DNA of 64,000 bases from a virus. Within the stretch, counting starts at the first letter, position 1. The number at the start of each line of letters is the position of its first letter. Below are positions 1 to 64,000 of this stretch, in pieces. The position numbers were made by a program, and so were the translations under genes. The DNA lies in the IMG/VR virus record IMGVR_UViG_3300028388_004019, positions 119,756 to 183,755 of that record; one strand, 5' to 3'. The notes under the pieces are model-generated. The model did not search any database. It was not told the origin of the DNA and saw only the letters and a list, made by a program, of their open reading frames with translations.

Positions 1-1
1 A

Positions 2-2938
2 ATAGTCTTTGTTATTTTGTCTTCTTTCATATTCGGCTTTTATTGTACCATATGATGGAACGGATATTGTAGAACCAGAGTTAGAATACCACGTGGTCGG
101 CATGGATGGTGTATCATTAACTGATGAACTCAAACCTAATTTTGCCTCATTGAAGGACACAACAGTCTTTTTCTCTGATGAGAAATACATTGAATTTCTT
201 GTAATGTTAGATTGGTCAACTGAACCTAATTCAGAACCTCTCGCAACATTTTTCTGTAACCACTCTAAATTTGTCAAAGGGTATACATCGACAAAACCTA
301 TACCATCAGTTTCAGGTGATTCCAAATAATTTCTTAATTTGACCTCACTATCATCTGAAATATCTATAGTTGGTGATTTTTCATTGAATGTTTCTAAATC
401 ATATAATTCAAAAAATTTGTCTGTATAATCCCTTATGTATGGTGTGACGAAAACATCTGCTAGAAATGTATTCCAACTAACCCCCGTCCCATTATTAGAC
501 ACGTGTGACAATAAACTTTCAAAATTTGAGGAGTTGATACCAAGTCTTTTGAGTTTCATCTTAAGAAATGGGTCACTCTCAATTGCCTTTTTTATTGTCA
601 ATGTTTCAAAATCCGCAACCACTTGATAAAGATTTTGAGGAGATTGATTAGGTCTAAACAACTTAGAGTAGTTCGAAGAAAGGTATGTTCTTTCCCAAAG
701 TTCGTATAAGAACGGTACCTCACTTAAATTAGTGTATGGAATTTGAGAATATGGGAATTCAACAGGATTAACAGGAATTGATGATAACTCGGTTTTAGTA
801 TTTCCAAAATTTGCCGACTTTTGTTCAACTCTTCTTTGTAATTTTCCTTTGATAAATTCTTCAATAAATTCAACCTCCGGCCACTTATCATATAGGTATG
901 ATTTTGTAGACGATTCCACCTTAGGGTCACCCAAATATTTAACAACATACCTTTCATTACCATCTTCATCCAACTCTTTTTCAAAATATTGTGGCCATGG
1001 ATATACTACTTTTTCTGTATCAGTGTTTGATAATATAGTATCTTTAGTATCAACTCCATTAGTGGTCTGTTGATTGATAATGACATTTTGTCTTATTGGG
1101 TCATCTTTGACGTTCCATGCATCTGTATGCACTTCATCCATCAATCTGTAAAATGCATCAACGTTAGCCATCAAAATTGCCATGACATTTCTTATTGTAG
1201 GTTTGAACCCTAATGCACCATCAGGATTTTCAATTTTTTGTGCTAAGGCGGTAGATAATTCTTTTTGAATTGTTTCTGCTTTATCTTTATATATTTTCTC
1301 AATCTTATCTAATTTACCCAAGAATGAACTTTTTGTTACATTTCTACTATCACTAATCTGACCAAATCCGTAAAATTTTGAGGTTAACTCCTCATCAGGT
1401 GTCAAATCTAAATTGTAATATGTATTTTGTATGTTGAAGTAATTTCGAACTTCTAATTCATAAGCAGCTAAATCCAAATCAGTAGGGGTTGCATTTTTTT
1501 GTGATTGATATGATTTTGTTAGATTTACATCGTCAAAATCCAAATCAAATTCCAAATCTTCAATCCCTATATTTACAGGAATAGAAGAAGACTTTTTCTT
1601 ACCCAATATACTATATTCACCATTCTCACCAAAGGTGGCATTATCAGATAATTTTTGATTAAATTCTTTTATTTTAGCATCTAAGATGCTACGAGCATCT
1701 TCTTGGTCTTGAAGACTATCTTTTGTTTTTTTTAACCCATAGTATATACCATTTTCATTGTCTATGAAACGTTTGGTAGTATCCAAATACTCAAATGGCC
1801 ACCTCGTGTTTCTGAATAAAGTTACATACTCCCTATAACCTTTGATTACTTTACCATAACTTTCAATATCATTCAAAACTGATAAGTCCTCTTTACTAAA
1901 CTGTTGTCTAATAAAATCTTCTAGCCCTTTCAATCTACTATTTAATTCAGAAAGAGTTAATCTCGGTAATTTTGGGTCAATTAAACCTTTTGAAACATAC
2001 GTACTATAAACATCATTTATTACTTTTTCTCCACGAGTAACAACTATAGGTGTTGTAACCACCTCATCGTCACCTCTCCCAACAGCTTGAGAAGATTCTC
2101 TATTGAGTTGATTATCGATTGTTGTTTGGTCACCATTATAATCTGAAGGGTCTTCATTACTATCGACTAATAAATTTGTTTCATACATATGAGGTAATGC
2201 AAATAACGCACCTAAACTCAAGTCGGATAGTATTGCCGCGGTTCTACCGATAAATGAAATAGAAACTTTATAGTTACCGTCAGTCGGGTCAAAACGAGCG
2301 TTAAAACTCTTCATCATTAATTCGTAACGAACCGCCTTCCCGTAATACCCTTTGACCGTCAAATAAAATAATGGATAGGGTAATTGAAAAAATGCGGAAT
2401 ATGGTGAGTTTTCACCCAATTCAAATAATGTTCTACCCTGAACGTCAACCATTTCAATGTCTACTTGAGGTATGAAAGACGCATTATTTTTTATGTTGAT
2501 TGATGTGATACCTAAAAGTTGAGTGTCTTGTGAGTTGTTGACTATAGAACCTTGTTGTGTTATTTGTGTCTGATTGATTGCAGTGCCATTGAGTGAGCCT
2601 TCACCTGTCAATTGGTCAGTGTAACTTGTATCTAAATACTTTTTTCCTTGTGGTTTTAGAAAATTAATCTTACCATCCTCAGTCTCACCAAAATTAGCAA
2701 TCTTCACATTACGAGACATTTGGTCGGTATTTTCACCAACTGCTAATTTTGTTCTCGGGATTATTCTTGCCTCCAAGTTAGCATACATAACAAGGTTTTC
2801 ATGTTCAACAAGTCTTTCAACCTGTTGACCATCTGAATTGATAACTTTATTCGGGTCCACTAAGACAATATTGTCAAATTGGTCGAACGCTATCTTTTCT
2901 CCTCCATAAAAACTCCTAAAGTTTTGATTAACGGCCAT
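2..2938 (-). CDS. Large putative baseplate/tail structural protein, >=979 aa, runs off the left edge (absent from the ORF track)
   Basis: Hand translation from ATG at 2938 gives MAVNQNFRSFYGGEKIAFDQFDNIVLVDP. The same frame is open at spot checks near 2400 (DIEMVDVQGRTLFELGENSP), 960 (VVYPWPQYFEKE) and 1-60. The start overlaps the stop of 2928..3245. Confidence 0.8.
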   Translation of the reverse strand, partial: MAVNQNFRSFYGGEKIAFDQFDNIVLVDPNKVINSDGQQVERLVEHENLVMYANLEARIIPRTKLAVGENTDQMSRNVKIANFGETEDGKINFLKPQGKKYLDTSYTDQLTGEGSLNGTAINQTQITQQGSIVNNSQDTQLLGITSINIKNNASFIPQVDIEMVDVQGRTLFELGENSPYSAFFQLPYPLFYLTVKGYYGKAVRYELMMKSFNARFDPTDGNYKVSISFIGRTAAILSDLSLGALFALPHMYETNLLVDSNEDPSDYNGDQTTIDNQLNRESSQAVGRGDDEVVTTPIVVTRGEKVINDVYSTYVSKGLIDPKLPRLTLSELNSRLKGLEDFIRQQFSKEDLSVLNDIESYGKVIKGYREYVTLFRNTRWPFEYLDTTKRFIDNENGIYYGLKKTKDSLQDQEDARSILDAKIKEFNQKLSDNATFGENGEYSILGKKKSSSIPVNIGIEDLEFDLDFDDVNLTKSYQSQKNATPTDLDLAAYELEVRNYFNIQNTYYNLDLTPDEELTSKFYGFGQISDSRNVTKSSFLGKLDKIEKIYKDKAETIQKELSTALAQKIENPDGALGFKPTIRNVMAILMANVDAFYRLMDEVHTDAWNVKDDPIRQNVIINQQTTNGVDTKDTILSNTDTEKVVYPWPQYFEKELDEDGNERYVVKYLGDPKVESSTKSYLYDKWPEVEFIEEFIKGKLQRRVEQKSANFGNTKTELSSIPVNPVEFPYSQIPYTNLSEVPFLYELWERTYLSSNYSKLFRPNQSPQNLYQVVADFETLTIKKAIESDPFLKMKLKRLGINSSNFESLLSHVSNNGTGVSWNTFLADVFVTPYIRDYTDKFFELYDLETFNEKSPTIDISDDSEVKLRNYLESPETDGIGFVDVYPLTNLEWLQKNVARGSELGSVDQSNITRNSMYFSSEKKTVVSFNEAKLGLSSSVNDTPSMPTTWYSNSGSTISVPSYGTIKAEYERRQNNKDY

Positions 2939-3245
2939 AATAATAGAAGTGTGTATCTAAAGCATTTTTATAATCCTGTAAAGATTGAACCAATGGAAAA
3001 GGTACAATTAATACAGACCCATCAGGAATGTCTTTTTCTAAACTACCATATTGTGGGTTAGCCATTTGAATCAACCAACCGAAGAATGGTGTTTTATAAA
3101 ACTCATCACTAATTTTATCTAATCTACTCACACCTGCTCTATAAACATACCTCTTATCCGTAGTTTTTGAAGGCAAATTGATATTAGGAACAACAGTTTG
3201 TCGACCATTCAATAAAAATTTCTGATATCTATCGTAATACTGCAT
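2928..3245 (-). CDS. Baseplate wedge protein, LysM/gpX/gp53-like
   Basis: RLDKISDEFY...WLIQMANP...IPDGSVLIVP pattern, small size and position in the baseplate cluster. Confidence 0.6.
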   Translation of the reverse strand: MQYYDRYQKFLLNGRQTVVPNINLPSKTTDKRYVYRAGVSRLDKISDEFYKTPFFGWLIQMANPQYGSLEKDIPDGSVLIVPFPLVQSLQDYKNALDTHFYYYGR

Positions 3246-6200
3246 TATTGAAATTTAACTTTGTTATTCCATTTATTTGCCTCTCCTTCATTATTACCAG
3301 TATATAATTTTTCTATCAACTGTTTGTCGGCGTTGCTTGGTGTTGTGTTATTTTTGAATGTGAATTCTCTAACTTTTCCCTTAGCATAAGGTAAGTCTTT
3401 GAACTCGGAAGTAGAGTTTACTTCATCTTCATACCCATCGAAAAGATTTTTTATCTGTGTCTGTGCGTCTTGGAAGTCAGATTTCCATTGACCTATTGTG
3501 AATTTTATAGCCTGAATCCACTTATCGGGTTTTGTGAAATTATTTTCATTAATGAACTTAGTCAGTTCCTCTATGAGTGATATATCGTTATCAAGGATAT
3601 ATTTAAAGAATGTCAAATAAAATCTTTTACCAAAGGCATCTTTAACATCCGAAATCATGACTGTCATACTTAAATCTTTTTGATAAACAGTATTACTATT
3701 TTCAGGTGCAATTATAGCGAAGTTATTACCATTAACTTCATATACATTCGTTTTGGTTAGAGAATCTAATTGATTAAGTTTTGAACTAATTATACCAAAG
3801 TCACCTTCCAACTCGTCAAATGTATCTGTATAATCATTACTATACACTTCCGTAGTTGCAGTCAAATCATAAATGACCGTTTGGTCACTCTGAATAAAAC
3901 CATCAATCTTCTCATATACTACATTCAATTTATCCATGACACGAGTCATATCAGTCTCTTTAGTGGTCAACTCTTGTAATTTAGTTGTCATCTCAGACAC
4001 ATAACCATTTTGGACTCGAGTGATAATTTCTTTTATCTTTTTATCGTATTTATTTACATCTTTATTTTTAAAACCTCTACTATCTCTAAATGTAATTCCT
4101 CCCGAAGCATATTGTAATGGGTGTTCGTCATTGTCAACATCTTTTAGTGATTCTTTAAATTGGTAATCCATCTCTTGGGTCAAGTTTTGACTTTTACCAA
4201 ATATCCTTGTTGATGTTCCCATTACCTCACCATTAAAATATCTTCTATCTTTAGTGAATAGTCTCAAACCTATCTCACCATAATTTTCGGCAATACTTTG
4301 TAAAGTAGGAGATACACTGTCTCTGTAGGTTTCATATTTATCAGATAAGTCATCCATAATACCTTTATAAGAAATTGTACCAGTAACAGAGGTACCTGAA
4401 TTTTCTGTTAGTATTGATGTGACTTCACCGATAGTTGACCCACCGTCCTTTACATCTTCACCACTAATATCATCTATACTGAAAGCAACATCACCACCCA
4501 AAGCTTCAATAATTTCTCTGTCAATTTCTGATTGGTCTTCTGTTGCCACAGACCTTTCATCATACATTTCAGTATTAGCGTAGTAGTTGAAGGAAAGTGC
4601 ATTCTGTAATTGAGCAACAGGCTCCTTCAGACCATGACCTCCGATAAAATAGAATGATAAACTTACATCAGCAATCATCGGTTGAACCCCAATACCCTCA
4701 GGATTCAAATCCAAAACTAAAGGTTCGTACCTTAGACTCATCTGATTAATAGCAATTTTAGTATGCCAGAAATCCCCAACTCTTAAAACACATATCGGTG
4801 GTGAACCAAATGCAGTATTCAAGGCATTATTCTCGAGTGGATTACCATCAGGACCTATGGTAGGAATTGTTTCACCAGGTCTCATACATTGTTGTAAGAA
4901 AGTTAATCGTGAATTCAAACCTTCGGGGGTCATTGAATGGAATACAGGATTAAAGTATTTAATTTTTTCTTTTATTCCTTCATATAGGAATGAAGTATCA
5001 TCAGATATACTTTCGAAGTAATCACACTCAGACAGTAATTTTCTAAGTATCTTCTTAGTGATACCTTCTCTCAATTGTAATTCTTGTGTCTGTCGTGGGG
5101 CACCAGTACCTTTTTCTATGACTTTTACTTTTTCAGAAGTTTCAGAAACTTCCTTTACAACTTCCTCGTCTGTTTGGTCTTTAGGTTTTGGTGTTTCTAT
5201 AAGTGTAATATTTTTCACAACACTTCTACGACATCCCATCGCTTGTACGGAATAAATCTTAGAGTCCCCACTCAGAGGAGATGAACAATCAACACCATCA
5301 ATGGTAGTTGTTTCTCCCACGGCAGATTCACTAAAACCAATGAATTTTTTACCTTCTAATTTTTCAATTCGAGAATCCCCAAATATTTGTTTTCTTACTG
5401 AATCATTTCTCCTTTTAGATAAGTTTATATTATAAGTGTTATCATTTGGAGATGATGCTGAACCCGCTAATTCAATATTTACTCTATATCCATTCGTTAT
5501 TGCTTCAACTAATTTGTTTATAAAAGTATCTAAAGAATTTTTACCCTTTTCTATCTGTTGAGTAAAAAATGTTTCCACTTGTTCTTTTTGTCCTATTCCT
5601 TCAGCCTTTTTTAGGTAAGTACTTTTTTGTGAAATATAAGAGTTATATGATGTATTGTAGTTTATAGTCGAAGTTGTTGTTCTTGTATTTGAGTTTGGTT
5701 TATCATTATCAAAATATAATGAAAGATTCTCAAACTGAGTAAATTGTGGTTTTTGTGGAGTATCCACTGGAACATTATCAGGTTCAGGATTTTCTTTTGG
5801 AATTTCTCTTTCGTATTCTCTAAATGTTTCAGGATTATTAGTTTTAGTAACAACTTCGTAAATATCATTGAAACTCAACTGACCATACTTTTTAGCTAAC
5901 TCATAAATGTCCAATGTCTTACATCCCGCAAAGAAACTATCAACAATTTTTGTAACTTCCGAGTCAGGGGTAATATTAGCCAATTCTTTCTTAACCAATG
6001 TATTCAATACCGAAGGGTGGTCAACTAACATTTTGAATGATAATGAACCCTGTCTTTGACTATTCGAATAGGTGTATATTGGTTCAGGTCTCCCTAAAAA
6101 ATCATTGGTGGTCCAATTTGCAGTGACACTTTCATCAACTCTAATATCATATGGTGGGAACCACATCACTCTACCACCCGAAGGACCCTTTTCACAATTT

Positions 6201-7837
6201 GGTAAGTCTTGTGTCATATTTGATGTTCTCCACGCTAAATTCTCAATAGATAACATATATTTTGTCGCCTCACCATTCTGAATATTCAGACCTTCTACAG
6301 GGGCTATGTTAAGATTGTATGTGTTATCTAAAACAGAGTTAGTAAACTTACGAATGTTACCTTCACTCTTTTGAAGGTCGGCCATTGTATAATAAGGAGT
6401 ATCTTTGGTGAATACTCTACAATATTCTTTTCCAACCTCAACACCGTTTTCATTCACATATCTTTTAACTCTCGAACCTTTGGTTATTTCTCTTGTCCCA
6501 TCGAAAAATACTTTCGATACTTGATTGATAGCATTTCCTACATGACTAAGTCGTGCTTGTCCTTGTAACCCATCAGCTGCATCAACCAACCTTTGAGTAT
6601 CATCGAGTATTGAACCCTTTGTGAGGTTATATCTTCCTGATGAAGAAGCGTTGAATTGAGAACTAATTGGAGGGAAACCGTCATCTCCACCTTCAATTTT
6701 ACCACCCTTACCAACTTTTTTACCTGCAGCTCTCGAACTTTTTGGGGAAACCCATGTAAACCCTCCTTGAATGTCAGGGGAGTCACCAGGTTCTACAGTA
6801 TTCAAACCAAACTTAAACTTTTGTTCACCTTCATATAAGTCAGCTAATTCACCATATCCTCTGACCGCAGTCGGTACTCTCTTACCAAACTCATCAACAG
6901 GTAATTCATTGGAAGGTGCAACAATATCGTTAGGGTCTTGTACTCTCGAACCGATATAGTAATTTGGACCTGGTGCAAAAAAGTTAGGGTCTGATATAAA
7001 ATTCAATTTATAATCAGGTCTAAATCTATTATATTCTAACGCTTTGAATAACGAAGAAGTCTGACCTCTACCTGTGTTGTTTAGGAAAATATCTGAACCA
7101 TTTTTCTTCTCAGGTAATAAATCTCTAAAACCTAATAGGTTACTAATAGCATTTATACCTGTGTTTAAGTAACTCGTTGAACCCTCAAAATAATCACCAG
7201 GAATCCATGAGAATGGAACATAAACACCAGTAATTCTACTGATGAAGTCCAATCCTTTACCCACAATATTTGTGGGAGATGAAATCGTCCAATCAGGTTC
7301 AATTAATTCCTGTCTACCCCTTAATATATCAGCGGCAATAAATGGGTCTTGTAACGCACTTAATATATTGACCCTACCTAAAGTTTCTTGTCTTATTTCC
7401 TCGTCAACTCTATACTGAAACTCATCTTGTAATGATTTGGCTGCAATCTGTACCATTGCAGAATCCTGAGTCAATGAACCATTTGTACCTTGTGGGTCGT
7501 CATTGAATAAAATCTGAGCACCTGTATATGTTGAAGCTACAAACTTATAATACGTGTCTCTTTGGGTTACTAACTTTTGTACGTCTTGAACTACATACCT
7601 ATCATCATAACCATCGGATGGACCATATTGGTTTTGTATGAATAATCTAACCTCTTCTTTATCACCAATATCTTCAACTTCAGCACTATCCACAACAGAA
7701 TAATTGGTCAATGTAAGTTCTGATTGACCAGGGTTTGTTGTAGGAGAAAAACCATCACTATTGAAAGGTGGTAAGTTCTTTACCAACAACTTCTTTCTGA
7801 TGTCTTCTGTTGAATTAAATGATAATGGACTTGGCAT
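3245..7837 (-). CDS. 1530-aa baseplate/tube-initiator-like protein with an inserted OmpA-like domain
   Basis: Tube-initiator-like segments WFPPYD...FLGRPEPIYTY...SLSF and PICVLRVGDF...PMIADVSLSF. OmpA-like segment YFDNDKP...LAGSAS...NINLSKRRNDSV...CRR. Directly follows the tape measure gene. Confidence 0.6.
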   Translation of the reverse strand: MPSPLSFNSTEDIRKKLLVKNLPPFNSDGFSPTTNPGQSELTLTNYSVVDSAEVEDIGDKEEVRLFIQNQYGPSDGYDDRYVVQDVQKLVTQRDTYYKFVASTYTGAQILFNDDPQGTNGSLTQDSAMVQIAAKSLQDEFQYRVDEEIRQETLGRVNILSALQDPFIAADILRGRQELIEPDWTISSPTNIVGKGLDFISRITGVYVPFSWIPGDYFEGSTSYLNTGINAISNLLGFRDLLPEKKNGSDIFLNNTGRGQTSSLFKALEYNRFRPDYKLNFISDPNFFAPGPNYYIGSRVQDPNDIVAPSNELPVDEFGKRVPTAVRGYGELADLYEGEQKFKFGLNTVEPGDSPDIQGGFTWVSPKSSRAAGKKVGKGGKIEGGDDGFPPISSQFNASSSGRYNLTKGSILDDTQRLVDAADGLQGQARLSHVGNAINQVSKVFFDGTREITKGSRVKRYVNENGVEVGKEYCRVFTKDTPYYTMADLQKSEGNIRKFTNSVLDNTYNLNIAPVEGLNIQNGEATKYMLSIENLAWRTSNMTQDLPNCEKGPSGGRVMWFPPYDIRVDESVTANWTTNDFLGRPEPIYTYSNSQRQGSLSFKMLVDHPSVLNTLVKKELANITPDSEVTKIVDSFFAGCKTLDIYELAKKYGQLSFNDIYEVVTKTNNPETFREYEREIPKENPEPDNVPVDTPQKPQFTQFENLSLYFDNDKPNSNTRTTTSTINYNTSYNSYISQKSTYLKKAEGIGQKEQVETFFTQQIEKGKNSLDTFINKLVEAITNGYRVNIELAGSASSPNDNTYNINLSKRRNDSVRKQIFGDSRIEKLEGKKFIGFSESAVGETTTIDGVDCSSPLSGDSKIYSVQAMGCRRSVVKNITLIETPKPKDQTDEEVVKEVSETSEKVKVIEKGTGAPRQTQELQLREGITKKILRKLLSECDYFESISDDTSFLYEGIKEKIKYFNPVFHSMTPEGLNSRLTFLQQCMRPGETIPTIGPDGNPLENNALNTAFGSPPICVLRVGDFWHTKIAINQMSLRYEPLVLDLNPEGIGVQPMIADVSLSFYFIGGHGLKEPVAQLQNALSFNYYANTEMYDERSVATEDQSEIDREIIEALGGDVAFSIDDISGEDVKDGGSTIGEVTSILTENSGTSVTGTISYKGIMDDLSDKYETYRDSVSPTLQSIAENYGEIGLRLFTKDRRYFNGEVMGTSTRIFGKSQNLTQEMDYQFKESLKDVDNDEHPLQYASGGITFRDSRGFKNKDVNKYDKKIKEIITRVQNGYVSEMTTKLQELTTKETDMTRVMDKLNVVYEKIDGFIQSDQTVIYDLTATTEVYSNDYTDTFDELEGDFGIISSKLNQLDSLTKTNVYEVNGNNFAIIAPENSNTVYQKDLSMTVMISDVKDAFGKRFYLTFFKYILDNDISLIEELTKFINENNFTKPDKWIQAIKFTIGQWKSDFQDAQTQIKNLFDGYEDEVNSTSEFKDLPYAKGKVREFTFKNNTTPSNADKQLIEKLYTGNNEGEANKWNNKVKFQ

Positions 7838-7883
7838 CTATTTCAGTTTTCTATATAAATAGATGAAAGGATTATTTTATGAT

Positions 7884-9653
7884 TTAATAAGTAGTACCTT
7901 GACGAGCCATTTCTTGTTGAATCATCTGAGTAAGATTGGCTAACGCGGTTGGGTCGGTTTGTAATGATGATAAAGACATACCACCACCCTGTAATTGAAT
8001 GGTACCACTGTGGTTTACATTGAGGTCATCAAATGTTCCTCTAACTACTTCAACCTTCATTGGGTCTGTATTGGTCACTTTTGCTACATTAACAGGAATA
8101 ACCGCACTTGGTACTACACCTGAACCCGAACCTGAATTAGAACCACTACCACCTGTATTATTACCACCAGGTAAATTAGGTAAACCTACACTTGGTAAAT
8201 TATAATTTGGTAACGATACGTTTGGTAGGTTTAAGTTAGTAAGTCTTTGGTTGAAGGAATTAGCTAAAGACACACCTAATCCTTGTACACCCCTTTCAGA
8301 ATACGCGGTAAATGCATCACTAAAAATACCTGCAGCATCTTTGAATACATCATCAGTAACTTTAAACGCTTTTTGTACATTCTCAGGTGTAAGTGCTTCG
8401 CCTATCGTATCACTAATTGTTCCGGCAGTATCCTTTAATCTACTTTCTAATAATTCAAACTGTTCAGTAGCGGCAATACCTGCAACAACTCTTTTTGCAG
8501 GTTCTTTAAGTGTTGCCTCAATTTGTTCTAATACAGTAAGTTGTTCTCGTGCAATATCATCAGAATCTAAATTACTCTTTCTAAACGTTTCCTTTAGTGT
8601 TTCAATTTCAGCAGTAGTTAATTCTGTTGCAGATTTCAATTCATCTTGACCAGGTAGATTAAATTTAAGTTCACCACCATCAAACTGACCAATATTAGCT
8701 AAAAATTCTTTATCTTCATCAGTATATGTACCACCCAATAAATCTAATTGTGATAATGCCTCTTGTCGTTGTGCAGACTTAACCGCAGTATTTGCCAACT
8801 CTTCATAATCCATACCAAGAGCTTGTGCCTGTGCTCTCAAACGTCTCATTTCAGTTGCAGATATATCAAAACTTCCTGTTTCACTATTGAATGAAACCGC
8901 AGCACTCGCAGCATTTACAATAGACTCTTGAAGACCATCAATATCATTTTGAGCCATGTTCATTAATTGGAACGGGTCTGCTAAAGCACCAACAGCACCA
9001 CCCAACATTTGGAACTCAGCCGCTAAATTAATAGCTTCAGAAGGGTCAAGTAGTTTACCTGCCAAACTTGTAACATCAGCCATGTTAATTCTCAATGCCT
9101 GAGAACGAGCAACCATATTAGTGAATCCTTCAACTCCGTTTCTAAAATTGTAAGCGTTGATGAGTTTCACATTATCACCAACAGTTTTCAAGAATTGACC
9201 AGTATTTAGACCTAAAGAAGCCGCCCTTTTACGTGCACTTTCTATTTGTTCAGCAGCTTGTGTAGGTCCAACACCAATTGAATCAAATCCCTCAACTAAT
9301 GTTGCCATGTCTTCACCTGTAAGATTTGTGGCTTTTTGAATTGCAATGAAACTCTCTAACTGTTGATTAGTTAAATATACATTTCGTTGCATGATAGTAC
9401 CAATAGATGCCATCGTAGTGGCAACATCATTAGCACTAACACCAAGACCCGCCATGTTAGAAGTTGCCTCAGCAATTTCTTTTCTCATTTCAGCAGCTGC
9501 CGCGGCACCCTGACCAAAGACATCTGCCGAAACAGACTTCGCCGCCTTATCGAATTCTAAGATTGCTGATTGTAATTGTGTATAAGCTTGAGCAGCATTC
9601 TGAAATGCACCTTTCAAACTATCAGCACCACCACTATTATCTTGTAAAAACAT
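7884..9653 (-). CDS. Tape measure protein (589 aa)
   Basis: Ala/Gln-rich helical composition; lies downstream of sheath, tube and chaperone. Confidence 0.7.
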   Translation of the reverse strand: MFLQDNSGGADSLKGAFQNAAQAYTQLQSAILEFDKAAKSVSADVFGQGAAAAAEMRKEIAEATSNMAGLGVSANDVATTMASIGTIMQRNVYLTNQQLESFIAIQKATNLTGEDMATLVEGFDSIGVGPTQAAEQIESARKRAASLGLNTGQFLKTVGDNVKLINAYNFRNGVEGFTNMVARSQALRINMADVTSLAGKLLDPSEAINLAAEFQMLGGAVGALADPFQLMNMAQNDIDGLQESIVNAASAAVSFNSETGSFDISATEMRRLRAQAQALGMDYEELANTAVKSAQRQEALSQLDLLGGTYTDEDKEFLANIGQFDGGELKFNLPGQDELKSATELTTAEIETLKETFRKSNLDSDDIAREQLTVLEQIEATLKEPAKRVVAGIAATEQFELLESRLKDTAGTISDTIGEALTPENVQKAFKVTDDVFKDAAGIFSDAFTAYSERGVQGLGVSLANSFNQRLTNLNLPNVSLPNYNLPSVGLPNLPGGNNTGGSGSNSGSGSGVVPSAVIPVNVAKVTNTDPMKVEVVRGTFDDLNVNHSGTIQLQGGGMSLSSLQTDPTALANLTQMIQQEMARQGTTY

Positions 9654-9678
9654 TTAGACTATTTTACTTATAAATACC

Positions 9679-9831
9679 TTAACGTGAACTTTGTCTACGT
9701 TTCTCATTCAACTTTTCCATATCATCAATGTACTTTTTGATAAAATACTTCCTCTCGAACGTAGGCATTTTAAGAAGGTCAGAATAGGAGAACCCCAATT
9801 CTTTGACACAATAATAAAACTCATCAAGCAT
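9679..9831 (-). CDS. Tail assembly chaperone C-terminal ORF (gp51/GT-like), 50 aa, possibly a frameshift extension
   Basis: Hand translation MLDEFYYCVKELGFSYSDLLKMPTFERKYFIKKYIDDMEKLNEKRRQSSR. The frame stays open upstream to the GAG TTT TTT CGT site of the previous gene. Confidence 0.7.
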   Translation of the reverse strand: MLDEFYYCVKELGFSYSDLLKMPTFERKYFIKKYIDDMEKLNEKRRQSSR

Positions 9832-9844
9832 AGCTTGACGGTAA

Positions 9845-10594
9845 TCAGAAGAAAGGACGAAAAAACTCCGCCCCGAAGGCGATACGTGTCGACACCTTTT
9901 CTCCTGACGGGGCTACAAAAACACGGTCCAAATCTAACTTCGGTTCCGCACCTTCCATTGTGTTTCTGATATACTTTGAATCAGCAATTGGAAGATTGAC
10001 AATAGTTGATGATATATCTGCAGGGTCCTTAGAACCATCAAACTCAATAATCATTTTTTCTAATCTCTTAGTAACCACAGGAGCAACCATACCATCAGGG
10101 TATGCGTCTCTCATCTTTTGAAGGTCTTGAATATCTCTTTGATTTAAGATACGACACTTAACCGTTTTTTGACTAACAGGTAACATCAACTCAAATAAAC
10201 CTTCACCATTTGGTTCAATAGTGGTCGGTTTAACATTTAACTCATCTAATAAAATAGTCTGTTCAAAATCCTTCATTGTTTTAGGGTCACGAAGATTGAA
10301 TGTATATTCAGGACCAAATGAAGTGTTTCTTAAAAAGATAAGAATTGCTTCAACATCACATTCCAACAAATCCATCGGGTCGAAACCTGGTTCATAGATT
10401 TTACTTTTCAGTAAAGTCATAATGATATTATCACCATTTCTTTGACCCAATAATGTATTTTCATCTTGAGCAGTTAAAAAACCTACTTTTATCGAGGACT
10501 TCCCACTCTTATAATACTTACCCTTTGAAGGTAGTTGTACCACGTCGTGAGGTAGGTTGAAGTCTTGTTGTCCGTATTGTGCTGCGTTATCCAT
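9845..10594 (-). CDS. Tail assembly chaperone / baseplate hub assembly protein (T4 gp26-like)
   Basis: LPSKGKYY...LTAQDEN...ILIFLRNTSFG motifs; lies between tube and tape measure. Confidence 0.7.
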   Translation of the reverse strand: MDNAAQYGQQDFNLPHDVVQLPSKGKYYKSGKSSIKVGFLTAQDENTLLGQRNGDNIIMTLLKSKIYEPGFDPMDLLECDVEAILIFLRNTSFGPEYTFNLRDPKTMKDFEQTILLDELNVKPTTIEPNGEGLFELMLPVSQKTVKCRILNQRDIQDLQKMRDAYPDGMVAPVVTKRLEKMIIEFDGSKDPADISSTIVNLPIADSKYIRNTMEGAEPKLDLDRVFVAPSGEKVSTRIAFGAEFFRPFF

Positions 10595-10611
10595 ATCTTA
10601 TATAATAAAAA

Positions 10612-10639
10612 AACCATAGAGAGTTTCCCCTCTATGGTT
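10612..10639 (-). terminator. Intrinsic terminator after the tail tube gene
   Basis: Inverted repeat aaccatagag / ctctatggtt followed by a U-tract on the minus strand. Confidence 0.7.
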
Positions 10640-10677
10640 AAATATAAATGAACTGATTTTTTCGTAAATAGTATATC

Positions 10678-11166
10678 TTAGTAAACTAATACACATCTAT
10701 CTGGACGAAGAGTTGCCGTGATAGTTGCAATACCATCATCAGAATAACCCAACGAATCAAAGTTTACATCCGTTAAGAATGTACCTTGTAAAATCCACTT
10801 TTCAACTGCCACACCTGTTGGGTCTAACATTTCCAAGTTGATGTTTTTCTTATAACCTGCAGCGTATCCCATACGACCCGTTACAGATTCTGCGTGTAAA
10901 CGAACCCACTCCATCAACGCTTGAGAAGCAGAAGGACCGATTGGGTCACGGAATGTTACGTTAATTGTGTTCCAAGTAAATCTACCTGCAACGTAAGTTG
11001 AAGTGTTCAAGAATGGTACTTCAACTGAATTGATTGAAACTTGAGGACGTGAAGTTGACTCCACATACCAAGAGTTGATACCCAATGATGAATCAAAAGT
11101 TAAGATGAACCTATTCTTTCTTTTTGGTTCATAAGGTATCGGCATTTTCATTAATAAATCAGCCAT
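10678..11166 (-). CDS. gp19: Tail tube protein (T4 gp19-like)
   Basis: YEPKRKNRF...GRFTWNTINVTFRDPI...WILQGTFLT...L(R)PDRC; lies downstream of the sheath gene. Confidence 0.9.
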   Translation of the reverse strand: MADLLMKMPIPYEPKRKNRFILTFDSSLGINSWYVESTSRPQVSINSVEVPFLNTSTYVAGRFTWNTINVTFRDPIGPSASQALMEWVRLHAESVTGRMGYAAGYKKNINLEMLDPTGVAVEKWILQGTFLTDVNFDSLGYSDDGIATITATLRPDRCVLVY

Positions 11167-11282
11167 TGTATTTTCGTTTTTATATTTTTTTGTTTATTAC
11201 TTATAAATAGTTGGACAAGTGAAAATTTTTCTATTTACTTTGTTTTGAAAAATTAGATTATATAGAAGCTAACTAGAAATTA

Positions 11283-12134
11283 TTATACTTCTTTTTTCTC
11301 TCCTCCTTTAGTTAAATAAGTTTTTACTGGTTTATCATCCTTATATTCTTTATCTAAAAAATTCTTAATGCTTTCAATATTACCTGGGTCATCATCAGAA
11401 AAACCAATCATAGGAACGAAATTGTTTTTAATGTCGTTCTTAAAGAATGCTCTTTGATTTAATTTACCAGCCATATCCTTCACATAAGAGATAAAGTTTT
11501 TAAGGGCTTTAATTTTTCCTTCTTCAGGGTTCGCAGCACTACCTTCACCATAAGTTACAGGGTGGAACTTTAATAAGTCCAAATACGATTCAACAATATC
11601 ATCATCAGTCATTTCGTCCTCACCAGAAATGTCTCTAAACTTCTTGAGGTTTGAGATTAACTCATCTTTACTTATACCCTTGTGATTGGTCATAATCATA
11701 TTGTACACCGCATCTTTTAATACTGAAGGTGTATGTCCACGAGCAGTAATAATTGAGAATATTGAACCTCCATTGATTGCTTCAACAAAATCATCCCATG
11801 AAGGACCCGTCTCAGCAACCATTGCATCAACAATAAATTGTGAGTCACCTTCAGTTGTGAAGTTTCTATAAGGGTTTTCAGCATAACCAACAATAGTTTC
11901 ACCTTTATAATCAAAAGGTTCTTTACCTAACACCCCACGATATTCTGCAAAGTCCTCAGTAGACATACCTACTTCTTTACCGTCCTCTGTTTTAACGATA
12001 ATTTGAGTTGGCATCATCATAATGTTGTCATCCCAATCAAAAGCATAATACTTCATATTAGGATTACCAGCTTCATCAAAACCTTCTTTGAGTTCTTTTT
12101 CCTCGATATATTCTCTTAATATTGTACGAATCAT
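11283..12134 (-). CDS. HAD-superfamily phosphatase-like protein
   Basis: Motif I AFDWDD, motif II IITARG, motif III K and motif IV GFSDDD are all present. Confidence 0.65.
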   Translation of the reverse strand: MIRTILREYIEEKELKEGFDEAGNPNMKYYAFDWDDNIMMMPTQIIVKTEDGKEVGMSTEDFAEYRGVLGKEPFDYKGETIVGYAENPYRNFTTEGDSQFIVDAMVAETGPSWDDFVEAINGGSIFSIITARGHTPSVLKDAVYNMIMTNHKGISKDELISNLKKFRDISGEDEMTDDDIVESYLDLLKFHPVTYGEGSAANPEEGKIKALKNFISYVKDMAGKLNQRAFFKNDIKNNFVPMIGFSDDDPGNIESIKNFLDKEYKDDKPVKTYLTKGGEKKEV

Positions 12135-12277
12135 TACTTTGTTTCGTTTAACTTCTCAATTAATCTTTCTAATTGTTCTTCTGAAATTACAATGTTTTGT
12201 GATTTTTCAGAAAATGTTTTAACACCGTTACTTTCTACACTAAGGTGTTCCATTAAGTTTGATTTTTTAAATTCCAT
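12134..12277 (-). CDS. Small 47-aa protein with ISEEQL motif
   Basis: Hand translation MEFKKSNLMEHLSVESNGVKTFSEKSQNIVISEEQLERLIEKLNETK; TAATG overlap with the next gene. Confidence 0.7.
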   Translation of the reverse strand: MEFKKSNLMEHLSVESNGVKTFSEKSQNIVISEEQLERLIEKLNETK

Positions 12278-12312
12278 GTTCTTATTTTAATTAAATGTTT
12301 AATAAGGCTAAT

Positions 12313-12335
12313 GGGGGTCACCATCGGTAACCCCC
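12313..12335 (-). terminator. GC-rich hairpin downstream of the sheath gene
   Basis: Minus strand GGGGGUUACC-GAU-GGUGACCCCC with one G-U pair; U-tract is weak. Confidence 0.5.
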
Positions 12336-12354
12336 AATTTATAAATATATCAAA

Positions 12355-15300
12355 TTAGATATCTTCGAAAGATGCTCCCGTTGGAGTAATCAAGAACTCA
12401 ATATCGATGAATTCAAGTGCTCTCGTCGGTTTCAAGTAGATTTTACCTGTCAACTGGTTGTTATCCAAATCTTCAGGTGTGTTTTCTACGACCACACGGA
12501 AGTCGATTAAACCTCTGTCTCTTCTAATAGAGTCTAAGATTGGGTTAACCGCATCTAAGAAGTCTTGTCTTACTTGGTCATCATTCTGTTCGAACAACAA
12601 TCTTACAGCCACAGCTGAAATCAACTTACGAGCTTGTAACAACAATCTTCTTACATTAATTCTGTCAAGTGCAGATTCTCTAACTTGTAGAGTCTTATTA
12701 CCCCAAATTACTGTACCCACATCTGAGAATGTTGCTATTGGGTTCAATCTACCTTGGTATAATGTATCTCTATCTTCTTGAGTTAACTTCTTACGTGCTT
12801 TAACAGCATTTACCAAACCTCTTGTGTAACCCGCAGTTGCGAACCAAGGGAATGCGATGTTATCTGTTAATGCTAAGTTCTTAACAACCTCTGCCGTTGG
12901 TGGAATGTAGATTTGTGTGTTATTAGCACCGTCTCTAACCAAAATCCAAGGATAATAAGTTGCTGTGTAGTTTGAATCAATATCTGACTCTTCCAAATTA
13001 TCTACCGCTTCATCAGGATAAATGAAATCAGATTCAAATGCTGAAGTATTTGGAACAAACATATTATAGTCAGGAGTAGTACATATGTAGATTGAATCAG
13101 CTCTGTCAGTTTCAATCATATCTATAGCTTCCTCGACCAAATTAGAATGATTAGTGTAATCAATACCTGGTGTAGTGAAAATATTAATATTTACTGCTTC
13201 AGGGTTTTCGAATGTTTTTTGACCCAATAGGTAAGCGTAGTAATCACTGTTTGCCCAATTATTAGAATCTTCACCTACAGTGATTTGTTTGAATTGACCC
13301 CATCCTGTTGCCGTAGGGAATGATACTGAAGGTGCTGCACCTTTCAAGTATGCAGTTCCACCTAAACGGAATGTGTCTTGATTCGAACGGAACTCTCTGT
13401 AGATATCCCAACCATCAAAACCACCTTTAGGAAGTAATGTAAACTTACGAGAGTTCAATCTATAATAAGGGTTAGACTGTGAAGTTGGTTCACTTCTGAA
13501 TTCAGCCGCACCTACATCAAACGCAGTTTCACCTGATGTCACGTACTCACCAGCAATCTTCACGACTGTTGCACCTGAGTCCATGTGGAAACCTTTTGTC
13601 AAGTAAGCCCAAGAGTTACCTTCGATAGCTGTACCGATGTTTGAAGGATTTTGTTTACCTTTATACATCAAGAAGTCAGAATCGATACCAATGGTATTTG
13701 AAACACCTAAATAAGTTTTTCTTACTTTATCACCAGCACTTCTTGTTGAGTTATCACCTCCCGAAGTTGTACCAAATGGTGGGTTATAAACTACCTCACC
13801 TGGTGTGTTGTATTTTGTTTTATATACTAAGAATGGACTCTTTACTCCTGAATATTCTCTAAAGTCGTAACCCTCGAAACCACAAGGAAGTGCATCGATT
13901 GGTGCATCTTCACTCATTTCAATCATAATATACTTAGACTTTAACTCAAATTCACCATTAGAAGTACCTACTTTTTTAGCTACATAACCATTTTCATTTG
14001 GGTTCAAAGTACAATTAGTGAACTTCTCAATTACTACAGGATTAGCATCTGTATCGAAGAAGTCACGTACTAAAATATCGAACGTTAAGTTATTGAATGA
14101 AATGTTAGCAATAGATACTTTAACTTCATTGTTAGCAACGTTACCATCTGAAATTGAAATAAATCTAAATAGTCTGTCAACTTGATTACCTCTCAACTCT
14201 GAAACTATAAACGGAGTTGATGGTGTTTGATATTGTTCTAAATACCAACCAATAGATGTATTAGTACCATTATCTTCTCTCGCTGAAGGTAAAGCAGTTA
14301 AGTCACAGTTCAAACCACGTATTTTACCTAACTTGTATCCTTCTGTTAATAATGAGTAATATACTTCCTCTGCAAATAGTGGGAATTCACTTCTATTCTT
14401 ACCGAAGTTTGTACCACCAAATACTTTATTAATATAGTTAGTATCTGTTAATGTGAATGATGTTTTGAATGTAAATGAATCACCCGCATTTGTAATACCT
14501 GAAATACCGAACGATGAGTAAGGATTTTTCTGTACTGACGCATATTCACCTGAACAATCCATAACTACTTGTGATGTACCACTTGCCATATAAACAGGAC
14601 CACCATCACTATTACTGTTAATACCTCTCGAACGTAGTGTTGCAACAACAACATCATTGTATTCAGTAAACGCAGTAGCGTTATATGAAAGTACTGTACC
14701 ACTGATTGTACCTGAGAAGTTACCACCACCCAAATCAGTAAAGTCATTATTCATTACTGCATTAAATGAAATACCTGAGTATTCATTACCCGAACCTGGT
14801 TCGAAACATGCGTAATACCAAGGGTCCATCAATGAGTCATCATAATCAGCAACAGAGTTGTATAAACCGTCAACACCTAAGTTGTTAGTTACAACAGTAT
14901 AACCGTTACCTGTATATGTTGAATAAACTGAGTCTGTCAACACACCCCATTGTGAAGAGGATGTACCTGATAATGAATTATCAAGGATAATATTGTGAAT
15001 GAATGATTGTAGTTGACCCGACATCGTTGTTGAGTCACCATTATATAATGTAATCGAGTCGTTGATGTAGTCACTTACAGGGTCAGAGAATGCACCCGTA
15101 AATTCTACCGTTGCTGAAGAACCTGTAGAACCAGTAAAAGTAACTGACCATGTTGATTCAGTTGGAGTATCCAATGTGTCAGGGTTTAAGTTTGCTTGTG
15201 TAGTGATAGACCAAGATGGACCAGCATCATAACCTGATAAACCTAATACTCTTGTTACAAATAATTGATTAGATTGTTGTAAGTACGCCTTAGCAATATA

Positions 15301-15534
15301 AGCTGCCTCATATTTTGGAATCTGCGTATTCACAAATTTAGTTGGATTTGTACCTCCGAAGTACGCTTGAAATTCGTCATATGAACTCACAAAAATAGGT
15401 TCGAAAGCGGGACCTGATAAAGTCTCACCAACAATACCCATAGTGGTTACACCCACACTCTGTGCCACGAAACTCAAGTCTCTTTCTGATGTATAAACAC
15501 CTGGAGAAACAAAAACTTTGTTTGAACTTGCCAT
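12355..15534 (-). CDS. gp18: Tail sheath protein (T4 gp18-like), 1059 aa
   Basis: N-terminal VSPGVYTSERDLS; C-terminal NPIATFSDVGTVIWGNKTL...RINVRRLL...KPTRALEFIDIEF. Confidence 0.95.
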   Translation of the reverse strand: MASSNKVFVSPGVYTSERDLSFVAQSVGVTTMGIVGETLSGPAFEPIFVSSYDEFQAYFGGTNPTKFVNTQIPKYEAAYIAKAYLQQSNQLFVTRVLGLSGYDAGPSWSITTQANLNPDTLDTPTESTWSVTFTGSTGSSATVEFTGAFSDPVSDYINDSITLYNGDSTTMSGQLQSFIHNIILDNSLSGTSSSQWGVLTDSVYSTYTGNGYTVVTNNLGVDGLYNSVADYDDSLMDPWYYACFEPGSGNEYSGISFNAVMNNDFTDLGGGNFSGTISGTVLSYNATAFTEYNDVVVATLRSRGINSNSDGGPVYMASGTSQVVMDCSGEYASVQKNPYSSFGISGITNAGDSFTFKTSFTLTDTNYINKVFGGTNFGKNRSEFPLFAEEVYYSLLTEGYKLGKIRGLNCDLTALPSAREDNGTNTSIGWYLEQYQTPSTPFIVSELRGNQVDRLFRFISISDGNVANNEVKVSIANISFNNLTFDILVRDFFDTDANPVVIEKFTNCTLNPNENGYVAKKVGTSNGEFELKSKYIMIEMSEDAPIDALPCGFEGYDFREYSGVKSPFLVYKTKYNTPGEVVYNPPFGTTSGGDNSTRSAGDKVRKTYLGVSNTIGIDSDFLMYKGKQNPSNIGTAIEGNSWAYLTKGFHMDSGATVVKIAGEYVTSGETAFDVGAAEFRSEPTSQSNPYYRLNSRKFTLLPKGGFDGWDIYREFRSNQDTFRLGGTAYLKGAAPSVSFPTATGWGQFKQITVGEDSNNWANSDYYAYLLGQKTFENPEAVNINIFTTPGIDYTNHSNLVEEAIDMIETDRADSIYICTTPDYNMFVPNTSAFESDFIYPDEAVDNLEESDIDSNYTATYYPWILVRDGANNTQIYIPPTAEVVKNLALTDNIAFPWFATAGYTRGLVNAVKARKKLTQEDRDTLYQGRLNPIATFSDVGTVIWGNKTLQVRESALDRINVRRLLLQARKLISAVAVRLLFEQNDDQVRQDFLDAVNPILDSIRRDRGLIDFRVVVENTPEDLDNNQLTGKIYLKPTRALEFIDIEFLITPTGASFEDI

Positions 15535-15659
15535 GTTTTTTTAATATCTTTAGAATTTATTTTATTATAAATATTTGAGAAAATATCAAAAAACATTTAC
15601 ACCAGCACTATATTTATGGGTTAGGGAGATTTTTTTCTGCCTTTTTTCACACTAATATT

Positions 15660-15809
15660 ATGAAAGATATAAAGAACATTAAGATATCCACAGAGGTCCA
15701 TTCAACACTTAAAGAGTATTGTGATGAGAACGGTTTGAAGATGTATAAGTTTTTAGAAAAGATGATTATGGAAAAATGTTCCCGTCCAAAAGATATCTAC
15801 GGTGAGTAA
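15660..15809 (+). CDS. Small ribbon-helix-helix-like DNA-binding protein, 49 aa
   Basis: Hand translation MKDIKNIKISTEVHSTLKEYCDENGLKMYKFLEKMIMEKCSRPKDIYGE shows a strand-helix-G-helix pattern. Confidence 0.6.
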   Translation: MKDIKNIKISTEVHSTLKEYCDENGLKMYKFLEKMIMEKCSRPKDIYGE

Positions 15810-16847
15810 TTAAACCAATTTAGCGGTAGTGAATATTTTTGATTCACCATTACTATCTTTGGTAACAACAAACCTTACTAAATCATTAGTATTAATTTGA
15901 ATTTTACTAATATTTTCACCCACATAATCACCGTTTATATAAACTTCGAAACTTTTTACGTTATAAGTTTCAGTAAGTATCAAATCGGCCGTATATGAAA
16001 ATCTTTCACTTAGTTCGGTATTACCACTAACAAATAATAAATCTACAGGAAACTCGTTTGGATTTTCAGGTTTAGGTTCTACTTTACGGTCTTTATTCAA
16101 CAAAGGAATTTCATACATCGTTAATGTTCGTGAAATACCAGGACTCACTTCAAACTCTTCTTCATCCATTAAGAAACCTAACATCGTGAATTCATAGTTT
16201 TGGATGTAATATTTTCTTCTATCGATATCTAAAACAGACTCATCAGAAATGTTGTTTAATATAATAGGAATGTAATGACCTTTGATATTTGTATACGCTT
16301 GTCGAGAAGCGAAGTTTTGTAATACGTTTTTGTTGAATTCATTCAACGACCTCATTCTGTTCACAAACAGTTTAACATTATAAGTAATATCAACAGGAAT
16401 AGGTTGAGGTATTTTATAGACATCGACACCTTTTCTTTGTCCGTCCCAAGTTGGTACTTTAGCATAATAAAATTGTTTTCTATTTGGAATAGTATATTGT
16501 AATGATGGGTTGGTACCATAAGGAACTTCAGGTTGTCTTACCGTGGATATAAAAGGTGGTTTCACATTCTTATCCAAATCTTGGAAGTTCCATGTTTCAG
16601 TGAACTGAGACCAATTCTGTGTGGTGATAATAATATCAACAGTAGGTATAACCTTACCATCCATAAATGTTTTTAAGTCATTCTTAACAAAGTCCAACAT
16701 ACCACGGTCCAAATCTGCGTGACCGATACCTTTCGGCAAATAAGTTCCGTCCTTTTGAATATCTTCCAAAAGTTGTTCCCTTCTTGCAAGTCCCGTTTTA
16801 TTAGGGATTAGGTCAAGTGTCTTTTTTATTTTCTTTGGTAACGCCAT
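15810..16847 (-). CDS. Tail completion / sheath stabiliser (gp15-like)
   Basis: PIPVDITYNVKLF...NKNVLQNF pattern; position between neck and sheath genes. Confidence 0.55.
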   Translation of the reverse strand: MALPKKIKKTLDLIPNKTGLARREQLLEDIQKDGTYLPKGIGHADLDRGMLDFVKNDLKTFMDGKVIPTVDIIITTQNWSQFTETWNFQDLDKNVKPPFISTVRQPEVPYGTNPSLQYTIPNRKQFYYAKVPTWDGQRKGVDVYKIPQPIPVDITYNVKLFVNRMRSLNEFNKNVLQNFASRQAYTNIKGHYIPIILNNISDESVLDIDRRKYYIQNYEFTMLGFLMDEEEFEVSPGISRTLTMYEIPLLNKDRKVEPKPENPNEFPVDLLFVSGNTELSERFSYTADLILTETYNVKSFEVYINGDYVGENISKIQINTNDLVRFVVTKDSNGESKIFTTAKLV

Positions 16848-17362
16848 TAGATTCCGTTGAATTCATCATTTGATACCGGCGATGCAGTGATACTGCGGTA
16901 ATATGGTTTATAACCACCATAAGTGTGCCTGTTATCCGAGGTGATACGACCGTCATCAACGACGGAATAATATCTAACTCTATCTTCTTTTTCATAATAA
17001 CCAATGTAGTCTCCGAACTCAATCTCGACACCCATCTCATCTAAGTAAGATTGATAGATACCTACTTTGAGATTACCTGGTTCTACCTGTCCAATTCTTG
17101 AGTTCCCCATAAACGCATTTGTTGGTGCTTCAATCTGAACATAACCTTTAAGTTCCACAGGTGCCTGGTACTGAATACCTTCAGACACAACCTCACCATA
17201 GACATCGTCTTTTTTTGTCCTTTGTTTATCAACACGATACAACACAAACGTAAAGTTCATATCCCCGTGCAACCATTCTTGGCCGAGGGATATGTCTAAA
17301 TCAAAATCTTCTTCTGCGAAGAATTTGTTTAATCTCGTTATTGGAACTTTTCTTTGACTCAT
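16847..17362 (-). CDS. Head closure / neck protein (gp14-like)
   Basis: LYRVD...DDVYGE...GDYIGY pattern; position next to the gp15-like gene. Confidence 0.55.
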   Translation of the reverse strand: MSQRKVPITRLNKFFAEEDFDLDISLGQEWLHGDMNFTFVLYRVDKQRTKKDDVYGEVVSEGIQYQAPVELKGYVQIEAPTNAFMGNSRIGQVEPGNLKVGIYQSYLDEMGVEIEFGDYIGYYEKEDRVRYYSVVDDGRITSDNRHTYGGYKPYYRSITASPVSNDEFNGI

Positions 17363-17365
17363 CAA

Positions 17366-17394
17366 TTGATAAATATTAAGAAAATGATTATTAT
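17366..17394 (+). promoter_or_regulatory. Sigma70-type promoter for the helicase, overlapping a minus-strand TATTTATC motif
   Basis: TTGATA-N17-TATTAT; GATAAATA at 17368-17375. Confidence 0.6.
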
Positions 17395-17411
17395 TAAAGG
17401 TATTTGGCTGT

Positions 17412-19169
17412 ATGGAAGAAAATAAAGTAGTATCAAAAATACCTGAAGTAAGGGCAACTCGTATCTTAGAAGACTACGAAGGGTTCAACAATTACATATT
17501 GGGCCTGAAGAAAAAAATGCAAGTCAAAAAGCATTTTAAGATGACTCGTGCTCAGGCCGACTACATCATTGACTTCCACGACATCACCCCAAAGGTTGCA
17601 AGAAAGTGGGTGGAGTTGGACGAATACTTTGGTAAAAAGATGATGGAAGAAAAACTTCTTACCAAAAGACCAACGCAAATATACGTAGAAAAAATCTTAG
17701 TAGAAAAAGATAAATCATTTCATATCTACGGAAAATTATTCGAAACTGAAGAACTATATGACTTTTGGTTACCCAAAGCCGCAGTTATTCAAAACAAAGA
17801 AAGACAAGTTGAAGTGGATTATTCAAAATACAGTCATAGACCACCACTCGAACATCAGAAACTCGCAATTGAAAAGTTAGTAGGTAACGACAAATATATC
17901 CTTGCTGATGATATGGGATTGGGTAAGACCACATCTACAGTAATTGCAGCTTTAGAAGCAGAAGCTAAAAAGATATTGATTATATGTCCTGCGTCTTTGA
18001 AGATTAACTGGCAACGTGAGATTGCGAATTACACCGATAGAGAGGTTTCCATCATTGAAGGAAAGAAGTGGGAACCTACAGACTTCACCATCATCAACTT
18101 TGATATCTTAAAGAACTTTCATGACCTAAAGAAAGTAAAAGAATCTTTGGTATTGAAGGAAGATTTTGATTTGGTAATTATTGATGAGGCACATTATATT
18201 CAAAACAAACAAGCTCAGAGAACAAAGATAGCTAATGACATCTGTAAGAAGGTTGGAAAGGTTTGGTTATTAACAGGTACTCCAATGACCTCACGACCAA
18301 TCAACTACTTCAATCTATTAGATTTGGTGGATTCACCGATAGCTTACAATTGGATGGCATACGCAATCCGTTATTGTGAAGGTTACCAATTCAATGTAGG
18401 TAACAGAAAGGTATGGAATGTTAATGGAGCATCCAACCTAATAGAATTAAGAGACAGAACAAAAACACACGTCCTAAGAAGGTTAAAAGAGGACATCTTA
18501 GATTTACCTGAAAAGATTCTTACACCAGTTTATCTAAGGCTAAAGTCAAAACAATACGAAGCACTTATGGGTGAATACTTTGATTGGTATGACAACCACA
18601 CCGAGGAGTCGTCCTCATTAACCGTGCAATTCTCAAAACTGATGAAAGTAAGACAAGTCATCGCTGAAGAGAAGGTGAGAGACACCATTGAGATTGCACA
18701 AAATATTATTGAACAGGGAAAGAAAGTTATTATCTTCACCAACTTTACCGATACATTAAACCAAATTAAATCACATTTTGGAAAGTCTGCAGTTGCGTTA
18801 GACGGAAGAATGAGTAAACCCGCAAGACAAAACTCGGTGGATGAATTCCAAAATAATGAAAAGGTAATGGTATTTGTTGGTAACCTCAAAGCCGCAGGTG
18901 TGGGTATCACACTGACCGCAGCTGAAGCCGTTATTATGAATGACCTCTCGTTCGTTCCTTCTGACCACTCACAAGCAGAAGACCGAGCATATAGATACGG
19001 ACAAAAATCAAACGTATCCGTATTTTATCCAATTTTTGAGAATACAATTGAAGGTGTTATTTATGACATCTTATCCAATAAGAAAAATGTATTTGAAACA
19101 GTTATGGGTGATAACGTAGACAGAGGGACGGTTGTAGAAGAAATCTTAAATACAATTTCAAGAAGATAA
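17412..19169 (+). CDS. SNF2-family (SMARCAL1/HARP-like) helicase
   Basis: LADDMGLGKT, DEAH, LTGTP, GVGITLT, QAEDRAYRYGQ. Confidence 0.95.
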   Translation: MEENKVVSKIPEVRATRILEDYEGFNNYILGLKKKMQVKKHFKMTRAQADYIIDFHDITPKVARKWVELDEYFGKKMMEEKLLTKRPTQIYVEKILVEKDKSFHIYGKLFETEELYDFWLPKAAVIQNKERQVEVDYSKYSHRPPLEHQKLAIEKLVGNDKYILADDMGLGKTTSTVIAALEAEAKKILIICPASLKINWQREIANYTDREVSIIEGKKWEPTDFTIINFDILKNFHDLKKVKESLVLKEDFDLVIIDEAHYIQNKQAQRTKIANDICKKVGKVWLLTGTPMTSRPINYFNLLDLVDSPIAYNWMAYAIRYCEGYQFNVGNRKVWNVNGASNLIELRDRTKTHVLRRLKEDILDLPEKILTPVYLRLKSKQYEALMGEYFDWYDNHTEESSSLTVQFSKLMKVRQVIAEEKVRDTIEIAQNIIEQGKKVIIFTNFTDTLNQIKSHFGKSAVALDGRMSKPARQNSVDEFQNNEKVMVFVGNLKAAGVGITLTAAEAVIMNDLSFVPSDHSQAEDRAYRYGQKSNVSVFYPIFENTIEGVIYDILSNKKNVFETVMGDNVDRGTVVEEILNTISRR

Positions 19170-19213
19170 GAATATTTTCCCATACGATATTATTTATAAG
19201 AAAATGAAAACGT

Positions 19214-20755
19214 ATGGAATTCAAAAAAAGCCAAGAAAGAATCCATGAGATAGAACAACAAATCTCGGGTTCAGAAAAAAAAGAAATAATTCAAGAACAA
19301 CAAAAGAAAATGAAAAGAATAACGGCAATTAAGTTACCGTATTCTTATTCTTCATTAGGCCAATTCATTGACAAAGAGACAATGAATGTTCACTACAATC
19401 AACACTACAAAGGGTATATTAAGAAACTCAACAACGCTCTCAAGTCAGTTAAGGACAAAGACTTAGATTTAGAACTTCTTATCAAAGGTATATCTCGTTA
19501 TAACAGGACTATCAGAAATAATGCTGGTGGTGCCTACAATCACGAACTATTTTGGCAAATGTTATCACCAAAAAAACAAGAACCAACAGGTCCTGTTTTA
19601 GATAAGATTAAGAAGAAGTTTAAGACTTACGCTAACTTCAAAAAAGAATTTAAGAATAAAGCAAAACAACAATTCGGCTCAGGATGGGTATGGTTGGTAT
19701 TAACAAAAGGTGGTGATGTAAAAGTGATGACCACCTCAAATCAAGATAACCCAATGATGAACACAATGAAAAACGGTGGTATTCCATTGTTAGGGTTGGA
19801 TTTGTGGGAACACGCATATTACTTAAAATACAAAAATAGAAGAGACCAATACGTAGACAACTTCTTTGAGGTAATCAACTGGTCATTCGTCAACAAACAA
19901 TTTGACGAATTCCAAAAGGGTAAATTGAACGAATCAAGAGTGGTTAAGTCTTTGATTACTGAGGGTACTTCAAGAGGATGTTCACCAAAACAGGTAAACT
20001 CTTATAGAATGATTTTCAATAGAAACCCTCAGGTCAAGAAGAAGTTTATGTACGCCATCATGGATATATTGAAAGAAGTTTATTCTGAATTCCACTACGG
20101 TAAAAATGAATATGCACCAGGTCAGATGTCAGGTATCTATGACTTTGAACAACCAGGTCGTTCAGTAATCAACAAACTTAATACCAACTACTCAGCATTC
20201 TGTATTTTAGTTAATGACTTGAATGCAGTATTGAAACACTATGGTCAGGACCCTCTAAACCTTATAGGTTCCGACAACAAAAAACAATTACAAGAGGTCC
20301 AAAGAATGATTAACCTAATGATTCAATTTAGACATCGTATATTCAATCAAGAATCGGCAACCTTCCAAACAATTATGGCATCATTAGATAGGTCAAATAA
20401 GTTTGGCGATGAAAGAGAATTGAAGGCAGTTGTTAACATGAAAGATATTTTCAATACTAAGAAGGTATTCAAAGTTGGTGAACTCGGAGGTAAAGACGAC
20501 ATGATTGGTGGTATTGACGCTACAGTTGAAATTGATGGTGAAAACAAAACAATTCAAATTAAACCTTTTAATGGTTATGAAGAAGAAGATGGTAGAATGG
20601 TTGTGTTCGGTACAGGTAACGTAAAACCTTACAAAACAGACTACATAGCTTTCCATAACGACTCCAAAGGTACAATTGTATTTGCTAACGATAATACTGA
20701 AATCAAAAACGGTAGATTTACATTCCCTGTGGATAGTTGGGTGAATCCTAAATAA
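19214..20755 (+). CDS. sodA: Mn-type superoxide dismutase fused to a C-terminal putative PD-(D/E)xK-like domain
   Basis: HYNQHY, GGAYNH, GSGWVWL, NQDNP and DLWEHAYY ligand motifs; C-terminal GIDATV...TIQIKP. Confidence 0.85.
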   Translation: MEFKKSQERIHEIEQQISGSEKKEIIQEQQKKMKRITAIKLPYSYSSLGQFIDKETMNVHYNQHYKGYIKKLNNALKSVKDKDLDLELLIKGISRYNRTIRNNAGGAYNHELFWQMLSPKKQEPTGPVLDKIKKKFKTYANFKKEFKNKAKQQFGSGWVWLVLTKGGDVKVMTTSNQDNPMMNTMKNGGIPLLGLDLWEHAYYLKYKNRRDQYVDNFFEVINWSFVNKQFDEFQKGKLNESRVVKSLITEGTSRGCSPKQVNSYRMIFNRNPQVKKKFMYAIMDILKEVYSEFHYGKNEYAPGQMSGIYDFEQPGRSVINKLNTNYSAFCILVNDLNAVLKHYGQDPLNLIGSDNKKQLQEVQRMINLMIQFRHRIFNQESATFQTIMASLDRSNKFGDERELKAVVNMKDIFNTKKVFKVGELGGKDDMIGGIDATVEIDGENKTIQIKPFNGYEEEDGRMVVFGTGNVKPYKTDYIAFHNDSKGTIVFANDNTEIKNGRFTFPVDSWVNPK

Positions 20756-20792
20756 ATCACATTTACTGGATATTTATATATAAAAGTCCACG

Positions 20793-21905
20793 ATGTCGAT
20801 TATTATAGAACCACAAAGAACAAAACTTTACACAAGAATTCGTCACCTACTCGGTGCACCTCTAAGAGGTATCGAGATAGAAGATGAAATGATGGATTCT
20901 TTATTGGAATTATCTGTTGAAGATTATTCTCAATACGTAAATGATTGGTTAATTGAATCACAATGGACATCTTTATATGGTCTTAATCAGGATACTCAAT
21001 CTGTTGCTAAAGCACTTATCACACGTTCTTTAGATTGGGAAACTCAATACACTTACGCATATTCTAAGATTGTTGGTTTACAAGCTGGTGGTGATGCTGT
21101 TCTTAAAAAGGACTACATCAACCTACAAAGAAACCAACAAATATATGAAATACCTGCGGGTCGTGAACTTAATGAATTATTATGGTTCACAAGAGCAGAG
21201 TTAGACGCTGCATTCTTCGACCCATTCATGGGTGGTTTTGGAGGATTTGGTGGTATCGGTCTTGGTGGTGGTGCTGGCTTCTCACAAATGGGAGGTCAAG
21301 GAAACTACTTTGTTACACCAGCGTTTGACATCTTATTAAGGATGCAAGACATCAATATTAAAAGAAGACTTATCGGTGGTGAACTTACTTATAGAGTAAC
21401 TGCACTTCCTGAAGGTAAAAAGGCAATACACCTTTATAACGTACCTGGTGGTAAGTTTGATTTTGGTAATATCGCAAACAACGAATACAAAGTATGGTAT
21501 TGGTATTATGAAACAGATGACAGAGAATCTTGTTTAGCCGAAAACCCTGATATTGTACGTTTACCGTCAGATGTTAATTTAGATAACTTAAGATGGGACG
21601 AACTTAACTCACCAGCACAAACGTGGGTTCGTAGATGGTTCACTGCTTACGTTAAAGAAACGTTAGGTAGAGTAAGAGGTAAATTCAGTGGTAATCTAAA
21701 AACTCCTGATTCTGAACTTCAATTGGAATACGATTCATTATTAAGTGAGTCTAAAGATGAGAAGTCTAAATTAGAGGAGGAACTAAAAATGAGATTAGAA
21801 AGACTCCGTCCTGATAAAATGATGGAAGTTAAGGCTAGTCAAGCTGAAAGCTTGAACAAACAACTACAATACAGAGCACTTCCACGACAAATCTATATAG
21901 TCTAA
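20793..21905 (+). CDS. Neck protein / head-tail adaptor (T4 gp13-like)
   Basis: LGAPLRGIEIEDEM...WVRRWFTAYVKETLGRVRGKF...GG-like tail of gp13 homologues. Confidence 0.75.
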   Translation: MSIIIEPQRTKLYTRIRHLLGAPLRGIEIEDEMMDSLLELSVEDYSQYVNDWLIESQWTSLYGLNQDTQSVAKALITRSLDWETQYTYAYSKIVGLQAGGDAVLKKDYINLQRNQQIYEIPAGRELNELLWFTRAELDAAFFDPFMGGFGGFGGIGLGGGAGFSQMGGQGNYFVTPAFDILLRMQDINIKRRLIGGELTYRVTALPEGKKAIHLYNVPGGKFDFGNIANNEYKVWYWYYETDDRESCLAENPDIVRLPSDVNLDNLRWDELNSPAQTWVRRWFTAYVKETLGRVRGKFSGNLKTPDSELQLEYDSLLSESKDEKSKLEEELKMRLERLRPDKMMEVKASQAESLNKQLQYRALPRQIYIV

Positions 21906-21906
21906 T

Positions 21907-22239
21907 ATGGGGATTTTTAAGAGTTATCCTGTTACAAAAATTGTTAACGGGAATACAGTCAAAACTTCTGATGCAATAATCTGTACAAATACAGGATACA
22001 CTACAAATGGTGAAGCGGCAATTATCGTAAAAAATGTGGAACAGTGTGTTGTAACTTTAGATGAAACAACCACTGACCACATTACAATTAAATCTATGAC
22101 TAATGTCACGATTAAAAGTGACAAACTAATTGACGACGAATACAATCAGATTGAGACCGAAAGAGGTGCGTCTGTTGAATTAAGATACGTCGGACAAGGT
22201 TGGTATATTATGTCATCTGATGGACTGAAGAACTCATAA
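21907..22239 (+). CDS. Hypothetical beta-rich protein, probably structural
   Basis: ORF directly coupled to the neck gene. Confidence 0.5.
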   Translation: MGIFKSYPVTKIVNGNTVKTSDAIICTNTGYTTNGEAAIIVKNVEQCVVTLDETTTDHITIKSMTNVTIKSDKLIDDEYNQIETERGASVELRYVGQGWYIMSSDGLKNS

Positions 22240-24967
22240 GTTCTCTATTTTTACTGACATATTCTTCATCCACTAAATCCATAGTACCATCCACATACAT
22301 ATAGTATGGGTCAATACCTACACTATTCCAAAACTTAATCTCAGTATCAGATATGGTTAAAACCTCTTCTAAAGTATCTTGGTCACCTTCACGACGAGGA
22401 TATCCTCTTACCAATTCCGTTTGTGTTTTAGTGAAGAATGGTCTTTGTGTCGGGTCATCTACTAATATTTCATCACGAATGTCTGTCGAGAACACAACCA
22501 ACAAAGGTTCAATACGTTTGTTAAATGCAGCAAGATAACGAGGAACATTATACTCACCCAACATATCGGGTTTTTCAGTAATGTCTTTTTCATTTACGTG
22601 ATAACAATTGAGTACAACTTGGTCTTTTTTCTTTTGTACATCACCGTGAGACTTTCTTTCACCATTATTAACATAGTAGATAGTATCACCCAAACCAACA
22701 GGTAAATCATGTTTCATTGCCAACTCCATATGTGCTTGACGTGACATTAATGAACCTGACTTTGTTCTTTTAGTGATGTGAACTTTATATTCTGCAATAC
22801 TTTGTTTTACACGGGCTTTGTTTGCGATTTTAGAAATAGGAATCTGACGATTATAAATCACATCTACATATTCATAGTAGTACTCTAAGAATTCGTGACC
22901 CTTACCATCTAACAACATACGAAGACCTTTATCCAAAAACTCTGCAACATATGTTGGGAGTTTCTTAGATTTAATCGTATTACCTGTAAGTTTTACCTTA
23001 CCTGAGTCTGTGAGTAGTGCATAGTTCTTACGAGCCACGTTGATAGTTGACGGCCAAACACCATCGGTATCTAATCCCATCTCACCTCTCATAAAGATGT
23101 CATTGTATTCTGCAACATCGGCTTCAGTACCATAATAAGTTTTACCTTCTTTTACCAAACCATTAAGACCCTTACCAACATAACTATGTTCCTCACGACC
23201 AGGAGGGGAAGAGAAGTTAACACCATCCGTATCCATTACCAATGGTTTGTATCCACGAGACATAAACCACATAATCATCTGTCGTAGGTATTGACGACCA
23301 GTACAAGTAATCTGTTCACCCATATCCATGTCACCCCATGGGAATACGTGAGGTGCCGACAATGAACCGAAGAATGCGTTGATGAAAATCTTAATCGGTA
23401 ATTGTTTACGGTTATATTGTGAGGATAGTTTCTTATCCGTTGATGAGTATTCTGCTGCGAGTTGTTTGTATTTTATACGAGTATCACGGAAATACTTCAA
23501 CATACTCTTCATCGCACCTGTAACATCACACTTAGGGAACACGTCGTGAACCAACTGAATAGATGGGTATAGTGACGAGTAGTCAAGTTTTAGTACGTCA
23601 GTGGAGTATCCAACAGCAAGAAGACGAGAAAGTCCACCAGTGAACGGTCTTTTATCCCCTTTTGCAGGAATTGCTAATCCGTTCTTATACGACCACGAAG
23701 CCATAATCATTTTCCATAGTGTGGCGGTTCCCATCGTAGAAAGACGTTCGTAGGTGGTTGGTACCAACTTAGCAAGAAGGAAGTTTGCTTGGTTATATTC
23801 TTCATCTACAACCATTGTTTCCCAAATATCATCGTATAAGTATCGTTCAATGATGTACTTACCATTAACCTCCTCAAACGCACCTGGATAACGTTGCATT
23901 AAGTTTTCAGTACCAGGTGCTCCGACCTCTTTGTAACCACCTGACTTGGGATTAAAGTAGTAGTCCTTATTGTCAAAATAGATTTTACCAATCTTATCAC
24001 CCTGAACATACACACGATTTTCTTTCTCCGCCCCGATGAATTGGGTAATATATTTAAGACCCCAACTCTTAATGTCTGAGTTGATGGCTTGTGCTCTACG
24101 GACCGCATGGGCAATATCAACAACATTGTAACCCCACATCTGCATCTGAGTGTATTCTTCCATCTCGTTTGCCAACTTCAACATTCCGTCCTTTGTACGG
24201 TAGTTTACTTCAGGGTTGAGGGTTTTGATAATCTTCTTTGGGTCCAATCCTAAAATCTCTGCTCTACGAATTAAGAATGGAAAATCGAAGAATGCTGAGT
24301 TGTATCCACCGATAAGTGTTGGTTTGAGGTGATTTACAATATCGAAAAACTCAATGATAAGTTTTCTTTCTTCTTCAGGATTTTCCGCTGACAATACCTT
24401 TTCATATCCTCTATTGTCTTTCATTCCAATAAGGAATATTTCACTATCCTCAGGTGAAAGACCTGTGGTCTCAATATCGAATACGAAACGGTGAACCTCA
24501 TCATATTCGTCAAACCCTTTGAAAAGTCGTTTACCCTTCTGACATAGATATTGTTCTGTCGGTGGTAAAATCATAATATCCCCTGAGTTATCTCTATTCC
24601 ATGGGTCTAATCCACCTCCTTTGAAGAAGTTTACTAAGTTTGAGTATGATTTGGTTGTTTTGACAATATATTTCAAACCTTTCTCCATTCTTTCATCACC
24701 GTGAGTTTCCAATCTTTCGATAAGAATTCCGTGGGTTGACATTGCTTGTTTCTGAGCTGCTTTTGAACCACCATAGAAATTCTTTCCATGGAGGTCTCCC
24801 ACCCATGCAAACGGAATAAATGAGTCTGATTTGATTTGTTTACCCTGAATAGGGTCTTGAATTACTTTGAATATTTTCCCTGAACGGTAGTCATACTCTA
24901 ACGCCACTATATACTTTTCAGGGTCTTCCCCTAATAGGAATTCTTCGATTACTTCTTGTGATACCAT
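22208..24967 (-). CDS. Family B DNA polymerase
   Basis: Exo I FDIET, Exo II YNSAFFD, DYSSLYPS, KIFINAFFG, MDTDG. Confidence 0.95.
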   Translation of the reverse strand: MVSQEVIEEFLLGEDPEKYIVALEYDYRSGKIFKVIQDPIQGKQIKSDSFIPFAWVGDLHGKNFYGGSKAAQKQAMSTHGILIERLETHGDERMEKGLKYIVKTTKSYSNLVNFFKGGGLDPWNRDNSGDIMILPPTEQYLCQKGKRLFKGFDEYDEVHRFVFDIETTGLSPEDSEIFLIGMKDNRGYEKVLSAENPEEERKLIIEFFDIVNHLKPTLIGGYNSAFFDFPFLIRRAEILGLDPKKIIKTLNPEVNYRTKDGMLKLANEMEEYTQMQMWGYNVVDIAHAVRRAQAINSDIKSWGLKYITQFIGAEKENRVYVQGDKIGKIYFDNKDYYFNPKSGGYKEVGAPGTENLMQRYPGAFEEVNGKYIIERYLYDDIWETMVVDEEYNQANFLLAKLVPTTYERLSTMGTATLWKMIMASWSYKNGLAIPAKGDKRPFTGGLSRLLAVGYSTDVLKLDYSSLYPSIQLVHDVFPKCDVTGAMKSMLKYFRDTRIKYKQLAAEYSSTDKKLSSQYNRKQLPIKIFINAFFGSLSAPHVFPWGDMDMGEQITCTGRQYLRQMIMWFMSRGYKPLVMDTDGVNFSSPPGREEHSYVGKGLNGLVKEGKTYYGTEADVAEYNDIFMRGEMGLDTDGVWPSTINVARKNYALLTDSGKVKLTGNTIKSKKLPTYVAEFLDKGLRMLLDGKGHEFLEYYYEYVDVIYNRQIPISKIANKARVKQSIAEYKVHITKRTKSGSLMSRQAHMELAMKHDLPVGLGDTIYYVNNGERKSHGDVQKKKDQVVLNCYHVNEKDITEKPDMLGEYNVPRYLAAFNKRIEPLLVVFSTDIRDEILVDDPTQRPFFTKTQTELVRGYPRREGDQDTLEEVLTISDTEIKFWNSVGIDPYYMYVDGTMDLVDEEYVSKNRELMSSSVHQMT

Positions 24968-25043
24968 AATATTTTCTTTTCGTCTGAGACATTATACTCA
25001 CATCGTAATGATGTGATTACTCTTTGACATTTATACTATGGAA

Positions 25044-25072
25044 ATAATAAGAAGTCTTTCTCTTCTTGTCAA
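25044..25072 (-). promoter_or_regulatory. Sigma70-type promoter of the DNA polymerase
   Basis: TTGACA-N17-TATTAT on the minus strand. Confidence 0.7.
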
Positions 25073-25422
25073 ATGATATTGATATAAAGATTTTCTCTGA
25101 TTGGTGCAATCAGTTCACCCATTGAATTGATGATTGAGAATTCACCTAAGTACCTACCTTTTCTTCTTGTGTCTCTCAAAGACCACTTATAAAAAATATA
25201 ATATTCTTTCGGAGAGTCAGGGTTTTCTTGATTTTTTTCTGTGATAAATGCATTATTCATCACAATTTTTGGTATTCCTGTTGACAGTTCCTTCATGGAA
25301 AATCTGATGGTAGCGTTATCTAAATCCGCATCGAATGTTTTCCATGAGTCTGTTCTACCATCTTTCACCACACTCATCTTGAGTATCGGTAATTCACTGT
25401 TTTGTTTTATAAAGAATTCCAT
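25069..25422 (-). CDS. BppU-like virion attachment-domain protein, paralogue of the N-terminus of 28716..32066
   Basis: MEFFIKQNSELPILK vs MEFFIKKNSTLPKLQ, and G(R)YLGEFSI vs GRFSGFFTV. The start was moved to the ATG at 25422 on the basis of this paralogy. Confidence 0.6.
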   Translation of the reverse strand: MEFFIKQNSELPILKMSVVKDGRTDSWKTFDADLDNATIRFSMKELSTGIPKIVMNNAFITEKNQENPDSPKEYYIFYKWSLRDTRRKGRYLGEFSIINSMGELIAPIRENLYINII

Positions 25423-25445
25423 GTTTATAAATATCCACATAAAGA

Positions 25446-25469
25446 AAAACCCCTCCGAAGAGGGGTTTT
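25446..25469 (-). terminator. Intrinsic terminator with a C(UUCG)G tetraloop
   Basis: Minus strand AAAACCCCUC-UUCG-GAGGGGUUUU. Confidence 0.85.
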
Positions 25470-25490
25470 ATATTTTTATTTATGTTTTGG

Positions 25491-28400
25491 TTATATCGGT
25501 TGTGGTGTCCAATCGTAACTAATTGTGATGTTACTACTTCCCATAGTAAACGTTTCTGAGTCGTTACCTGGTGATAATCCACTATTTGCGGAAATCGAAG
25601 GAACACTTTGTCCTGAGACTGAACCGATACCTTGTGTCTCACCATATATTTGACAACCTGAACCAAGTACACCTTGAGATTCAACGTAGTATATGATAGT
25701 ATCACCTTCGAATACCGTAATTGAGTCGGTACTGTCATTACCATTACCCAATGCCGTGAATGACGACCTAAGAGTACCATTGACGTAAACATTCGCACTA
25801 CCTCTAGCACACGTTGCACTTGTGTAGTTAATATTAATGGTCTTCGGTTGTGCCGACGTTGAAGGAGTTACTGTTGGTGTTCTCGTCGGTGTTCTCGTTG
25901 GTGTTGCACTTCTCGTAACCGATGGTGTCGGTGTTGGAGATGCCGGTGGTGGAGTACTCGTTGGTGTTCTCGTTGGAGTTGCCGAAGGAGTTGGTGTTGG
26001 TAATGCACAGAATGAACAAGAGTCACCGACCGCATCAATAGTGTATGTTGCGGGTTCAGGACTATCGTGAGTTGTGAGTATTTGCCAACATCCTGTCACT
26101 TCTTTAACCGATACGTAATCACCAATTGATGGTACTGAAGAGAATCCTGTTCCTAATACTGCGGTTTGTTGTTGAGCACCTGTCTGACAGTTACCATCAA
26201 CATAATTAATTTCACCAATTATGAACTTATACTCAACACACGGATATGTTTGTTGACAAACAGTACAGTTTGAATAAAGTTCCGCACCTGGATTCCAAGT
26301 TCCATTATCATTTTCAAAGACACCGTCAAGTATTCCCAAGTCAGTAACGTTGTCACCAGCATAAGAGTCACCAATGAATCCAACACAACCATCAAGGACA
26401 CCTGTTTGTCCTTTTAAGTGTAATGATGCACTTCCTTCATCAAGTGCTTGTAAAATTGCTCCGAACTGTGCACTGTTTATACTAATTCTATATACTAAAT
26501 CATCACAACACCCTGACATGTACATCGGGTAGTATACCGTTGAAGGAGTTACCGATGGTGTCACAGACGGAGTCAATGATGTTGATGGGGTAATAGTCGG
26601 TACCGGTGTTGTTGTCGGTTCTGGCGTTTCAGTAGGTGTACTCGTTTGAGTAGGACCTGGAGTACTTGTTGGTTGTGCTGTAGGAGTTACTGATGCTGTT
26701 GGTGTAACAGTTGGCGTTTCCGTTTGAGTAGGTGTCACCGATGCTGTCGGAGTTACCGAAGCTGTTGGTGTTACTGATGCTGTTGGAGTATTAGTTGGTG
26801 TTTCCGTTTGAGTAGGTGTTACTGATGATGTTGGTGTCACCGAAGCTGTTGGTGTATTAGTTGGTGTCACAGTATTACTTGGTGTAACCGAAGCTGTTGG
26901 AGTAACTGATGATGTAGGTGTGACTGATGAAGTAGGTGTATTTGTTGGTGTTACAGTATTACTTGGCGTTACTGAAGATGTTGGAGTTACTGATGCCGTC
27001 GGAGTTACCGAAGCTGTTGGAGTATTGGTTGGTGTTGGTGATTGAGTTGGTGTATTCGTTGGTGTTCTTGACAATGACACTGTTGGTGTAACTGTCTGAG
27101 TAGGAGTATTTGTTGCCGTAACTGTTGGTGTTACCGATGAAGTTACGGATGGCGTTGGAGTATTTGATGCGGTGACCGTAGCGGTAACGGTAGGGGTAAC
27201 TGATGCGGTCACTGTTGCCGTTATAGTTGCTGTCGGTGTCAACGTTGATTGTGGTGTTGTAGACGGTGTTACAGATTGAGTCGGTGTATTTGTTGGTGTT
27301 GAAGTTGCGGTGTTTGTTGGTGTCACAGATGGTGTAACAGAAATCGTTGGTGTTACAGACGCTGTAGTTGTTGGTGTAAATGAAACCGTTGGTGTTGGCG
27401 TTTGAGATACACCAGGCGTATCCGATACTGTTGGTGAAGGAGTATTTGTCGGTGTGAATGATATTGTCGGAGTAACAGTGGCTGTTGGAGTTACCGTTGA
27501 AGTTGAGGTTACTGAAGGGGTTGGTGTACTTGTAGAAGTTGACTGAGGAGTTGCCGTCGGAGTTGGAGTTGTAGTAGACTGTGGTGTTTGTGTAGGTGTA
27601 ACTGTAGATGTAACCGTAGACGTAGGAGTAGGTGTTGAAGTACCACCAGGTGTTTGTGTTGGTGTACTTGTAGATGTAGAGGCGGGTGTTGATGACGGTG
27701 TCACTGAACTCGTTGGTGTTGGTGTCGATGTCCCAGCAGGTGTACTGCTTGGAGTAACTGACGATGTCACTGTCGGTGTAAATGATACTGTCGGTGTTGG
27801 TGTAGCACTTGAACCAGGCGTATTCGATACTGAAACTGTTGGAGTAACAGTTGTCGTGACAGTTGGAGTATTTGATTGTGTCGGAGTATTCGTTGGTGTG
27901 GATTGAGGTGTTGACGAAACAGTCACAGAAGCGGTTGGTGTAGGTGTAGATGTTCCACCTGGTGTTTGTGTAGGAGTGTTTGTAGGCGTTGAAGTGGCAG
28001 TATTCGAAGGTGTGACTGAAGTTGTAGGTGTATTAGTTGGGGTAACATCAGGAGTAGTAGAAATAGTTGGGGTTGGAGTTGCACTAGCACCTGGAGTGTC
28101 AGAGACTGATACTGTTGGGGTGTTTGTCGGTGTTACCGCAGCAGTACCTGTTGGACTCGCAGTGACCGTGGCTGTTGGTGTACCCGTTGATTGTGGTGTT
28201 GATGTTGGTGTAGAAGTTGTTGTTGATGTTGGTGTCGATACTGGAGTTCCTGTTGGACTAGCGGTTACCGTGGCAGTTGGTGTACTCGTAGACTGAGGTG
28301 TTGATGTTGGTGTTCTCGTTGGAGATACTGTTTGAGTAATAGTCGCAGTTAACGATGGAGTCACCGTAGATGTTATCGTGGCAGTTATAGACGGAGTTAC

Positions 28401-28667
28401 GGATGGTGTATTTGACGGAGTAATAGTAGGTGTTACGGTCTGAGTTTGTGTAGGTGTTGGTGTTGGTTGAGCTATAACATACGTATACGATGCTTCATAT
28501 TTTTCAGAGTAAATCGTATATGTTCCATAGAAATAGTTAGTTTCTAAATCTGCGGGCATAACCACAGTACCAAAGTCTGTAACTGTTGAGCCCGTATCTG
28601 CCGTGAATGTAATGTGAACATTTTCACCACTCAGGTTTTCACTAATAAATCTAATTCCTTCTGCCAT
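25491..28667 (-). CDS. Mucin-like Thr/Pro/Ser-rich virion protein with Cys-rich C-terminal domains
   Basis: About 640 aa of TPT/TPS repeats, a second shorter tract, and Cys-rich globular segments. Confidence 0.8.
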
Positions 28668-28715
28668 CGTATATAAATACTTTGTTATTAAATAATGTTA
28701 TTTTTTTTATACATA

Positions 28716-31700
28716 TTATGTGAATCTTGGTAATGTTGCATTGTAGTTAGATAATACCTGTGCCGCCGTCAATGAGATATTATATAGTCTAACAATAGAG
28801 TATCTACCTGCGAACATACCCGTGTTATCAGCACCTGGGTTTTGTTGGCCTAAGAATATGAAATTATCTACATTACTTGATAAATAAGATATACCCCCTT
28901 GAGAATCATTCAATGTTCCATTCACATATAAAGATTGAGTTCTATTAGGGAAGTCCCAAACTAATACAACTTGATACCATAGTCCTTGAGTAAATGTGTT
29001 GTCGGACGTTAATAAATTATTATCCCATATTTTAGCATTAAATCTACCACTAGATGCCGATATTGGTGGCATGTTCCAAGCGGTTTGAGGATTTTCCGAA
29101 GACATTGACATTATATTACCATCATTATCTAAAGGATTTACCCATAGTTCATAAGTGAATGATTGATTTGCAGTACCTGTCCCTGGTACTCTTCCAATCA
29201 ATATATAATCGTTAGACCCGTCAGTTTGTATTGAACCTTGGAACTCAGAATTATAAGTTGGTCCATTTATCAATGTACCGTTATTATTACCCTGTAAATC
29301 TGTCCAAACCGTCCCTGTACCCGCATAAGAATCTTCATTACCCGCGTCCAAATTAACAATTAGATTGTTTACAAATGGTGGTGTTGGTGATGGTGTTACT
29401 GTTCTTGTTGGTGATGGAGTTATTGATGATGTTGGTGTTGGTGTTGAAGTTGCTTGTGGTGTTCTTGTTGGTGTGGGTGTTGGACTCTCCGCGAATGGTG
29501 TTGCCGTGAAGTCCATTGTTGGTGCTGGTGTGTCTGTAGGTGTAACCGATTGTGTCGGTGTAAATGTAGGGGTAACCGTAGAAGTGACTGATGGGGTTAT
29601 TGTTGATGTAACTGTCGGAGTTACTGTCGATTCAGGCGTATTAGTGACGGTCACCGTGGGTGTCACACTTGAAGTTAAAGAAGGTGTTACCGTTTGTGTT
29701 GGTGTAACACTTGAGGTTACAGATGGAGTAACACTCAATGTAATTGATGGTGTCGGAGTATTAGTTGGTGTAACAGACGGAGTGATACTTGGTGTGAGTG
29801 AAGCGGTTACTGTTTGTGTCGGTGTACTCGTTGGTGTAACACCCGGTGTTTCTGATTGGGTAACCGTTGGTGTCACCGTAGATGTTACCGTCGGAGTAAT
29901 AGTACTGGTTGGTGTTATCGTTTGAGTTGGAGTGTTAGTTGGGGTAACAGACGAGGTTACCGATGCGGTTACAGTTTGTGTTGGGGTGTTCGTAGCAGTT
30001 ACTGTTGGTGTCACTGAAGCAGTTACTGATGGAGTAACCGTTTGAGTTGGGGTATTAGTAGGTGTTAATGTTGGTGTGATAGATGCGGTTACTGTTTGAG
30101 TTGGTGTATTCGTTGCAGTCACTGTTGGTGTTACGGATGAAGTCACTGAAGGAGTGACAGTCTGAGTTGGCGTATTAGTTTGTGTGATAGTTGGGGTAAT
30201 CGATGCAGTTACCGTCTGAGTAGGAGTGTTAGTGGTAGTTACCGTTGGTGTTACTGATGACGTTACCGAAGGAGTGACAGTTTGAGTAGGTGTGTTTGTC
30301 GGTGTAACAGATGCGGTTACCGACGAGGTCACTGTTTGAGTCGGCGTATTCGTTGCAGTTACTGTTGGAGTTACCGACGAAGTAACTGACGGTGTAGGTG
30401 TTTGAGTATTTGAAGGAGTTACGGTCTGTGTTGGAGTGTTCGTTGGGGTAACACTCGGTGTTGGTGTGTTTGTCGGAGTTTTAGAAATTGTCAACGTAGG
30501 TTGTGGTGTATTAGTGACCGAAGGAGTTACCGTTTCTCTCGGTGTTCTCGTTGGTGATGGTGTTAATGTTGGTGTTGGGGTATTTGTTGCACTACCAATA
30601 GGTGTTGCCGTTAAGTCCGAAGTCGGGGCAGGTGTACTTGAAACACTTGGAGTTACAGTACCAATAGGTGTCGCAGTTAAATCAACTGTTGGTGCTGGTG
30701 TGTCTGTAGGTTGAGGGGTATTTGTTGGTGTATAAGTTACAGACGGAGTAACAGTTGATTCAGGGGTATTTGTTGGTGTTGGTGTCTGACTAACACCTGG
30801 AGTATCAGAAACAGAAACAGACGGAGTCACTGTATTTGTTGGTGTGACACTACTTGTCGGTGTCACTGTTGAGGTAGGTGTGATTGTTGGGCTTGGACTA
30901 ATATCTGGTGTGATTGTCGGTTGTGGAGTGTTAGTGACAGAAGCAGTGACTGTTGGTGTTACTGATGAAGTATTTGTCGGTGTCGGAGTATTACTTGAAG
31001 TATTTGTAGGAGTATTTGTTGGTGTTACTGTTGAAGTTACACTAGGTGTCGGTGATAAAGTACTTGTTGGTGTATTAGTAGGTGTTACTGTTGAACTAAC
31101 TGAAACTGTAGGTGTCACAGTAGTTGTTTGCGTAACCGCAGGTGTCGATGTTGGTGACGATGTCTGTGTAACAGAAGGTGTAACCGTAGACGTTGGACTA
31201 TTTGTTACCGAAACAGTTGGGGTAACAGTTGAGGTTGGACTTGGAGTTGTACTCACAGAGATAGTCGGAGTCACAGTCATCGTAGGTGTTTGTGTAGGTG
31301 TCGGTGTGTTAGATGACGCTGGTGTAGAAGATGGTGTTGGAGAAGGACTAGCGGTTGGTGTCGGTGTTAATGTAGTCTCGAACTCAAACTTAGGCTCAAC
31401 AACAAATCTAAATTCCGGTGATACAGTTTCAGTATCCACCTTAATATCTTTATAGAAACTACTTCCCTGTACTAAGTTATAGTCTCTATTTGTACGTGTA
31501 ATATAAGTCCCAACTTTTTCTCCCTTAAGGATTTTCAGAATGATATTATTCACAATGTCATTACCATCAGACATGGTAATTGTGTTAGTGAATTTAATTT
31601 CAACTTCAGTATCAACAGGGAATTCGGATGTTGCGGTGTATTTAGAAACCACAGAACCGTCAGTATATTCAGCTGTAAGAGAAATAAAGTTTGTTCTTTT

Positions 31701-32066
31701 ATTTCTTCTACAACACATTTCTGAATCTACAAAAGATTCAGCAATTGTTACAAATATTTGACTTTCAAGTGGAATTCTATACGTACCCTGACTATTTGTC
31801 ACAGTAAAGAAACCACTAAACCTACCTATTTTCTTTGTAAATTTTTTACTAAATTGGTAAGAAACAATATAACCATTATCTTTTTCTTCAACAGTTGCTG
31901 GTGAATTAGCGATTCTATAGATACCCGTTTCTACATCATACATAGAGAAGGTCACCGTTGAAGCGGAAATAAGAGAATCAAGTTGGTTATACCCGTTTCT
32001 TGATTCTTTTATCACTTCAACCTGAAGTTTAGGTAACGTACTATTTTTCTTTATAAAAAACTCCAT
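28716..32066 (-). CDS. Mucin-like virion protein: BppU-like N-terminus, T/P/S stalk, C-terminal LamG/ConA-like domain
   Basis: C-terminal NLDAGN...SYAGTGTVWTDL...FTYELWVNP...WYQVVLVWD...LYVNG...VRLYNISL is a LamG/ConA lectin-fold pattern. Confidence 0.85.
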   Translation of the reverse strand: MEFFIKKNSTLPKLQVEVIKESRNGYNQLDSLISASTVTFSMYDVETGIYRIANSPATVEEKDNGYIVSYQFSKKFTKKIGRFSGFFTVTNSQGTYRIPLESQIFVTIAESFVDSEMCCRRNKRTNFISLTAEYTDGSVVSKYTATSEFPVDTEVEIKFTNTITMSDGNDIVNNIILKILKGEKVGTYITRTNRDYNLVQGSSFYKDIKVDTETVSPEFRFVVEPKFEFETTLTPTPTASPSPTPSSTPASSNTPTPTQTPTMTVTPTISVSTTPSPTSTVTPTVSVTNSPTSTVTPSVTQTSSPTSTPAVTQTTTVTPTVSVSSTVTPTNTPTSTLSPTPSVTSTVTPTNTPTNTSSNTPTPTNTSSVTPTVTASVTNTPQPTITPDISPSPTITPTSTVTPTSSVTPTNTVTPSVSVSDTPGVSQTPTPTNTPESTVTPSVTYTPTNTPQPTDTPAPTVDLTATPIGTVTPSVSSTPAPTSDLTATPIGSATNTPTPTLTPSPTRTPRETVTPSVTNTPQPTLTISKTPTNTPTPSVTPTNTPTQTVTPSNTQTPTPSVTSSVTPTVTATNTPTQTVTSSVTASVTPTNTPTQTVTPSVTSSVTPTVTTTNTPTQTVTASITPTITQTNTPTQTVTPSVTSSVTPTVTATNTPTQTVTASITPTLTPTNTPTQTVTPSVTASVTPTVTATNTPTQTVTASVTSSVTPTNTPTQTITPTSTITPTVTSTVTPTVTQSETPGVTPTSTPTQTVTASLTPSITPSVTPTNTPTPSITLSVTPSVTSSVTPTQTVTPSLTSSVTPTVTVTNTPESTVTPTVTSTITPSVTSTVTPTFTPTQSVTPTDTPAPTMDFTATPFAESPTPTPTRTPQATSTPTPTSSITPSPTRTVTPSPTPPFVNNLIVNLDAGNEDSYAGTGTVWTDLQGNNNGTLINGPTYNSEFQGSIQTDGSNDYILIGRVPGTGTANQSFTYELWVNPLDNDGNIMSMSSENPQTAWNMPPISASSGRFNAKIWDNNLLTSDNTFTQGLWYQVVLVWDFPNRTQSLYVNGTLNDSQGGISYLSSNVDNFIFLGQQNPGADNTGMFAGRYSIVRLYNISLTAAQVLSNYNATLPRFT
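29916..30395 (-). repeat. Four tandem 40-codon higher-order repeats inside the mucin stalk
   Basis: [23 protein letters not shown](S/A)S(V/I)T..(V/I/L)T.TNTPTQT(V/I) x4. Confidence 0.8.
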
Positions 32067-32069
32067 CTA

Positions 32070-34094
32070 CTACTGTATACAATTTACATCAAATGCACAA
32101 GCCACATCATTCGCTATGAAATCAAAATCACAAGACGTCAAATCAATATTAAAATTAAAATAACATTGAGTAAGTGTCTCCAAACAATTTGGACACCAGA
32201 AGTCGAATAAATTATAAGTATCCCTCTCAATCCTGAAATTGTGTTGAACCTGAGGGGAACTCAATGGTTCAGTGTAGAATCTCATCTTCGAAATACCACC
32301 CATAAAAGTACCACCAAATGCAGGTTCCATCTCCATATTAGTTCTTAAATCACTTAATGATGTCCCTGAAAGTGTTTCATTCGGCATACATTCAGGGTCC
32401 TGAATATACGGACCTTCAAATGAGGTGCACCCTGATGGTATCAAACTTTCTCTTAAACCTTGTGTACCGCCACCCCATGATATTGTGTAAGGAACACCGA
32501 TTTGTTTTTCCTTTTCTGTGCTCAATTCGTGAGGTATAATTTCTTCAAAGTCTTCAATAACCATGAAAAGATAACCGTTCACATATAATCTTAATACCCC
32601 TCTTCGGTCATCAACTTGGTTCAACCACTTTTGGGTCCATTGGATTTCAGATACTTTGAAATCATTCAAACCACCTGGCTGTATGAGGTTCGTTGTAACA
32701 CCATAAGTCGACGCAGAATAAACCTCTTTTCTTATATCACCCAAACCACCGATATTTAATAGGTCACAATCCTCGAGATATTTGTATCTCTCGAACACCG
32801 CGGACAACATTACCCATCTTTCCAAAGTCCTTTCAGACTCACTGATTGGGAACCCACAGACATCATAGATACCTGCTGTAGAACACACTTCATTAATACA
32901 GTACCCTGATGAGAATGTTTGACCTGTAGTCTCACAACTTCCTGTCGTCACACAATCACCAGTATAACGAATGTATTTAACACATAATCGAGGATTTTTA
33001 GGGTCCCCACTCAATCTCAACGACATACCATTTGAAAGTATATCCAACCTCGGGTCTTGTGTTTGACCCGTCCAATTCACATTTGTACCTCTACATATCA
33101 ATCCATTATTCCTTGTCACGGTTGTGGCAGTGGTAGGATAAATCTTGAAACAACTTGAAGAAGTGACTCCTGTATCAGAACAAGCACATGTCTTAAAACA
33201 ATTCGCCAAGTTGCTTGTAACTCTTTGGTACTCTTCTACTGTTGCACCACTTATACTTACCCCAAAATCACAAGAAAAATCATTATAAGTTTCAACCATA
33301 CCGCTTGCAGGGTGATAAAACTTATCCTCAGCTCTTGCCCCAAAGAAGAAGAATGTACCGGCGTTGTCAGGATAGACATCATTCAAGTATTCTTGACGGT
33401 CCATCAAAGTATACTCCTCAACCTGACGTGGTTTGATTAATGTTTCCATCGTCCATCCCTTGTTAACCCTTTCAGGGAAGATTTCATAATCATAACCGTG
33501 TAATTTGTAGAAACCTTGGAAAAATCCACCATATAACTCTTGGTAGTACCCAACAGAACTATCTGACTTATTGACAATATTGTATATTGTTTCTTTGGTA
33601 TTTCCTGAAAATCTATGATTTGGTTGGTTAGTAAATGAACCTACAGGGTGTAATTTCATCCTTCTATCATGATATAGTGGGTCGTGTGTCCTCGCTGAGA
33701 ATACACCCATAGAATAGTATAAAGTATTACCTGTAATCTTATCAAAAAGACCAACATCAATCATTGTTAGTCCAGCATCACAAAGTCCTGTAAATCCTGT
33801 GTAACAACTCAAATCTTCATTGTTGGGATTGTAGTAATTTGTTGAAGTAAGTGTATTACCTGTATTCGGTACACCCCAAAATAGATTTGGTTGTGTTGTG
33901 GTACCTGTTTTTGTGAGGTCAAAATTAATCGGAAGACGGTTACCTTCATTTAATCCAATGACATCTTTTGAGAAGATTACCTCCTCATCATAATCACGCT
34001 CATCAGAAGCCAAAGTGATATCGAAATACTCACTTGTATCCAACCTAACCTTGAAACGTTTGTTATTATAATAGTTGATGCTTTGACCTGCCAT
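32070..34094 (-). CDS. Cys-rich putative structural protein, LamG-like C-terminus
   Basis: WTMETLIKP, LRLYVNG and GGISKMRFYTEPLS patterns; co-oriented with the fibre genes. Confidence 0.55.
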   Translation of the reverse strand: MAGQSINYYNNKRFKVRLDTSEYFDITLASDERDYDEEVIFSKDVIGLNEGNRLPINFDLTKTGTTTQPNLFWGVPNTGNTLTSTNYYNPNNEDLSCYTGFTGLCDAGLTMIDVGLFDKITGNTLYYSMGVFSARTHDPLYHDRRMKLHPVGSFTNQPNHRFSGNTKETIYNIVNKSDSSVGYYQELYGGFFQGFYKLHGYDYEIFPERVNKGWTMETLIKPRQVEEYTLMDRQEYLNDVYPDNAGTFFFFGARAEDKFYHPASGMVETYNDFSCDFGVSISGATVEEYQRVTSNLANCFKTCACSDTGVTSSSCFKIYPTTATTVTRNNGLICRGTNVNWTGQTQDPRLDILSNGMSLRLSGDPKNPRLCVKYIRYTGDCVTTGSCETTGQTFSSGYCINEVCSTAGIYDVCGFPISESERTLERWVMLSAVFERYKYLEDCDLLNIGGLGDIRKEVYSASTYGVTTNLIQPGGLNDFKVSEIQWTQKWLNQVDDRRGVLRLYVNGYLFMVIEDFEEIIPHELSTEKEKQIGVPYTISWGGGTQGLRESLIPSGCTSFEGPYIQDPECMPNETLSGTSLSDLRTNMEMEPAFGGTFMGGISKMRFYTEPLSSPQVQHNFRIERDTYNLFDFWCPNCLETLTQCYFNFNIDLTSCDFDFIANDVACAFDVNCIQ

Positions 34095-34147
34095 TCCCTT
34101 TTTTATGATAAATACTTTCTTTGTGGTATTTATAGTTAAAAAGTAAT

Positions 34148-34846
34148 ATGATTAAGTCCGATATCTTTAGAAAAGAGAAAGCTGCTTTATCAAAAGCCAA
34201 GGAATTGGGTTGTGAAGGTACTCACAAACACGATGGTGGTTTCATGCCTTGTAAGTCTCACAAAAAGTGGGAAGAACTTACGTCAAACGTAGATGGGGAG
34301 ATTGATGAGTTGGTAGATTTCGATGGTACAATGAACAGTTCAAAGATTCCAATCGTTGACCCTCATGTTTCACCTAAGAAAACAACCGACCAAACTGTGG
34401 CAGCCACAAGAACGGCACAAGACCCTTACGCTTTAGGTTTCAGAAGATACGTAGGTGAAGAAGACATGTCAGGAGCCTTCGGTTGGGAAGAGACTGAAGA
34501 TATGGGATTTGAAGATACAATCAAATACTTGGAAGATGAATTAGGTGTAGACAACGCCGAAGAAAGAGCTGAAGAAATGGGTAAGGACCCAAAGTTAGAA
34601 AAGAAAAAAACTGACGGAGCCTTCACAAGAATGAGACTTCAGGAAAAAGAAAAAATGTTCACCAAAGAACAAATAATGAAAATGAAAGAAGATTTATTGG
34701 TAGATAAAGATGCCGATAATGACATCAGACCATCAGACGAATCTGTTTCAAAAATCATTATGAGAAATATTAAGGCACTCAAGAAATTGGCTAATAAAGA
34801 AGGTATTAGTGTAAAACAACTTTCAAAATTATTGAATAATGAATAG
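34148..34846 (+). CDS. Hypothetical acidic protein with an N-terminal C/H motif
   Basis: GCEGTHKHDGGFMPCKSH; preceded by TATTTATA. Confidence 0.7.
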   Translation: MIKSDIFRKEKAALSKAKELGCEGTHKHDGGFMPCKSHKKWEELTSNVDGEIDELVDFDGTMNSSKIPIVDPHVSPKKTTDQTVAATRTAQDPYALGFRRYVGEEDMSGAFGWEETEDMGFEDTIKYLEDELGVDNAEERAEEMGKDPKLEKKKTDGAFTRMRLQEKEKMFTKEQIMKMKEDLLVDKDADNDIRPSDESVSKIIMRNIKALKKLANKEGISVKQLSKLLNNE

Positions 34847-35294
34847 TAACTTATATGATAGAAAGGCAAAATTACCTAAAACACTAATCAAACACTTAGA
34901 AGAGTGTGGTGGTATGGTAGAAGCAGACTCAAACACTGAAGGTTTCAATAGAAACAAAGAATTGAGAGAGTCAGGTGTTGTTACTTACCAACAAATCAAA
35001 AGAATCAAAAACTTCTTTGATAACTTTGAAGGTAATAAGGAAGATGCTCCTTTCATATTAAATGGTGGTGACCGCATGAACAAATGGTGTAACCACGTTT
35101 TGGACCACTGGCGAGCGGTAGATAAAGGTGGAAAGAAAAGAAAAGCCGATGGGGGAATGGAAAATCAATTTATCGATAACCATGAAAAAGATGGTATCAC
35201 TATGAACCCACATGATAAACATGAAAGAGGAATAAATAAATTTGATACTTCTATACAAGAAAGTATTACAAAAAGATTCAAAAGATTAATATAA
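34839..35294 (+). CDS. Hypothetical protein
   Basis: ORF overlapping its neighbours in an operon. Confidence 0.7.
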   Translation: MNSNLYDRKAKLPKTLIKHLEECGGMVEADSNTEGFNRNKELRESGVVTYQQIKRIKNFFDNFEGNKEDAPFILNGGDRMNKWCNHVLDHWRAVDKGGKKRKADGGMENQFIDNHEKDGITMNPHDKHERGINKFDTSIQESITKRFKRLI

Positions 35295-35295
35295 A

Positions 35296-35592
35296 ATGGC
35301 TGAACAAAATGACAAGTTAGATTTCTCACAACCAAAAAACTCTTTGAGTGAGATTGCTGATAGAGAAAGAGGAAGACTTTTTCCTCGTAACGACTATTCA
35401 CCTGTTTCTGATAAGTATTCTGCGGAACATCCTAATGCAATGGCTGACGGTGACGATGAAGGTAGAGGAACAGGTTCATTCTTGGATGTACATAATTTCG
35501 GTGCCGGAACTACTACTGACATCAATGAAAGAAACGATGACATCAAAATCAATAAATACAACTATAAGAACGGTTATAAAGTAGAAGAATAA
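35296..35592 (+). CDS. Hypothetical protein
   Basis: ORF tightly packed in an operon. Confidence 0.65.
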   Translation: MAEQNDKLDFSQPKNSLSEIADRERGRLFPRNDYSPVSDKYSAEHPNAMADGDDEGRGTGSFLDVHNFGAGTTTDINERNDDIKINKYNYKNGYKVEE

Positions 35593-35987
35593 TGAGACTA
35601 CAAGAAACCCTTAGAAGTGTTCTTTTAGAAGTGGCATCGATGGATGACATTCAAAGAGCAATTAAACAAAAACAGGTTGCCACCATTTTCTACGATGGTG
35701 ACGAACCTGGTGGTCGTGGTCTCAGGACCGTAGAACCAGTATGTTTGGGTTTCTCAAAAGCAGGTAACAGAGTAGTCAGAGTATGGGACATGGAAGGTGC
35801 TTCCCACACCGCCAGAACAGGTGAACAACCTCTACCAGGATGGAGATTGATGAGGTTAGATAAGATTATGACATTCAAACCTACAGGTGAAAACTTTACA
35901 ACTCCACGACCAGGCTATAACTTTAATGGTGATAAGAGCATGACAAGAGTCATAATCAACGCACAATTTGATAACAACAATGAATAA
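35592..35987 (+). CDS. Stand-alone WYL-domain protein
   Basis: IFYDG...RTVEPVCLG...VRVWD...GWRLMRLDKI. Confidence 0.7.
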   Translation: MRLQETLRSVLLEVASMDDIQRAIKQKQVATIFYDGDEPGGRGLRTVEPVCLGFSKAGNRVVRVWDMEGASHTARTGEQPLPGWRLMRLDKIMTFKPTGENFTTPRPGYNFNGDKSMTRVIINAQFDNNNE

Positions 35988-36579
35988 CGATTTAATGCAA
36001 AAATTAGCGATGTCCAAGAAAATTATGGACGCGTCAGATAGAATCAAGCCGGGACAGGCACAAGGTGGTCTTCCCATGACAGAGAATATTAATGCCACAT
36101 ATAATATCCCTCAGGATATGATGCAACAACCAGTTCCTCAACAACCACCACAACAAATGGTACAGGCACAACAGACGTCTCAACCACAACCAGTAACTGA
36201 AAGTAAAATTCAAAATTCTAAGTTACCTGATGAAATAAAACAATTGATGATGGAACACCCTATTCAACAACCAGCTTTCGGTGGTGGTAGTGGTACAGTT
36301 CTTTCAGATGATGTTATCGAAGGAGCACAGAGACTGATGGGGAACACTCCTAAACAACCTGTAACGGAAAATGTTTCTATACCGACAACAAACAACTCAG
36401 ATTTGAAACAAATGATTCGTGACGTTGTTAGAGATACTGTTAGGGATGTAGTCAGAGAAGAATTACAAAGTGCTGGAATGATTATGGAAGGTAATACAAA
36501 AACCAACGAATCATTACAACTTAGAGTGGGTAAACACGTATTCGAAGGTAAGGTTACAAAAATTAAGAAAGTAAAATAA
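35980..36579 (+). CDS. Hypothetical Gln/Pro-rich protein
   Basis: ORF; likely start is the ATG at 35980. Confidence 0.7.
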   Translation: MNNDLMQKLAMSKKIMDASDRIKPGQAQGGLPMTENINATYNIPQDMMQQPVPQQPPQQMVQAQQTSQPQPVTESKIQNSKLPDEIKQLMMEHPIQQPAFGGGSGTVLSDDVIEGAQRLMGNTPKQPVTENVSIPTTNNSDLKQMIRDVVRDTVRDVVREELQSAGMIMEGNTKTNESLQLRVGKHVFEGKVTKIKKVK

Positions 36580-36634
36580 CCACCCCCTTTTCTTATTACT
36601 GATTTTATCTTATACTTTTAACAAAATTGAAAGT

Positions 36635-37852
36635 ATGTCAAAGATAAAAGTATTAGTATTACCCTCAGACCGTACAGGGGTGGGTAAATTCCGTTCTGTC
36701 GAACCTCACATTTTCTTACAACAATCCTACCCCGAAGATTTTCACGTAGACATTGATTATGAACCAAAAATGGAAGATATCAATTATTGGAAACAATATG
36801 ATATGGTCCATTTTCATAGGTCAATAGGTAAGAGTCCTGAAAACTCCATTCAAATTATTAAAATGTTGAATGATTTGGGTATCGTTACTGTTATGGATTT
36901 GGACGACTACTGGTTACCCACAAAAGAACATCCCGCACACAACTTAGTCGTAAAGAACGATTTACACAAAAAAATTATAGCAAATCTTAAGTTGGCTCAG
37001 TATGTGACAACCACGACTACTATATTTGCAGATGAGATTAAAAAATATAATAAAAATATTTTTATCTTACCCAACGCCATCAATCCCAACGAACCTCAAT
37101 TCCAAGCGGAGACTAAACCTTCTGATAAGTTGAGATTTGGATGGTTGGGTGGTTCTTCTCACTTGCACGATTTAAAACTATTAGATGGTACATTCAATAG
37201 ATTATCATCAATCAAAGACCAATACAGACTTTATCTCTGTGGGTTTGATATCAGAGGGACCATCACTGAAATCAATAGACAAACAGGTCAACAAAACACA
37301 AGACCTATCAAACCACATGAGACAGTGTGGTACAACTATGAAAAGATTTTTACCAATGATTATAAATTGGTAAATCCTGAACATAAAGAATTTTTACATA
37401 AATTCATACCCAATGAAAATTATACTATAGAGGACGACCCATTCTATACACGTGTTTGGACAGAACCTGTTACCGCATATGCTAAAAATTATGCAAACTT
37501 CGACGTATCTTTAGCACCACTTAAAAATCATATCTTTAATAGAGTGAAATCACAATTAAAAGTTATTGAGGCTGGTTTTTACAAAAAGGCATTGATTGCC
37601 TCAGATATTGGTCCTTACACTATAGACTTGAAACATTCATTAAAAAATGGTAACTTTGTGGATGGAAATGCTTTGTTGGTTAAAGAAAATAGAAATCACT
37701 CTGATTGGTCGAAGTTTATGAAAAAACTTATTGATAACCCGTCATGGGCTGAAGATTTGGGTGAGAGACTATATGAAACAGTATCCAAAACCTATGACTT
37801 AAATATTGTAACTGAAACACGAGCACAAATTTATAAGGAGATTACAAAATGA
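36635..37852 (+). CDS. Glycosyltransferase, GT-B (GT4-like)
   Basis: DLDDYW, LPNAIN, FGWLGGSSHLHDL, FNRVKSQLKVIEAG, IASDIGPY. Confidence 0.85.
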   Translation: MSKIKVLVLPSDRTGVGKFRSVEPHIFLQQSYPEDFHVDIDYEPKMEDINYWKQYDMVHFHRSIGKSPENSIQIIKMLNDLGIVTVMDLDDYWLPTKEHPAHNLVVKNDLHKKIIANLKLAQYVTTTTTIFADEIKKYNKNIFILPNAINPNEPQFQAETKPSDKLRFGWLGGSSHLHDLKLLDGTFNRLSSIKDQYRLYLCGFDIRGTITEINRQTGQQNTRPIKPHETVWYNYEKIFTNDYKLVNPEHKEFLHKFIPNENYTIEDDPFYTRVWTEPVTAYAKNYANFDVSLAPLKNHIFNRVKSQLKVIEAGFYKKALIASDIGPYTIDLKHSLKNGNFVDGNALLVKENRNHSDWSKFMKKLIDNPSWAEDLGERLYETVSKTYDLNIVTETRAQIYKEITK

Positions 37853-38469
37853 TAGATAAACGATTTACATATGATAGGTATTTACAATGGGATGGAAAAA
37901 CATTTCAAATTTCGGCATATGAAAATGAAAATTATATTTACGTACCGATACCAAAATGTGGTTCAACAACTATGAATAAAAGATTAAATTTAAAATCACC
38001 ATTTTATCCAAGAATCGATATTATGGATTTAAAGAATAAAAATAAATTTAAATTTACATTTGTCAGAAATCCATATGCTAGGTTATTAAGTTGTTGGAAC
38101 GGAAAAATTAAAAATAGATTAGGTAGTCAAATAACTAAAATGGAAGGTTTCAATTATGATATGTCTTTTAATGAGTTTGTCAGAAAAGTATATTTAACAC
38201 CAGATTATTTATGTGACCAACATTTTGCACCAATAACAACTATTGTTGAGGATTTATCATTTGATTTTATTGGTAAATTAGAAAATTTTGAAGAAGATTA
38301 TGTTAAATTACAAAAAAAAATAAATTTACCAAATGCTACACAAAAATTGGCAATGACCAATGTAGGTAAAAAATATGAAAGTTACTTTACAACGGAACTA
38401 TACGAATTAGTGAACGAAAAATATGATAAAGATTTTAAGAAATTCAATTATAAAAAAATATTAAAATGA
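37849..38469 (+). CDS. Sulfotransferase family 2 (carbohydrate sulfotransferase-like)
   Basis: 5'-PSB motif IPKCGSTT, 3'-PB motif FVRNPYARLLS, HFAP, FIGKLE. Confidence 0.85.
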   Translation: MIDKRFTYDRYLQWDGKTFQISAYENENYIYVPIPKCGSTTMNKRLNLKSPFYPRIDIMDLKNKNKFKFTFVRNPYARLLSCWNGKIKNRLGSQITKMEGFNYDMSFNEFVRKVYLTPDYLCDQHFAPITTIVEDLSFDFIGKLENFEEDYVKLQKKINLPNATQKLAMTNVGKKYESYFTTELYELVNEKYDKDFKKFNYKKILK

Positions 38470-39167
38470 TAAACGCACCGAAGACAAAACTATTATTTTT
38501 TGACTTAGAAACTGTTGGTATTGAACAGGACTTCAAGACATTGAAAAAGAACAAACCCGAACTTGCAAAATTGTTTGAGTCCTACCAAGGTTGGTTATTA
38601 AAACGATACCCTGAAGAGGAAGGTAATTCCATCGAAGAAATGTTTTATAACAAGGCGGCCCTTATTCCTGAGTTCGCAAAAATTATAGTGGCGTCTTTTG
38701 CCTTTTATGCTCCCGATGGGAAAATACACAAACAAACATTCTCTTCAGATGAAGAGATAGAAGTATTAACGGAAATTAAAAACCTACTCACCAAAGTGGG
38801 TAAATTGGATTTCTTCCTTTGTGGACACAATATTAAAAACTTTGACATCCCAATGATTGGTAAACGAATGATTATCAATGGGATGAAACCACCATCACTT
38901 ATCCCACAATACGACACAAAACCGTGGGACATCAAAGCAGTGGATACAATGGAGATTTGGAAGTTTGGAAACAACTTCTCAATGGCATCATTGGAACTTA
39001 TGTGTGTTTCCATGGGTGTTTCATCACCTAAAGAAGGAGAGGTAACAGGAAACATCGTACATCAAACATATTGGGAGACCGAAGCGTTGGACCCAATCGC
39101 TACATATTGTGAAGAAGATGTTGATGTATTGGCAAAATTAATGGATAAAATTTATAACTTAGTATAA
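38466..39167 (+). CDS. PolB-related 3'-5' exonuclease
   Basis: FFDLET, GHNIKNFDIP, YCEEDV (DEDD-type). Confidence 0.8.
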   Translation: MINAPKTKLLFFDLETVGIEQDFKTLKKNKPELAKLFESYQGWLLKRYPEEEGNSIEEMFYNKAALIPEFAKIIVASFAFYAPDGKIHKQTFSSDEEIEVLTEIKNLLTKVGKLDFFLCGHNIKNFDIPMIGKRMIINGMKPPSLIPQYDTKPWDIKAVDTMEIWKFGNNFSMASLELMCVSMGVSSPKEGEVTGNIVHQTYWETEALDPIATYCEEDVDVLAKLMDKIYNLV

Positions 39168-39769
39168 TGGGAAAATTTAAGGATATGACAGAGGGTCTCA
39201 AGATGTTGAAAGACCTACAAAAGAATTTGGGTGGTATGAGTAATATGACTGACCCACAAGAAATGTTGAATTCATTAGGTTTGGACATGGACCAATTAAA
39301 TGAGCAGTTTATTCAACAAACCACACCTCAAACTACATTGAGATATTCATATAAATCAGTAAATAAAGAACCTGAATATGCGTACCCAACAGATTCAGGA
39401 TTTGATTTGAGGGCAAATGAGAAAGTCACATTGGAACCTTTAGATAGATTTTTGATTTCTACAGGATTATTTTTGGATATCCCTGAAGGTTATGAAATAC
39501 AAGTTAGACCTAAGAGCGGTTTAGCAATCAACAAAGGTATTTCTGTACTAAATACTCCCGGCACTGTTGATGAGGGTTATACAGGTGAGATTAAAGTTGT
39601 AGTAATAAATCTCAGTAATAAATCACACACTGTTGAAGTTGGTGATAAAATTGCTCAAGCGGTTTTGACACCAGTAATGGCGGGTAAGTTTGTTAATTTA
39701 CAAAGAGTACTAAATGTGGATGATAAAGACCGTGGAGATAACGGATTCGGCTCAACAGGTACACGATGA
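39167..39769 (+). CDS. dut: Trimeric dUTPase with an N-terminal extension
   Basis: SGFDL, KSGLA, GTVDEGYTGEI, IAQ, RGDNGFGSTG. Confidence 0.92.
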   Translation: MGKFKDMTEGLKMLKDLQKNLGGMSNMTDPQEMLNSLGLDMDQLNEQFIQQTTPQTTLRYSYKSVNKEPEYAYPTDSGFDLRANEKVTLEPLDRFLISTGLFLDIPEGYEIQVRPKSGLAINKGISVLNTPGTVDEGYTGEIKVVVINLSNKSHTVEVGDKIAQAVLTPVMAGKFVNLQRVLNVDDKDRGDNGFGSTGTR

Positions 39770-42237
39770 TTACAATAGGATTTAGCACAAAAAAAGTTGA
39801 TGAAAAATTCGTAGAATACCTACGAAAAAGTTGTGGTATACCCAAAGTAGAAATTATACCTTTCGAAAATCCAGGTACTCATTCTCTGACAGAGGCTTAC
39901 AATATTATTTTAGAAAAATCATCAAATGATATTGTTGTATTGTGTCATGATGATATCTACTTCGAAAAAAATAATTGGGGAAACAAACTAATGAAACATT
40001 TTAAAAGAAATCCTGAATATGGAATCTTGGGGGTTGCTGGTTCTACCAAGTTACCAATGTCGGGTAAATGGTGGGAAGACCCTCGCAGAATGAGAGGTAT
40101 AGTAAACCACGAACACGAAGGTAAAAAGTGGGAGTCCAAATATTCACCAAGCCAAGCTAATAAGTTAGATGATGTTGTATTGGTTGACGGTCTTTTTATG
40201 GTTTTAAATAAAAAGAACATTAAAAAAACTTTTAATGAAGAGGTTAAAGGTTTTCACATGTATGATGTGGACTTCTGTTTTAGAAACTTTATTGAAGACG
40301 TTAAAATTGGAGTTCTATATGATATTCGTATTACACACCTTTCTATCGGACAGACAAATCAACAATGGGAGAAGAACCGTGAAGAATTTGCTGAGAGAAA
40401 TATCACATTATTACCTGTTAGAATAAAAAAACAGATGGATATTAATTCACCAATAAAAGTTTTAATATCATCATTATTTTTTAAAACATTTACAGGTTCT
40501 GAAATGTATGTTTATGAATTGGCAAAGGAACTGGTCAAATTAAATTGTGACGTAACGGTACTATCCGATATTGATGGTCCACTATCAAAAATTGCAAACA
40601 CAAATAAAATTAAAACGTTACCTCACCACCAACCACCAGGATATATTATGGGAGATGGGGTGATGGGTTTTAATACACCACAAGGATTTCATAAAACAGA
40701 AAAAGGAAAATTATATAGAAACGGTAATTATGATTTCGATATAATTCATGTACAACACAAACCAATAACTGAAAGATTATTACAACTTTACCCTGACCTT
40801 CCTAAAGTATCTACTATACACTCTGAGGTTATTTCATTAGAAGACCCGGTAATAGATGATACTATACTCAAATATATCACAATTAGACCTGAAATAAGTG
40901 AAAAAATTATAAACGAAAACGGGGTTGACATCAATAAAATTGAATTGGTTTATAATCCGTTGGATAATAATAGATTCAACACTAAGGGAACATCAAATAA
41001 AAATTATATACTTTTTGTCGGTACAATTGATTATTTACGAGAAAAAACAATCAAAGATATTTCAGAATATACAAAATCTCAAGGTAAAGAATTGTGGATT
41101 GTCGGTGAAAATAAATCTAATTACCTTTCAGAACTAACAAAAGAAAATCACGTTAAACATTTCCCTCCAACACAAAAAGTAGAAAAATATGTAAAGGAAT
41201 GTTCTGAAACCGCAGGTATTTTATTAGGAAGAACCACAATTGAAAGTTGGATGTGCGGCAAACCTTCTTGGATTTATCAAGTAGATGATAAAGGTAACAT
41301 ACTATCTAAAGAAAGAACTTTACCACCATCAGACATCAATAAGTTCTACTCTTCTGAAGTAGCAAAAAAAATTAAGTCTATTTACATCGATTCTTTAAAT
41401 GAATGGGAAAACCTTTTAGACGAAAAGGATGAACTTAACAATAAAAAAATGATTTTCAATGGTAGAAAAATTACACCTAACAATGTAAATAATTGGGGTG
41501 ATTTGGTCCCATATAAGATTATTGATTCTTTGTTTGAGCACGACATTTCAGAAGAAGATGTATTCAATGTTAGACAACCAAATAAAAAATACTCAGTATA
41601 CTCAACTGGTAGTGTGATGCATTTTACAAATAAGGACAGTATAGTATGGGGTACAGGATGTATTAAAGAAAACGCTGTCGGTGAAAAACCAAAAAAGGTT
41701 TATGCGGTTAGAGGTCCTTTAACCAGACAGGAACTCCTTAAGAAAGGAATTGATTGTCCTGAAATATATGGTGACCCAGCACTATTGTACCCAATGATTT
41801 ATAACCCAATTATTGAAAAGAAATACAAATGGGGAATTATACCTCACTATATTGAATTTGAAAGTGACAAAGATATAGAAGTAATTAAAAACTTAGAACG
41901 TCAAGGTTTTAAAATTATTGACATATCTTCAGGTGAAAAAGAATTTATTAATGATATGTTAGAGGTTGAAAATATCATATCCTCAAGTCTTCACGGAATG
42001 ATAGTGGCAGATGCATATGGTATACCAAATGCACGAGTAAACATTTCAAATAAACTGATTGGTGGAGATTTTAAGTTCAAAGACTATTGTCTTTCTGTAG
42101 ATAGAGAAATAGATTTAGGTTATCAACTGACCTCAACAACCACAAAAGAGGATATTGAAAATTTATATTTAAACACTAAAATAACTTTTGACCAAGAATT
42201 ACTTTTGAATAGTAATCCTTGGAAGTTAAAATTATAA
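39766..42237 (+). CDS. Tri-domain glyco-enzyme: GT2-like + GT4-like + polysaccharide pyruvyltransferase
   Basis: HDD and YDVDFC (GT2); GSEMYVYELA and GRTTIES (GT-B); NWGD, TGS, WGTG, AVRGPLT, GDPALL, SSSLHG (pyruvyltransferase). Confidence 0.8.
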   Translation: MITIGFSTKKVDEKFVEYLRKSCGIPKVEIIPFENPGTHSLTEAYNIILEKSSNDIVVLCHDDIYFEKNNWGNKLMKHFKRNPEYGILGVAGSTKLPMSGKWWEDPRRMRGIVNHEHEGKKWESKYSPSQANKLDDVVLVDGLFMVLNKKNIKKTFNEEVKGFHMYDVDFCFRNFIEDVKIGVLYDIRITHLSIGQTNQQWEKNREEFAERNITLLPVRIKKQMDINSPIKVLISSLFFKTFTGSEMYVYELAKELVKLNCDVTVLSDIDGPLSKIANTNKIKTLPHHQPPGYIMGDGVMGFNTPQGFHKTEKGKLYRNGNYDFDIIHVQHKPITERLLQLYPDLPKVSTIHSEVISLEDPVIDDTILKYITIRPEISEKIINENGVDINKIELVYNPLDNNRFNTKGTSNKNYILFVGTIDYLREKTIKDISEYTKSQGKELWIVGENKSNYLSELTKENHVKHFPPTQKVEKYVKECSETAGILLGRTTIESWMCGKPSWIYQVDDKGNILSKERTLPPSDINKFYSSEVAKKIKSIYIDSLNEWENLLDEKDELNNKKMIFNGRKITPNNVNNWGDLVPYKIIDSLFEHDISEEDVFNVRQPNKKYSVYSTGSVMHFTNKDSIVWGTGCIKENAVGEKPKKVYAVRGPLTRQELLKKGIDCPEIYGDPALLYPMIYNPIIEKKYKWGIIPHYIEFESDKDIEVIKNLERQGFKIIDISSGEKEFINDMLEVENIISSSLHGMIVADAYGIPNARVNISNKLIGGDFKFKDYCLSVDREIDLGYQLTSTTTKEDIENLYLNTKITFDQELLLNSNPWKLKL

Positions 42238-42243
42238 AGTAAA

Positions 42244-42891
42244 ATGGCAAACGGAATTTACAAAGTAACAGAAGAATTTGAAGAAAAATTAAGTCATTAT
42301 ACAGGGGCTAAGTATGTGGTAACCGTTGATAATATGAGTAATGCGTTGTTTTTATCACTTTATTATGAACATCATATTAAAAATAATACCAGTGAATATA
42401 TTACTATACCTAACAGAACTTATCCGTCAGTACCTTGTGAAATAATACACGCAGGTTTAAAAGTAAATTTTCGTAAGGTAAAGGGTAAAACATTAAAAGG
42501 TGCTTATCAACTCGAGGGGTCTAATGTTTGGGACTCAGCATTAACTTTTACCTCCGATATGTACATTCCCAAAACACACATGTGTATATCATTTACGGGC
42601 CCATATAAACATTTTAAACTTTCTAAAGGTGGTGCAATTTTGACAGATGATAAAGAGGCATATAGATGGTTTAAAAGAGCTAGATATAGTGGAAGAAGGG
42701 AGTGTTCATATTTTGAAGATAATTTTGATATGTTAGGTTGGAACTTTTATATGATGCCTGAATTGTCTGCACGAGGATTATTACTTATGAATCAATTTTA
42801 CAATAGAGACGGAAGTAAAATAAACAATGAAGATTTAGAATTACCTTACCCTGATTTAAGTAAATTTAAAATATACAAATCAAATAAATAA
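42244..42891 (+). CDS. DegT/DnrJ-family PLP sugar aminotransferase (short)
   Basis: TYPSVP, WDSA, SFTGPYK, GGAILTDD, GWNFYM. Confidence 0.8.
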   Translation: MANGIYKVTEEFEEKLSHYTGAKYVVTVDNMSNALFLSLYYEHHIKNNTSEYITIPNRTYPSVPCEIIHAGLKVNFRKVKGKTLKGAYQLEGSNVWDSALTFTSDMYIPKTHMCISFTGPYKHFKLSKGGAILTDDKEAYRWFKRARYSGRRECSYFEDNFDMLGWNFYMMPELSARGLLLMNQFYNRDGSKINNEDLELPYPDLSKFKIYKSNK

Positions 42892-42892
42892 T

Positions 42893-43726
42893 ATGATTTA
42901 TAAACACCCAATTTTTATAATATCAAACCCGAGGTCAGGGAGTTCTATTTTCAGAATTATACTTAACCACTCTAATAATACTATTTTCCCACCCGAATGT
43001 GGTTTTATACAATGGTTACATCAGTTCTACAAAGATTGGGATAACTCCCGTATCTCAGAGTTTACAACAGATGTTATAAATTCAAAAAAAATGGAAGGAT
43101 GGTTTTTAAATGAAGAAGAAATAAAAAACTATCTAATTAACCTCAACCCACAATCATATGCCGAGGCTTGTTTTTATGTGTATGAGTTTTACGGAAAAAA
43201 ATTAGGTAAAGATGTTAAAATATGGGGTGATAAAAATAACTACTACATTCAACACCTGGATGATATTTTTGAAATTTATCCTGAAGCTAAATTTATTTGG
43301 TTAAGAAGAGATAGTAGAGATGTTTGTGCATCATATCTTAATTTATCTAAAATATCTGATGAAATCAAATATAAACCTTCAGTACCAAAAGATGTGAATG
43401 ATATTATGAATAGTCTTTATGAAAATAAAGAAATTATTTCTAATTTTTTCTCAAATTTAAATGATAAAAATAAATTAATAATTAATTTTGAAGATTTTAT
43501 TATTCAAGACGAACAAACACTACAAAACTTACAGGATTTTACAGGGATAAATATAAATGAATGTATTATCAACTTTAATAATAAATTATATTATGATGAA
43601 CCAAATATAACTTTACCATGGAAAGAAAAAACCAAAGAAGATTTAGATTCAAATTATATTATGACATATAAAAGACACAAAAAATCTCAAGAAATTTTCA
43701 ACACATATAAAAATTATAATTGGTAA
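42893..43726 (+). CDS. Sulfotransferase (family 3-like)
   Basis: PIFIISNPRSGSS, WGDKN, LRRDSRDVCAS, FEDF. Confidence 0.8.
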   Translation: MIYKHPIFIISNPRSGSSIFRIILNHSNNTIFPPECGFIQWLHQFYKDWDNSRISEFTTDVINSKKMEGWFLNEEEIKNYLINLNPQSYAEACFYVYEFYGKKLGKDVKIWGDKNNYYIQHLDDIFEIYPEAKFIWLRRDSRDVCASYLNLSKISDEIKYKPSVPKDVNDIMNSLYENKEIISNFFSNLNDKNKLIINFEDFIIQDEQTLQNLQDFTGININECIINFNNKLYYDEPNITLPWKEKTKEDLDSNYIMTYKRHKKSQEIFNTYKNYNW

Positions 43727-43730
43727 AATT

Positions 43731-44492
43731 ATGTATCTTGAAATAAACCAAAGTATAGACCAAACAATTGATTTAATAAAAAATAGTATATATAGTGGGA
43801 CACCACTTTCTATTTCACGATTTGGTGACGGCGAAATTTATTTACTAAATCGTAACTCACCCGATTCACATAAAATTAGAAAATGTAAAGATTGGGATTA
43901 TAAATATCCTGAAGAAGTAAATGAGATGTATGATGACGCCAATAATATCCTCATCAAAAGCCTTAAAAATAGTGATATCATTTCTATAATGGATAAAAAT
44001 AATATAATATCAAAAAGAATAGGATTTAGTAATGAAAGGTGGTCAATTTCAAAAGAACTATTATTAAAAAATGGTATTAATCCTGAACAATTAAAAGTAA
44101 CTGACCACATGCTTGCCAGAGATGTAAAATTTGGAAAACCCGAAAATTTTAAAAATATTATTCAGGGTAAAAGTTTAAATATAATAAGTCCAAACACTGA
44201 AGAATTAAAAACAAAAAATTTAGAAACCTTATTGGACTGTGAAGTAACATATACAAATCACCCATTTAGTATAAACTTTAAAAATAGACATGAATTTGTT
44301 GATAATTTGAAAAATATAAAGTCAGATGTAGTACTCGTGGGGACCGGTAACATAAAAGACTATGTTAGTATATTATCAAAACAATATGGTAAAGTAGCCA
44401 TAGATGTTGGGGCAATGTTAGATGCTTGGGCAGGTATAAAAAGTAGACCGTGGTTTAAAAAAGGAGGTCATCAAAATCATTTACTACTGTGA
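43731..44492 (+). CDS. GT-D fold (DUF1792-like) glycosyltransferase
   Basis: SISRFGDGE signature and AIDVG. Confidence 0.6.
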   Translation: MYLEINQSIDQTIDLIKNSIYSGTPLSISRFGDGEIYLLNRNSPDSHKIRKCKDWDYKYPEEVNEMYDDANNILIKSLKNSDIISIMDKNNIISKRIGFSNERWSISKELLLKNGINPEQLKVTDHMLARDVKFGKPENFKNIIQGKSLNIISPNTEELKTKNLETLLDCEVTYTNHPFSINFKNRHEFVDNLKNIKSDVVLVGTGNIKDYVSILSKQYGKVAIDVGAMLDAWAGIKSRPWFKKGGHQNHLLL

Positions 44493-44524
44493 TTTAAATA
44501 CCATACTTAAAACAAATCTAAATA

Positions 44525-45349
44525 ATGAAAAAAATTGTTGGAATTATTGGTAATGGATTTGTCGGTGAATCTCAAGCGTTTGCTTTTTCACCAACAAACG
44601 AAATTAGAATTTATGATGTTGACCAATTGAGGTCAACACACACAAAAGAAGAGACACATGAGTCAGATTTCATATTTGTTTGTGTACCAACACCAATGGA
44701 TATGGGTGGTAAACAGGACTTATCATATATAGAAAATGTATTCAAGGATTCTAAAGAAGGTCCGATTTACATTATAAAATCTACGGTATTACCAGGCACA
44801 ACAGAAATGTTACAAAGACAATATCCTCACCTTAACATTATATTCTCACCTGAGTTCTTGACTGAGAGGACTGCAAAATTGGATATGTTGACACAGGCAA
44901 GAGTAATCTTTGGTGGTGATAAGGACTTAACAAATAAAGTTGAAGAATTATTCTCTGAACGATTTATGAATAGACATTTCATCCATACAGACTCTAAAAC
45001 TGCCGAGTTTATAAAATATATGAATAATACTTTCTTTGCTACTAAAGTTTCATTGATGAATGAATACTATAGACTTTCTCAGTTAGTTGATGTCAATTGG
45101 GACGATGCACTATATGGATTTACCTCAGATGGAAGAGTTGGCGACTCTCACTTACATGTTCCTGGTCCTGATGGCAAAGTAGGTTTCGGAGGTACTTGTT
45201 TCCCTAAAGATATCAATGCCCTTATCAACATGTCTAAGGAAGTGGGAGTCAATATGAATGTATTGGAAGCCGCTTGGAAAACAAACTTGGAAGTTAGACC
45301 TGAACAAGACTGGTCGACTCTAAAAGGACGTGCAGTATCCGACAAGTAG
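44525..45349 (+). CDS. ugd: UDP-glucose/GDP-mannose dehydrogenase family (lacks the C-terminal domain)
   Basis: GNGFVG, CVPTP, KSTVLPG, SPEFL, GFGGTCFPKD. Confidence 0.85.
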   Translation: MKKIVGIIGNGFVGESQAFAFSPTNEIRIYDVDQLRSTHTKEETHESDFIFVCVPTPMDMGGKQDLSYIENVFKDSKEGPIYIIKSTVLPGTTEMLQRQYPHLNIIFSPEFLTERTAKLDMLTQARVIFGGDKDLTNKVEELFSERFMNRHFIHTDSKTAEFIKYMNNTFFATKVSLMNEYYRLSQLVDVNWDDALYGFTSDGRVGDSHLHVPGPDGKVGFGGTCFPKDINALINMSKEVGVNMNVLEAAWKTNLEVRPEQDWSTLKGRAVSDK

Positions 45350-45412
45350 TAATACTTACTTTATAATAAAAGTTCGTATTATATATACTAAGTTAAAACT
45401 AAAATATAGTTA

Positions 45413-46123
45413 ATGGCAACAAAAGGTAGAAAAGGAGATTTCAACCCTAAGAAATCAAGAAAAGAAATAATCAGGGAAATAATCGGGAAGACCCCAAGAA
45501 AGAAGTTTCTTTCTGAAAGTCAAAAGGAATATTATAATATTCTCACAAACAACGAAATTACGATTTGTACGGGACCAGCGGGTGTCGGTAAATCATATGT
45601 GGCAATGAGTGCTGCGGTTCAACTACTACTCGATGAGAGTAACTCTTATGAGAAAATAATTATCGTAAGACCAGCAGTTGAAGCTGAAGAAAAACTCGGT
45701 GCATTACCAGGTAACTTGGAGGAAAAATTAGACCCTTATATTTTTCCATCATATTACCTGTTAAATAAAATTATTGGGAAAGAAGCTAGAGAAAAATTAA
45801 AAGAATATGATGTGATTGAGGTATTTGCTTTGGCTTATATGCGAGGTATGAATATTGATAACTCAATATTAATTTTTGAGGAGGCACAAAATTCAACACC
45901 ATCACAAATGAAACTATTGTTGACAAGAATCGGATTCAACTCTAAATTCTTTATATCTGGTGATATCGAACAAACGGACCGTTATAAAGATAAGACACAA
46001 TCAGGTTTATATGATGCAATGAATAAATTTAGTGATTTGGATGAGGTAGGTACTTATGATTTCAAAAATGAAGACATCATTAGAAATCCAATCATCAGTA
46101 AAATATTAAAGAAATACGAATGA
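45413..46123 (+). CDS. phoH: PhoH-family ATPase
   Basis: GPAGVGKS, RPAVE, YMRG, EEAQN, GDIEQTD. Confidence 0.92.
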   Translation: MATKGRKGDFNPKKSRKEIIREIIGKTPRKKFLSESQKEYYNILTNNEITICTGPAGVGKSYVAMSAAVQLLLDESNSYEKIIIVRPAVEAEEKLGALPGNLEEKLDPYIFPSYYLLNKIIGKEAREKLKEYDVIEVFALAYMRGMNIDNSILIFEEAQNSTPSQMKLLLTRIGFNSKFFISGDIEQTDRYKDKTQSGLYDAMNKFSDLDEVGTYDFKNEDIIRNPIISKILKKYE

Positions 46124-46719
46124 AAATAGCATTTGAAGTTAATGGTGTATTGAGAAATACTTTTGGTAAAGCTGAAGAGGTTTATCAAAAGTTTTTCATT
46201 GATGACTATGTACTGGGTGAAGATGAAGAAGAGTTTGATTATAAACTTAATCTTCCAATTACATCCACAACCTTGAGTGACCATTTTGTTTTTCCTGATG
46301 AAGAAAGACTAATGGAATTCTTTTATGTGGATTTCCCTATGAACATTTTTGGTCATTCTCAATCAACAGAAAACTCAACATTTCATGACTTGAACGACAT
46401 TTATAAAGATTTAAGAGATGACCATGAATTAGTCATTGTTTCTAATGAGATTGAAAAATCTAAACCTGCAACTTTATTCTTCTTATCTAAGTTTGGTTGT
46501 ATGTTTGAGAAAATAATCTTTTATAACCAATATACGGAAGATGAAATCCTTTCTCAATTTGATTTGATTATATCGACACAACCTCAAATTATAGAAAAGG
46601 ATTATAACTATAAAACTGTAAAATATAAAACCACATATAATGAAGAAGTCTCTTCTGATTTCGAAATAGAAACCTTAAAAGAGTTCAAAGATTTATATGA
46701 AAAACTTAATTTGACATGA
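46120..46719 (+). CDS. HAD-fold protein with a degenerate catalytic motif
   Basis: IAFEVNGVLR in place of DxDG. Confidence 0.5.
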   Translation: MKIAFEVNGVLRNTFGKAEEVYQKFFIDDYVLGEDEEEFDYKLNLPITSTTLSDHFVFPDEERLMEFFYVDFPMNIFGHSQSTENSTFHDLNDIYKDLRDDHELVIVSNEIEKSKPATLFFLSKFGCMFEKIIFYNQYTEDEILSQFDLIISTQPQIIEKDYNYKTVKYKTTYNEEVSSDFEIETLKEFKDLYEKLNLT

Positions 46720-47000
46720 TAGAATTTTTAGGACAAATGTATTACATCGATATGGATACACTCGAAAACTTCGTAGAGTTAAAAGACTTCAAACCATCAG
46801 AGGAAGAAGATAAAGACCACCAACATTTTTCAATAATCAAATTCGAACTTTTGAAGATGATGATTGAAGTTGTACTAACTGAAAGAGTTGACGACATGGA
46901 CGACAATTTAGGGCTACATAATGCTAAGAGTACAAGTATTCCCTTTCGTATTGCATTTAATACATTATTAAGACATAACATTATTAAATATTTTGACTAA
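46716..47000 (+). CDS. Hypothetical protein
   Basis: ORF overlapping its neighbours in an operon. Confidence 0.7.
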   Translation: MIEFLGQMYYIDMDTLENFVELKDFKPSEEEDKDHQHFSIIKFELLKMMIEVVLTERVDDMDDNLGLHNAKSTSIPFRIAFNTLLRHNIIKYFD

Positions 47001-48067
47001 TGGACCAAGATACAATTAAAAAAGTAGAACTTTCAATTCAGAAATTGGAAGAAAAAACATCGAGAATTTACCTTATGGTACAAGATACTAAGGGTAATGC
47101 AAAAGCCGGTATCCGTTTGGTTTACCAAATGGCTTTAACCTTAAAAAATAACGGATATAATCCAATCATCTTACACGAATCAAATGATTATACAGGTGTA
47201 AGTGAATGGATGGGTGAAGAATATATGGAATTACCTCACCAATCAATTGAAGGTCAAAACCTACAAATCTCACCTGAAGATTTTGTCATAGTTCCTGAAT
47301 TATATGGACACGTGATGGAACAAATTAAAAACCTACCTTGTGGGAAGATTGTAATGTGTCAAGCGTATGACTATATGCTTGAAACTATTCAGCCAGGTGT
47401 AAATTGGGCAATGAATGGATTTTTGAAAGGAATTACAACCAACGAAACTCAAAAGGAATATATCCAAAGTATTATGAAAAACACCTCTTTAGACGTGATT
47501 ACTCCTTTTATTCCTGAAATCTTTACGAAAAAAACTATTCCTGCAAAACCAATTATTGGAATTCATACACGTGACCAAAGAGATACCGCTAAGATTATCA
47601 AATCTTTCTATTTGAAGTACCCTCAATTTAGATGGGTAACGTTCCGTGATATGAGAGGTCTATCACAAAAAGAATTTGTTGAAAACCTACAGGAATCTTT
47701 TGTTTCAGTGTGGGTTGACGATATTAGTGGATTCGGTACCTTCCCAATTGAGAGTATGGCTTGTGGGACACCCGTAATTGGAAAAGTTCCAAACATGAAA
47801 CCTGAATGGATGTCAGACACTAACGGTGTATGGACATATGAACTAAATAACATGGTTGATATTATTGCAGAATATACACAAAATTGGTTGGAAGATAATA
47901 TCTCAGAACAACTTTATGATGGTGGTTTGGAAACCGCATCAACATATCAAAATAAAGAAGATTTTGAATCACAGGTTATTTCAACTTTCGATTCTTACTT
48001 ATCAATTCGTAAACAAAATTTTGAAACTCAATTAGAGAGATTAACAATAACAGAAGAAACAGAATAA
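47000..48067 (+). CDS. Glycosyltransferase, GT-B-like
   Basis: DFVIVPE, GFGTFPIESMACGTPVIG. Confidence 0.8.
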   Translation: MDQDTIKKVELSIQKLEEKTSRIYLMVQDTKGNAKAGIRLVYQMALTLKNNGYNPIILHESNDYTGVSEWMGEEYMELPHQSIEGQNLQISPEDFVIVPELYGHVMEQIKNLPCGKIVMCQAYDYMLETIQPGVNWAMNGFLKGITTNETQKEYIQSIMKNTSLDVITPFIPEIFTKKTIPAKPIIGIHTRDQRDTAKIIKSFYLKYPQFRWVTFRDMRGLSQKEFVENLQESFVSVWVDDISGFGTFPIESMACGTPVIGKVPNMKPEWMSDTNGVWTYELNNMVDIIAEYTQNWLEDNISEQLYDGGLETASTYQNKEDFESQVISTFDSYLSIRKQNFETQLERLTITEETE

Positions 48068-48069
48068 TT

Positions 48070-48867
48070 ATGAAAGATATTTCAGTAATTCTCCCAGTCG
48101 AGAGTTCAAAACACAAGAATTTTACTGAGTTGTTTACCAACTCAATCGTATCAATTATAAACCAATCAGTACAACCTAAAGAAGTTGTTTTGGTCCACAC
48201 AAATGAAGAATCATTAGTTTCTTATTTGAATGATTTTGACTTCAGTGGTTTGACAGTAAATATGGTTGAAAACAAAGGAAATTCAGATTTCGCATCACAG
48301 ATGAATTTAGGTGTTGAAAACGCAACATCTGAATGGGTTTCATTCTTAGAATTTGATGACGAGTACGCATCGATTTGGTTCAAGAATGTGCAAGAATATA
48401 TTACTGCACACTCTGATGTCAAAGCATTCTTGTCATTGGTTGTTGATGTTGACGATAAAGGTACATTTGCTGGTTTCACAAACGAAGCAACATTTGCAGC
48501 GTCGATGAATAGTGAAATCGGTTATCTAACAAATGAAGTGTTACTTGATTACCAAAACTTTCAAACTGCAGGTATGGTTGTCAGAAAAGATATATACCAA
48601 GAATTAGGAGGTTTTAAACCATCAATCAAATTAACATTTGTTTATGAATTCTTGCTTCGTTTGACTTACAATTCTACAAAAATTATGACCATACCACGTA
48701 TTGGTTACAAACACCTTAACATGAGAGAAGGGTCTATCTTTTGGAATTATAAGAATGGTGAAAACTCAGTCACAGAAGATGAAGTCAAGTTTTGGTTAGA
48801 ATCCGCAAAAAAAGAACATTTCTTCACTGAAGACAGAAATATAAAATACGAACCTGAGAATGTTTAA
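48070..48867 (+). CDS. Glycosyltransferase family 2
   Basis: ISVILPV, NLGVENA, FLEFDD, YEFLLRL. Confidence 0.8.
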   Translation: MKDISVILPVESSKHKNFTELFTNSIVSIINQSVQPKEVVLVHTNEESLVSYLNDFDFSGLTVNMVENKGNSDFASQMNLGVENATSEWVSFLEFDDEYASIWFKNVQEYITAHSDVKAFLSLVVDVDDKGTFAGFTNEATFAASMNSEIGYLTNEVLLDYQNFQTAGMVVRKDIYQELGGFKPSIKLTFVYEFLLRLTYNSTKIMTIPRIGYKHLNMREGSIFWNYKNGENSVTEDEVKFWLESAKKEHFFTEDRNIKYEPENV

Positions 48868-49622
48868 TGTTGTTATCAGGAAACACAAATTCTCCGGAAC
48901 CTACCCCAACAAAAAAAAGGGGTAGGAAACCGAAGACCAATAACAACTATTTCGCTGAAAGGGAAGAAAAGGCTGTTAGAATGTTTCTCACTGCCAGTAC
49001 TTTCAATGAGAAAAATGAGATTTATAATGAATTTCTAAGAGCACCTTTGGATAAGATGATTGAATCAATCATCAGGAGATATAAGTTATATCGTAAAGGA
49101 ATGGAGTTCAATGATATTCACGTAGATACTCACTCATTTTTAATCACAAAAGTTGACAAGTTCAAACCAGCGAAAGGTAAAAAAGCATATTCGTATTTTG
49201 GTACAATATGTAAAAACTATCTGATGGGTCAAATCATCAAAGACCAAAAAGAACAAAACAGAAAAATCTCTTATGAGGACATATCCTCATCTTTAGAAAA
49301 TAGACCTGATTTAATTTATCACTTGGAACACGATAAGATTGAACCGAGTCAAGTTATCAAACATTTCTTGAAAGAAATGGAGGAATTCATGGAAGGGACA
49401 AATCTTAATAAAAATGAAGTAAAATTAGGTTATGCACTTATGGAATTGTTCGAAAATTATGAAACAATTTTTATTGGTACTGACAACAACAAATTCAATA
49501 AGAATATAATACTTCTTTCATTGAGAGAAATGACAAATATGTCAACTAAAGAAATTCGCACCTCTATGAAAAAATATAAGACTTTATACTACGAATTGGT
49601 TAAAAAAATCAATAATCTATAA
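48867..49622 (+). CDS. Phage sigma factor (T4 gp55-like)
   Basis: Region-2-like KFKPAKGKKAYSYFGTICKNYL. Confidence 0.65.
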   Translation: MLLSGNTNSPEPTPTKKRGRKPKTNNNYFAEREEKAVRMFLTASTFNEKNEIYNEFLRAPLDKMIESIIRRYKLYRKGMEFNDIHVDTHSFLITKVDKFKPAKGKKAYSYFGTICKNYLMGQIIKDQKEQNRKISYEDISSSLENRPDLIYHLEHDKIEPSQVIKHFLKEMEEFMEGTNLNKNEVKLGYALMELFENYETIFIGTDNNKFNKNIILLSLREMTNMSTKEIRTSMKKYKTLYYELVKKINNL

Positions 49623-49649
49623 AATTTGTTCCAAAGATATTTATAAGTA

Positions 49650-50027
49650 ATGGGACGACCGAAGAAAAAAGAAATATCATTAAATAAAGATTCTGTACTG
49701 AGTCTGATGCAGGAAATCTACAATGAACTTGTGGAACAGAGAGCTACTGCTGTTAGAATCCAAAATAAGATGTTGGCAATGTTGAAAGACCCTAAAGACA
49801 TGACTGTCATCGGTCCAGTAATCAAAGAACAACAAAAGATTATTAATGATACTATCGAAAAGAAGTTATCACTTTCAAAACTTCAATCCACCATTTGGGA
49901 AAAATCCAATAATACATCGGAAGAATCATTCAATATATCTGACATGGATGATGATGTCCTATCCGCTCTCATAGAAAAAGACTCTGACAATACTAAAGGA
50001 AACTCTGAAGGGTATAAATTAGAATAA
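49650..50027 (+). CDS. Hypothetical helical protein
   Basis: ORF 4 nt after a TATTTATA motif. Confidence 0.7.
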   Translation: MGRPKKKEISLNKDSVLSLMQEIYNELVEQRATAVRIQNKMLAMLKDPKDMTVIGPVIKEQQKIINDTIEKKLSLSKLQSTIWEKSNNTSEESFNISDMDDDVLSALIEKDSDNTKGNSEGYKLE

Positions 50028-50039
50028 TACAATACTCCA

Positions 50040-51983
50040 ATGGGTTTAGATTTAAGCAACGACTACAAACAGGTTAAAACCAAAATTTCTGCTTATCAGA
50101 CTACAGTCGAAAGTCAAAAAAACTTTGTGACCGCTAAAAAAAATAATGCAGGTGATAATTTTGAAAAAGCAAAAAATACACAATTTAGTAATCTAAATGA
50201 ATGGGGACAAACTGTTGATGGTTATACCGCAGAAAAAAAGAAACAACTACAAGATAATGTAAAGTCTCAGCTGGACCAGTTGACAGAAATTTTTATGGTA
50301 TCGTCATCCGTTGGTGGTGATTCGAAAAGTTTAGACAAATTGTTTGACATATATAATCAAACTATTCTTAATACTAAGGATAGAATCAAAGAGATGTTCA
50401 TAACAGAGGTAATCAAAGCCGCGGGATGTTCTGAGGAGCAACAATTCACAACATCTCCATTGTATATTCGTGTACAATCAGTAGACCTTTACAAAAAACT
50501 TTATGAAGACCCGAATACCAAAACTGGTTCACTTTTATACGAAAAAGATACTACACCTAATGGGTCAGTACCTTATGCAATGAATCGTGAGTTATTTAAT
50601 AGAATGAAAAACTTAGGTTTTTCATTTTCACAAGAATATGGTTCAGATTATGTTGGCGCGTCTACAAATCAGATATTCGATATTGAATATGTGGACCAAG
50701 ACAATAATGGTAATTTAGGTGACTATTTCAAGGTAACATTGAAAAATCAGAATCGGTCTGTTGGTAGTGTGACTCAATTTTTGCAGGACTACTATTCATC
50801 TATAGATATGATAGATATAGATGAATTGTTAAGTATCATTATGAATAACTTAACAAATGCAATATCAATCGACCTCGGTGTAGATATTGATTTTCAAAGA
50901 GAACAGTTGAAGATTGAAAAATTCCTTCAAAGAATCTTGGGATTATGTTTTGACAACACAAAGGAAATTGATGTATCAGGAATTGCCAAACTTTCAGTTT
51001 TAGATAATATTGACGAGTCTTTTTTCGAGCTCACTTCTAATGACTTGAGAACTATTGAGAATAACTTGGATAATATTCAAAGAGGAGTTACAGAATTTAC
51101 TGATTGTGATAATGTAAAATTACCCTTGAATAGAGAGGCGATAATTAATAACCTTCTCGATGGTAGAAATGAAACCACTGAAAGTAAAAAAATGGAAGCT
51201 TTCAAAGGCTCCATTGATAGTTTGGCAGACAATCAAGAATGGAAGTCAATCATTCCTAATGTCAATATTGATGGTTCTATAAAATTTGATTTATTAGGAA
51301 TAATACCGAAGGGTATTATGCAATCACTTTTATCACCTAAAAACTTATTGGGTGTTATGGTAGTATTCAAATCAGTACAAAACTTCATAGTTGACCAAAT
51401 TGAAAACTTAGAAGATTTTTTCAATGAGTTCAAAGATATGGTAATTGAAATTATGAGTAAAATTGGTGCAATATTTGTCGAAGAGTTATTTAACGAAATA
51501 AAGAAAAATCTTACTGTATTAGTTAGATTGATTATCGAAGAAATCGCCAGAGAATCAAGAGACGCAAGAGCGAGAATGATATTCTCAATCATTAACACCG
51601 TAATATTGGTGGGTGAATTGGTTTCAGATTGGAGACAGTGTAAGAGTGTGGTAGATGAATTACTGGCACTTCTTTCACTTGCAGGTAGTCAATTGGATAT
51701 TGGAATGCCGGCCTTTGCACTATCTTTATCGAGATTCCTTCCTGGTATGTCAGAAACAAGAATGTTTGCCAATCATATCGAAGAATTACAAAAATCAGGG
51801 ATACCAACTGGTGACTTACCCGATGGTTCACCTAATCTTATGTTACAAGCAGCATTTTCACAAATAAAAGGACAATTCAAAGAAATGCAAGAAAATGGTA
51901 AGACTGAGGTAAGTATTGACCCATTATCAATTGTTGGTGGTGCAACTACGGGTGTTGTTAAGGCATATGGTAAATCATATTAA
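50040..51983 (+). CDS. Hypothetical large protein, probably structural
   Basis: Long ORF upstream of the spike gene. Confidence 0.7.
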   Translation: MGLDLSNDYKQVKTKISAYQTTVESQKNFVTAKKNNAGDNFEKAKNTQFSNLNEWGQTVDGYTAEKKKQLQDNVKSQLDQLTEIFMVSSSVGGDSKSLDKLFDIYNQTILNTKDRIKEMFITEVIKAAGCSEEQQFTTSPLYIRVQSVDLYKKLYEDPNTKTGSLLYEKDTTPNGSVPYAMNRELFNRMKNLGFSFSQEYGSDYVGASTNQIFDIEYVDQDNNGNLGDYFKVTLKNQNRSVGSVTQFLQDYYSSIDMIDIDELLSIIMNNLTNAISIDLGVDIDFQREQLKIEKFLQRILGLCFDNTKEIDVSGIAKLSVLDNIDESFFELTSNDLRTIENNLDNIQRGVTEFTDCDNVKLPLNREAIINNLLDGRNETTESKKMEAFKGSIDSLADNQEWKSIIPNVNIDGSIKFDLLGIIPKGIMQSLLSPKNLLGVMVVFKSVQNFIVDQIENLEDFFNEFKDMVIEIMSKIGAIFVEELFNEIKKNLTVLVRLIIEEIARESRDARARMIFSIINTVILVGELVSDWRQCKSVVDELLALLSLAGSQLDIGMPAFALSLSRFLPGMSETRMFANHIEELQKSGIPTGDLPDGSPNLMLQAAFSQIKGQFKEMQENGKTEVSIDPLSIVGGATTGVVKAYGKSY

Positions 51984-51984
51984 T

Positions 51985-52182
51985 ATGGACGAGAATAAAT
52001 TAAAAAATATCATTTCTGATTATAAAAATCGAGGTAATAACGAGTTAAAGTTTGCACTTTCAGAATTGTCAAAAGATTTTGAAGAAACCAAAGCATTAAT
52101 GGTAAAATTATCACATCACCTCGATGGTACTGAAAAAATATATAATGATATTTTGAAAGAATATAAAAAAAGAGGTAATTGA
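51985..52182 (+). CDS. Small coiled-coil protein
   Basis: MDENKLKNIISDY...; the ATG at 51985 follows the previous stop. Confidence 0.6.
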   Translation: MDENKLKNIISDYKNRGNNELKFALSELSKDFEETKALMVKLSHHLDGTEKIYNDILKEYKKRGN

Positions 52183-53717
52183 TGTCTATTCCTGGAGTTG
52201 TTGATATACAGGGAAGTGGTAAACTTCCATTTAATTATAGACAAATTGTTTATCAAGGTGTCGTCGTAGACACCCAAGACCCCTTCATGCTCGGAAGATT
52301 AAGAGTTTACCCTGAAGACCAAAATATTGAAGATAGGTTAGGTTCAATTCCAAATTGGAACGAATCAACAGATAAGTGGACTGAGAAAGACCCGTTTGTT
52401 TTCATACCTTTGATTCCTTACTTCATCTATCAAGTACCTAAAATAAACGAGTATGTACACCTGATATATACTAACCCAAACGATAAAACTAATAAAGGTC
52501 AGTATTATGTTCAGGGTCCATTTTCGTCACCCACGACAATAGAACAAGAAGACGCTGACTCTGCTCGTTCATTTTTAAGTTCTGGAATTAGGAATAAAAG
52601 ATTCCAACCAATAAAAAATAAAGATGGAGAGGTATCAAATCCTCAAACTTATGGGGTTTATCCTGAACCTCAGGACATTGGTATACTGAGTAGAAACAAT
52701 GCAGATATAATCCTGAAAGACGGTGAATTATTATTGAGAGCTGGTAAACATGGAAATTTCAATAGAACACAAATACCTGTTGCTAAGACGAATCGAGCCT
52801 TCATTCAATTGAGTAATTATGAGACATTAGAACGTTATGCCTCACCTACTGAAAGATATTTACTAAGAAAAGAAGACCTACAGACAAAAAAGTTGATTGA
52901 GTATGAAATATTTAATCCTGAAAACCAGTTCAGTGCATTCACAGGTCAAATTATCCTTTATAATTTAATACCTGATGACGTTTCAGGAACGACTATGACT
53001 TCTTCAATAGTAAATAATTCAGATTTAGAACAGTTTAAAAGAATACAGTACATTGAACAGTTTACATCATTACCAATGAATGAAGTGGCTACCAAGATAA
53101 ATAAATTTATCAGAAATGTAGTAAAAGGTAGAATGGAAAATGGGATGAATATTAATAATCAGTTTCCATTATTTTTTCGAGCAAACAAACAGAATAGGGA
53201 TACAACAGATATAATAGGTTTCGGTAATCTATTGAATTTATATACACTTATAAAACCTACTGAATTCACTAATAATTTAAAAGGTTTCGGATTGATTTAC
53301 GACAAAACTGGACGAGATAATGTACCAACTAATGTTGAAAAACAAACTTTTAGACCCAAACAAATATTAAATCAAGAAAACACAGTTGGTTTGATAGGGG
53401 CTAATCAACTGTATTTATTATCTCATGATGCGAATAACCCAGCCAAAGCAAAAATAAATTTGGACAATACGATATATGGTATAGACCAAACTAAGTTGGT
53501 TGATGAAATCCAACCAAAAACATCATCAGTGGTAAGAGGGGAAGAATTGATGGATTTAATCGAACTAATAGTTAGATACCTTGCAACTCATGTACATCCA
53601 TATCCTGGTTTACCTCCAGTTCCTGTAAGTTCTGATGGGACAAGAGTAGATGACCTTCTAAAAGAACTATTAGAAGCAAGTACAAAAATATTAAATAAAA
53701 ATATTCGTATAAACTAA
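52182..53717 (+). CDS. Baseplate central spike (gp5/gpV-like OB fold)
   Basis: GVVVDTQDPFMLGRLRV, YQVPKINEYV and a C-terminal HVH metal-binding tip motif. Confidence 0.75.
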   Translation: MSIPGVVDIQGSGKLPFNYRQIVYQGVVVDTQDPFMLGRLRVYPEDQNIEDRLGSIPNWNESTDKWTEKDPFVFIPLIPYFIYQVPKINEYVHLIYTNPNDKTNKGQYYVQGPFSSPTTIEQEDADSARSFLSSGIRNKRFQPIKNKDGEVSNPQTYGVYPEPQDIGILSRNNADIILKDGELLLRAGKHGNFNRTQIPVAKTNRAFIQLSNYETLERYASPTERYLLRKEDLQTKKLIEYEIFNPENQFSAFTGQIILYNLIPDDVSGTTMTSSIVNNSDLEQFKRIQYIEQFTSLPMNEVATKINKFIRNVVKGRMENGMNINNQFPLFFRANKQNRDTTDIIGFGNLLNLYTLIKPTEFTNNLKGFGLIYDKTGRDNVPTNVEKQTFRPKQILNQENTVGLIGANQLYLLSHDANNPAKAKINLDNTIYGIDQTKLVDEIQPKTSSVVRGEELMDLIELIVRYLATHVHPYPGLPPVPVSSDGTRVDDLLKELLEASTKILNKNIRIN

Positions 53718-53739
53718 GTATTTATAGTAAAAACGAATA

Positions 53740-55206
53740 ATGTCAATTTACAAGTCATATTTCAAACGTAACGATACGTTAATCTTTAACTCTTACACAA
53801 ACACGGGTAGAAATCCTGTGGTTGAATTATTTTATGGTAGAGTAGATAACCTAAACTCACCAAAAGGGTTTTCTCGTTTCATTTTTGATATAGATTTGAC
53901 TAATTTACAATCCAAGCTTTCGAGTGGGGAAATATCAACTGGGTGTACCGAAGATATGACACACACTCTTAGAATGACAAACACATCTTCATTTGATGAA
54001 GAATTATTAAATTCAACGTGGTCAAACGGAAGAAGAAGGGCGACCTCTTTTGATTTAGTACTGTTCCGTATACCTAAAGTTTCAGGTTCTACTGGAGACG
54101 AACAAACATGGGACGAAGGTGTAGGTCAAGACTACTACAATGTAAAAGATGTCTTTGAAGGCAATAAATCTTTTTCTGATAGACCAGCAAATTGGTATCA
54201 AAGAAATACAATAAAAAACTGGTCAGTTAATGGTTTATATGATAACGAGAATGGTAACAATATAAGTGGATTAAATTATTCAGGTCTTACAATCGTTGAT
54301 ACTCAGCATTTCGAATTCGGAAATGAAGATATAGAATTCGATATGACGAATGAAATCAATGATATTTTATCAGGTGCAACTACAGGTGTTACTGGTTATG
54401 GTATAGCATTTGTTCCTGAAGTTGAAAATATTACAGGTATGACTGAAAATTATTCAGTAGGTTTCTTTTCACGACACACCCAAACTTTCTATGAGCCTTA
54501 TTTGGAAACAAATTATGATGATTTGATACAAGATGATAGATACACTTTTTATCAAGGAAAATCAAACAAACTTTATTTATACGCTTACGTAAATGGTAAT
54601 CCAATCACATTAGATAACGACCCTGTTGTTGATATTCTCGACGAGGACGATGGTGTGATATACACACTTACAGGTTGTAGTAGAACCAAGGGGGTATATG
54701 AGGTTACTGTACCTTCTATTACAGGGGCTACTACTCTACCTTGCATGTATTACGATAATTGGAGAGATTTGAACTACAATGGAGATTCAATATCTGCAAT
54801 CGAAAATGAATTTGTACTTCTTAAGAGTGGGGATTACTTCACTATTGGGACTAGAACTGAAGAGCCATCAATTTATGGTTTTGACTTTAACGGTATCAAA
54901 CAAAATGAAAAAATCCTTAACACTGACATTAGAAAAGTCAATGTAACCCTTAAAAAGGCTTACACCGCCAAAGAAGTACTTAAACACGTAGAATGTTTCT
55001 ACAGAGTTTATGTTAGAGAAGGTAACATCGAGGTTCAGGTCCAAGATTGGACACAAATCAATAGAACTGCCGACGGTTACTACTTCGTATTCGACACAAC
55101 AGATAAGATACCAAATGAATACTTTATAGATATCAAGGTGAACACCGACAGGGAAGTTAATACTTATAAAAGAGAACTACAGTTCCAAATCGTAAGCAAA
55201 AAATGA
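53740..55206 (+). CDS. Putative virion structural protein
   Basis: Beta-rich long ORF after the spike gene, preceded by TATTTATA. Confidence 0.6.
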   Translation: MSIYKSYFKRNDTLIFNSYTNTGRNPVVELFYGRVDNLNSPKGFSRFIFDIDLTNLQSKLSSGEISTGCTEDMTHTLRMTNTSSFDEELLNSTWSNGRRRATSFDLVLFRIPKVSGSTGDEQTWDEGVGQDYYNVKDVFEGNKSFSDRPANWYQRNTIKNWSVNGLYDNENGNNISGLNYSGLTIVDTQHFEFGNEDIEFDMTNEINDILSGATTGVTGYGIAFVPEVENITGMTENYSVGFFSRHTQTFYEPYLETNYDDLIQDDRYTFYQGKSNKLYLYAYVNGNPITLDNDPVVDILDEDDGVIYTLTGCSRTKGVYEVTVPSITGATTLPCMYYDNWRDLNYNGDSISAIENEFVLLKSGDYFTIGTRTEEPSIYGFDFNGIKQNEKILNTDIRKVNVTLKKAYTAKEVLKHVECFYRVYVREGNIEVQVQDWTQINRTADGYYFVFDTTDKIPNEYFIDIKVNTDREVNTYKRELQFQIVSKK

Positions 55207-55466
55207 GAAAAGTAAGAATCACAGAGGAACAACTCGAACAAATTGTTAGACGAGTTATTGACGAAAAGAAAAAGTCTAAGAAGAAAAAAAAGAAGAAAAA
55301 AGACACAACCCTATGTTCACGTGGTAAAAACGCGGCAAAAGCAAAATATGAAGTCTACCCTTCAGCTTACGCTAACGGATACGCTGTCCAAGTCTGTAAA
55401 GGCAAGATGCCAGGATTGGACGGGAAAAAAAGATGTTCAGGAAAGTATTGTTCAGGTAAGAAATAA
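55203..55466 (+). CDS. Small basic protein with ITEEQL leader
   Basis: MRKVRITEEQL, a poly-Lys run and YPSAYANG with Cys residues. Confidence 0.7.
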   Translation: MRKVRITEEQLEQIVRRVIDEKKKSKKKKKKKKDTTLCSRGKNAAKAKYEVYPSAYANGYAVQVCKGKMPGLDGKKRCSGKYCSGKK

Positions 55467-55498
55467 TTCTTATCTTTGTTTTGTAAATTATTTGTGTC

Positions 55499-55675
55499 AT
55501 GTTATATACCCAGTCAACCTATCAATTAAAGAAAGGAGATAAAGTACTAATGGAAGTTAGTGCAAGTTGTGTTGAGAGAGCTCAAGATTATTTCTATGAA
55601 GAAATACCTGAGTCATATAGTTCAGACTATATGATTACTCCAAAACCACTAACTGTAACTCCTTCGTTAAACTAA
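55499..55675 (+). CDS. Small hypothetical protein, 58 aa
   Basis: Hand translation MLYTQSTYQLKKGDKVLMEV...; preceded by TTG-N20-TATCTTTG (55471-55478), matching the Bacteroidota promoter consensus. Confidence 0.5.
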   Translation: MLYTQSTYQLKKGDKVLMEVSASCVERAQDYFYEEIPESYSSDYMITPKPLTVTPSLN

Positions 55676-56203
55676 CGAGTTGATAACCCACTCGTAACCC
55701 TTTAGACCCCCATAAGATAGATAAGTCATATTGTTCTTATCATTTTGGGGGTTTCTATTTTCTGTAATGTATGATTTATCACAAAAAGATTTGATTTCTT
55801 CTAATACTTCTCTCGGAACGTACTGATTTTCCAAAATCATATTGGCTATTTTTGTATCAACACCTGACTTTTTAATTCTATATAAGTTCTTCTTAACTGA
55901 TTCCCTTACCACTTTTGGTACTCTAAACTTATTGAACCCCTCATCAACGGTAATTTTAAGGTCACCAGTACCTTTAATCACCCTGTGATACACCATCTTA
56001 GGTATGGTATAAGTTTGTCCCTCTTGCAGGTCCTGAGGTAGTTCCTCGTCCATTTGTAACATCCATCCGTTACTTTGCTCAACAAAAACCTTACGGTCAC
56101 TTGTATCTCTATGCCATACCAATTCCTCTGAGTCCACATTTTCAGTGAATACTCTCTTGAATTTATACTTACTGATATTTTCCTGTTCGTATACCATTAC
56201 CAA
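55667..56203 (-). CDS. Cupin-like domain protein with a C-terminal extension
   Basis: LVWHRD...GWMLQMD...IPKMVYHRVIKG. Confidence 0.55.
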   Translation of the reverse strand: MVMVYEQENISKYKFKRVFTENVDSEELVWHRDTSDRKVFVEQSNGWMLQMDEELPQDLQEGQTYTIPKMVYHRVIKGTGDLKITVDEGFNKFRVPKVVRESVKKNLYRIKKSGVDTKIANMILENQYVPREVLEEIKSFCDKSYITENRNPQNDKNNMTYLSYGGLKGYEWVINSLV

Positions 56204-57078
56204 AATCTTCCAGGTACATTCTTACCAAAGTCTTTATGGGCTCTACATGCCCAATAACCTGCCTTAGTTTTGTCCTTCTTCTTTTCACATTGGTGTCTTG
56301 CGGCAAATGACTTACGAGCTGCAGGGTCGTTCCACTTGGCGGTCATAACAGGGGAACCGTAACTTACCTTTTTGATTTTACCCGTCTTAGGGTTACGAAC
56401 GTATACATACCATTTCTTAGGACCGCCACTTTTAGGGTCATTAAGTTTAACTTTCTTACCCTTATACTCAGCTTCGTTAACCATTGGGAAATCTAAAGGT
56501 AATCTTTCACCTTCATAGATAAAGAACTTACCCAAGTCACTATCCAACAACTCATTATCCAATTCATTCTTATAAAGTCCTTTTTCTCTCAACTTCCTTG
56601 CTTCATTAATAACATCAAAATATTTTGGTGAACCTGTTCTAAACATATTCTCACTTAATGGTATGTTATTATCAATATGGTATTGTAAATCTTCAGAAAT
56701 AGTATTTTTTACTTGAATAAATTCCTGTAACACATTTTGAATCATTTTAGGGTCGATAGACTCCTTTTTGTAATTTTTCACTTTGATACGTGTCGGCTTT
56801 TGACCTTTACCCGTCTGAGTATCTTTCTTTTCCTTTTCTCTCTTTCTACGACATGCAGAATCTTTTTCCTTTTGTGACATCTTTCCTGCCACACCAGCCC
56901 CTCTACATACAGGATATCCACCCTCATCGGCATCTTTTCTTCCACAAGGAGGGTGACCCCCACCTTTTTTCTTCTTACATATATTGACCCACGGACCTTT
57001 AGGTTGAGATGAACCTTTCTTTTTCTTCTTCTTTCCAAACCAAACCGCTAAATCTTCACTTAAAATGTATTTACTCAT
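56197..57078 (-). CDS. Basic, Cys-containing multi-module protein
   Basis: Three modules: a Lys/Cys-rich N-terminus, a middle domain, and C-terminal EAEYKGKKV...RKSFAARHQC...YWAC. Confidence 0.75.
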   Translation of the reverse strand: MSKYILSEDLAVWFGKKKKKKGSSQPKGPWVNICKKKKGGGHPPCGRKDADEGGYPVCRGAGVAGKMSQKEKDSACRRKREKEKKDTQTGKGQKPTRIKVKNYKKESIDPKMIQNVLQEFIQVKNTISEDLQYHIDNNIPLSENMFRTGSPKYFDVINEARKLREKGLYKNELDNELLDSDLGKFFIYEGERLPLDFPMVNEAEYKGKKVKLNDPKSGGPKKWYVYVRNPKTGKIKKVSYGSPVMTAKWNDPAARKSFAARHQCEKKKDKTKAGYWACRAHKDFGKNVPGRFW

Positions 57079-57081
57079 AAC

Positions 57082-57110
57082 TTGACAATCATATACTTTT
57101 GATATACATT
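57082..57110 (+). promoter_or_regulatory. Sigma70-type promoter adjacent to an opposite-strand TATTTATT
   Basis: TTGACA-N17-TACATT; AATAAATA at 57112-57119. Confidence 0.65.
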
Positions 57111-57154
57111 TAATAAATATTCAGAAATAGATAAACAAAACAATATTTCCAAAA

Positions 57155-57496
57155 ATGGCAAAAAAGAAAAAAACTGAGACTCCCGAAGAAATCGTGGAAC
57201 AAGTATTAGAAGAAACAACAGAAGAGACTACCGAACAGGAGGGTCCTAAACCAATTGGTCAGTTATTCAACGCTATCAACTACAACAACATGGATGATTT
57301 GAATAACTTTATTACAAACATGACACCTGACCAAGGTCTATATATCTTGGTTCAAGCAACACGAGCAGCACAGTCGAGAGGTTCTTTCAATATGGAAGAA
57401 ACTGAAACTGTATCAAAAGCAATTAGAACATTGACTAACCCTTCTAGTCAGCCTCAGGAAGTCACAGGACAACCTGAAGTAAAAGTGGAGGAATAA
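57155..57496 (+). CDS. Hypothetical protein
   Basis: ORF with an upstream promoter and a downstream terminator. Confidence 0.75.
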   Translation: MAKKKKTETPEEIVEQVLEETTEETTEQEGPKPIGQLFNAINYNNMDDLNNFITNMTPDQGLYILVQATRAAQSRGSFNMEETETVSKAIRTLTNPSSQPQEVTGQPEVKVEE

Positions 57497-57514
57497 TTTT
57501 TAGTTTAGTTGGAA

Positions 57515-57539
57515 GTGGGGAGTTTTACTCCCCATTTTT
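57515..57539 (+). terminator. Intrinsic terminator
   Basis: gtggggagt-ttt-actccccat followed by a T-run. Confidence 0.8.
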
Positions 57540-57573
57540 ATGCTCTAAAAAATTTTGCTTAAAAATTACTGAT

Positions 57574-57747
57574 ATGAATAAAAAAGAAATGAATTCACGT
57601 ATAATTGAAATTGAAATGATTATACGTAGAGCAATGGCTAAAGGTCACCATCCTTCTGACGGTGACGAATTTCAACCACTGAGAGTTGAAAGGGATATTC
57701 TAAAAATGATAGTCTCTCAGGACTATAGACCAAAACCATGGAAATAA
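57574..57747 (+). CDS. Small hypothetical protein, 57 aa
   Basis: Hand translation MNKKEMNSRIIEIEMIIRRAMAKGHHPSDGDEFQPLRVERDILKM... Confidence 0.5.
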   Translation: MNKKEMNSRIIEIEMIIRRAMAKGHHPSDGDEFQPLRVERDILKMIVSQDYRPKPWK

Positions 57748-57773
57748 AAAAAGGGGACCAAACGGTCCCCTTT
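57746..57773. terminator. Bidirectional terminator after the major capsid gene
   Basis: A-run, then ggggacc-aaac-ggtcccc, then ttt. Confidence 0.8.
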
Positions 57774-57793
57774 ATTATTGATATTAAGATATA

Positions 57794-59572
57794 TTATCTT
57801 AAAGAGTTCAAATCGAACGTTCTAACACCATCAACAGTGATTACACCATAGAAACGGTTGTTAACCATTTTCTTAGCGTATCTAGTCATGATACCCTTGA
57901 TTGGTGTAAAGTTGAATGGGTTGTACATTGTAGGTGTCAACTGTAATGGTACATATGGTGCGTAAACGTAACCTGTATCCAATAAAGAAGAACCTTTATG
58001 ACCCATCAATACAGTGTTAGGTGGGAAGTAAGGGTCACGGTAAACTTGGTATCTACCTGATAACGTACCTACTCTCTCAATACCCATGTTGTATTGGTCT
58101 TGGTCTGGTGCTGCGTTTGAAACGTGGAAGTACTCCAAGTCATCGAAGATTGCAGAAATTTCAGAAGAAACTACAATCCAGTTAGCACCACCTCTAAGAG
58201 TTGATTTGTGAATTTGAGCTGAGATTTGGTTAATTGCAGTAATCAACGTTTGGTTCCAATCTTTTTGGTTGTAGTTTACTGAACCATTGTTCACTCTCTT
58301 CCAACCGTTGTAGTCCCATCTTAATGACCATGCCGCACCTTTTCTCAAGTCTCTTAAGATTTCACGGTCAATTTCTGCCGCCACTTGCTCAGACAATAAA
58401 GCTGTCAATTCAGCTTCAGCGTCGATGTTGTGGAATGCAGAAACGTCTTGTGCAAGTTCTGGAGACCATTGTGCTCTTAATTTTCTTTCTGTTACAGAAA
58501 CAGTAACTGCTTCAAGGTCGAAAGATACCTCACCGATAGCGTCTTCAAATTCTAATGTTTCGTAGATTCTGTAAGTCGCCTCAAATGCTGGTGCATCTGC
58601 TGTAAGAGCCGCACCGAATGTAGTTCCTGAGTAACCATCTGTTGAAGTTGTTGAACCGATAGCAACAGGTACTGCTGTATCAATTGCTAAATAAATTTTA
58701 CCATCAGCAGAACAGATATCATCGTAAGAACCACCAGGACCTGTACTTGGGAAAGATGTTGATTTTTCACTTCCGTATTGTACCATACCTTTACCGTACT
58801 TCTGAGTAACAACATTAAAGTTGTAGTATGGAGTATCACCAGATGCTCTTACTTCTAATGAAGCTAAGAATTCTTCAGTATCCATTGCGTTACCATCAGG
58901 ACCGATTAATTTACCAGCACCGTCAGAAGAGAAACCTGATAATACAGCGATAACTTGTCTTTGCTCACCTGAGTAGTATGTGTCAGCAGCAGTGTTAGCA
59001 GCTTCTATTAAGTCTGAACCATCCCATCTGTAGTTAACCAATGCTTTAGTTACTTCAGAATAACGACCTTTTGAATAATCGAAAAGACCTGCTGGGTCAG
59101 AGTTTGGTGTTTCACCTTCGTAGAAACGGTCGTACAAGTTTTTGTCAGTTGACGAGTAACCTGTAGTGCTTGAAGAAGGACCTCCTGGTGCACCGAATGG
59201 TTTATAGTGCTCACCATCGTTACCGTTAGCGTTAGCACTTTGGATTTTAGGTACAAAGTAGAACAATTTACCGATTGGTAAGTTCATAGCTTGTACAGAT
59301 ACGATATCGTTAGCCAATAATTTAGAGAATACTCTTCTAACGATAGGGAAGACTACAGTTTCGAATGAACCTGAGTCAGAAGCGTTTGCTGCTTCGTTGA
59401 TTAAGTGAGACGCTTGGTTTTCGTATAATTGTGCCACGTTTTCTTTTAAGTGACCTTTCAATCCATCCAAGAAACCTAATTTGTCCCATTTGTTGATTGT
59501 GTCTTCTTTGATAACTTTCAAGTGCTTAAGACCGATGTTACCAACAAGACCTGATTCTAATAATGCTCCCAT
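57794..59572 (-). CDS. gp23: Major capsid protein (T4 gp23-like)
   Basis: PIVRRVFSKLLANDIVSVQAM, RKLRAQWSPELAQD, GYVYAPYVPL, GIMTRY. Confidence 0.97.
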   Translation of the reverse strand: MGALLESGLVGNIGLKHLKVIKEDTINKWDKLGFLDGLKGHLKENVAQLYENQASHLINEAANASDSGSFETVVFPIVRRVFSKLLANDIVSVQAMNLPIGKLFYFVPKIQSANANGNDGEHYKPFGAPGGPSSSTTGYSSTDKNLYDRFYEGETPNSDPAGLFDYSKGRYSEVTKALVNYRWDGSDLIEAANTAADTYYSGEQRQVIAVLSGFSSDGAGKLIGPDGNAMDTEEFLASLEVRASGDTPYYNFNVVTQKYGKGMVQYGSEKSTSFPSTGPGGSYDDICSADGKIYLAIDTAVPVAIGSTTSTDGYSGTTFGAALTADAPAFEATYRIYETLEFEDAIGEVSFDLEAVTVSVTERKLRAQWSPELAQDVSAFHNIDAEAELTALLSEQVAAEIDREILRDLRKGAAWSLRWDYNGWKRVNNGSVNYNQKDWNQTLITAINQISAQIHKSTLRGGANWIVVSSEISAIFDDLEYFHVSNAAPDQDQYNMGIERVGTLSGRYQVYRDPYFPPNTVLMGHKGSSLLDTGYVYAPYVPLQLTPTMYNPFNFTPIKGIMTRYAKKMVNNRFYGVITVDGVRTFDLNSLR

Positions 59573-59602
59573 TTTAATACTTTTTAATTTAAGGATTTAT
59601 TT

Positions 59603-60982
59603 TTATTTTATAATTTTTGACATCAAATCCTTCATTCTCATGAATTGTGGATTCTCATATGTCTTAGATTCGATAAGATTAGCAGATGAACCTTTCACTG
59701 GACTCTTAGACACTTTCTCAGAAACTGATTCTGAAATTGTGTTAGCTTCCTTGCTTTCAAATTCTTCTTTCAAAGTCTTATACAAACCTTTTGATTCTTT
59801 CAATGTTTCTACTGAATCGAATCTTCTGAGGATATTGATTTTCTCTTGCTTAGTGGTAGTGTTCTCTGTGAACAAACGTGTAGCGTAAGCCAAGTTAGAG
59901 TTGAATACTGCAACCTCGTTCAACTTCTCTTTGAAGATGTTAAGTGCCTTACGGTACTCTTCATTCTTTTCTCTAAGTTGTTGTAACTCTTTTTCTGTAC
60001 CTTCACCCAATCGAGCTTTGTTTGGTACTGAATGAGGTCTTGGTAAACCTTTAGATTTGTCAGAAGATGCATTCTGTCCAGCAGCGTGACTTCTCACCAT
60101 ACCTTCAGTAGCTTCACCTTCTTCCATTTCACCTTCTTGGTAATCACCTTCAGCCATTTCCTCTTCTCTTGTTTCGAAATGTGCATCGTCTCTTCTTGCT
60201 TTTTTAGAATCTAAATCCTTGTCAGCAATTTTACCATGCTTCATTCCTTCTCTTTCGTCTTCACGGTCATCATAACCCTGACCTTCAGCCATTTCCTCTT
60301 CTTTATACTCTTCTTCCATATCGTCTTCTTCAGATACTTCGATTTCGTAAACAACTTCGTCCATTTCTTCTTCCATGTCACCTTCGTGCATTTCTTCTTC
60401 CATATCACCCTCAGCCATTTCTTCCTCTTTCTCTTCTGATTCCATTTGGATTTTGTATTCAACGTCAGCTTCTTCGTCTTTGAGTACAACATCGTCACCA
60501 TCTTGAGAGATGATAATTCCGTCTTCTTCACCCATAGCTTTGAAAACCTTTAAGATTTCCTCGTCAGATGCTCCTGTCAAATCAAGAGGTAAAAGAACTT
60601 CTTCTTCATCATCAACTTCCAACTCATCACCAGGTAAGTCCATATCCAACATATCCTCTACATCTTCCATGTCCATTTCCTCGCCTTCGTCTTCCATTTC
60701 TGAATCTTCATCAGACATGTCAACCATGTCTTCTACGTCTTCAATGTCAAGTTCCATTTCTTGTTCAGCCATTTCTGACCCTTCTTCCATTTTTGAACTT
60801 TCTTCCATTTCGACCATGTCAACCTCCTCTTCCTCAGAGAGCGATTCTTTTACTAATTCACTGATTTCTTCCTTCATAGTAGAAGCAAGTATTCCTTTTG
60901 CATTTTCCGTTACGGCTTCTTCCAAATTTTTCATTTGAAGTAGTGCCTCTTCAACTAATGATTTTTTAGTTTCGTTCGCCAT
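59603..60982 (-). CDS. Prohead core/scaffold protein (gp22-like)
   Basis: Very acidic with a coiled-coil C-terminus; lies directly upstream of the MCP. Confidence 0.85.
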   Translation of the reverse strand: MANETKKSLVEEALLQMKNLEEAVTENAKGILASTMKEEISELVKESLSEEEEVDMVEMEESSKMEEGSEMAEQEMELDIEDVEDMVDMSDEDSEMEDEGEEMDMEDVEDMLDMDLPGDELEVDDEEEVLLPLDLTGASDEEILKVFKAMGEEDGIIISQDGDDVVLKDEEADVEYKIQMESEEKEEEMAEGDMEEEMHEGDMEEEMDEVVYEIEVSEEDDMEEEYKEEEMAEGQGYDDREDEREGMKHGKIADKDLDSKKARRDDAHFETREEEMAEGDYQEGEMEEGEATEGMVRSHAAGQNASSDKSKGLPRPHSVPNKARLGEGTEKELQQLREKNEEYRKALNIFKEKLNEVAVFNSNLAYATRLFTENTTTKQEKINILRRFDSVETLKESKGLYKTLKEEFESKEANTISESVSEKVSKSPVKGSSANLIESKTYENPQFMRMKDLMSKIIK

Positions 60983-61123
60983 TTTTTACTTTTTGCGCAA
61001 ATGTTTATTTATTCGTATACTATAAATATTACAAAAACACAAAAAATATCATTTTTGAAATATTAGGGCATAAAAAAATCGGAAGTCACCCTCCGATTCT
61101 TTAGTTTTTTGGTTTGGTTTTTG

Positions 61124-61333
61124 TTATTCGTAAACCTCGTCGATTTTACTTTCAGCACATGCGGTGATTCTCCAATCATGTGGGAAACCCTCGAATTTCT
61201 TAGTAACTTTAGATTCAACTTCTGTTACGTTGTATCCTCTTACAAGTTTCTCTTCTCTGATTTTTTTAATCTTTCCTGAGTTCTCATCAGGTAGGTCATA
61301 CTGAATTTTTGCTACGAAATATTTCTCATCCAT
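61124..61333 (-). CDS. Small hypothetical protein
   Basis: ORF between protease and scaffold, followed by a hairpin at about 61077-61098. Confidence 0.7.
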   Translation of the reverse strand: MDEKYFVAKIQYDLPDENSGKIKKIREEKLVRGYNVTEVESKVTKKFEGFPHDWRITACAESKIDEVYE

Positions 61334-61347
61334 GGTTATAAAAATTT

Positions 61348-62067
61348 TTAATTACCTAAATAATCGGATAATCTTCTCATTAAGTCAATAGACGCACCCA
61401 TTCCACCATCAATTCTTGCTTCAGGTTCAGGTCTTTTTTCTTCTTCTAAGTTTTCTTCGTATTTACCTTTATCGTCCTTATTAAGGAAAAGGTATGCGCC
61501 AGGTGTAGATGGAGACGATACAAGGTCAAAACAGATAAGTTCAAAATCTTCTTGTACTTCGTTTCTTTCACCCTTCTTAGCTAATGAACCTACACCACGT
61601 GAGGATACACCCATGGTAACACCTTGTCTCATTAAGTTCGCCGCTTGGTCACCAGGACAAGAAACAACACCACTATCGTGGAAACCAGGTGAAGTTAATA
61701 ATTTTAACTTACCCATCAATGTATTACCTTCCCACCACATATCAGTGATAAGGTGTGATACACGGTCCAAATCAATCAATGATGATTCAGGGTGGTTCAA
61801 CTCAGAAATGGATAAACCTTTATTGATAGCCCCTTGATATCTTTCGGCTTCTCTTCTTAATATTTTTTCAGGGTAAACACGACCATTTCTATTTGGTGTG
61901 TCGAATTTTTGTAATACGGCATAAAACTCAAATGGTTTCGAGTGGTCCAACTGACCATACGATTCTTTGATAACTTCAGCATTACGGCTATCGTGTGGGT
62001 TTACATATCCAGCATCCCATTCAATCAATATTCCCTTCCCTGTATCTTGTGGTCCTAAAACTCTCAT
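61348..62067 (-). CDS. gp21: Prohead protease (T4 gp21-like, S77/U9)
   Basis: NRNGRVYP, ELNHP, VSH, GVSSRGVGS, FDLVSSPSTPGA. Confidence 0.93.
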   Translation of the reverse strand: MRVLGPQDTGKGILIEWDAGYVNPHDSRNAEVIKESYGQLDHSKPFEFYAVLQKFDTPNRNGRVYPEKILRREAERYQGAINKGLSISELNHPESSLIDLDRVSHLITDMWWEGNTLMGKLKLLTSPGFHDSGVVSCPGDQAANLMRQGVTMGVSSRGVGSLAKKGERNEVQEDFELICFDLVSSPSTPGAYLFLNKDDKGKYEENLEEEKRPEPEARIDGGMGASIDLMRRLSDYLGN

Positions 62068-62105
62068 ATGAATAAATCTTTATTATAAATACTTAGAAAT
62101 GGGGA

Positions 62106-62504
62106 TTATTCTATGATGATGTCCCACTCACTTATTTCTATACCAATATACTTTGTATATTTTTTATTCATCACTTCAGCAACTCTGTTATTAATAACAT
62201 GACCTAATGATAAATCTTCTCCTGAATAGATGTCTTTGATTGCCCAAGTCATTGCGAAACTAGTCACATCTTGTTCACCGTAATAGGTATATAGGATTTT
62301 ATCGACACCAACTCTAACAGATACATCACTATCCTCTATGTCTCCTTCTAATATTACGTGACGAAATGTCACAACAGTAAAATCCTCCTCCACTGTAAAA
62401 TCGGATGGGTCAATAATATTGTTAAGGTCATCAATAGCGGTGTTACCCTCACTGATGACCTTTCTCAATTTTTGTAGTTGTGATTCTGTAATTTTGATTT
62501 TCAC
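62106..62504 (-). CDS. Hypothetical protein with ITESQL leader
   Basis: MKIKITESQLQKLRKVISE; preceded by TATTTATC. Confidence 0.65.
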   Translation of the reverse strand: MKIKITESQLQKLRKVISEGNTAIDDLNNIIDPSDFTVEEDFTVVTFRHVILEGDIEDSDVSVRVGVDKILYTYYGEQDVTSFAMTWAIKDIYSGEDLSLGHVINNRVAEVMNKKYTKYIGIEISEWDIIIE

Positions 62505-62515
62505 GAAAAAGGTCT

Positions 62516-62965
62516 TTATGATAAATATTCTTTCTTTTTCGTTTTGGTCTTAGATAGTGTAAAATAATCTGAAGACATCAACTCATCTGAATATATTGAC
62601 TTACATATTTTCTTTACACGGTCTCTCAAAATAATTGATTTGAAATCCATATGTTCTTTTATGAATAATGTGACTTCTAAATTCATAAAAGATTTTTTAC
62701 CCATTTGAATACCACTTGTTCTTAAGTCTAAATCTACGATATTATGTGTTTCGAAAATTAATGGGTCAACACACTCTAATAAGTTGTGTTTAATGTTGCG
62801 ATTTAAGTTTCCGTTTATTCTGTTCCAATTGTCACTTTCAACAGTTGGCTCAATCCATGATTGAATTGAAATATAAATTGATTTTAAGTTTTGTGCATCT
62901 ACAGTTCCATAACTACACTTAGCGTTTTCGAAAATATTTAATTTCGAACTTTTACCTTTTTTCAT
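62516..62965 (-). CDS. Hypothetical protein
   Basis: ORF with its own sigma70-type promoter. Confidence 0.75.
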   Translation of the reverse strand: MKKGKSSKLNIFENAKCSYGTVDAQNLKSIYISIQSWIEPTVESDNWNRINGNLNRNIKHNLLECVDPLIFETHNIVDLDLRTSGIQMGKKSFMNLEVTLFIKEHMDFKSIILRDRVKKICKSIYSDELMSSDYFTLSKTKTKKKEYLS

Positions 62966-63003
62966 ATATTCTTCATATATCTTCTCGTTTATTTGTTGAT
63001 AAA

Positions 63004-63063
63004 AGTATAAGAAACATTTCCTCCTCAGTCAAAATTTGACTTAAAAAAACTATTTATTATAAT
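63004..63063. promoter_or_regulatory. Divergent promoter pair with back-to-back -35 boxes
   Basis: Minus strand TTGACT-N17-TATACT (63032-63004); plus strand TTGACT-N16-TATAAT (63036-63063); TATTTATT at 63051. Confidence 0.75.
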
Positions 63064-63071
63064 AGTCAAGT

Positions 63072-63266
63072 ATGATAGTAGTAAAAGTAGATAAGAAAAA
63101 AGGTGGTATTGAGAGAGCTCTCAAGAATTATAAGTATAAGGTTATAAAGACCAAACAACTCAATAATTTACGAGAAGGAAGATATCACACCAAAAAAACC
63201 ACAAAGAGAAGAAAACAATTAGAGAAAGCCAAGTATGTGGAAAAATTAAAGGGTTCAGAAGACTGA
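63072..63266 (+). CDS. rpsU: Ribosomal protein bS21 (phage-encoded)
   Basis: 64 aa and basic; V.V....IERALK.YK.K...K.L...R....YHTKKT..RR matches the bS21 pattern. Confidence 0.85.
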   Translation: MIVVKVDKKKGGIERALKNYKYKVIKTKQLNNLREGRYHTKKTTKRRKQLEKAKYVEKLKGSED

Positions 63267-63276
63267 ACCCTTTTTT
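63248..63276 (+). terminator. Intrinsic terminator overlapping the bS21 stop codon
   Basis: gggttcag-aaga-ctgaaccc followed by tttttt. Confidence 0.85.
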
Positions 63277-63278
63277 AA

Positions 63279-64000
63279 TTATAGACCTGAATGTAATTGT
63301 TTCAGTTTGTATAGTGAAACTAAATCGTTTTCACTTTCATTAATTTTAGATATTGTATTATTAACTTTCTCAGTTAATTCTTTGTCAGTACTTTCAGTCA
63401 AAGTGGATTGAAGTTTACCAATAACCGACTCTTTCAATTCAGTCATTTCTTTTACAATTTCTTCTTTTGTCATTGATAATAATCCTTTCAATTCTTCTTT
63501 ATCAGATTCGTTGATATTATCGTATTCTTTGTTGAATGTATTCGATGCGATTTTCAACATTGTAGATAATGGTAAGTTTACAGATTCTTTGATTACATCT
63601 TCAATCTTTGTTTCAGAAAGTGCTCTCTCAATCTTTAATTTTGATTCCACTACCGCTTCCAATTTTGTTAAAGACTTTTCATAGATAACGTTATCAATAT
63701 CTACATAATTATTCTCAACAGATTCATCTAAAAGTTCATTAACCCATTTAGATAATTCTTCGATTTTTTCTTTGTTATTTGTGATGATGTCATTTAACTT
63801 TTCAAACGACTCATTTACATATACTGAAGCAACTTCTTTAGACAAACCTTTTTGTGAACTTAATTCGTCATAAAGGTAATAGGCTTCAGCCAAATTTTTG
63901 TCACCCAAGATTCTCTTTTTGAAACCCTGAAGATTAGACTTGAAAGATTCTTTACCGTAAGTAGAAACTAACGTTTTTTCAATCTTTGATTTAATAGCAC
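63279..64000 (-). CDS. Helical head-cluster protein, start lies beyond the right edge
   Basis: The frame stays open to the window end (AIKSKIEKTLVSTYGKESF...), so the ORF-track start at 63908 is internal. Confidence 0.7.
   Translation of the reverse strand, partial: AIKSKIEKTLVSTYGKESFKSNLQGFKKRILGDKNLAEAYYLYDELSSQKGLSKEVASVYVNESFEKLNDIITNNKEKIEELSKWVNELLDESVENNYVDIDNVIYEKSLTKLEAVVESKLKIERALSETKIEDVIKESVNLPLSTMLKIASNTFNKEYDNINESDKEELKGLLSMTKEEIVKEMTELKESVIGKLQSTLTESTDKELTEKVNNTISKINESENDLVSLYKLKQLHSGL

Follow-up and report, generated by a model that had tools for sequence, protein, structure and literature searches.

The window analysed here, a 64,000-nucleotide stretch from the genome of a large uncultured marine phage, carries between 25069 and 48867 two long Thr/Pro-rich proteins and a set of sugar enzymes, and this raises the question of what the enzymes decorate. 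The earlier note took the sugar locus to be dedicated to these two proteins, on which the phage would build its own sulfated and pyruvylated glycan brush. Because Thr/Pro fibre proteins stand beside soluble sugar enzymes with a middle part that varies between phages, the phage most likely gives its own fibres a custom glycan coat, predicted to be sulfated and pyruvylated here; this is the best supported reading, and we give it about an even chance. That the region forms two halves of a virion-decoration supercluster common to a clade of roughly 300-kb T4-like aquatic phages appears to us evenly balanced as well.

The first half is a fibre operon on the minus strand. At its head lies P3 (32070..34094), a conserved Cys-rich protein of 674 aa with a homologue in 70 loci, followed by TP2 (28716..32066; 1116 aa) and TP1 (25491..28667; 1058 aa); on the same strand lies sm123 (25072..25422; 117 aa). 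The described size of TP1 and TP2, ~1100 aa with >600 aa of Thr/Pro/Ser each, was confirmed. In TP1, a short N-terminal domain precedes a Thr/Pro/Ser/Val stalk of 665 aa (residues 58-722), after which come a Cys-rich domain, a second tract of 78 aa (residues 876-953) and a C-terminal domain; TP1 is 70% identical to its homologue in a 297-kb relative. TP2 starts with an Ig-like putative anchor (residues 1-114) and a CC motif; a small domain then leads into a Thr/Pro/Ser/Val stalk of 689 aa (residues 219-907), and the tip is a Laminin_G_3 domain (residues 949-1104), a ConA-like lectin that matches the virion structural protein family phrog_8510. The tracts of the two proteins contain 36-38% T, 18% P, 14-15% S and 9-11% V. 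Thr/Pro tracts sum to 5151 aa in this contig and were also present in 4/4 relatives examined.

A Pfam search gave no match for residues 1-114 of TP2. In a fold search, the best matches of this segment were phage baseplate proteins (Z 8.9 for 80alpha and 8.7 for the TP901-1 baseplate; 8.3 and 8.2 for further ones), with unrelated Ig domains nearly equal (8.6); it may fold like a BppU-type baseplate anchor. By alignment, sm123 is a stand-alone copy of this module; it is conserved beside PolB in all relatives (homologue present in 76 loci), and its true start is 25422 (listed ORF, 25069-25440). P3 probably carries a ConA-like lectin domain, a lead given by its ESM Atlas feature matches to Laminin_G_3 clusters (scores 0.94-0.95). 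We expect TP1 and TP2 to be located in the virion, and the baseplate-like anchor of TP2 supports, from context, a glycan on the fibres. The general O-glycosylation sequon of Bacteroidota, D-(S/T)-(A/I/L/M/T/V), was indeed absent from all 1432 tract residues of TP1 and TP2, where one DSC occurs in addition to the DTP that had been described as the only near match. This sequon is beside the point as a criterion, since the Bacteroidota system works in the periplasm.

The fibre genes had been placed behind late-type promoter motifs. This is true of TP1, which has its own TATTTATA 5 nt upstream, but not of TP2, which lacks such a motif and starts 3 nt after P3; P3 has TATTTATC 13 nt upstream, and sm123 has TATTTATA 4 nt upstream. 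The late-type motif is also found before sheath, baseplate and neck genes. Between P3 and the plus-strand operon lies a divergent control region of 53 bp (34095..34147), in which ATAAATA at 34108-34114 serves P3 on the minus strand and TATTTATA at 34127-34134 serves the plus-strand operon. This back-to-back ATAAATA/TATTTAT pair is kept in 27 of the 29 distinct intergenic regions between P3 and the DUF3721 gene of relatives, while the surrounding bases vary. Its conservation is contextual support for the fibre-glycan reading.

The second half is the glycan island on the plus strand. Its first glycosyltransferase (GT), GT4a, starts 4.57 kb from the start of TP2, in agreement with the distance of about 4.5 kb given before. 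The array is headed by five conserved small genes (34148..36579; DUF3721 protein, o151, o98, o131 and o203), followed by GT4a (36635..37852), a GT-B/GT4-type enzyme. GT4a has a weak Pfam match (E 0.0077) but a strong one to phrog_7162 (E 1.7e-45), and its structure model is of GT-B type (pLDDT 85) with GlgM, MshA, HepE and PglA as top folds, i.e. a generic GT4 fold. Further conserved genes encode a DEDD 3'-5' exonuclease and a dUTPase (38466..39769), a three-domain fusion (39766..42237) with an N-terminal Glyco_tranf_2_5 (GT2), a middle GT4 and a C-terminal PS_pyruv_trans domain, PhoH, o199 and o94 (45413..47000), which form the right border of a variable cassette, GT1b (47000..48067; GT-B type, Glycos_transf_1, GT4-like) and GT2b (48070..48867; Glycos_transf_2, GT2). 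The count of three GT4-like and two GT2 domains in the earlier note is thus correct: GT4a, the middle domain of the fusion and GT1b are the former, and the N-terminal domain of the fusion and GT2b the latter. Four conserved GT proteins with five GT domains frame a hypervariable cassette, and this frame is core to the clade. Only the first ~545 aa of the fusion belong to the frame; most homologues in relatives end at about 545 aa, and the C-terminal pyruvyltransferase part, kept in the fusion only in L081, L082 and L136, is accessory.

In place of the late motif, GT4a has a conserved upstream element of its own. This gene-specific bipartite element, TTCTTAT-N12-13-TTATACTT (36589..36618, plus strand), lies 17 nt before GT4a, is conserved in about 45 relatives and occurs once per genome in 3 genomes. 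Of the 20 co-directional plus-strand genes, the first alone has the late motif in front of it, and GT4a has this different element; late expression of the enzymes is therefore conjectural, which counts against the fibre-glycan reading.

Among 56 relatives, the cassette ranges from 4 to >14 genes and comprises 154 protein clusters, rich in FkbM and TylF methyltransferases, sugar-nucleotide dehydratases/epimerases, DegT proteins, acetyltransferases, GT2 and GT10. The accessory enzymes listed in the earlier note (GT-D, two sulfotransferases, pyruvyltransferase, DegT and sugar dehydrogenase) were all recovered by family match, GT-D and DegT as "-like" members. The first sulfotransferase, ST2 (37849..38469, plus strand; Sulfotransfer_2, Pfam E 6.9e-17; PF03567, 62.8 bits, cut-off 22), is inserted between GT4a and the exonuclease. 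It is absent from this site in the mapped relatives, and the only ST2-like protein found among all loci is a distant one (29% identity) that belongs to the cassette of L136. DNA contigs from two marine runs join 37845 to 38463, indicating an indel of ST2 in wild populations. The second, ST3 (42893-43726; PF13469, 89.9 bits, cut-off 27), is part of a plus-strand module (42244..44492) together with a DegT-like aminotransferase (42244-42891) of only 215 aa, short for its family, and a GT-D-like glycosyltransferase (43731-44492; PF22882, 54.7 bits, cut-off 27; NCBIfam GT-D_rel 45 bits, under its cut-off of 75; SP_1767 family, E 6e-4). A divergent relative, L264, has DegT, Sulfotransfer_3 and GT-D in the same order with 81%, 58% and 62% identity, compared with 38-51% for the frame genes, and its pyruvyltransferase is a free-standing gene of 266 aa. 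Pyruvyltransferase, DegT, sulfotransferase and GT-D thus travel jointly as a mobile module. The pyruvyltransferase domain matches PF04230 (40.7 bits, cut-off 25.3) over profile positions 125-277 of 280 only.

ST2 contains P35-KCGSTT and R73-NPYARLLS, and ST3 contains P13-RSGSS and RRDSRDVCAS, which we take to be the 5'-phosphosulfate loop and the 3'-phosphate motif of PAPS-dependent sulfotransferases; by these family features, both are predicted members of that group. The last cassette gene (44525..45349, plus strand) encodes a nucleotide-sugar dehydrogenase of 274 aa (TIGR03026, E 6.6e-51, positions 67-295 of 413) without the C-terminal domain and short relative to the family; this short form is kept in close relatives (272-277 aa homologues in L082 and L085). 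The sulfated and pyruvylated brush claimed for the phage can be kept in part: genomic context backs a fibre glycan, whereas the ST2 indel and the mobile module point to sulfation and pyruvylation as predicted strain-level accessory chemistry and not a system-wide property. The shortness of the DegT-like protein and the dehydrogenase counts against the fibre-glycan reading, as does the 184-kb contig, in which no gene for sulfate activation was found.

Where would these enzymes act? The island proteins have no hydrophobic segments (0), and none of the 579 cassette proteins of the 56 relatives has more than one. In the two complete relatives (297 and 326 kb), no protein has >5 such segments. As multi-segment membrane proteins are lacking, no priming transferase, flippase, polymerase or ligase is encoded, and the phosphoglycosyl transferase plus Wzx/Wzy or ABC exporter of a lipid-linked polysaccharide locus were not found. 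The layout is nevertheless that of a polysaccharide locus, in which conserved flanks enclose a hypervariable set of GT and sugar-synthesis genes. The island also resembles virus-encoded virion glycosylation systems in that its GTs are clustered with enzymes for sugar-nucleotide synthesis and tailoring, all of them soluble. Being soluble, the island enzymes must work in the cytoplasm, the compartment in which virion proteins are synthesised. Both the all-soluble enzymes and the conserved-frame/variable-cassette architecture support the fibre-glycan reading from context.

The same enzymes could instead modify lipid-linked intermediates of the host's O-antigen, capsule or exopolysaccharide on the inner side of the membrane, so that the cell surface is altered, e.g. 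to block superinfection or to reduce loss of progeny on debris, and cassette variation would then follow that of host surface glycans. In favour of this, bacterial polysaccharide loci use the same enzyme families, the cytoplasmic GTs of their pathways can do without membrane segments, and the island remains where the neighbouring Thr/Pro genes are missing. Host modification, specifically of the O-chain, is also the published reading, given without test, of the host recognition cluster and LPS-gene islands in T4-like myophages from aquatic habitats (pelagimyophages and cyanomyophages; PMC7029224). These islands are likewise large and hypervariable and mix fibre genes, GTs and sugar-nucleotide enzymes; they lie between VrlC and gp14, whereas the present island is beside PolB, has a conserved frame and is linked to a GT60-type enzyme and Thr/Pro stalk proteins. 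However, the two complete genomes encode no membrane component of such a pathway, five conserved GT domains with sugar-nucleotide synthesis resemble de novo assembly and not a tweak, and the host flippase and polymerase would have to accept the altered units within one lytic cycle. Moreover, this explanation leaves the close and conserved linkage to the fibre operon, GT60 and Thr/Pro genes without a role. We consider it unlikely.

A glycan on the phage's own fibres needs a starter enzyme, and no initiating protein glycosyltransferase was recognised within 25069-48867. This genome encodes a GT60-type polypeptide GlcNAc-transferase (PF11397, E 1.2e-56) at 72806-74074 of the genome (minus strand), outside the window and about 83 kb upstream of the island. 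Both complete relatives have a GT60-like enzyme as well (230.9 bits in the 297-kb relative, cut-off 21). In 59 of the 80 GT60 loci and in the complete 326-kb genome, the GT60 operon is located between P3 or Thr/Pro genes and sm123-PolB, i.e. in the TP1/TP2 slot, and is contiguous with the island. This enzyme is the likely starter of the stalk glycan, and its product may be linked to the island. The GT60/Thr-Pro synteny also argues, from context, for fibre glycosylation.

As to the co-occurrence of Thr/Pro genes and GT loci that the note proposed to test, a Thr/Pro-tract protein lies ≤10 kb from GT60 in 72/80 loci; 10 of the 19 slot configurations are without a tract, and the island frame is seen in 7 of those 10, all whose flank reaches it. 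The enzymes are linked to a structural gene through the adjacency of P3 and DUF3721, with its divergent motif pair, and linkage to TP1/TP2 themselves is facultative. The island is therefore core and TP1/TP2 are accessory, which speaks against a locus dedicated to these two proteins and counts against the fibre-glycan reading; so does the pair L132 and L133, with identical cassettes and TP2 of differing length. In the relatives, the GT60 operon comes with variable tailoring genes that belong to it, as well as a carbamoyltransferase/methyltransferase set, so the island may serve a different acceptor and make a second glycan there. Only the GT60 operon would then decorate the stalks, with the island glycan going on P3, capsid, sheath or other fibres; P3 always adjoins the island and is divergently paired with it. 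On the other hand, the island lacks a recognised protein-priming GT, the fold of GT4a being generic, and neighbouring conserved proteins have no other conspicuous acceptor-like tracts. We regard such a second acceptor as quite unlikely.

The enzyme genes are interleaved with the DEDD exonuclease, dUTPase and PhoH genes, and no role of the exonuclease and dUTPase in glycan synthesis is evident. GT4a has at least 7997 homologues; those in Phapecoctavirus lie within a four-GT array adjoining primase and polymerase genes. Both observations count against the fibre-glycan reading and would fit GTs that glycosylate a modified phage base against restriction, with an arms race against host nucleases driving cassette diversity. 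Diverse phage GT clusters that add mono- to trisaccharides or polyarabinose to 5hmC/5hoC are known (10.1101/2023.12.21.572611; PMC13326640), and the island adjoins PolB. However, the sole thymidylate synthase homologue of each complete relative (single PF00303 match per genome) is canonical (PCH, LGLPFNIASY; Asn, not Asp), and hence neither a dCMP hydroxymethylase nor a hydroxylase that would make the hydroxylated pyrimidine acceptor is indicated. A search for Tet/JBP dioxygenases (PF12851) gave no match, though its control also gave none. At least 7 GT domains with sulfation, pyruvylation, methylation and deoxy-/amino-sugars far exceed any known DNA glycan, and such a glycan would put extra negative charge on packaged DNA. 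DNA glycosylation is unlikely as the role of the island, and we give it a very low probability.

Under the preferred reading, a glycan coat on the phage's own fibres, the GT60-type enzyme would prime Thr/Ser of the stalk in the infected cytoplasm, and soluble GTs would lengthen the chain. The cassette would contribute the sugars and decorations that are particular to a strain: in this phage an amino sugar and a uronic acid, together with sulfate donated by host PAPS and a pyruvate ketal derived from PEP. The fibres would thereby acquire a brush of anionic glycans, whose acceptor, timing and chemistry are all conjectural.

By analogy, the closest precedents appear to be the Megavirinae fibril clusters and mycobacteriophage virion glycosylation. 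In the latter (Che8, Corndog and Myrna; Freeman et al. 2023), phage-encoded soluble GTs, with methyltransferases, reportedly work in the cytoplasm and glycosylate structural proteins of the phage itself. These systems are said to be small operons in the structural module that act on C-terminal extensions of capsid and tail-tube subunits, and to lack a hypervariable cassette, sulfotransferases, pyruvyltransferases and mucin-like stalks. Gram-positive serine-rich-repeat adhesins are O-glycosylated stepwise in the cytoplasm by GtfA/GtfB, then by the GT-D enzyme dGT1 and GT2/GT8 extenders, with variable accessory GTs. The phage system is alike in its soluble cytoplasmic enzymes, its very long Ser/Thr-rich stalk and perhaps a GT-D-type enzyme (GT-D-like by family match), but no GtfA/GtfB pair was recognised in the phage, and its stalk is Thr/Pro and not made of Ser-rich dipeptide repeats. 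The phage Thr/Pro-rich tracts resemble mucin-type acceptors of protist GT60 polypeptide alpha-GlcNAc-transferases (PF11397), of which the phage enzyme is a strong family member with putative activity and acceptor.

Megavirinae (Mimivirus, Moumouvirus, Megavirus and Cotonvirus) have clade-specific fibril glycosylation clusters of 6-33 genes (PMC10117803, PMC8456856). As in the phage, these are virus-encoded clusters of cytoplasmic sugar-nucleotide enzymes and GTs of variable or clade-specific content, with pyruvyltransferases, multi-GT-domain proteins, aminotransferases and, in some clades, sulfate-modification enzymes, and their products decorate particle surface fibrils, as proposed for this phage. 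Unlike it, they are giant viruses of eukaryotes whose acceptors are GMC-oxidoreductase-type fibril proteins and not Thr/Pro stalks, and whose glycans were solved by NMR, whereas the phage glycan is predicted from genes; the established likeness is one of common enzyme superfamilies and no closer sequence relationship.

PMC12619734, which cites mycobacteriophage virion glycosylation, describes Moraphages, aquatic jumbo phages of 200-307 kb with predicted Flavobacteriia hosts, in which four core orthologous groups are putative GTs; a word search of that paper found neither threonine nor sulfotransferase. In size, habitat, T4-like structural genes and core PolB, PhoH and dUTPase, the present phage resembles the Moraphages as described there, and it is a candidate member of this group.

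The window covers the final 64 kb of one viral contig (183,755 bp), the completeness of which is estimated at ~60%. The phage is a myovirus having a T4-type major capsid protein, sheath and baseplate proteins, a family-B DNA polymerase (PolB), PhoH and dUTPase, and its PolB is at most ~25% identical to those of cultured phages. We found 456 PolB relatives in IMG/VR, including two near-complete genomes of 297 kb (G001) and 326 kb (G002); the G001 proteins are 87–88% identical to those of this phage. Marine plankton metagenomes contain DNA nearly identical to the window. The phage fits the description, in a 2025 paper (PMC12619734), of the moraphages, an aquatic lineage of 200–307 kb with four core glycosyltransferase groups and hosts predicted to be Flavobacteriia, and may be one of them.

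Two mucin-like proteins had been described in the earlier note, and both are present. The Thr/Pro/Ser tracts occupy residues 58–722 and 876–953 of TP1 (25491–28667, minus strand) and residues 219–907 of TP2 (28716–32066, minus strand), and are composed of 36–38% Thr, 18% Pro, 14–15% Ser and 9–11% Val. As had been noted, the Bacteroidota sequon D-(S/T)-(A/I/L/M/T/V) is absent from the tracts of both proteins. The C-terminal end of TP2 is a Laminin_G_3 domain, for which there is also a match to a PHROG of virion structural proteins. At its N-terminus, TP2 has a module of ~115 residues that is also found as a separate 117-aa gene, sm123 (25072–25422, minus strand; true start 25422), which adjoins PolB in every relative. 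Other short forms of this module are of 126–135 aa with a CC motif at the end. Its predicted fold is Ig-like, and phage baseplate proteins account for four of its six best structural matches (Z 8.2–8.9), the N-terminal domain of TP901-1 BppU being one of them. Because unrelated Ig domains score nearly as high, these matches to the predicted fold favour a baseplate-type anchor in a supportive rather than decisive way. P3 (32070–34094, minus strand), which is conserved and heads the TP1/TP2 operon, could be likened to ConA-like lectin clusters through language-model features, and this is taken as a lead only. Pfam and PHROGs gave no match for TP1, P3, the TP2 N-terminus or the small conserved ORFs.

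The slot from P3 to sm123–PolB is variable. Nine of its 19 distinct configurations have ≥100 Thr/Pro-tract residues and the other ten have none. Thr/Pro-tract proteins are found elsewhere in each relative examined, and the tract residues of the present contig total 5151. As every relative examined has both Thr/Pro proteins and the island (the plus-strand locus of glycan enzymes), their co-occurrence within the clade gives no information.

All the enzymes that had been listed for the island were found at the locus. Mapping of the window proteins against 138 related loci revealed a conserved frame around a variable cassette. To the left are P3/DUF3721, four small ORFs, GT4a (36635–37852), an exonuclease, dUTPase and a GT2_5–GT4 fusion (39766–42237, with a C-terminal pyruvyltransferase here); to the right of the cassette are PhoH, two small ORFs, GT1b and GT2b (both within 47000–48867) and more conserved genes. 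The cassette has from 4 to >14 genes, and its 579 proteins from 56 loci fell into 154 clusters (35% identity). They include FkbM, TylF and CmcI-type methyltransferases, hexapeptide acetyltransferases and DegT aminotransferases, as well as GDP-mannose dehydratases, RmlD-type reductases, epimerases, sugar dehydrogenases, and GT2 and GT10 enzymes (Pfam census). A natural minimal variant (L056, IMGVR_UViG_3300047380_000774) misses the GT2_5–GT4 fusion and the entire cassette, with dUTPase directly beside PhoH and with an adjacent slot free of Thr/Pro genes.

The locus had been considered dedicated to TP1 and TP2. This is not so: the island is core to the clade, and TP1/TP2 are accessory. For this reason, a second virion acceptor for the island glycan is a real possibility, if quite an unlikely one.

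Two of the island enzymes, the DegT-like protein (215 aa; 42244–42891) and the sugar dehydrogenase (274 aa; 44525–45349, plus strand), are far shorter than their family norms, the latter missing its whole C-terminal nucleotide-sugar-binding domain. The short dehydrogenase is kept at 272–277 aa in close relatives; in others the enzyme is complete, at 385 aa. Since the short forms of both proteins are conserved in relatives, they are not debris. Hydrophobic segments are absent from the island proteins and number at most one in each of the 579 cassette proteins, and neither complete relative has a protein with more than five. This makes the system a soluble one, without any of the membrane components of a lipid-linked pathway.

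GT4a has at least 7997 database homologues. PDB sequence searches with four glycosyltransferases returned nothing useful, and a fold search with GT4a retrieved generic GT4 enzymes only, with no protein-O-GT or DNA-GT signature. Known phage DNA glycans are diverse, and glycosylation of DNA by the island glycosyltransferases was considered. However, the chemistry encoded goes far beyond any known DNA glycan, and the complete relatives have only one ThyA homologue, of the canonical type; a search for Tet/JBP enzymes also came up empty, a weak result as its control matched nowhere. We regard DNA as a highly improbable acceptor.

A strong match to PF11397, the family of GT60-type polypeptide GlcNAc-transferases, was found at genome position 72806–74074 and also in both complete relatives, so that the starter enzyme likely sits outside the locus as first delimited. 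In the 326-kb genome, the GT60 operon fills the slot held here by TP1/TP2, with P3 and two Thr/Pro-rich genes on its upstream side and sm123–PolB on its downstream side, and is thus contiguous with the island. This arrangement was observed in 59 of 80 GT60 loci and that of the present genome in only 5; a Thr/Pro-tract protein lies within 10 kb of GT60 in 72 of the 80. The operon contains a carbamoyltransferase and an FkbM–HtrL fusion, and relatives add variable genes of their own, as a block of 2–8 genes between the GT60 gene and the conserved FkbM–HtrL fusion (L189–L195 and other loci). With this block, the clade thus has a second variable glycan cassette, separate from that of the island.

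The best reading of these data is that the island makes a virion glycan, and we put its chances at about even. Of the sulfated and pyruvylated fibre glycan proposed earlier, the virion glycan is thereby retained, while the sulfate and pyruvate chemistry is a strain-level trait. Remodelling of the host surface, in which cytoplasmic glycosyltransferases would act on lipid-linked intermediates of the host, is the published guess for similar pelagimyophage islands (PMC7029224), but it gives no reason why the linkage of the island with fibres, GT60 and Thr/Pro genes is conserved, and appears unlikely here.

Both sulfotransferases, the GT-D-like enzyme (43731–44492) and the pyruvyltransferase domain are rare among the relatives. 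The two PAPS-binding motifs are retained in ST2 (Sulfotransfer_2; 37849–38469) and in ST3 (Sulfotransfer_3; 42893–43726). ST2 has been inserted where GT4a would otherwise adjoin the exonuclease; in DNA contigs from two other marine samples, position 37845 is joined directly to 38463, and ST2 is therefore polymorphic in the wild. In a divergent relative (L264), the frame proteins are only 38–51% identical to those of this phage. Despite this, a free-standing pyruvyltransferase (41% identity), DegT-like protein (81%), ST3 (58%) and GT-D (62%) follow in the same order as here, and the four genes thus constitute a mobile functional module. ST3 homologues of 54–58% identity occur on more contigs, of 96 to about 297 kb. 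In the closest relative (L082), a PglD-like N-acetyltransferase (14313–14897) directly follows the DegT-like gene, the position of ST3 here, which hints at sulfate in place of acetate on the same amino sugar. A conserved APS-kinase-like protein of 145–152 aa with a P-loop, DGD-x-LR and VSLVSPY was observed in four relatives (G001:254913-255371; G002:261021-461; G003:19820-20257, among them) and is lacking in this contig. It was rejected as support for sulfation, being present also in genomes without sulfotransferases.

The fusion gene with the pyruvyltransferase domain is matched at 40527–42042 by assembled contigs of two marine metatranscriptome libraries, with 1–2 mismatches in 219–274 bases. 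As assembled contigs, they carry no power on transcription, timing or start sites, and are compatible with expression of the fusion gene, not proof of it.

Late-type motifs had been reported before both fibre genes. This holds for TP1, with its own TATTTATA 5 nt ahead of the start, but not for TP2, which has no motif of its own and starts 3 nt after P3; P3 has TATTTATC 13 nt upstream. In sm123, TP1 and the gene at 49650, only 4–5 nt separate the ATG from the upstream TATTTATA (25426–25433, 28672–28679 and 49638–49645), compared to 13–17 nt from late-type motif to start for most other genes, and these three transcripts may be leaderless or nearly so. The P3–DUF3721 intergenic region (47–60 bp) has back-to-back ATAAATA/TATTTAT in 27 of 29 distinct relatives while nearby bases change, and the motif is likewise found upstream of sheath, baseplate, neck and other morphogenesis genes of the window. 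A late-type motif is also present at a gene (19214–20755, plus strand) between a helicase gene and a 370-aa gene; it encodes an Fe/Mn superoxide dismutase domain fused to ~270 more residues.

The 20 closely spaced plus-strand genes have just one late-type motif ahead of them. Before GT4a, at a distance of 17 nt, lies a distinct bipartite element, TTCTTAT-N12-13-TTATACTT (36589–36618, plus strand), conserved in ~45 relatives and unique in each genome searched; this single copy per genome gives no basis for assigning it a temporal class from other copies. It may act as a promoter for GT4a alone or as an RNA element. With one late motif for 20 genes and the distinct GT4a element, it is plausible only, as judged from sequence, that the enzymes are expressed late together with the fibres.

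Virus-encoded virion glycosylation is established for giant viruses and reportedly in a few mycobacteriophages, the phage precedent. The "LPS genes" of marine T4-like phages are usually read as host-surface modifiers or auxiliary metabolic genes. If the island makes a virion glycan, this reading would change for many of them, and virion glycosylation would turn out to be frequent, and highly diverse, in a group of large aquatic phages that is among the most widespread. Stalks of ~700 residues bearing an anionic sulfated or pyruvylated brush would have consequences for how the particles adsorb, stick, decay and aggregate in seawater. The locus provides a defined test set, namely GT60, the four frame glycosyltransferases and one stalk fragment. 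The nearest well-studied analogue of the island is fibril glycosylation in Megavirinae, with clade-specific clusters of 6–33 genes that include pyruvyltransferases, multi-GT proteins and sulfate-modification enzymes, and with pyruvylated GlcNAc demonstrated by NMR (PMC10117803, PMC8456856). A bolder proposal, which we hold to be improbable, is that exchange of the cassette gives the mucin-like fibres of each strain their own glycans, be they methylated, aminated, sulfated or pyruvylated, so that members of this very abundant clade differ in serotype-like fashion on the particle surface, under diversifying selection via host interaction. The coat could, for instance, attract the glycan-binding uptake machinery of Flavobacteriia as a bait, or protect the particle from proteases, grazers or glycan-recognising defences.

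Homologues of GT4a also occur in cultured phages. Phapecoctavirus genomes, such as that of Escherichia phage ESCO13 (NC_047770.1, L183, 105097–108241), have one twice, within an array of four annotated glycosyltransferases; this array, for which we know of no reported function, lies beside primase/helicase and DNA polymerase genes.
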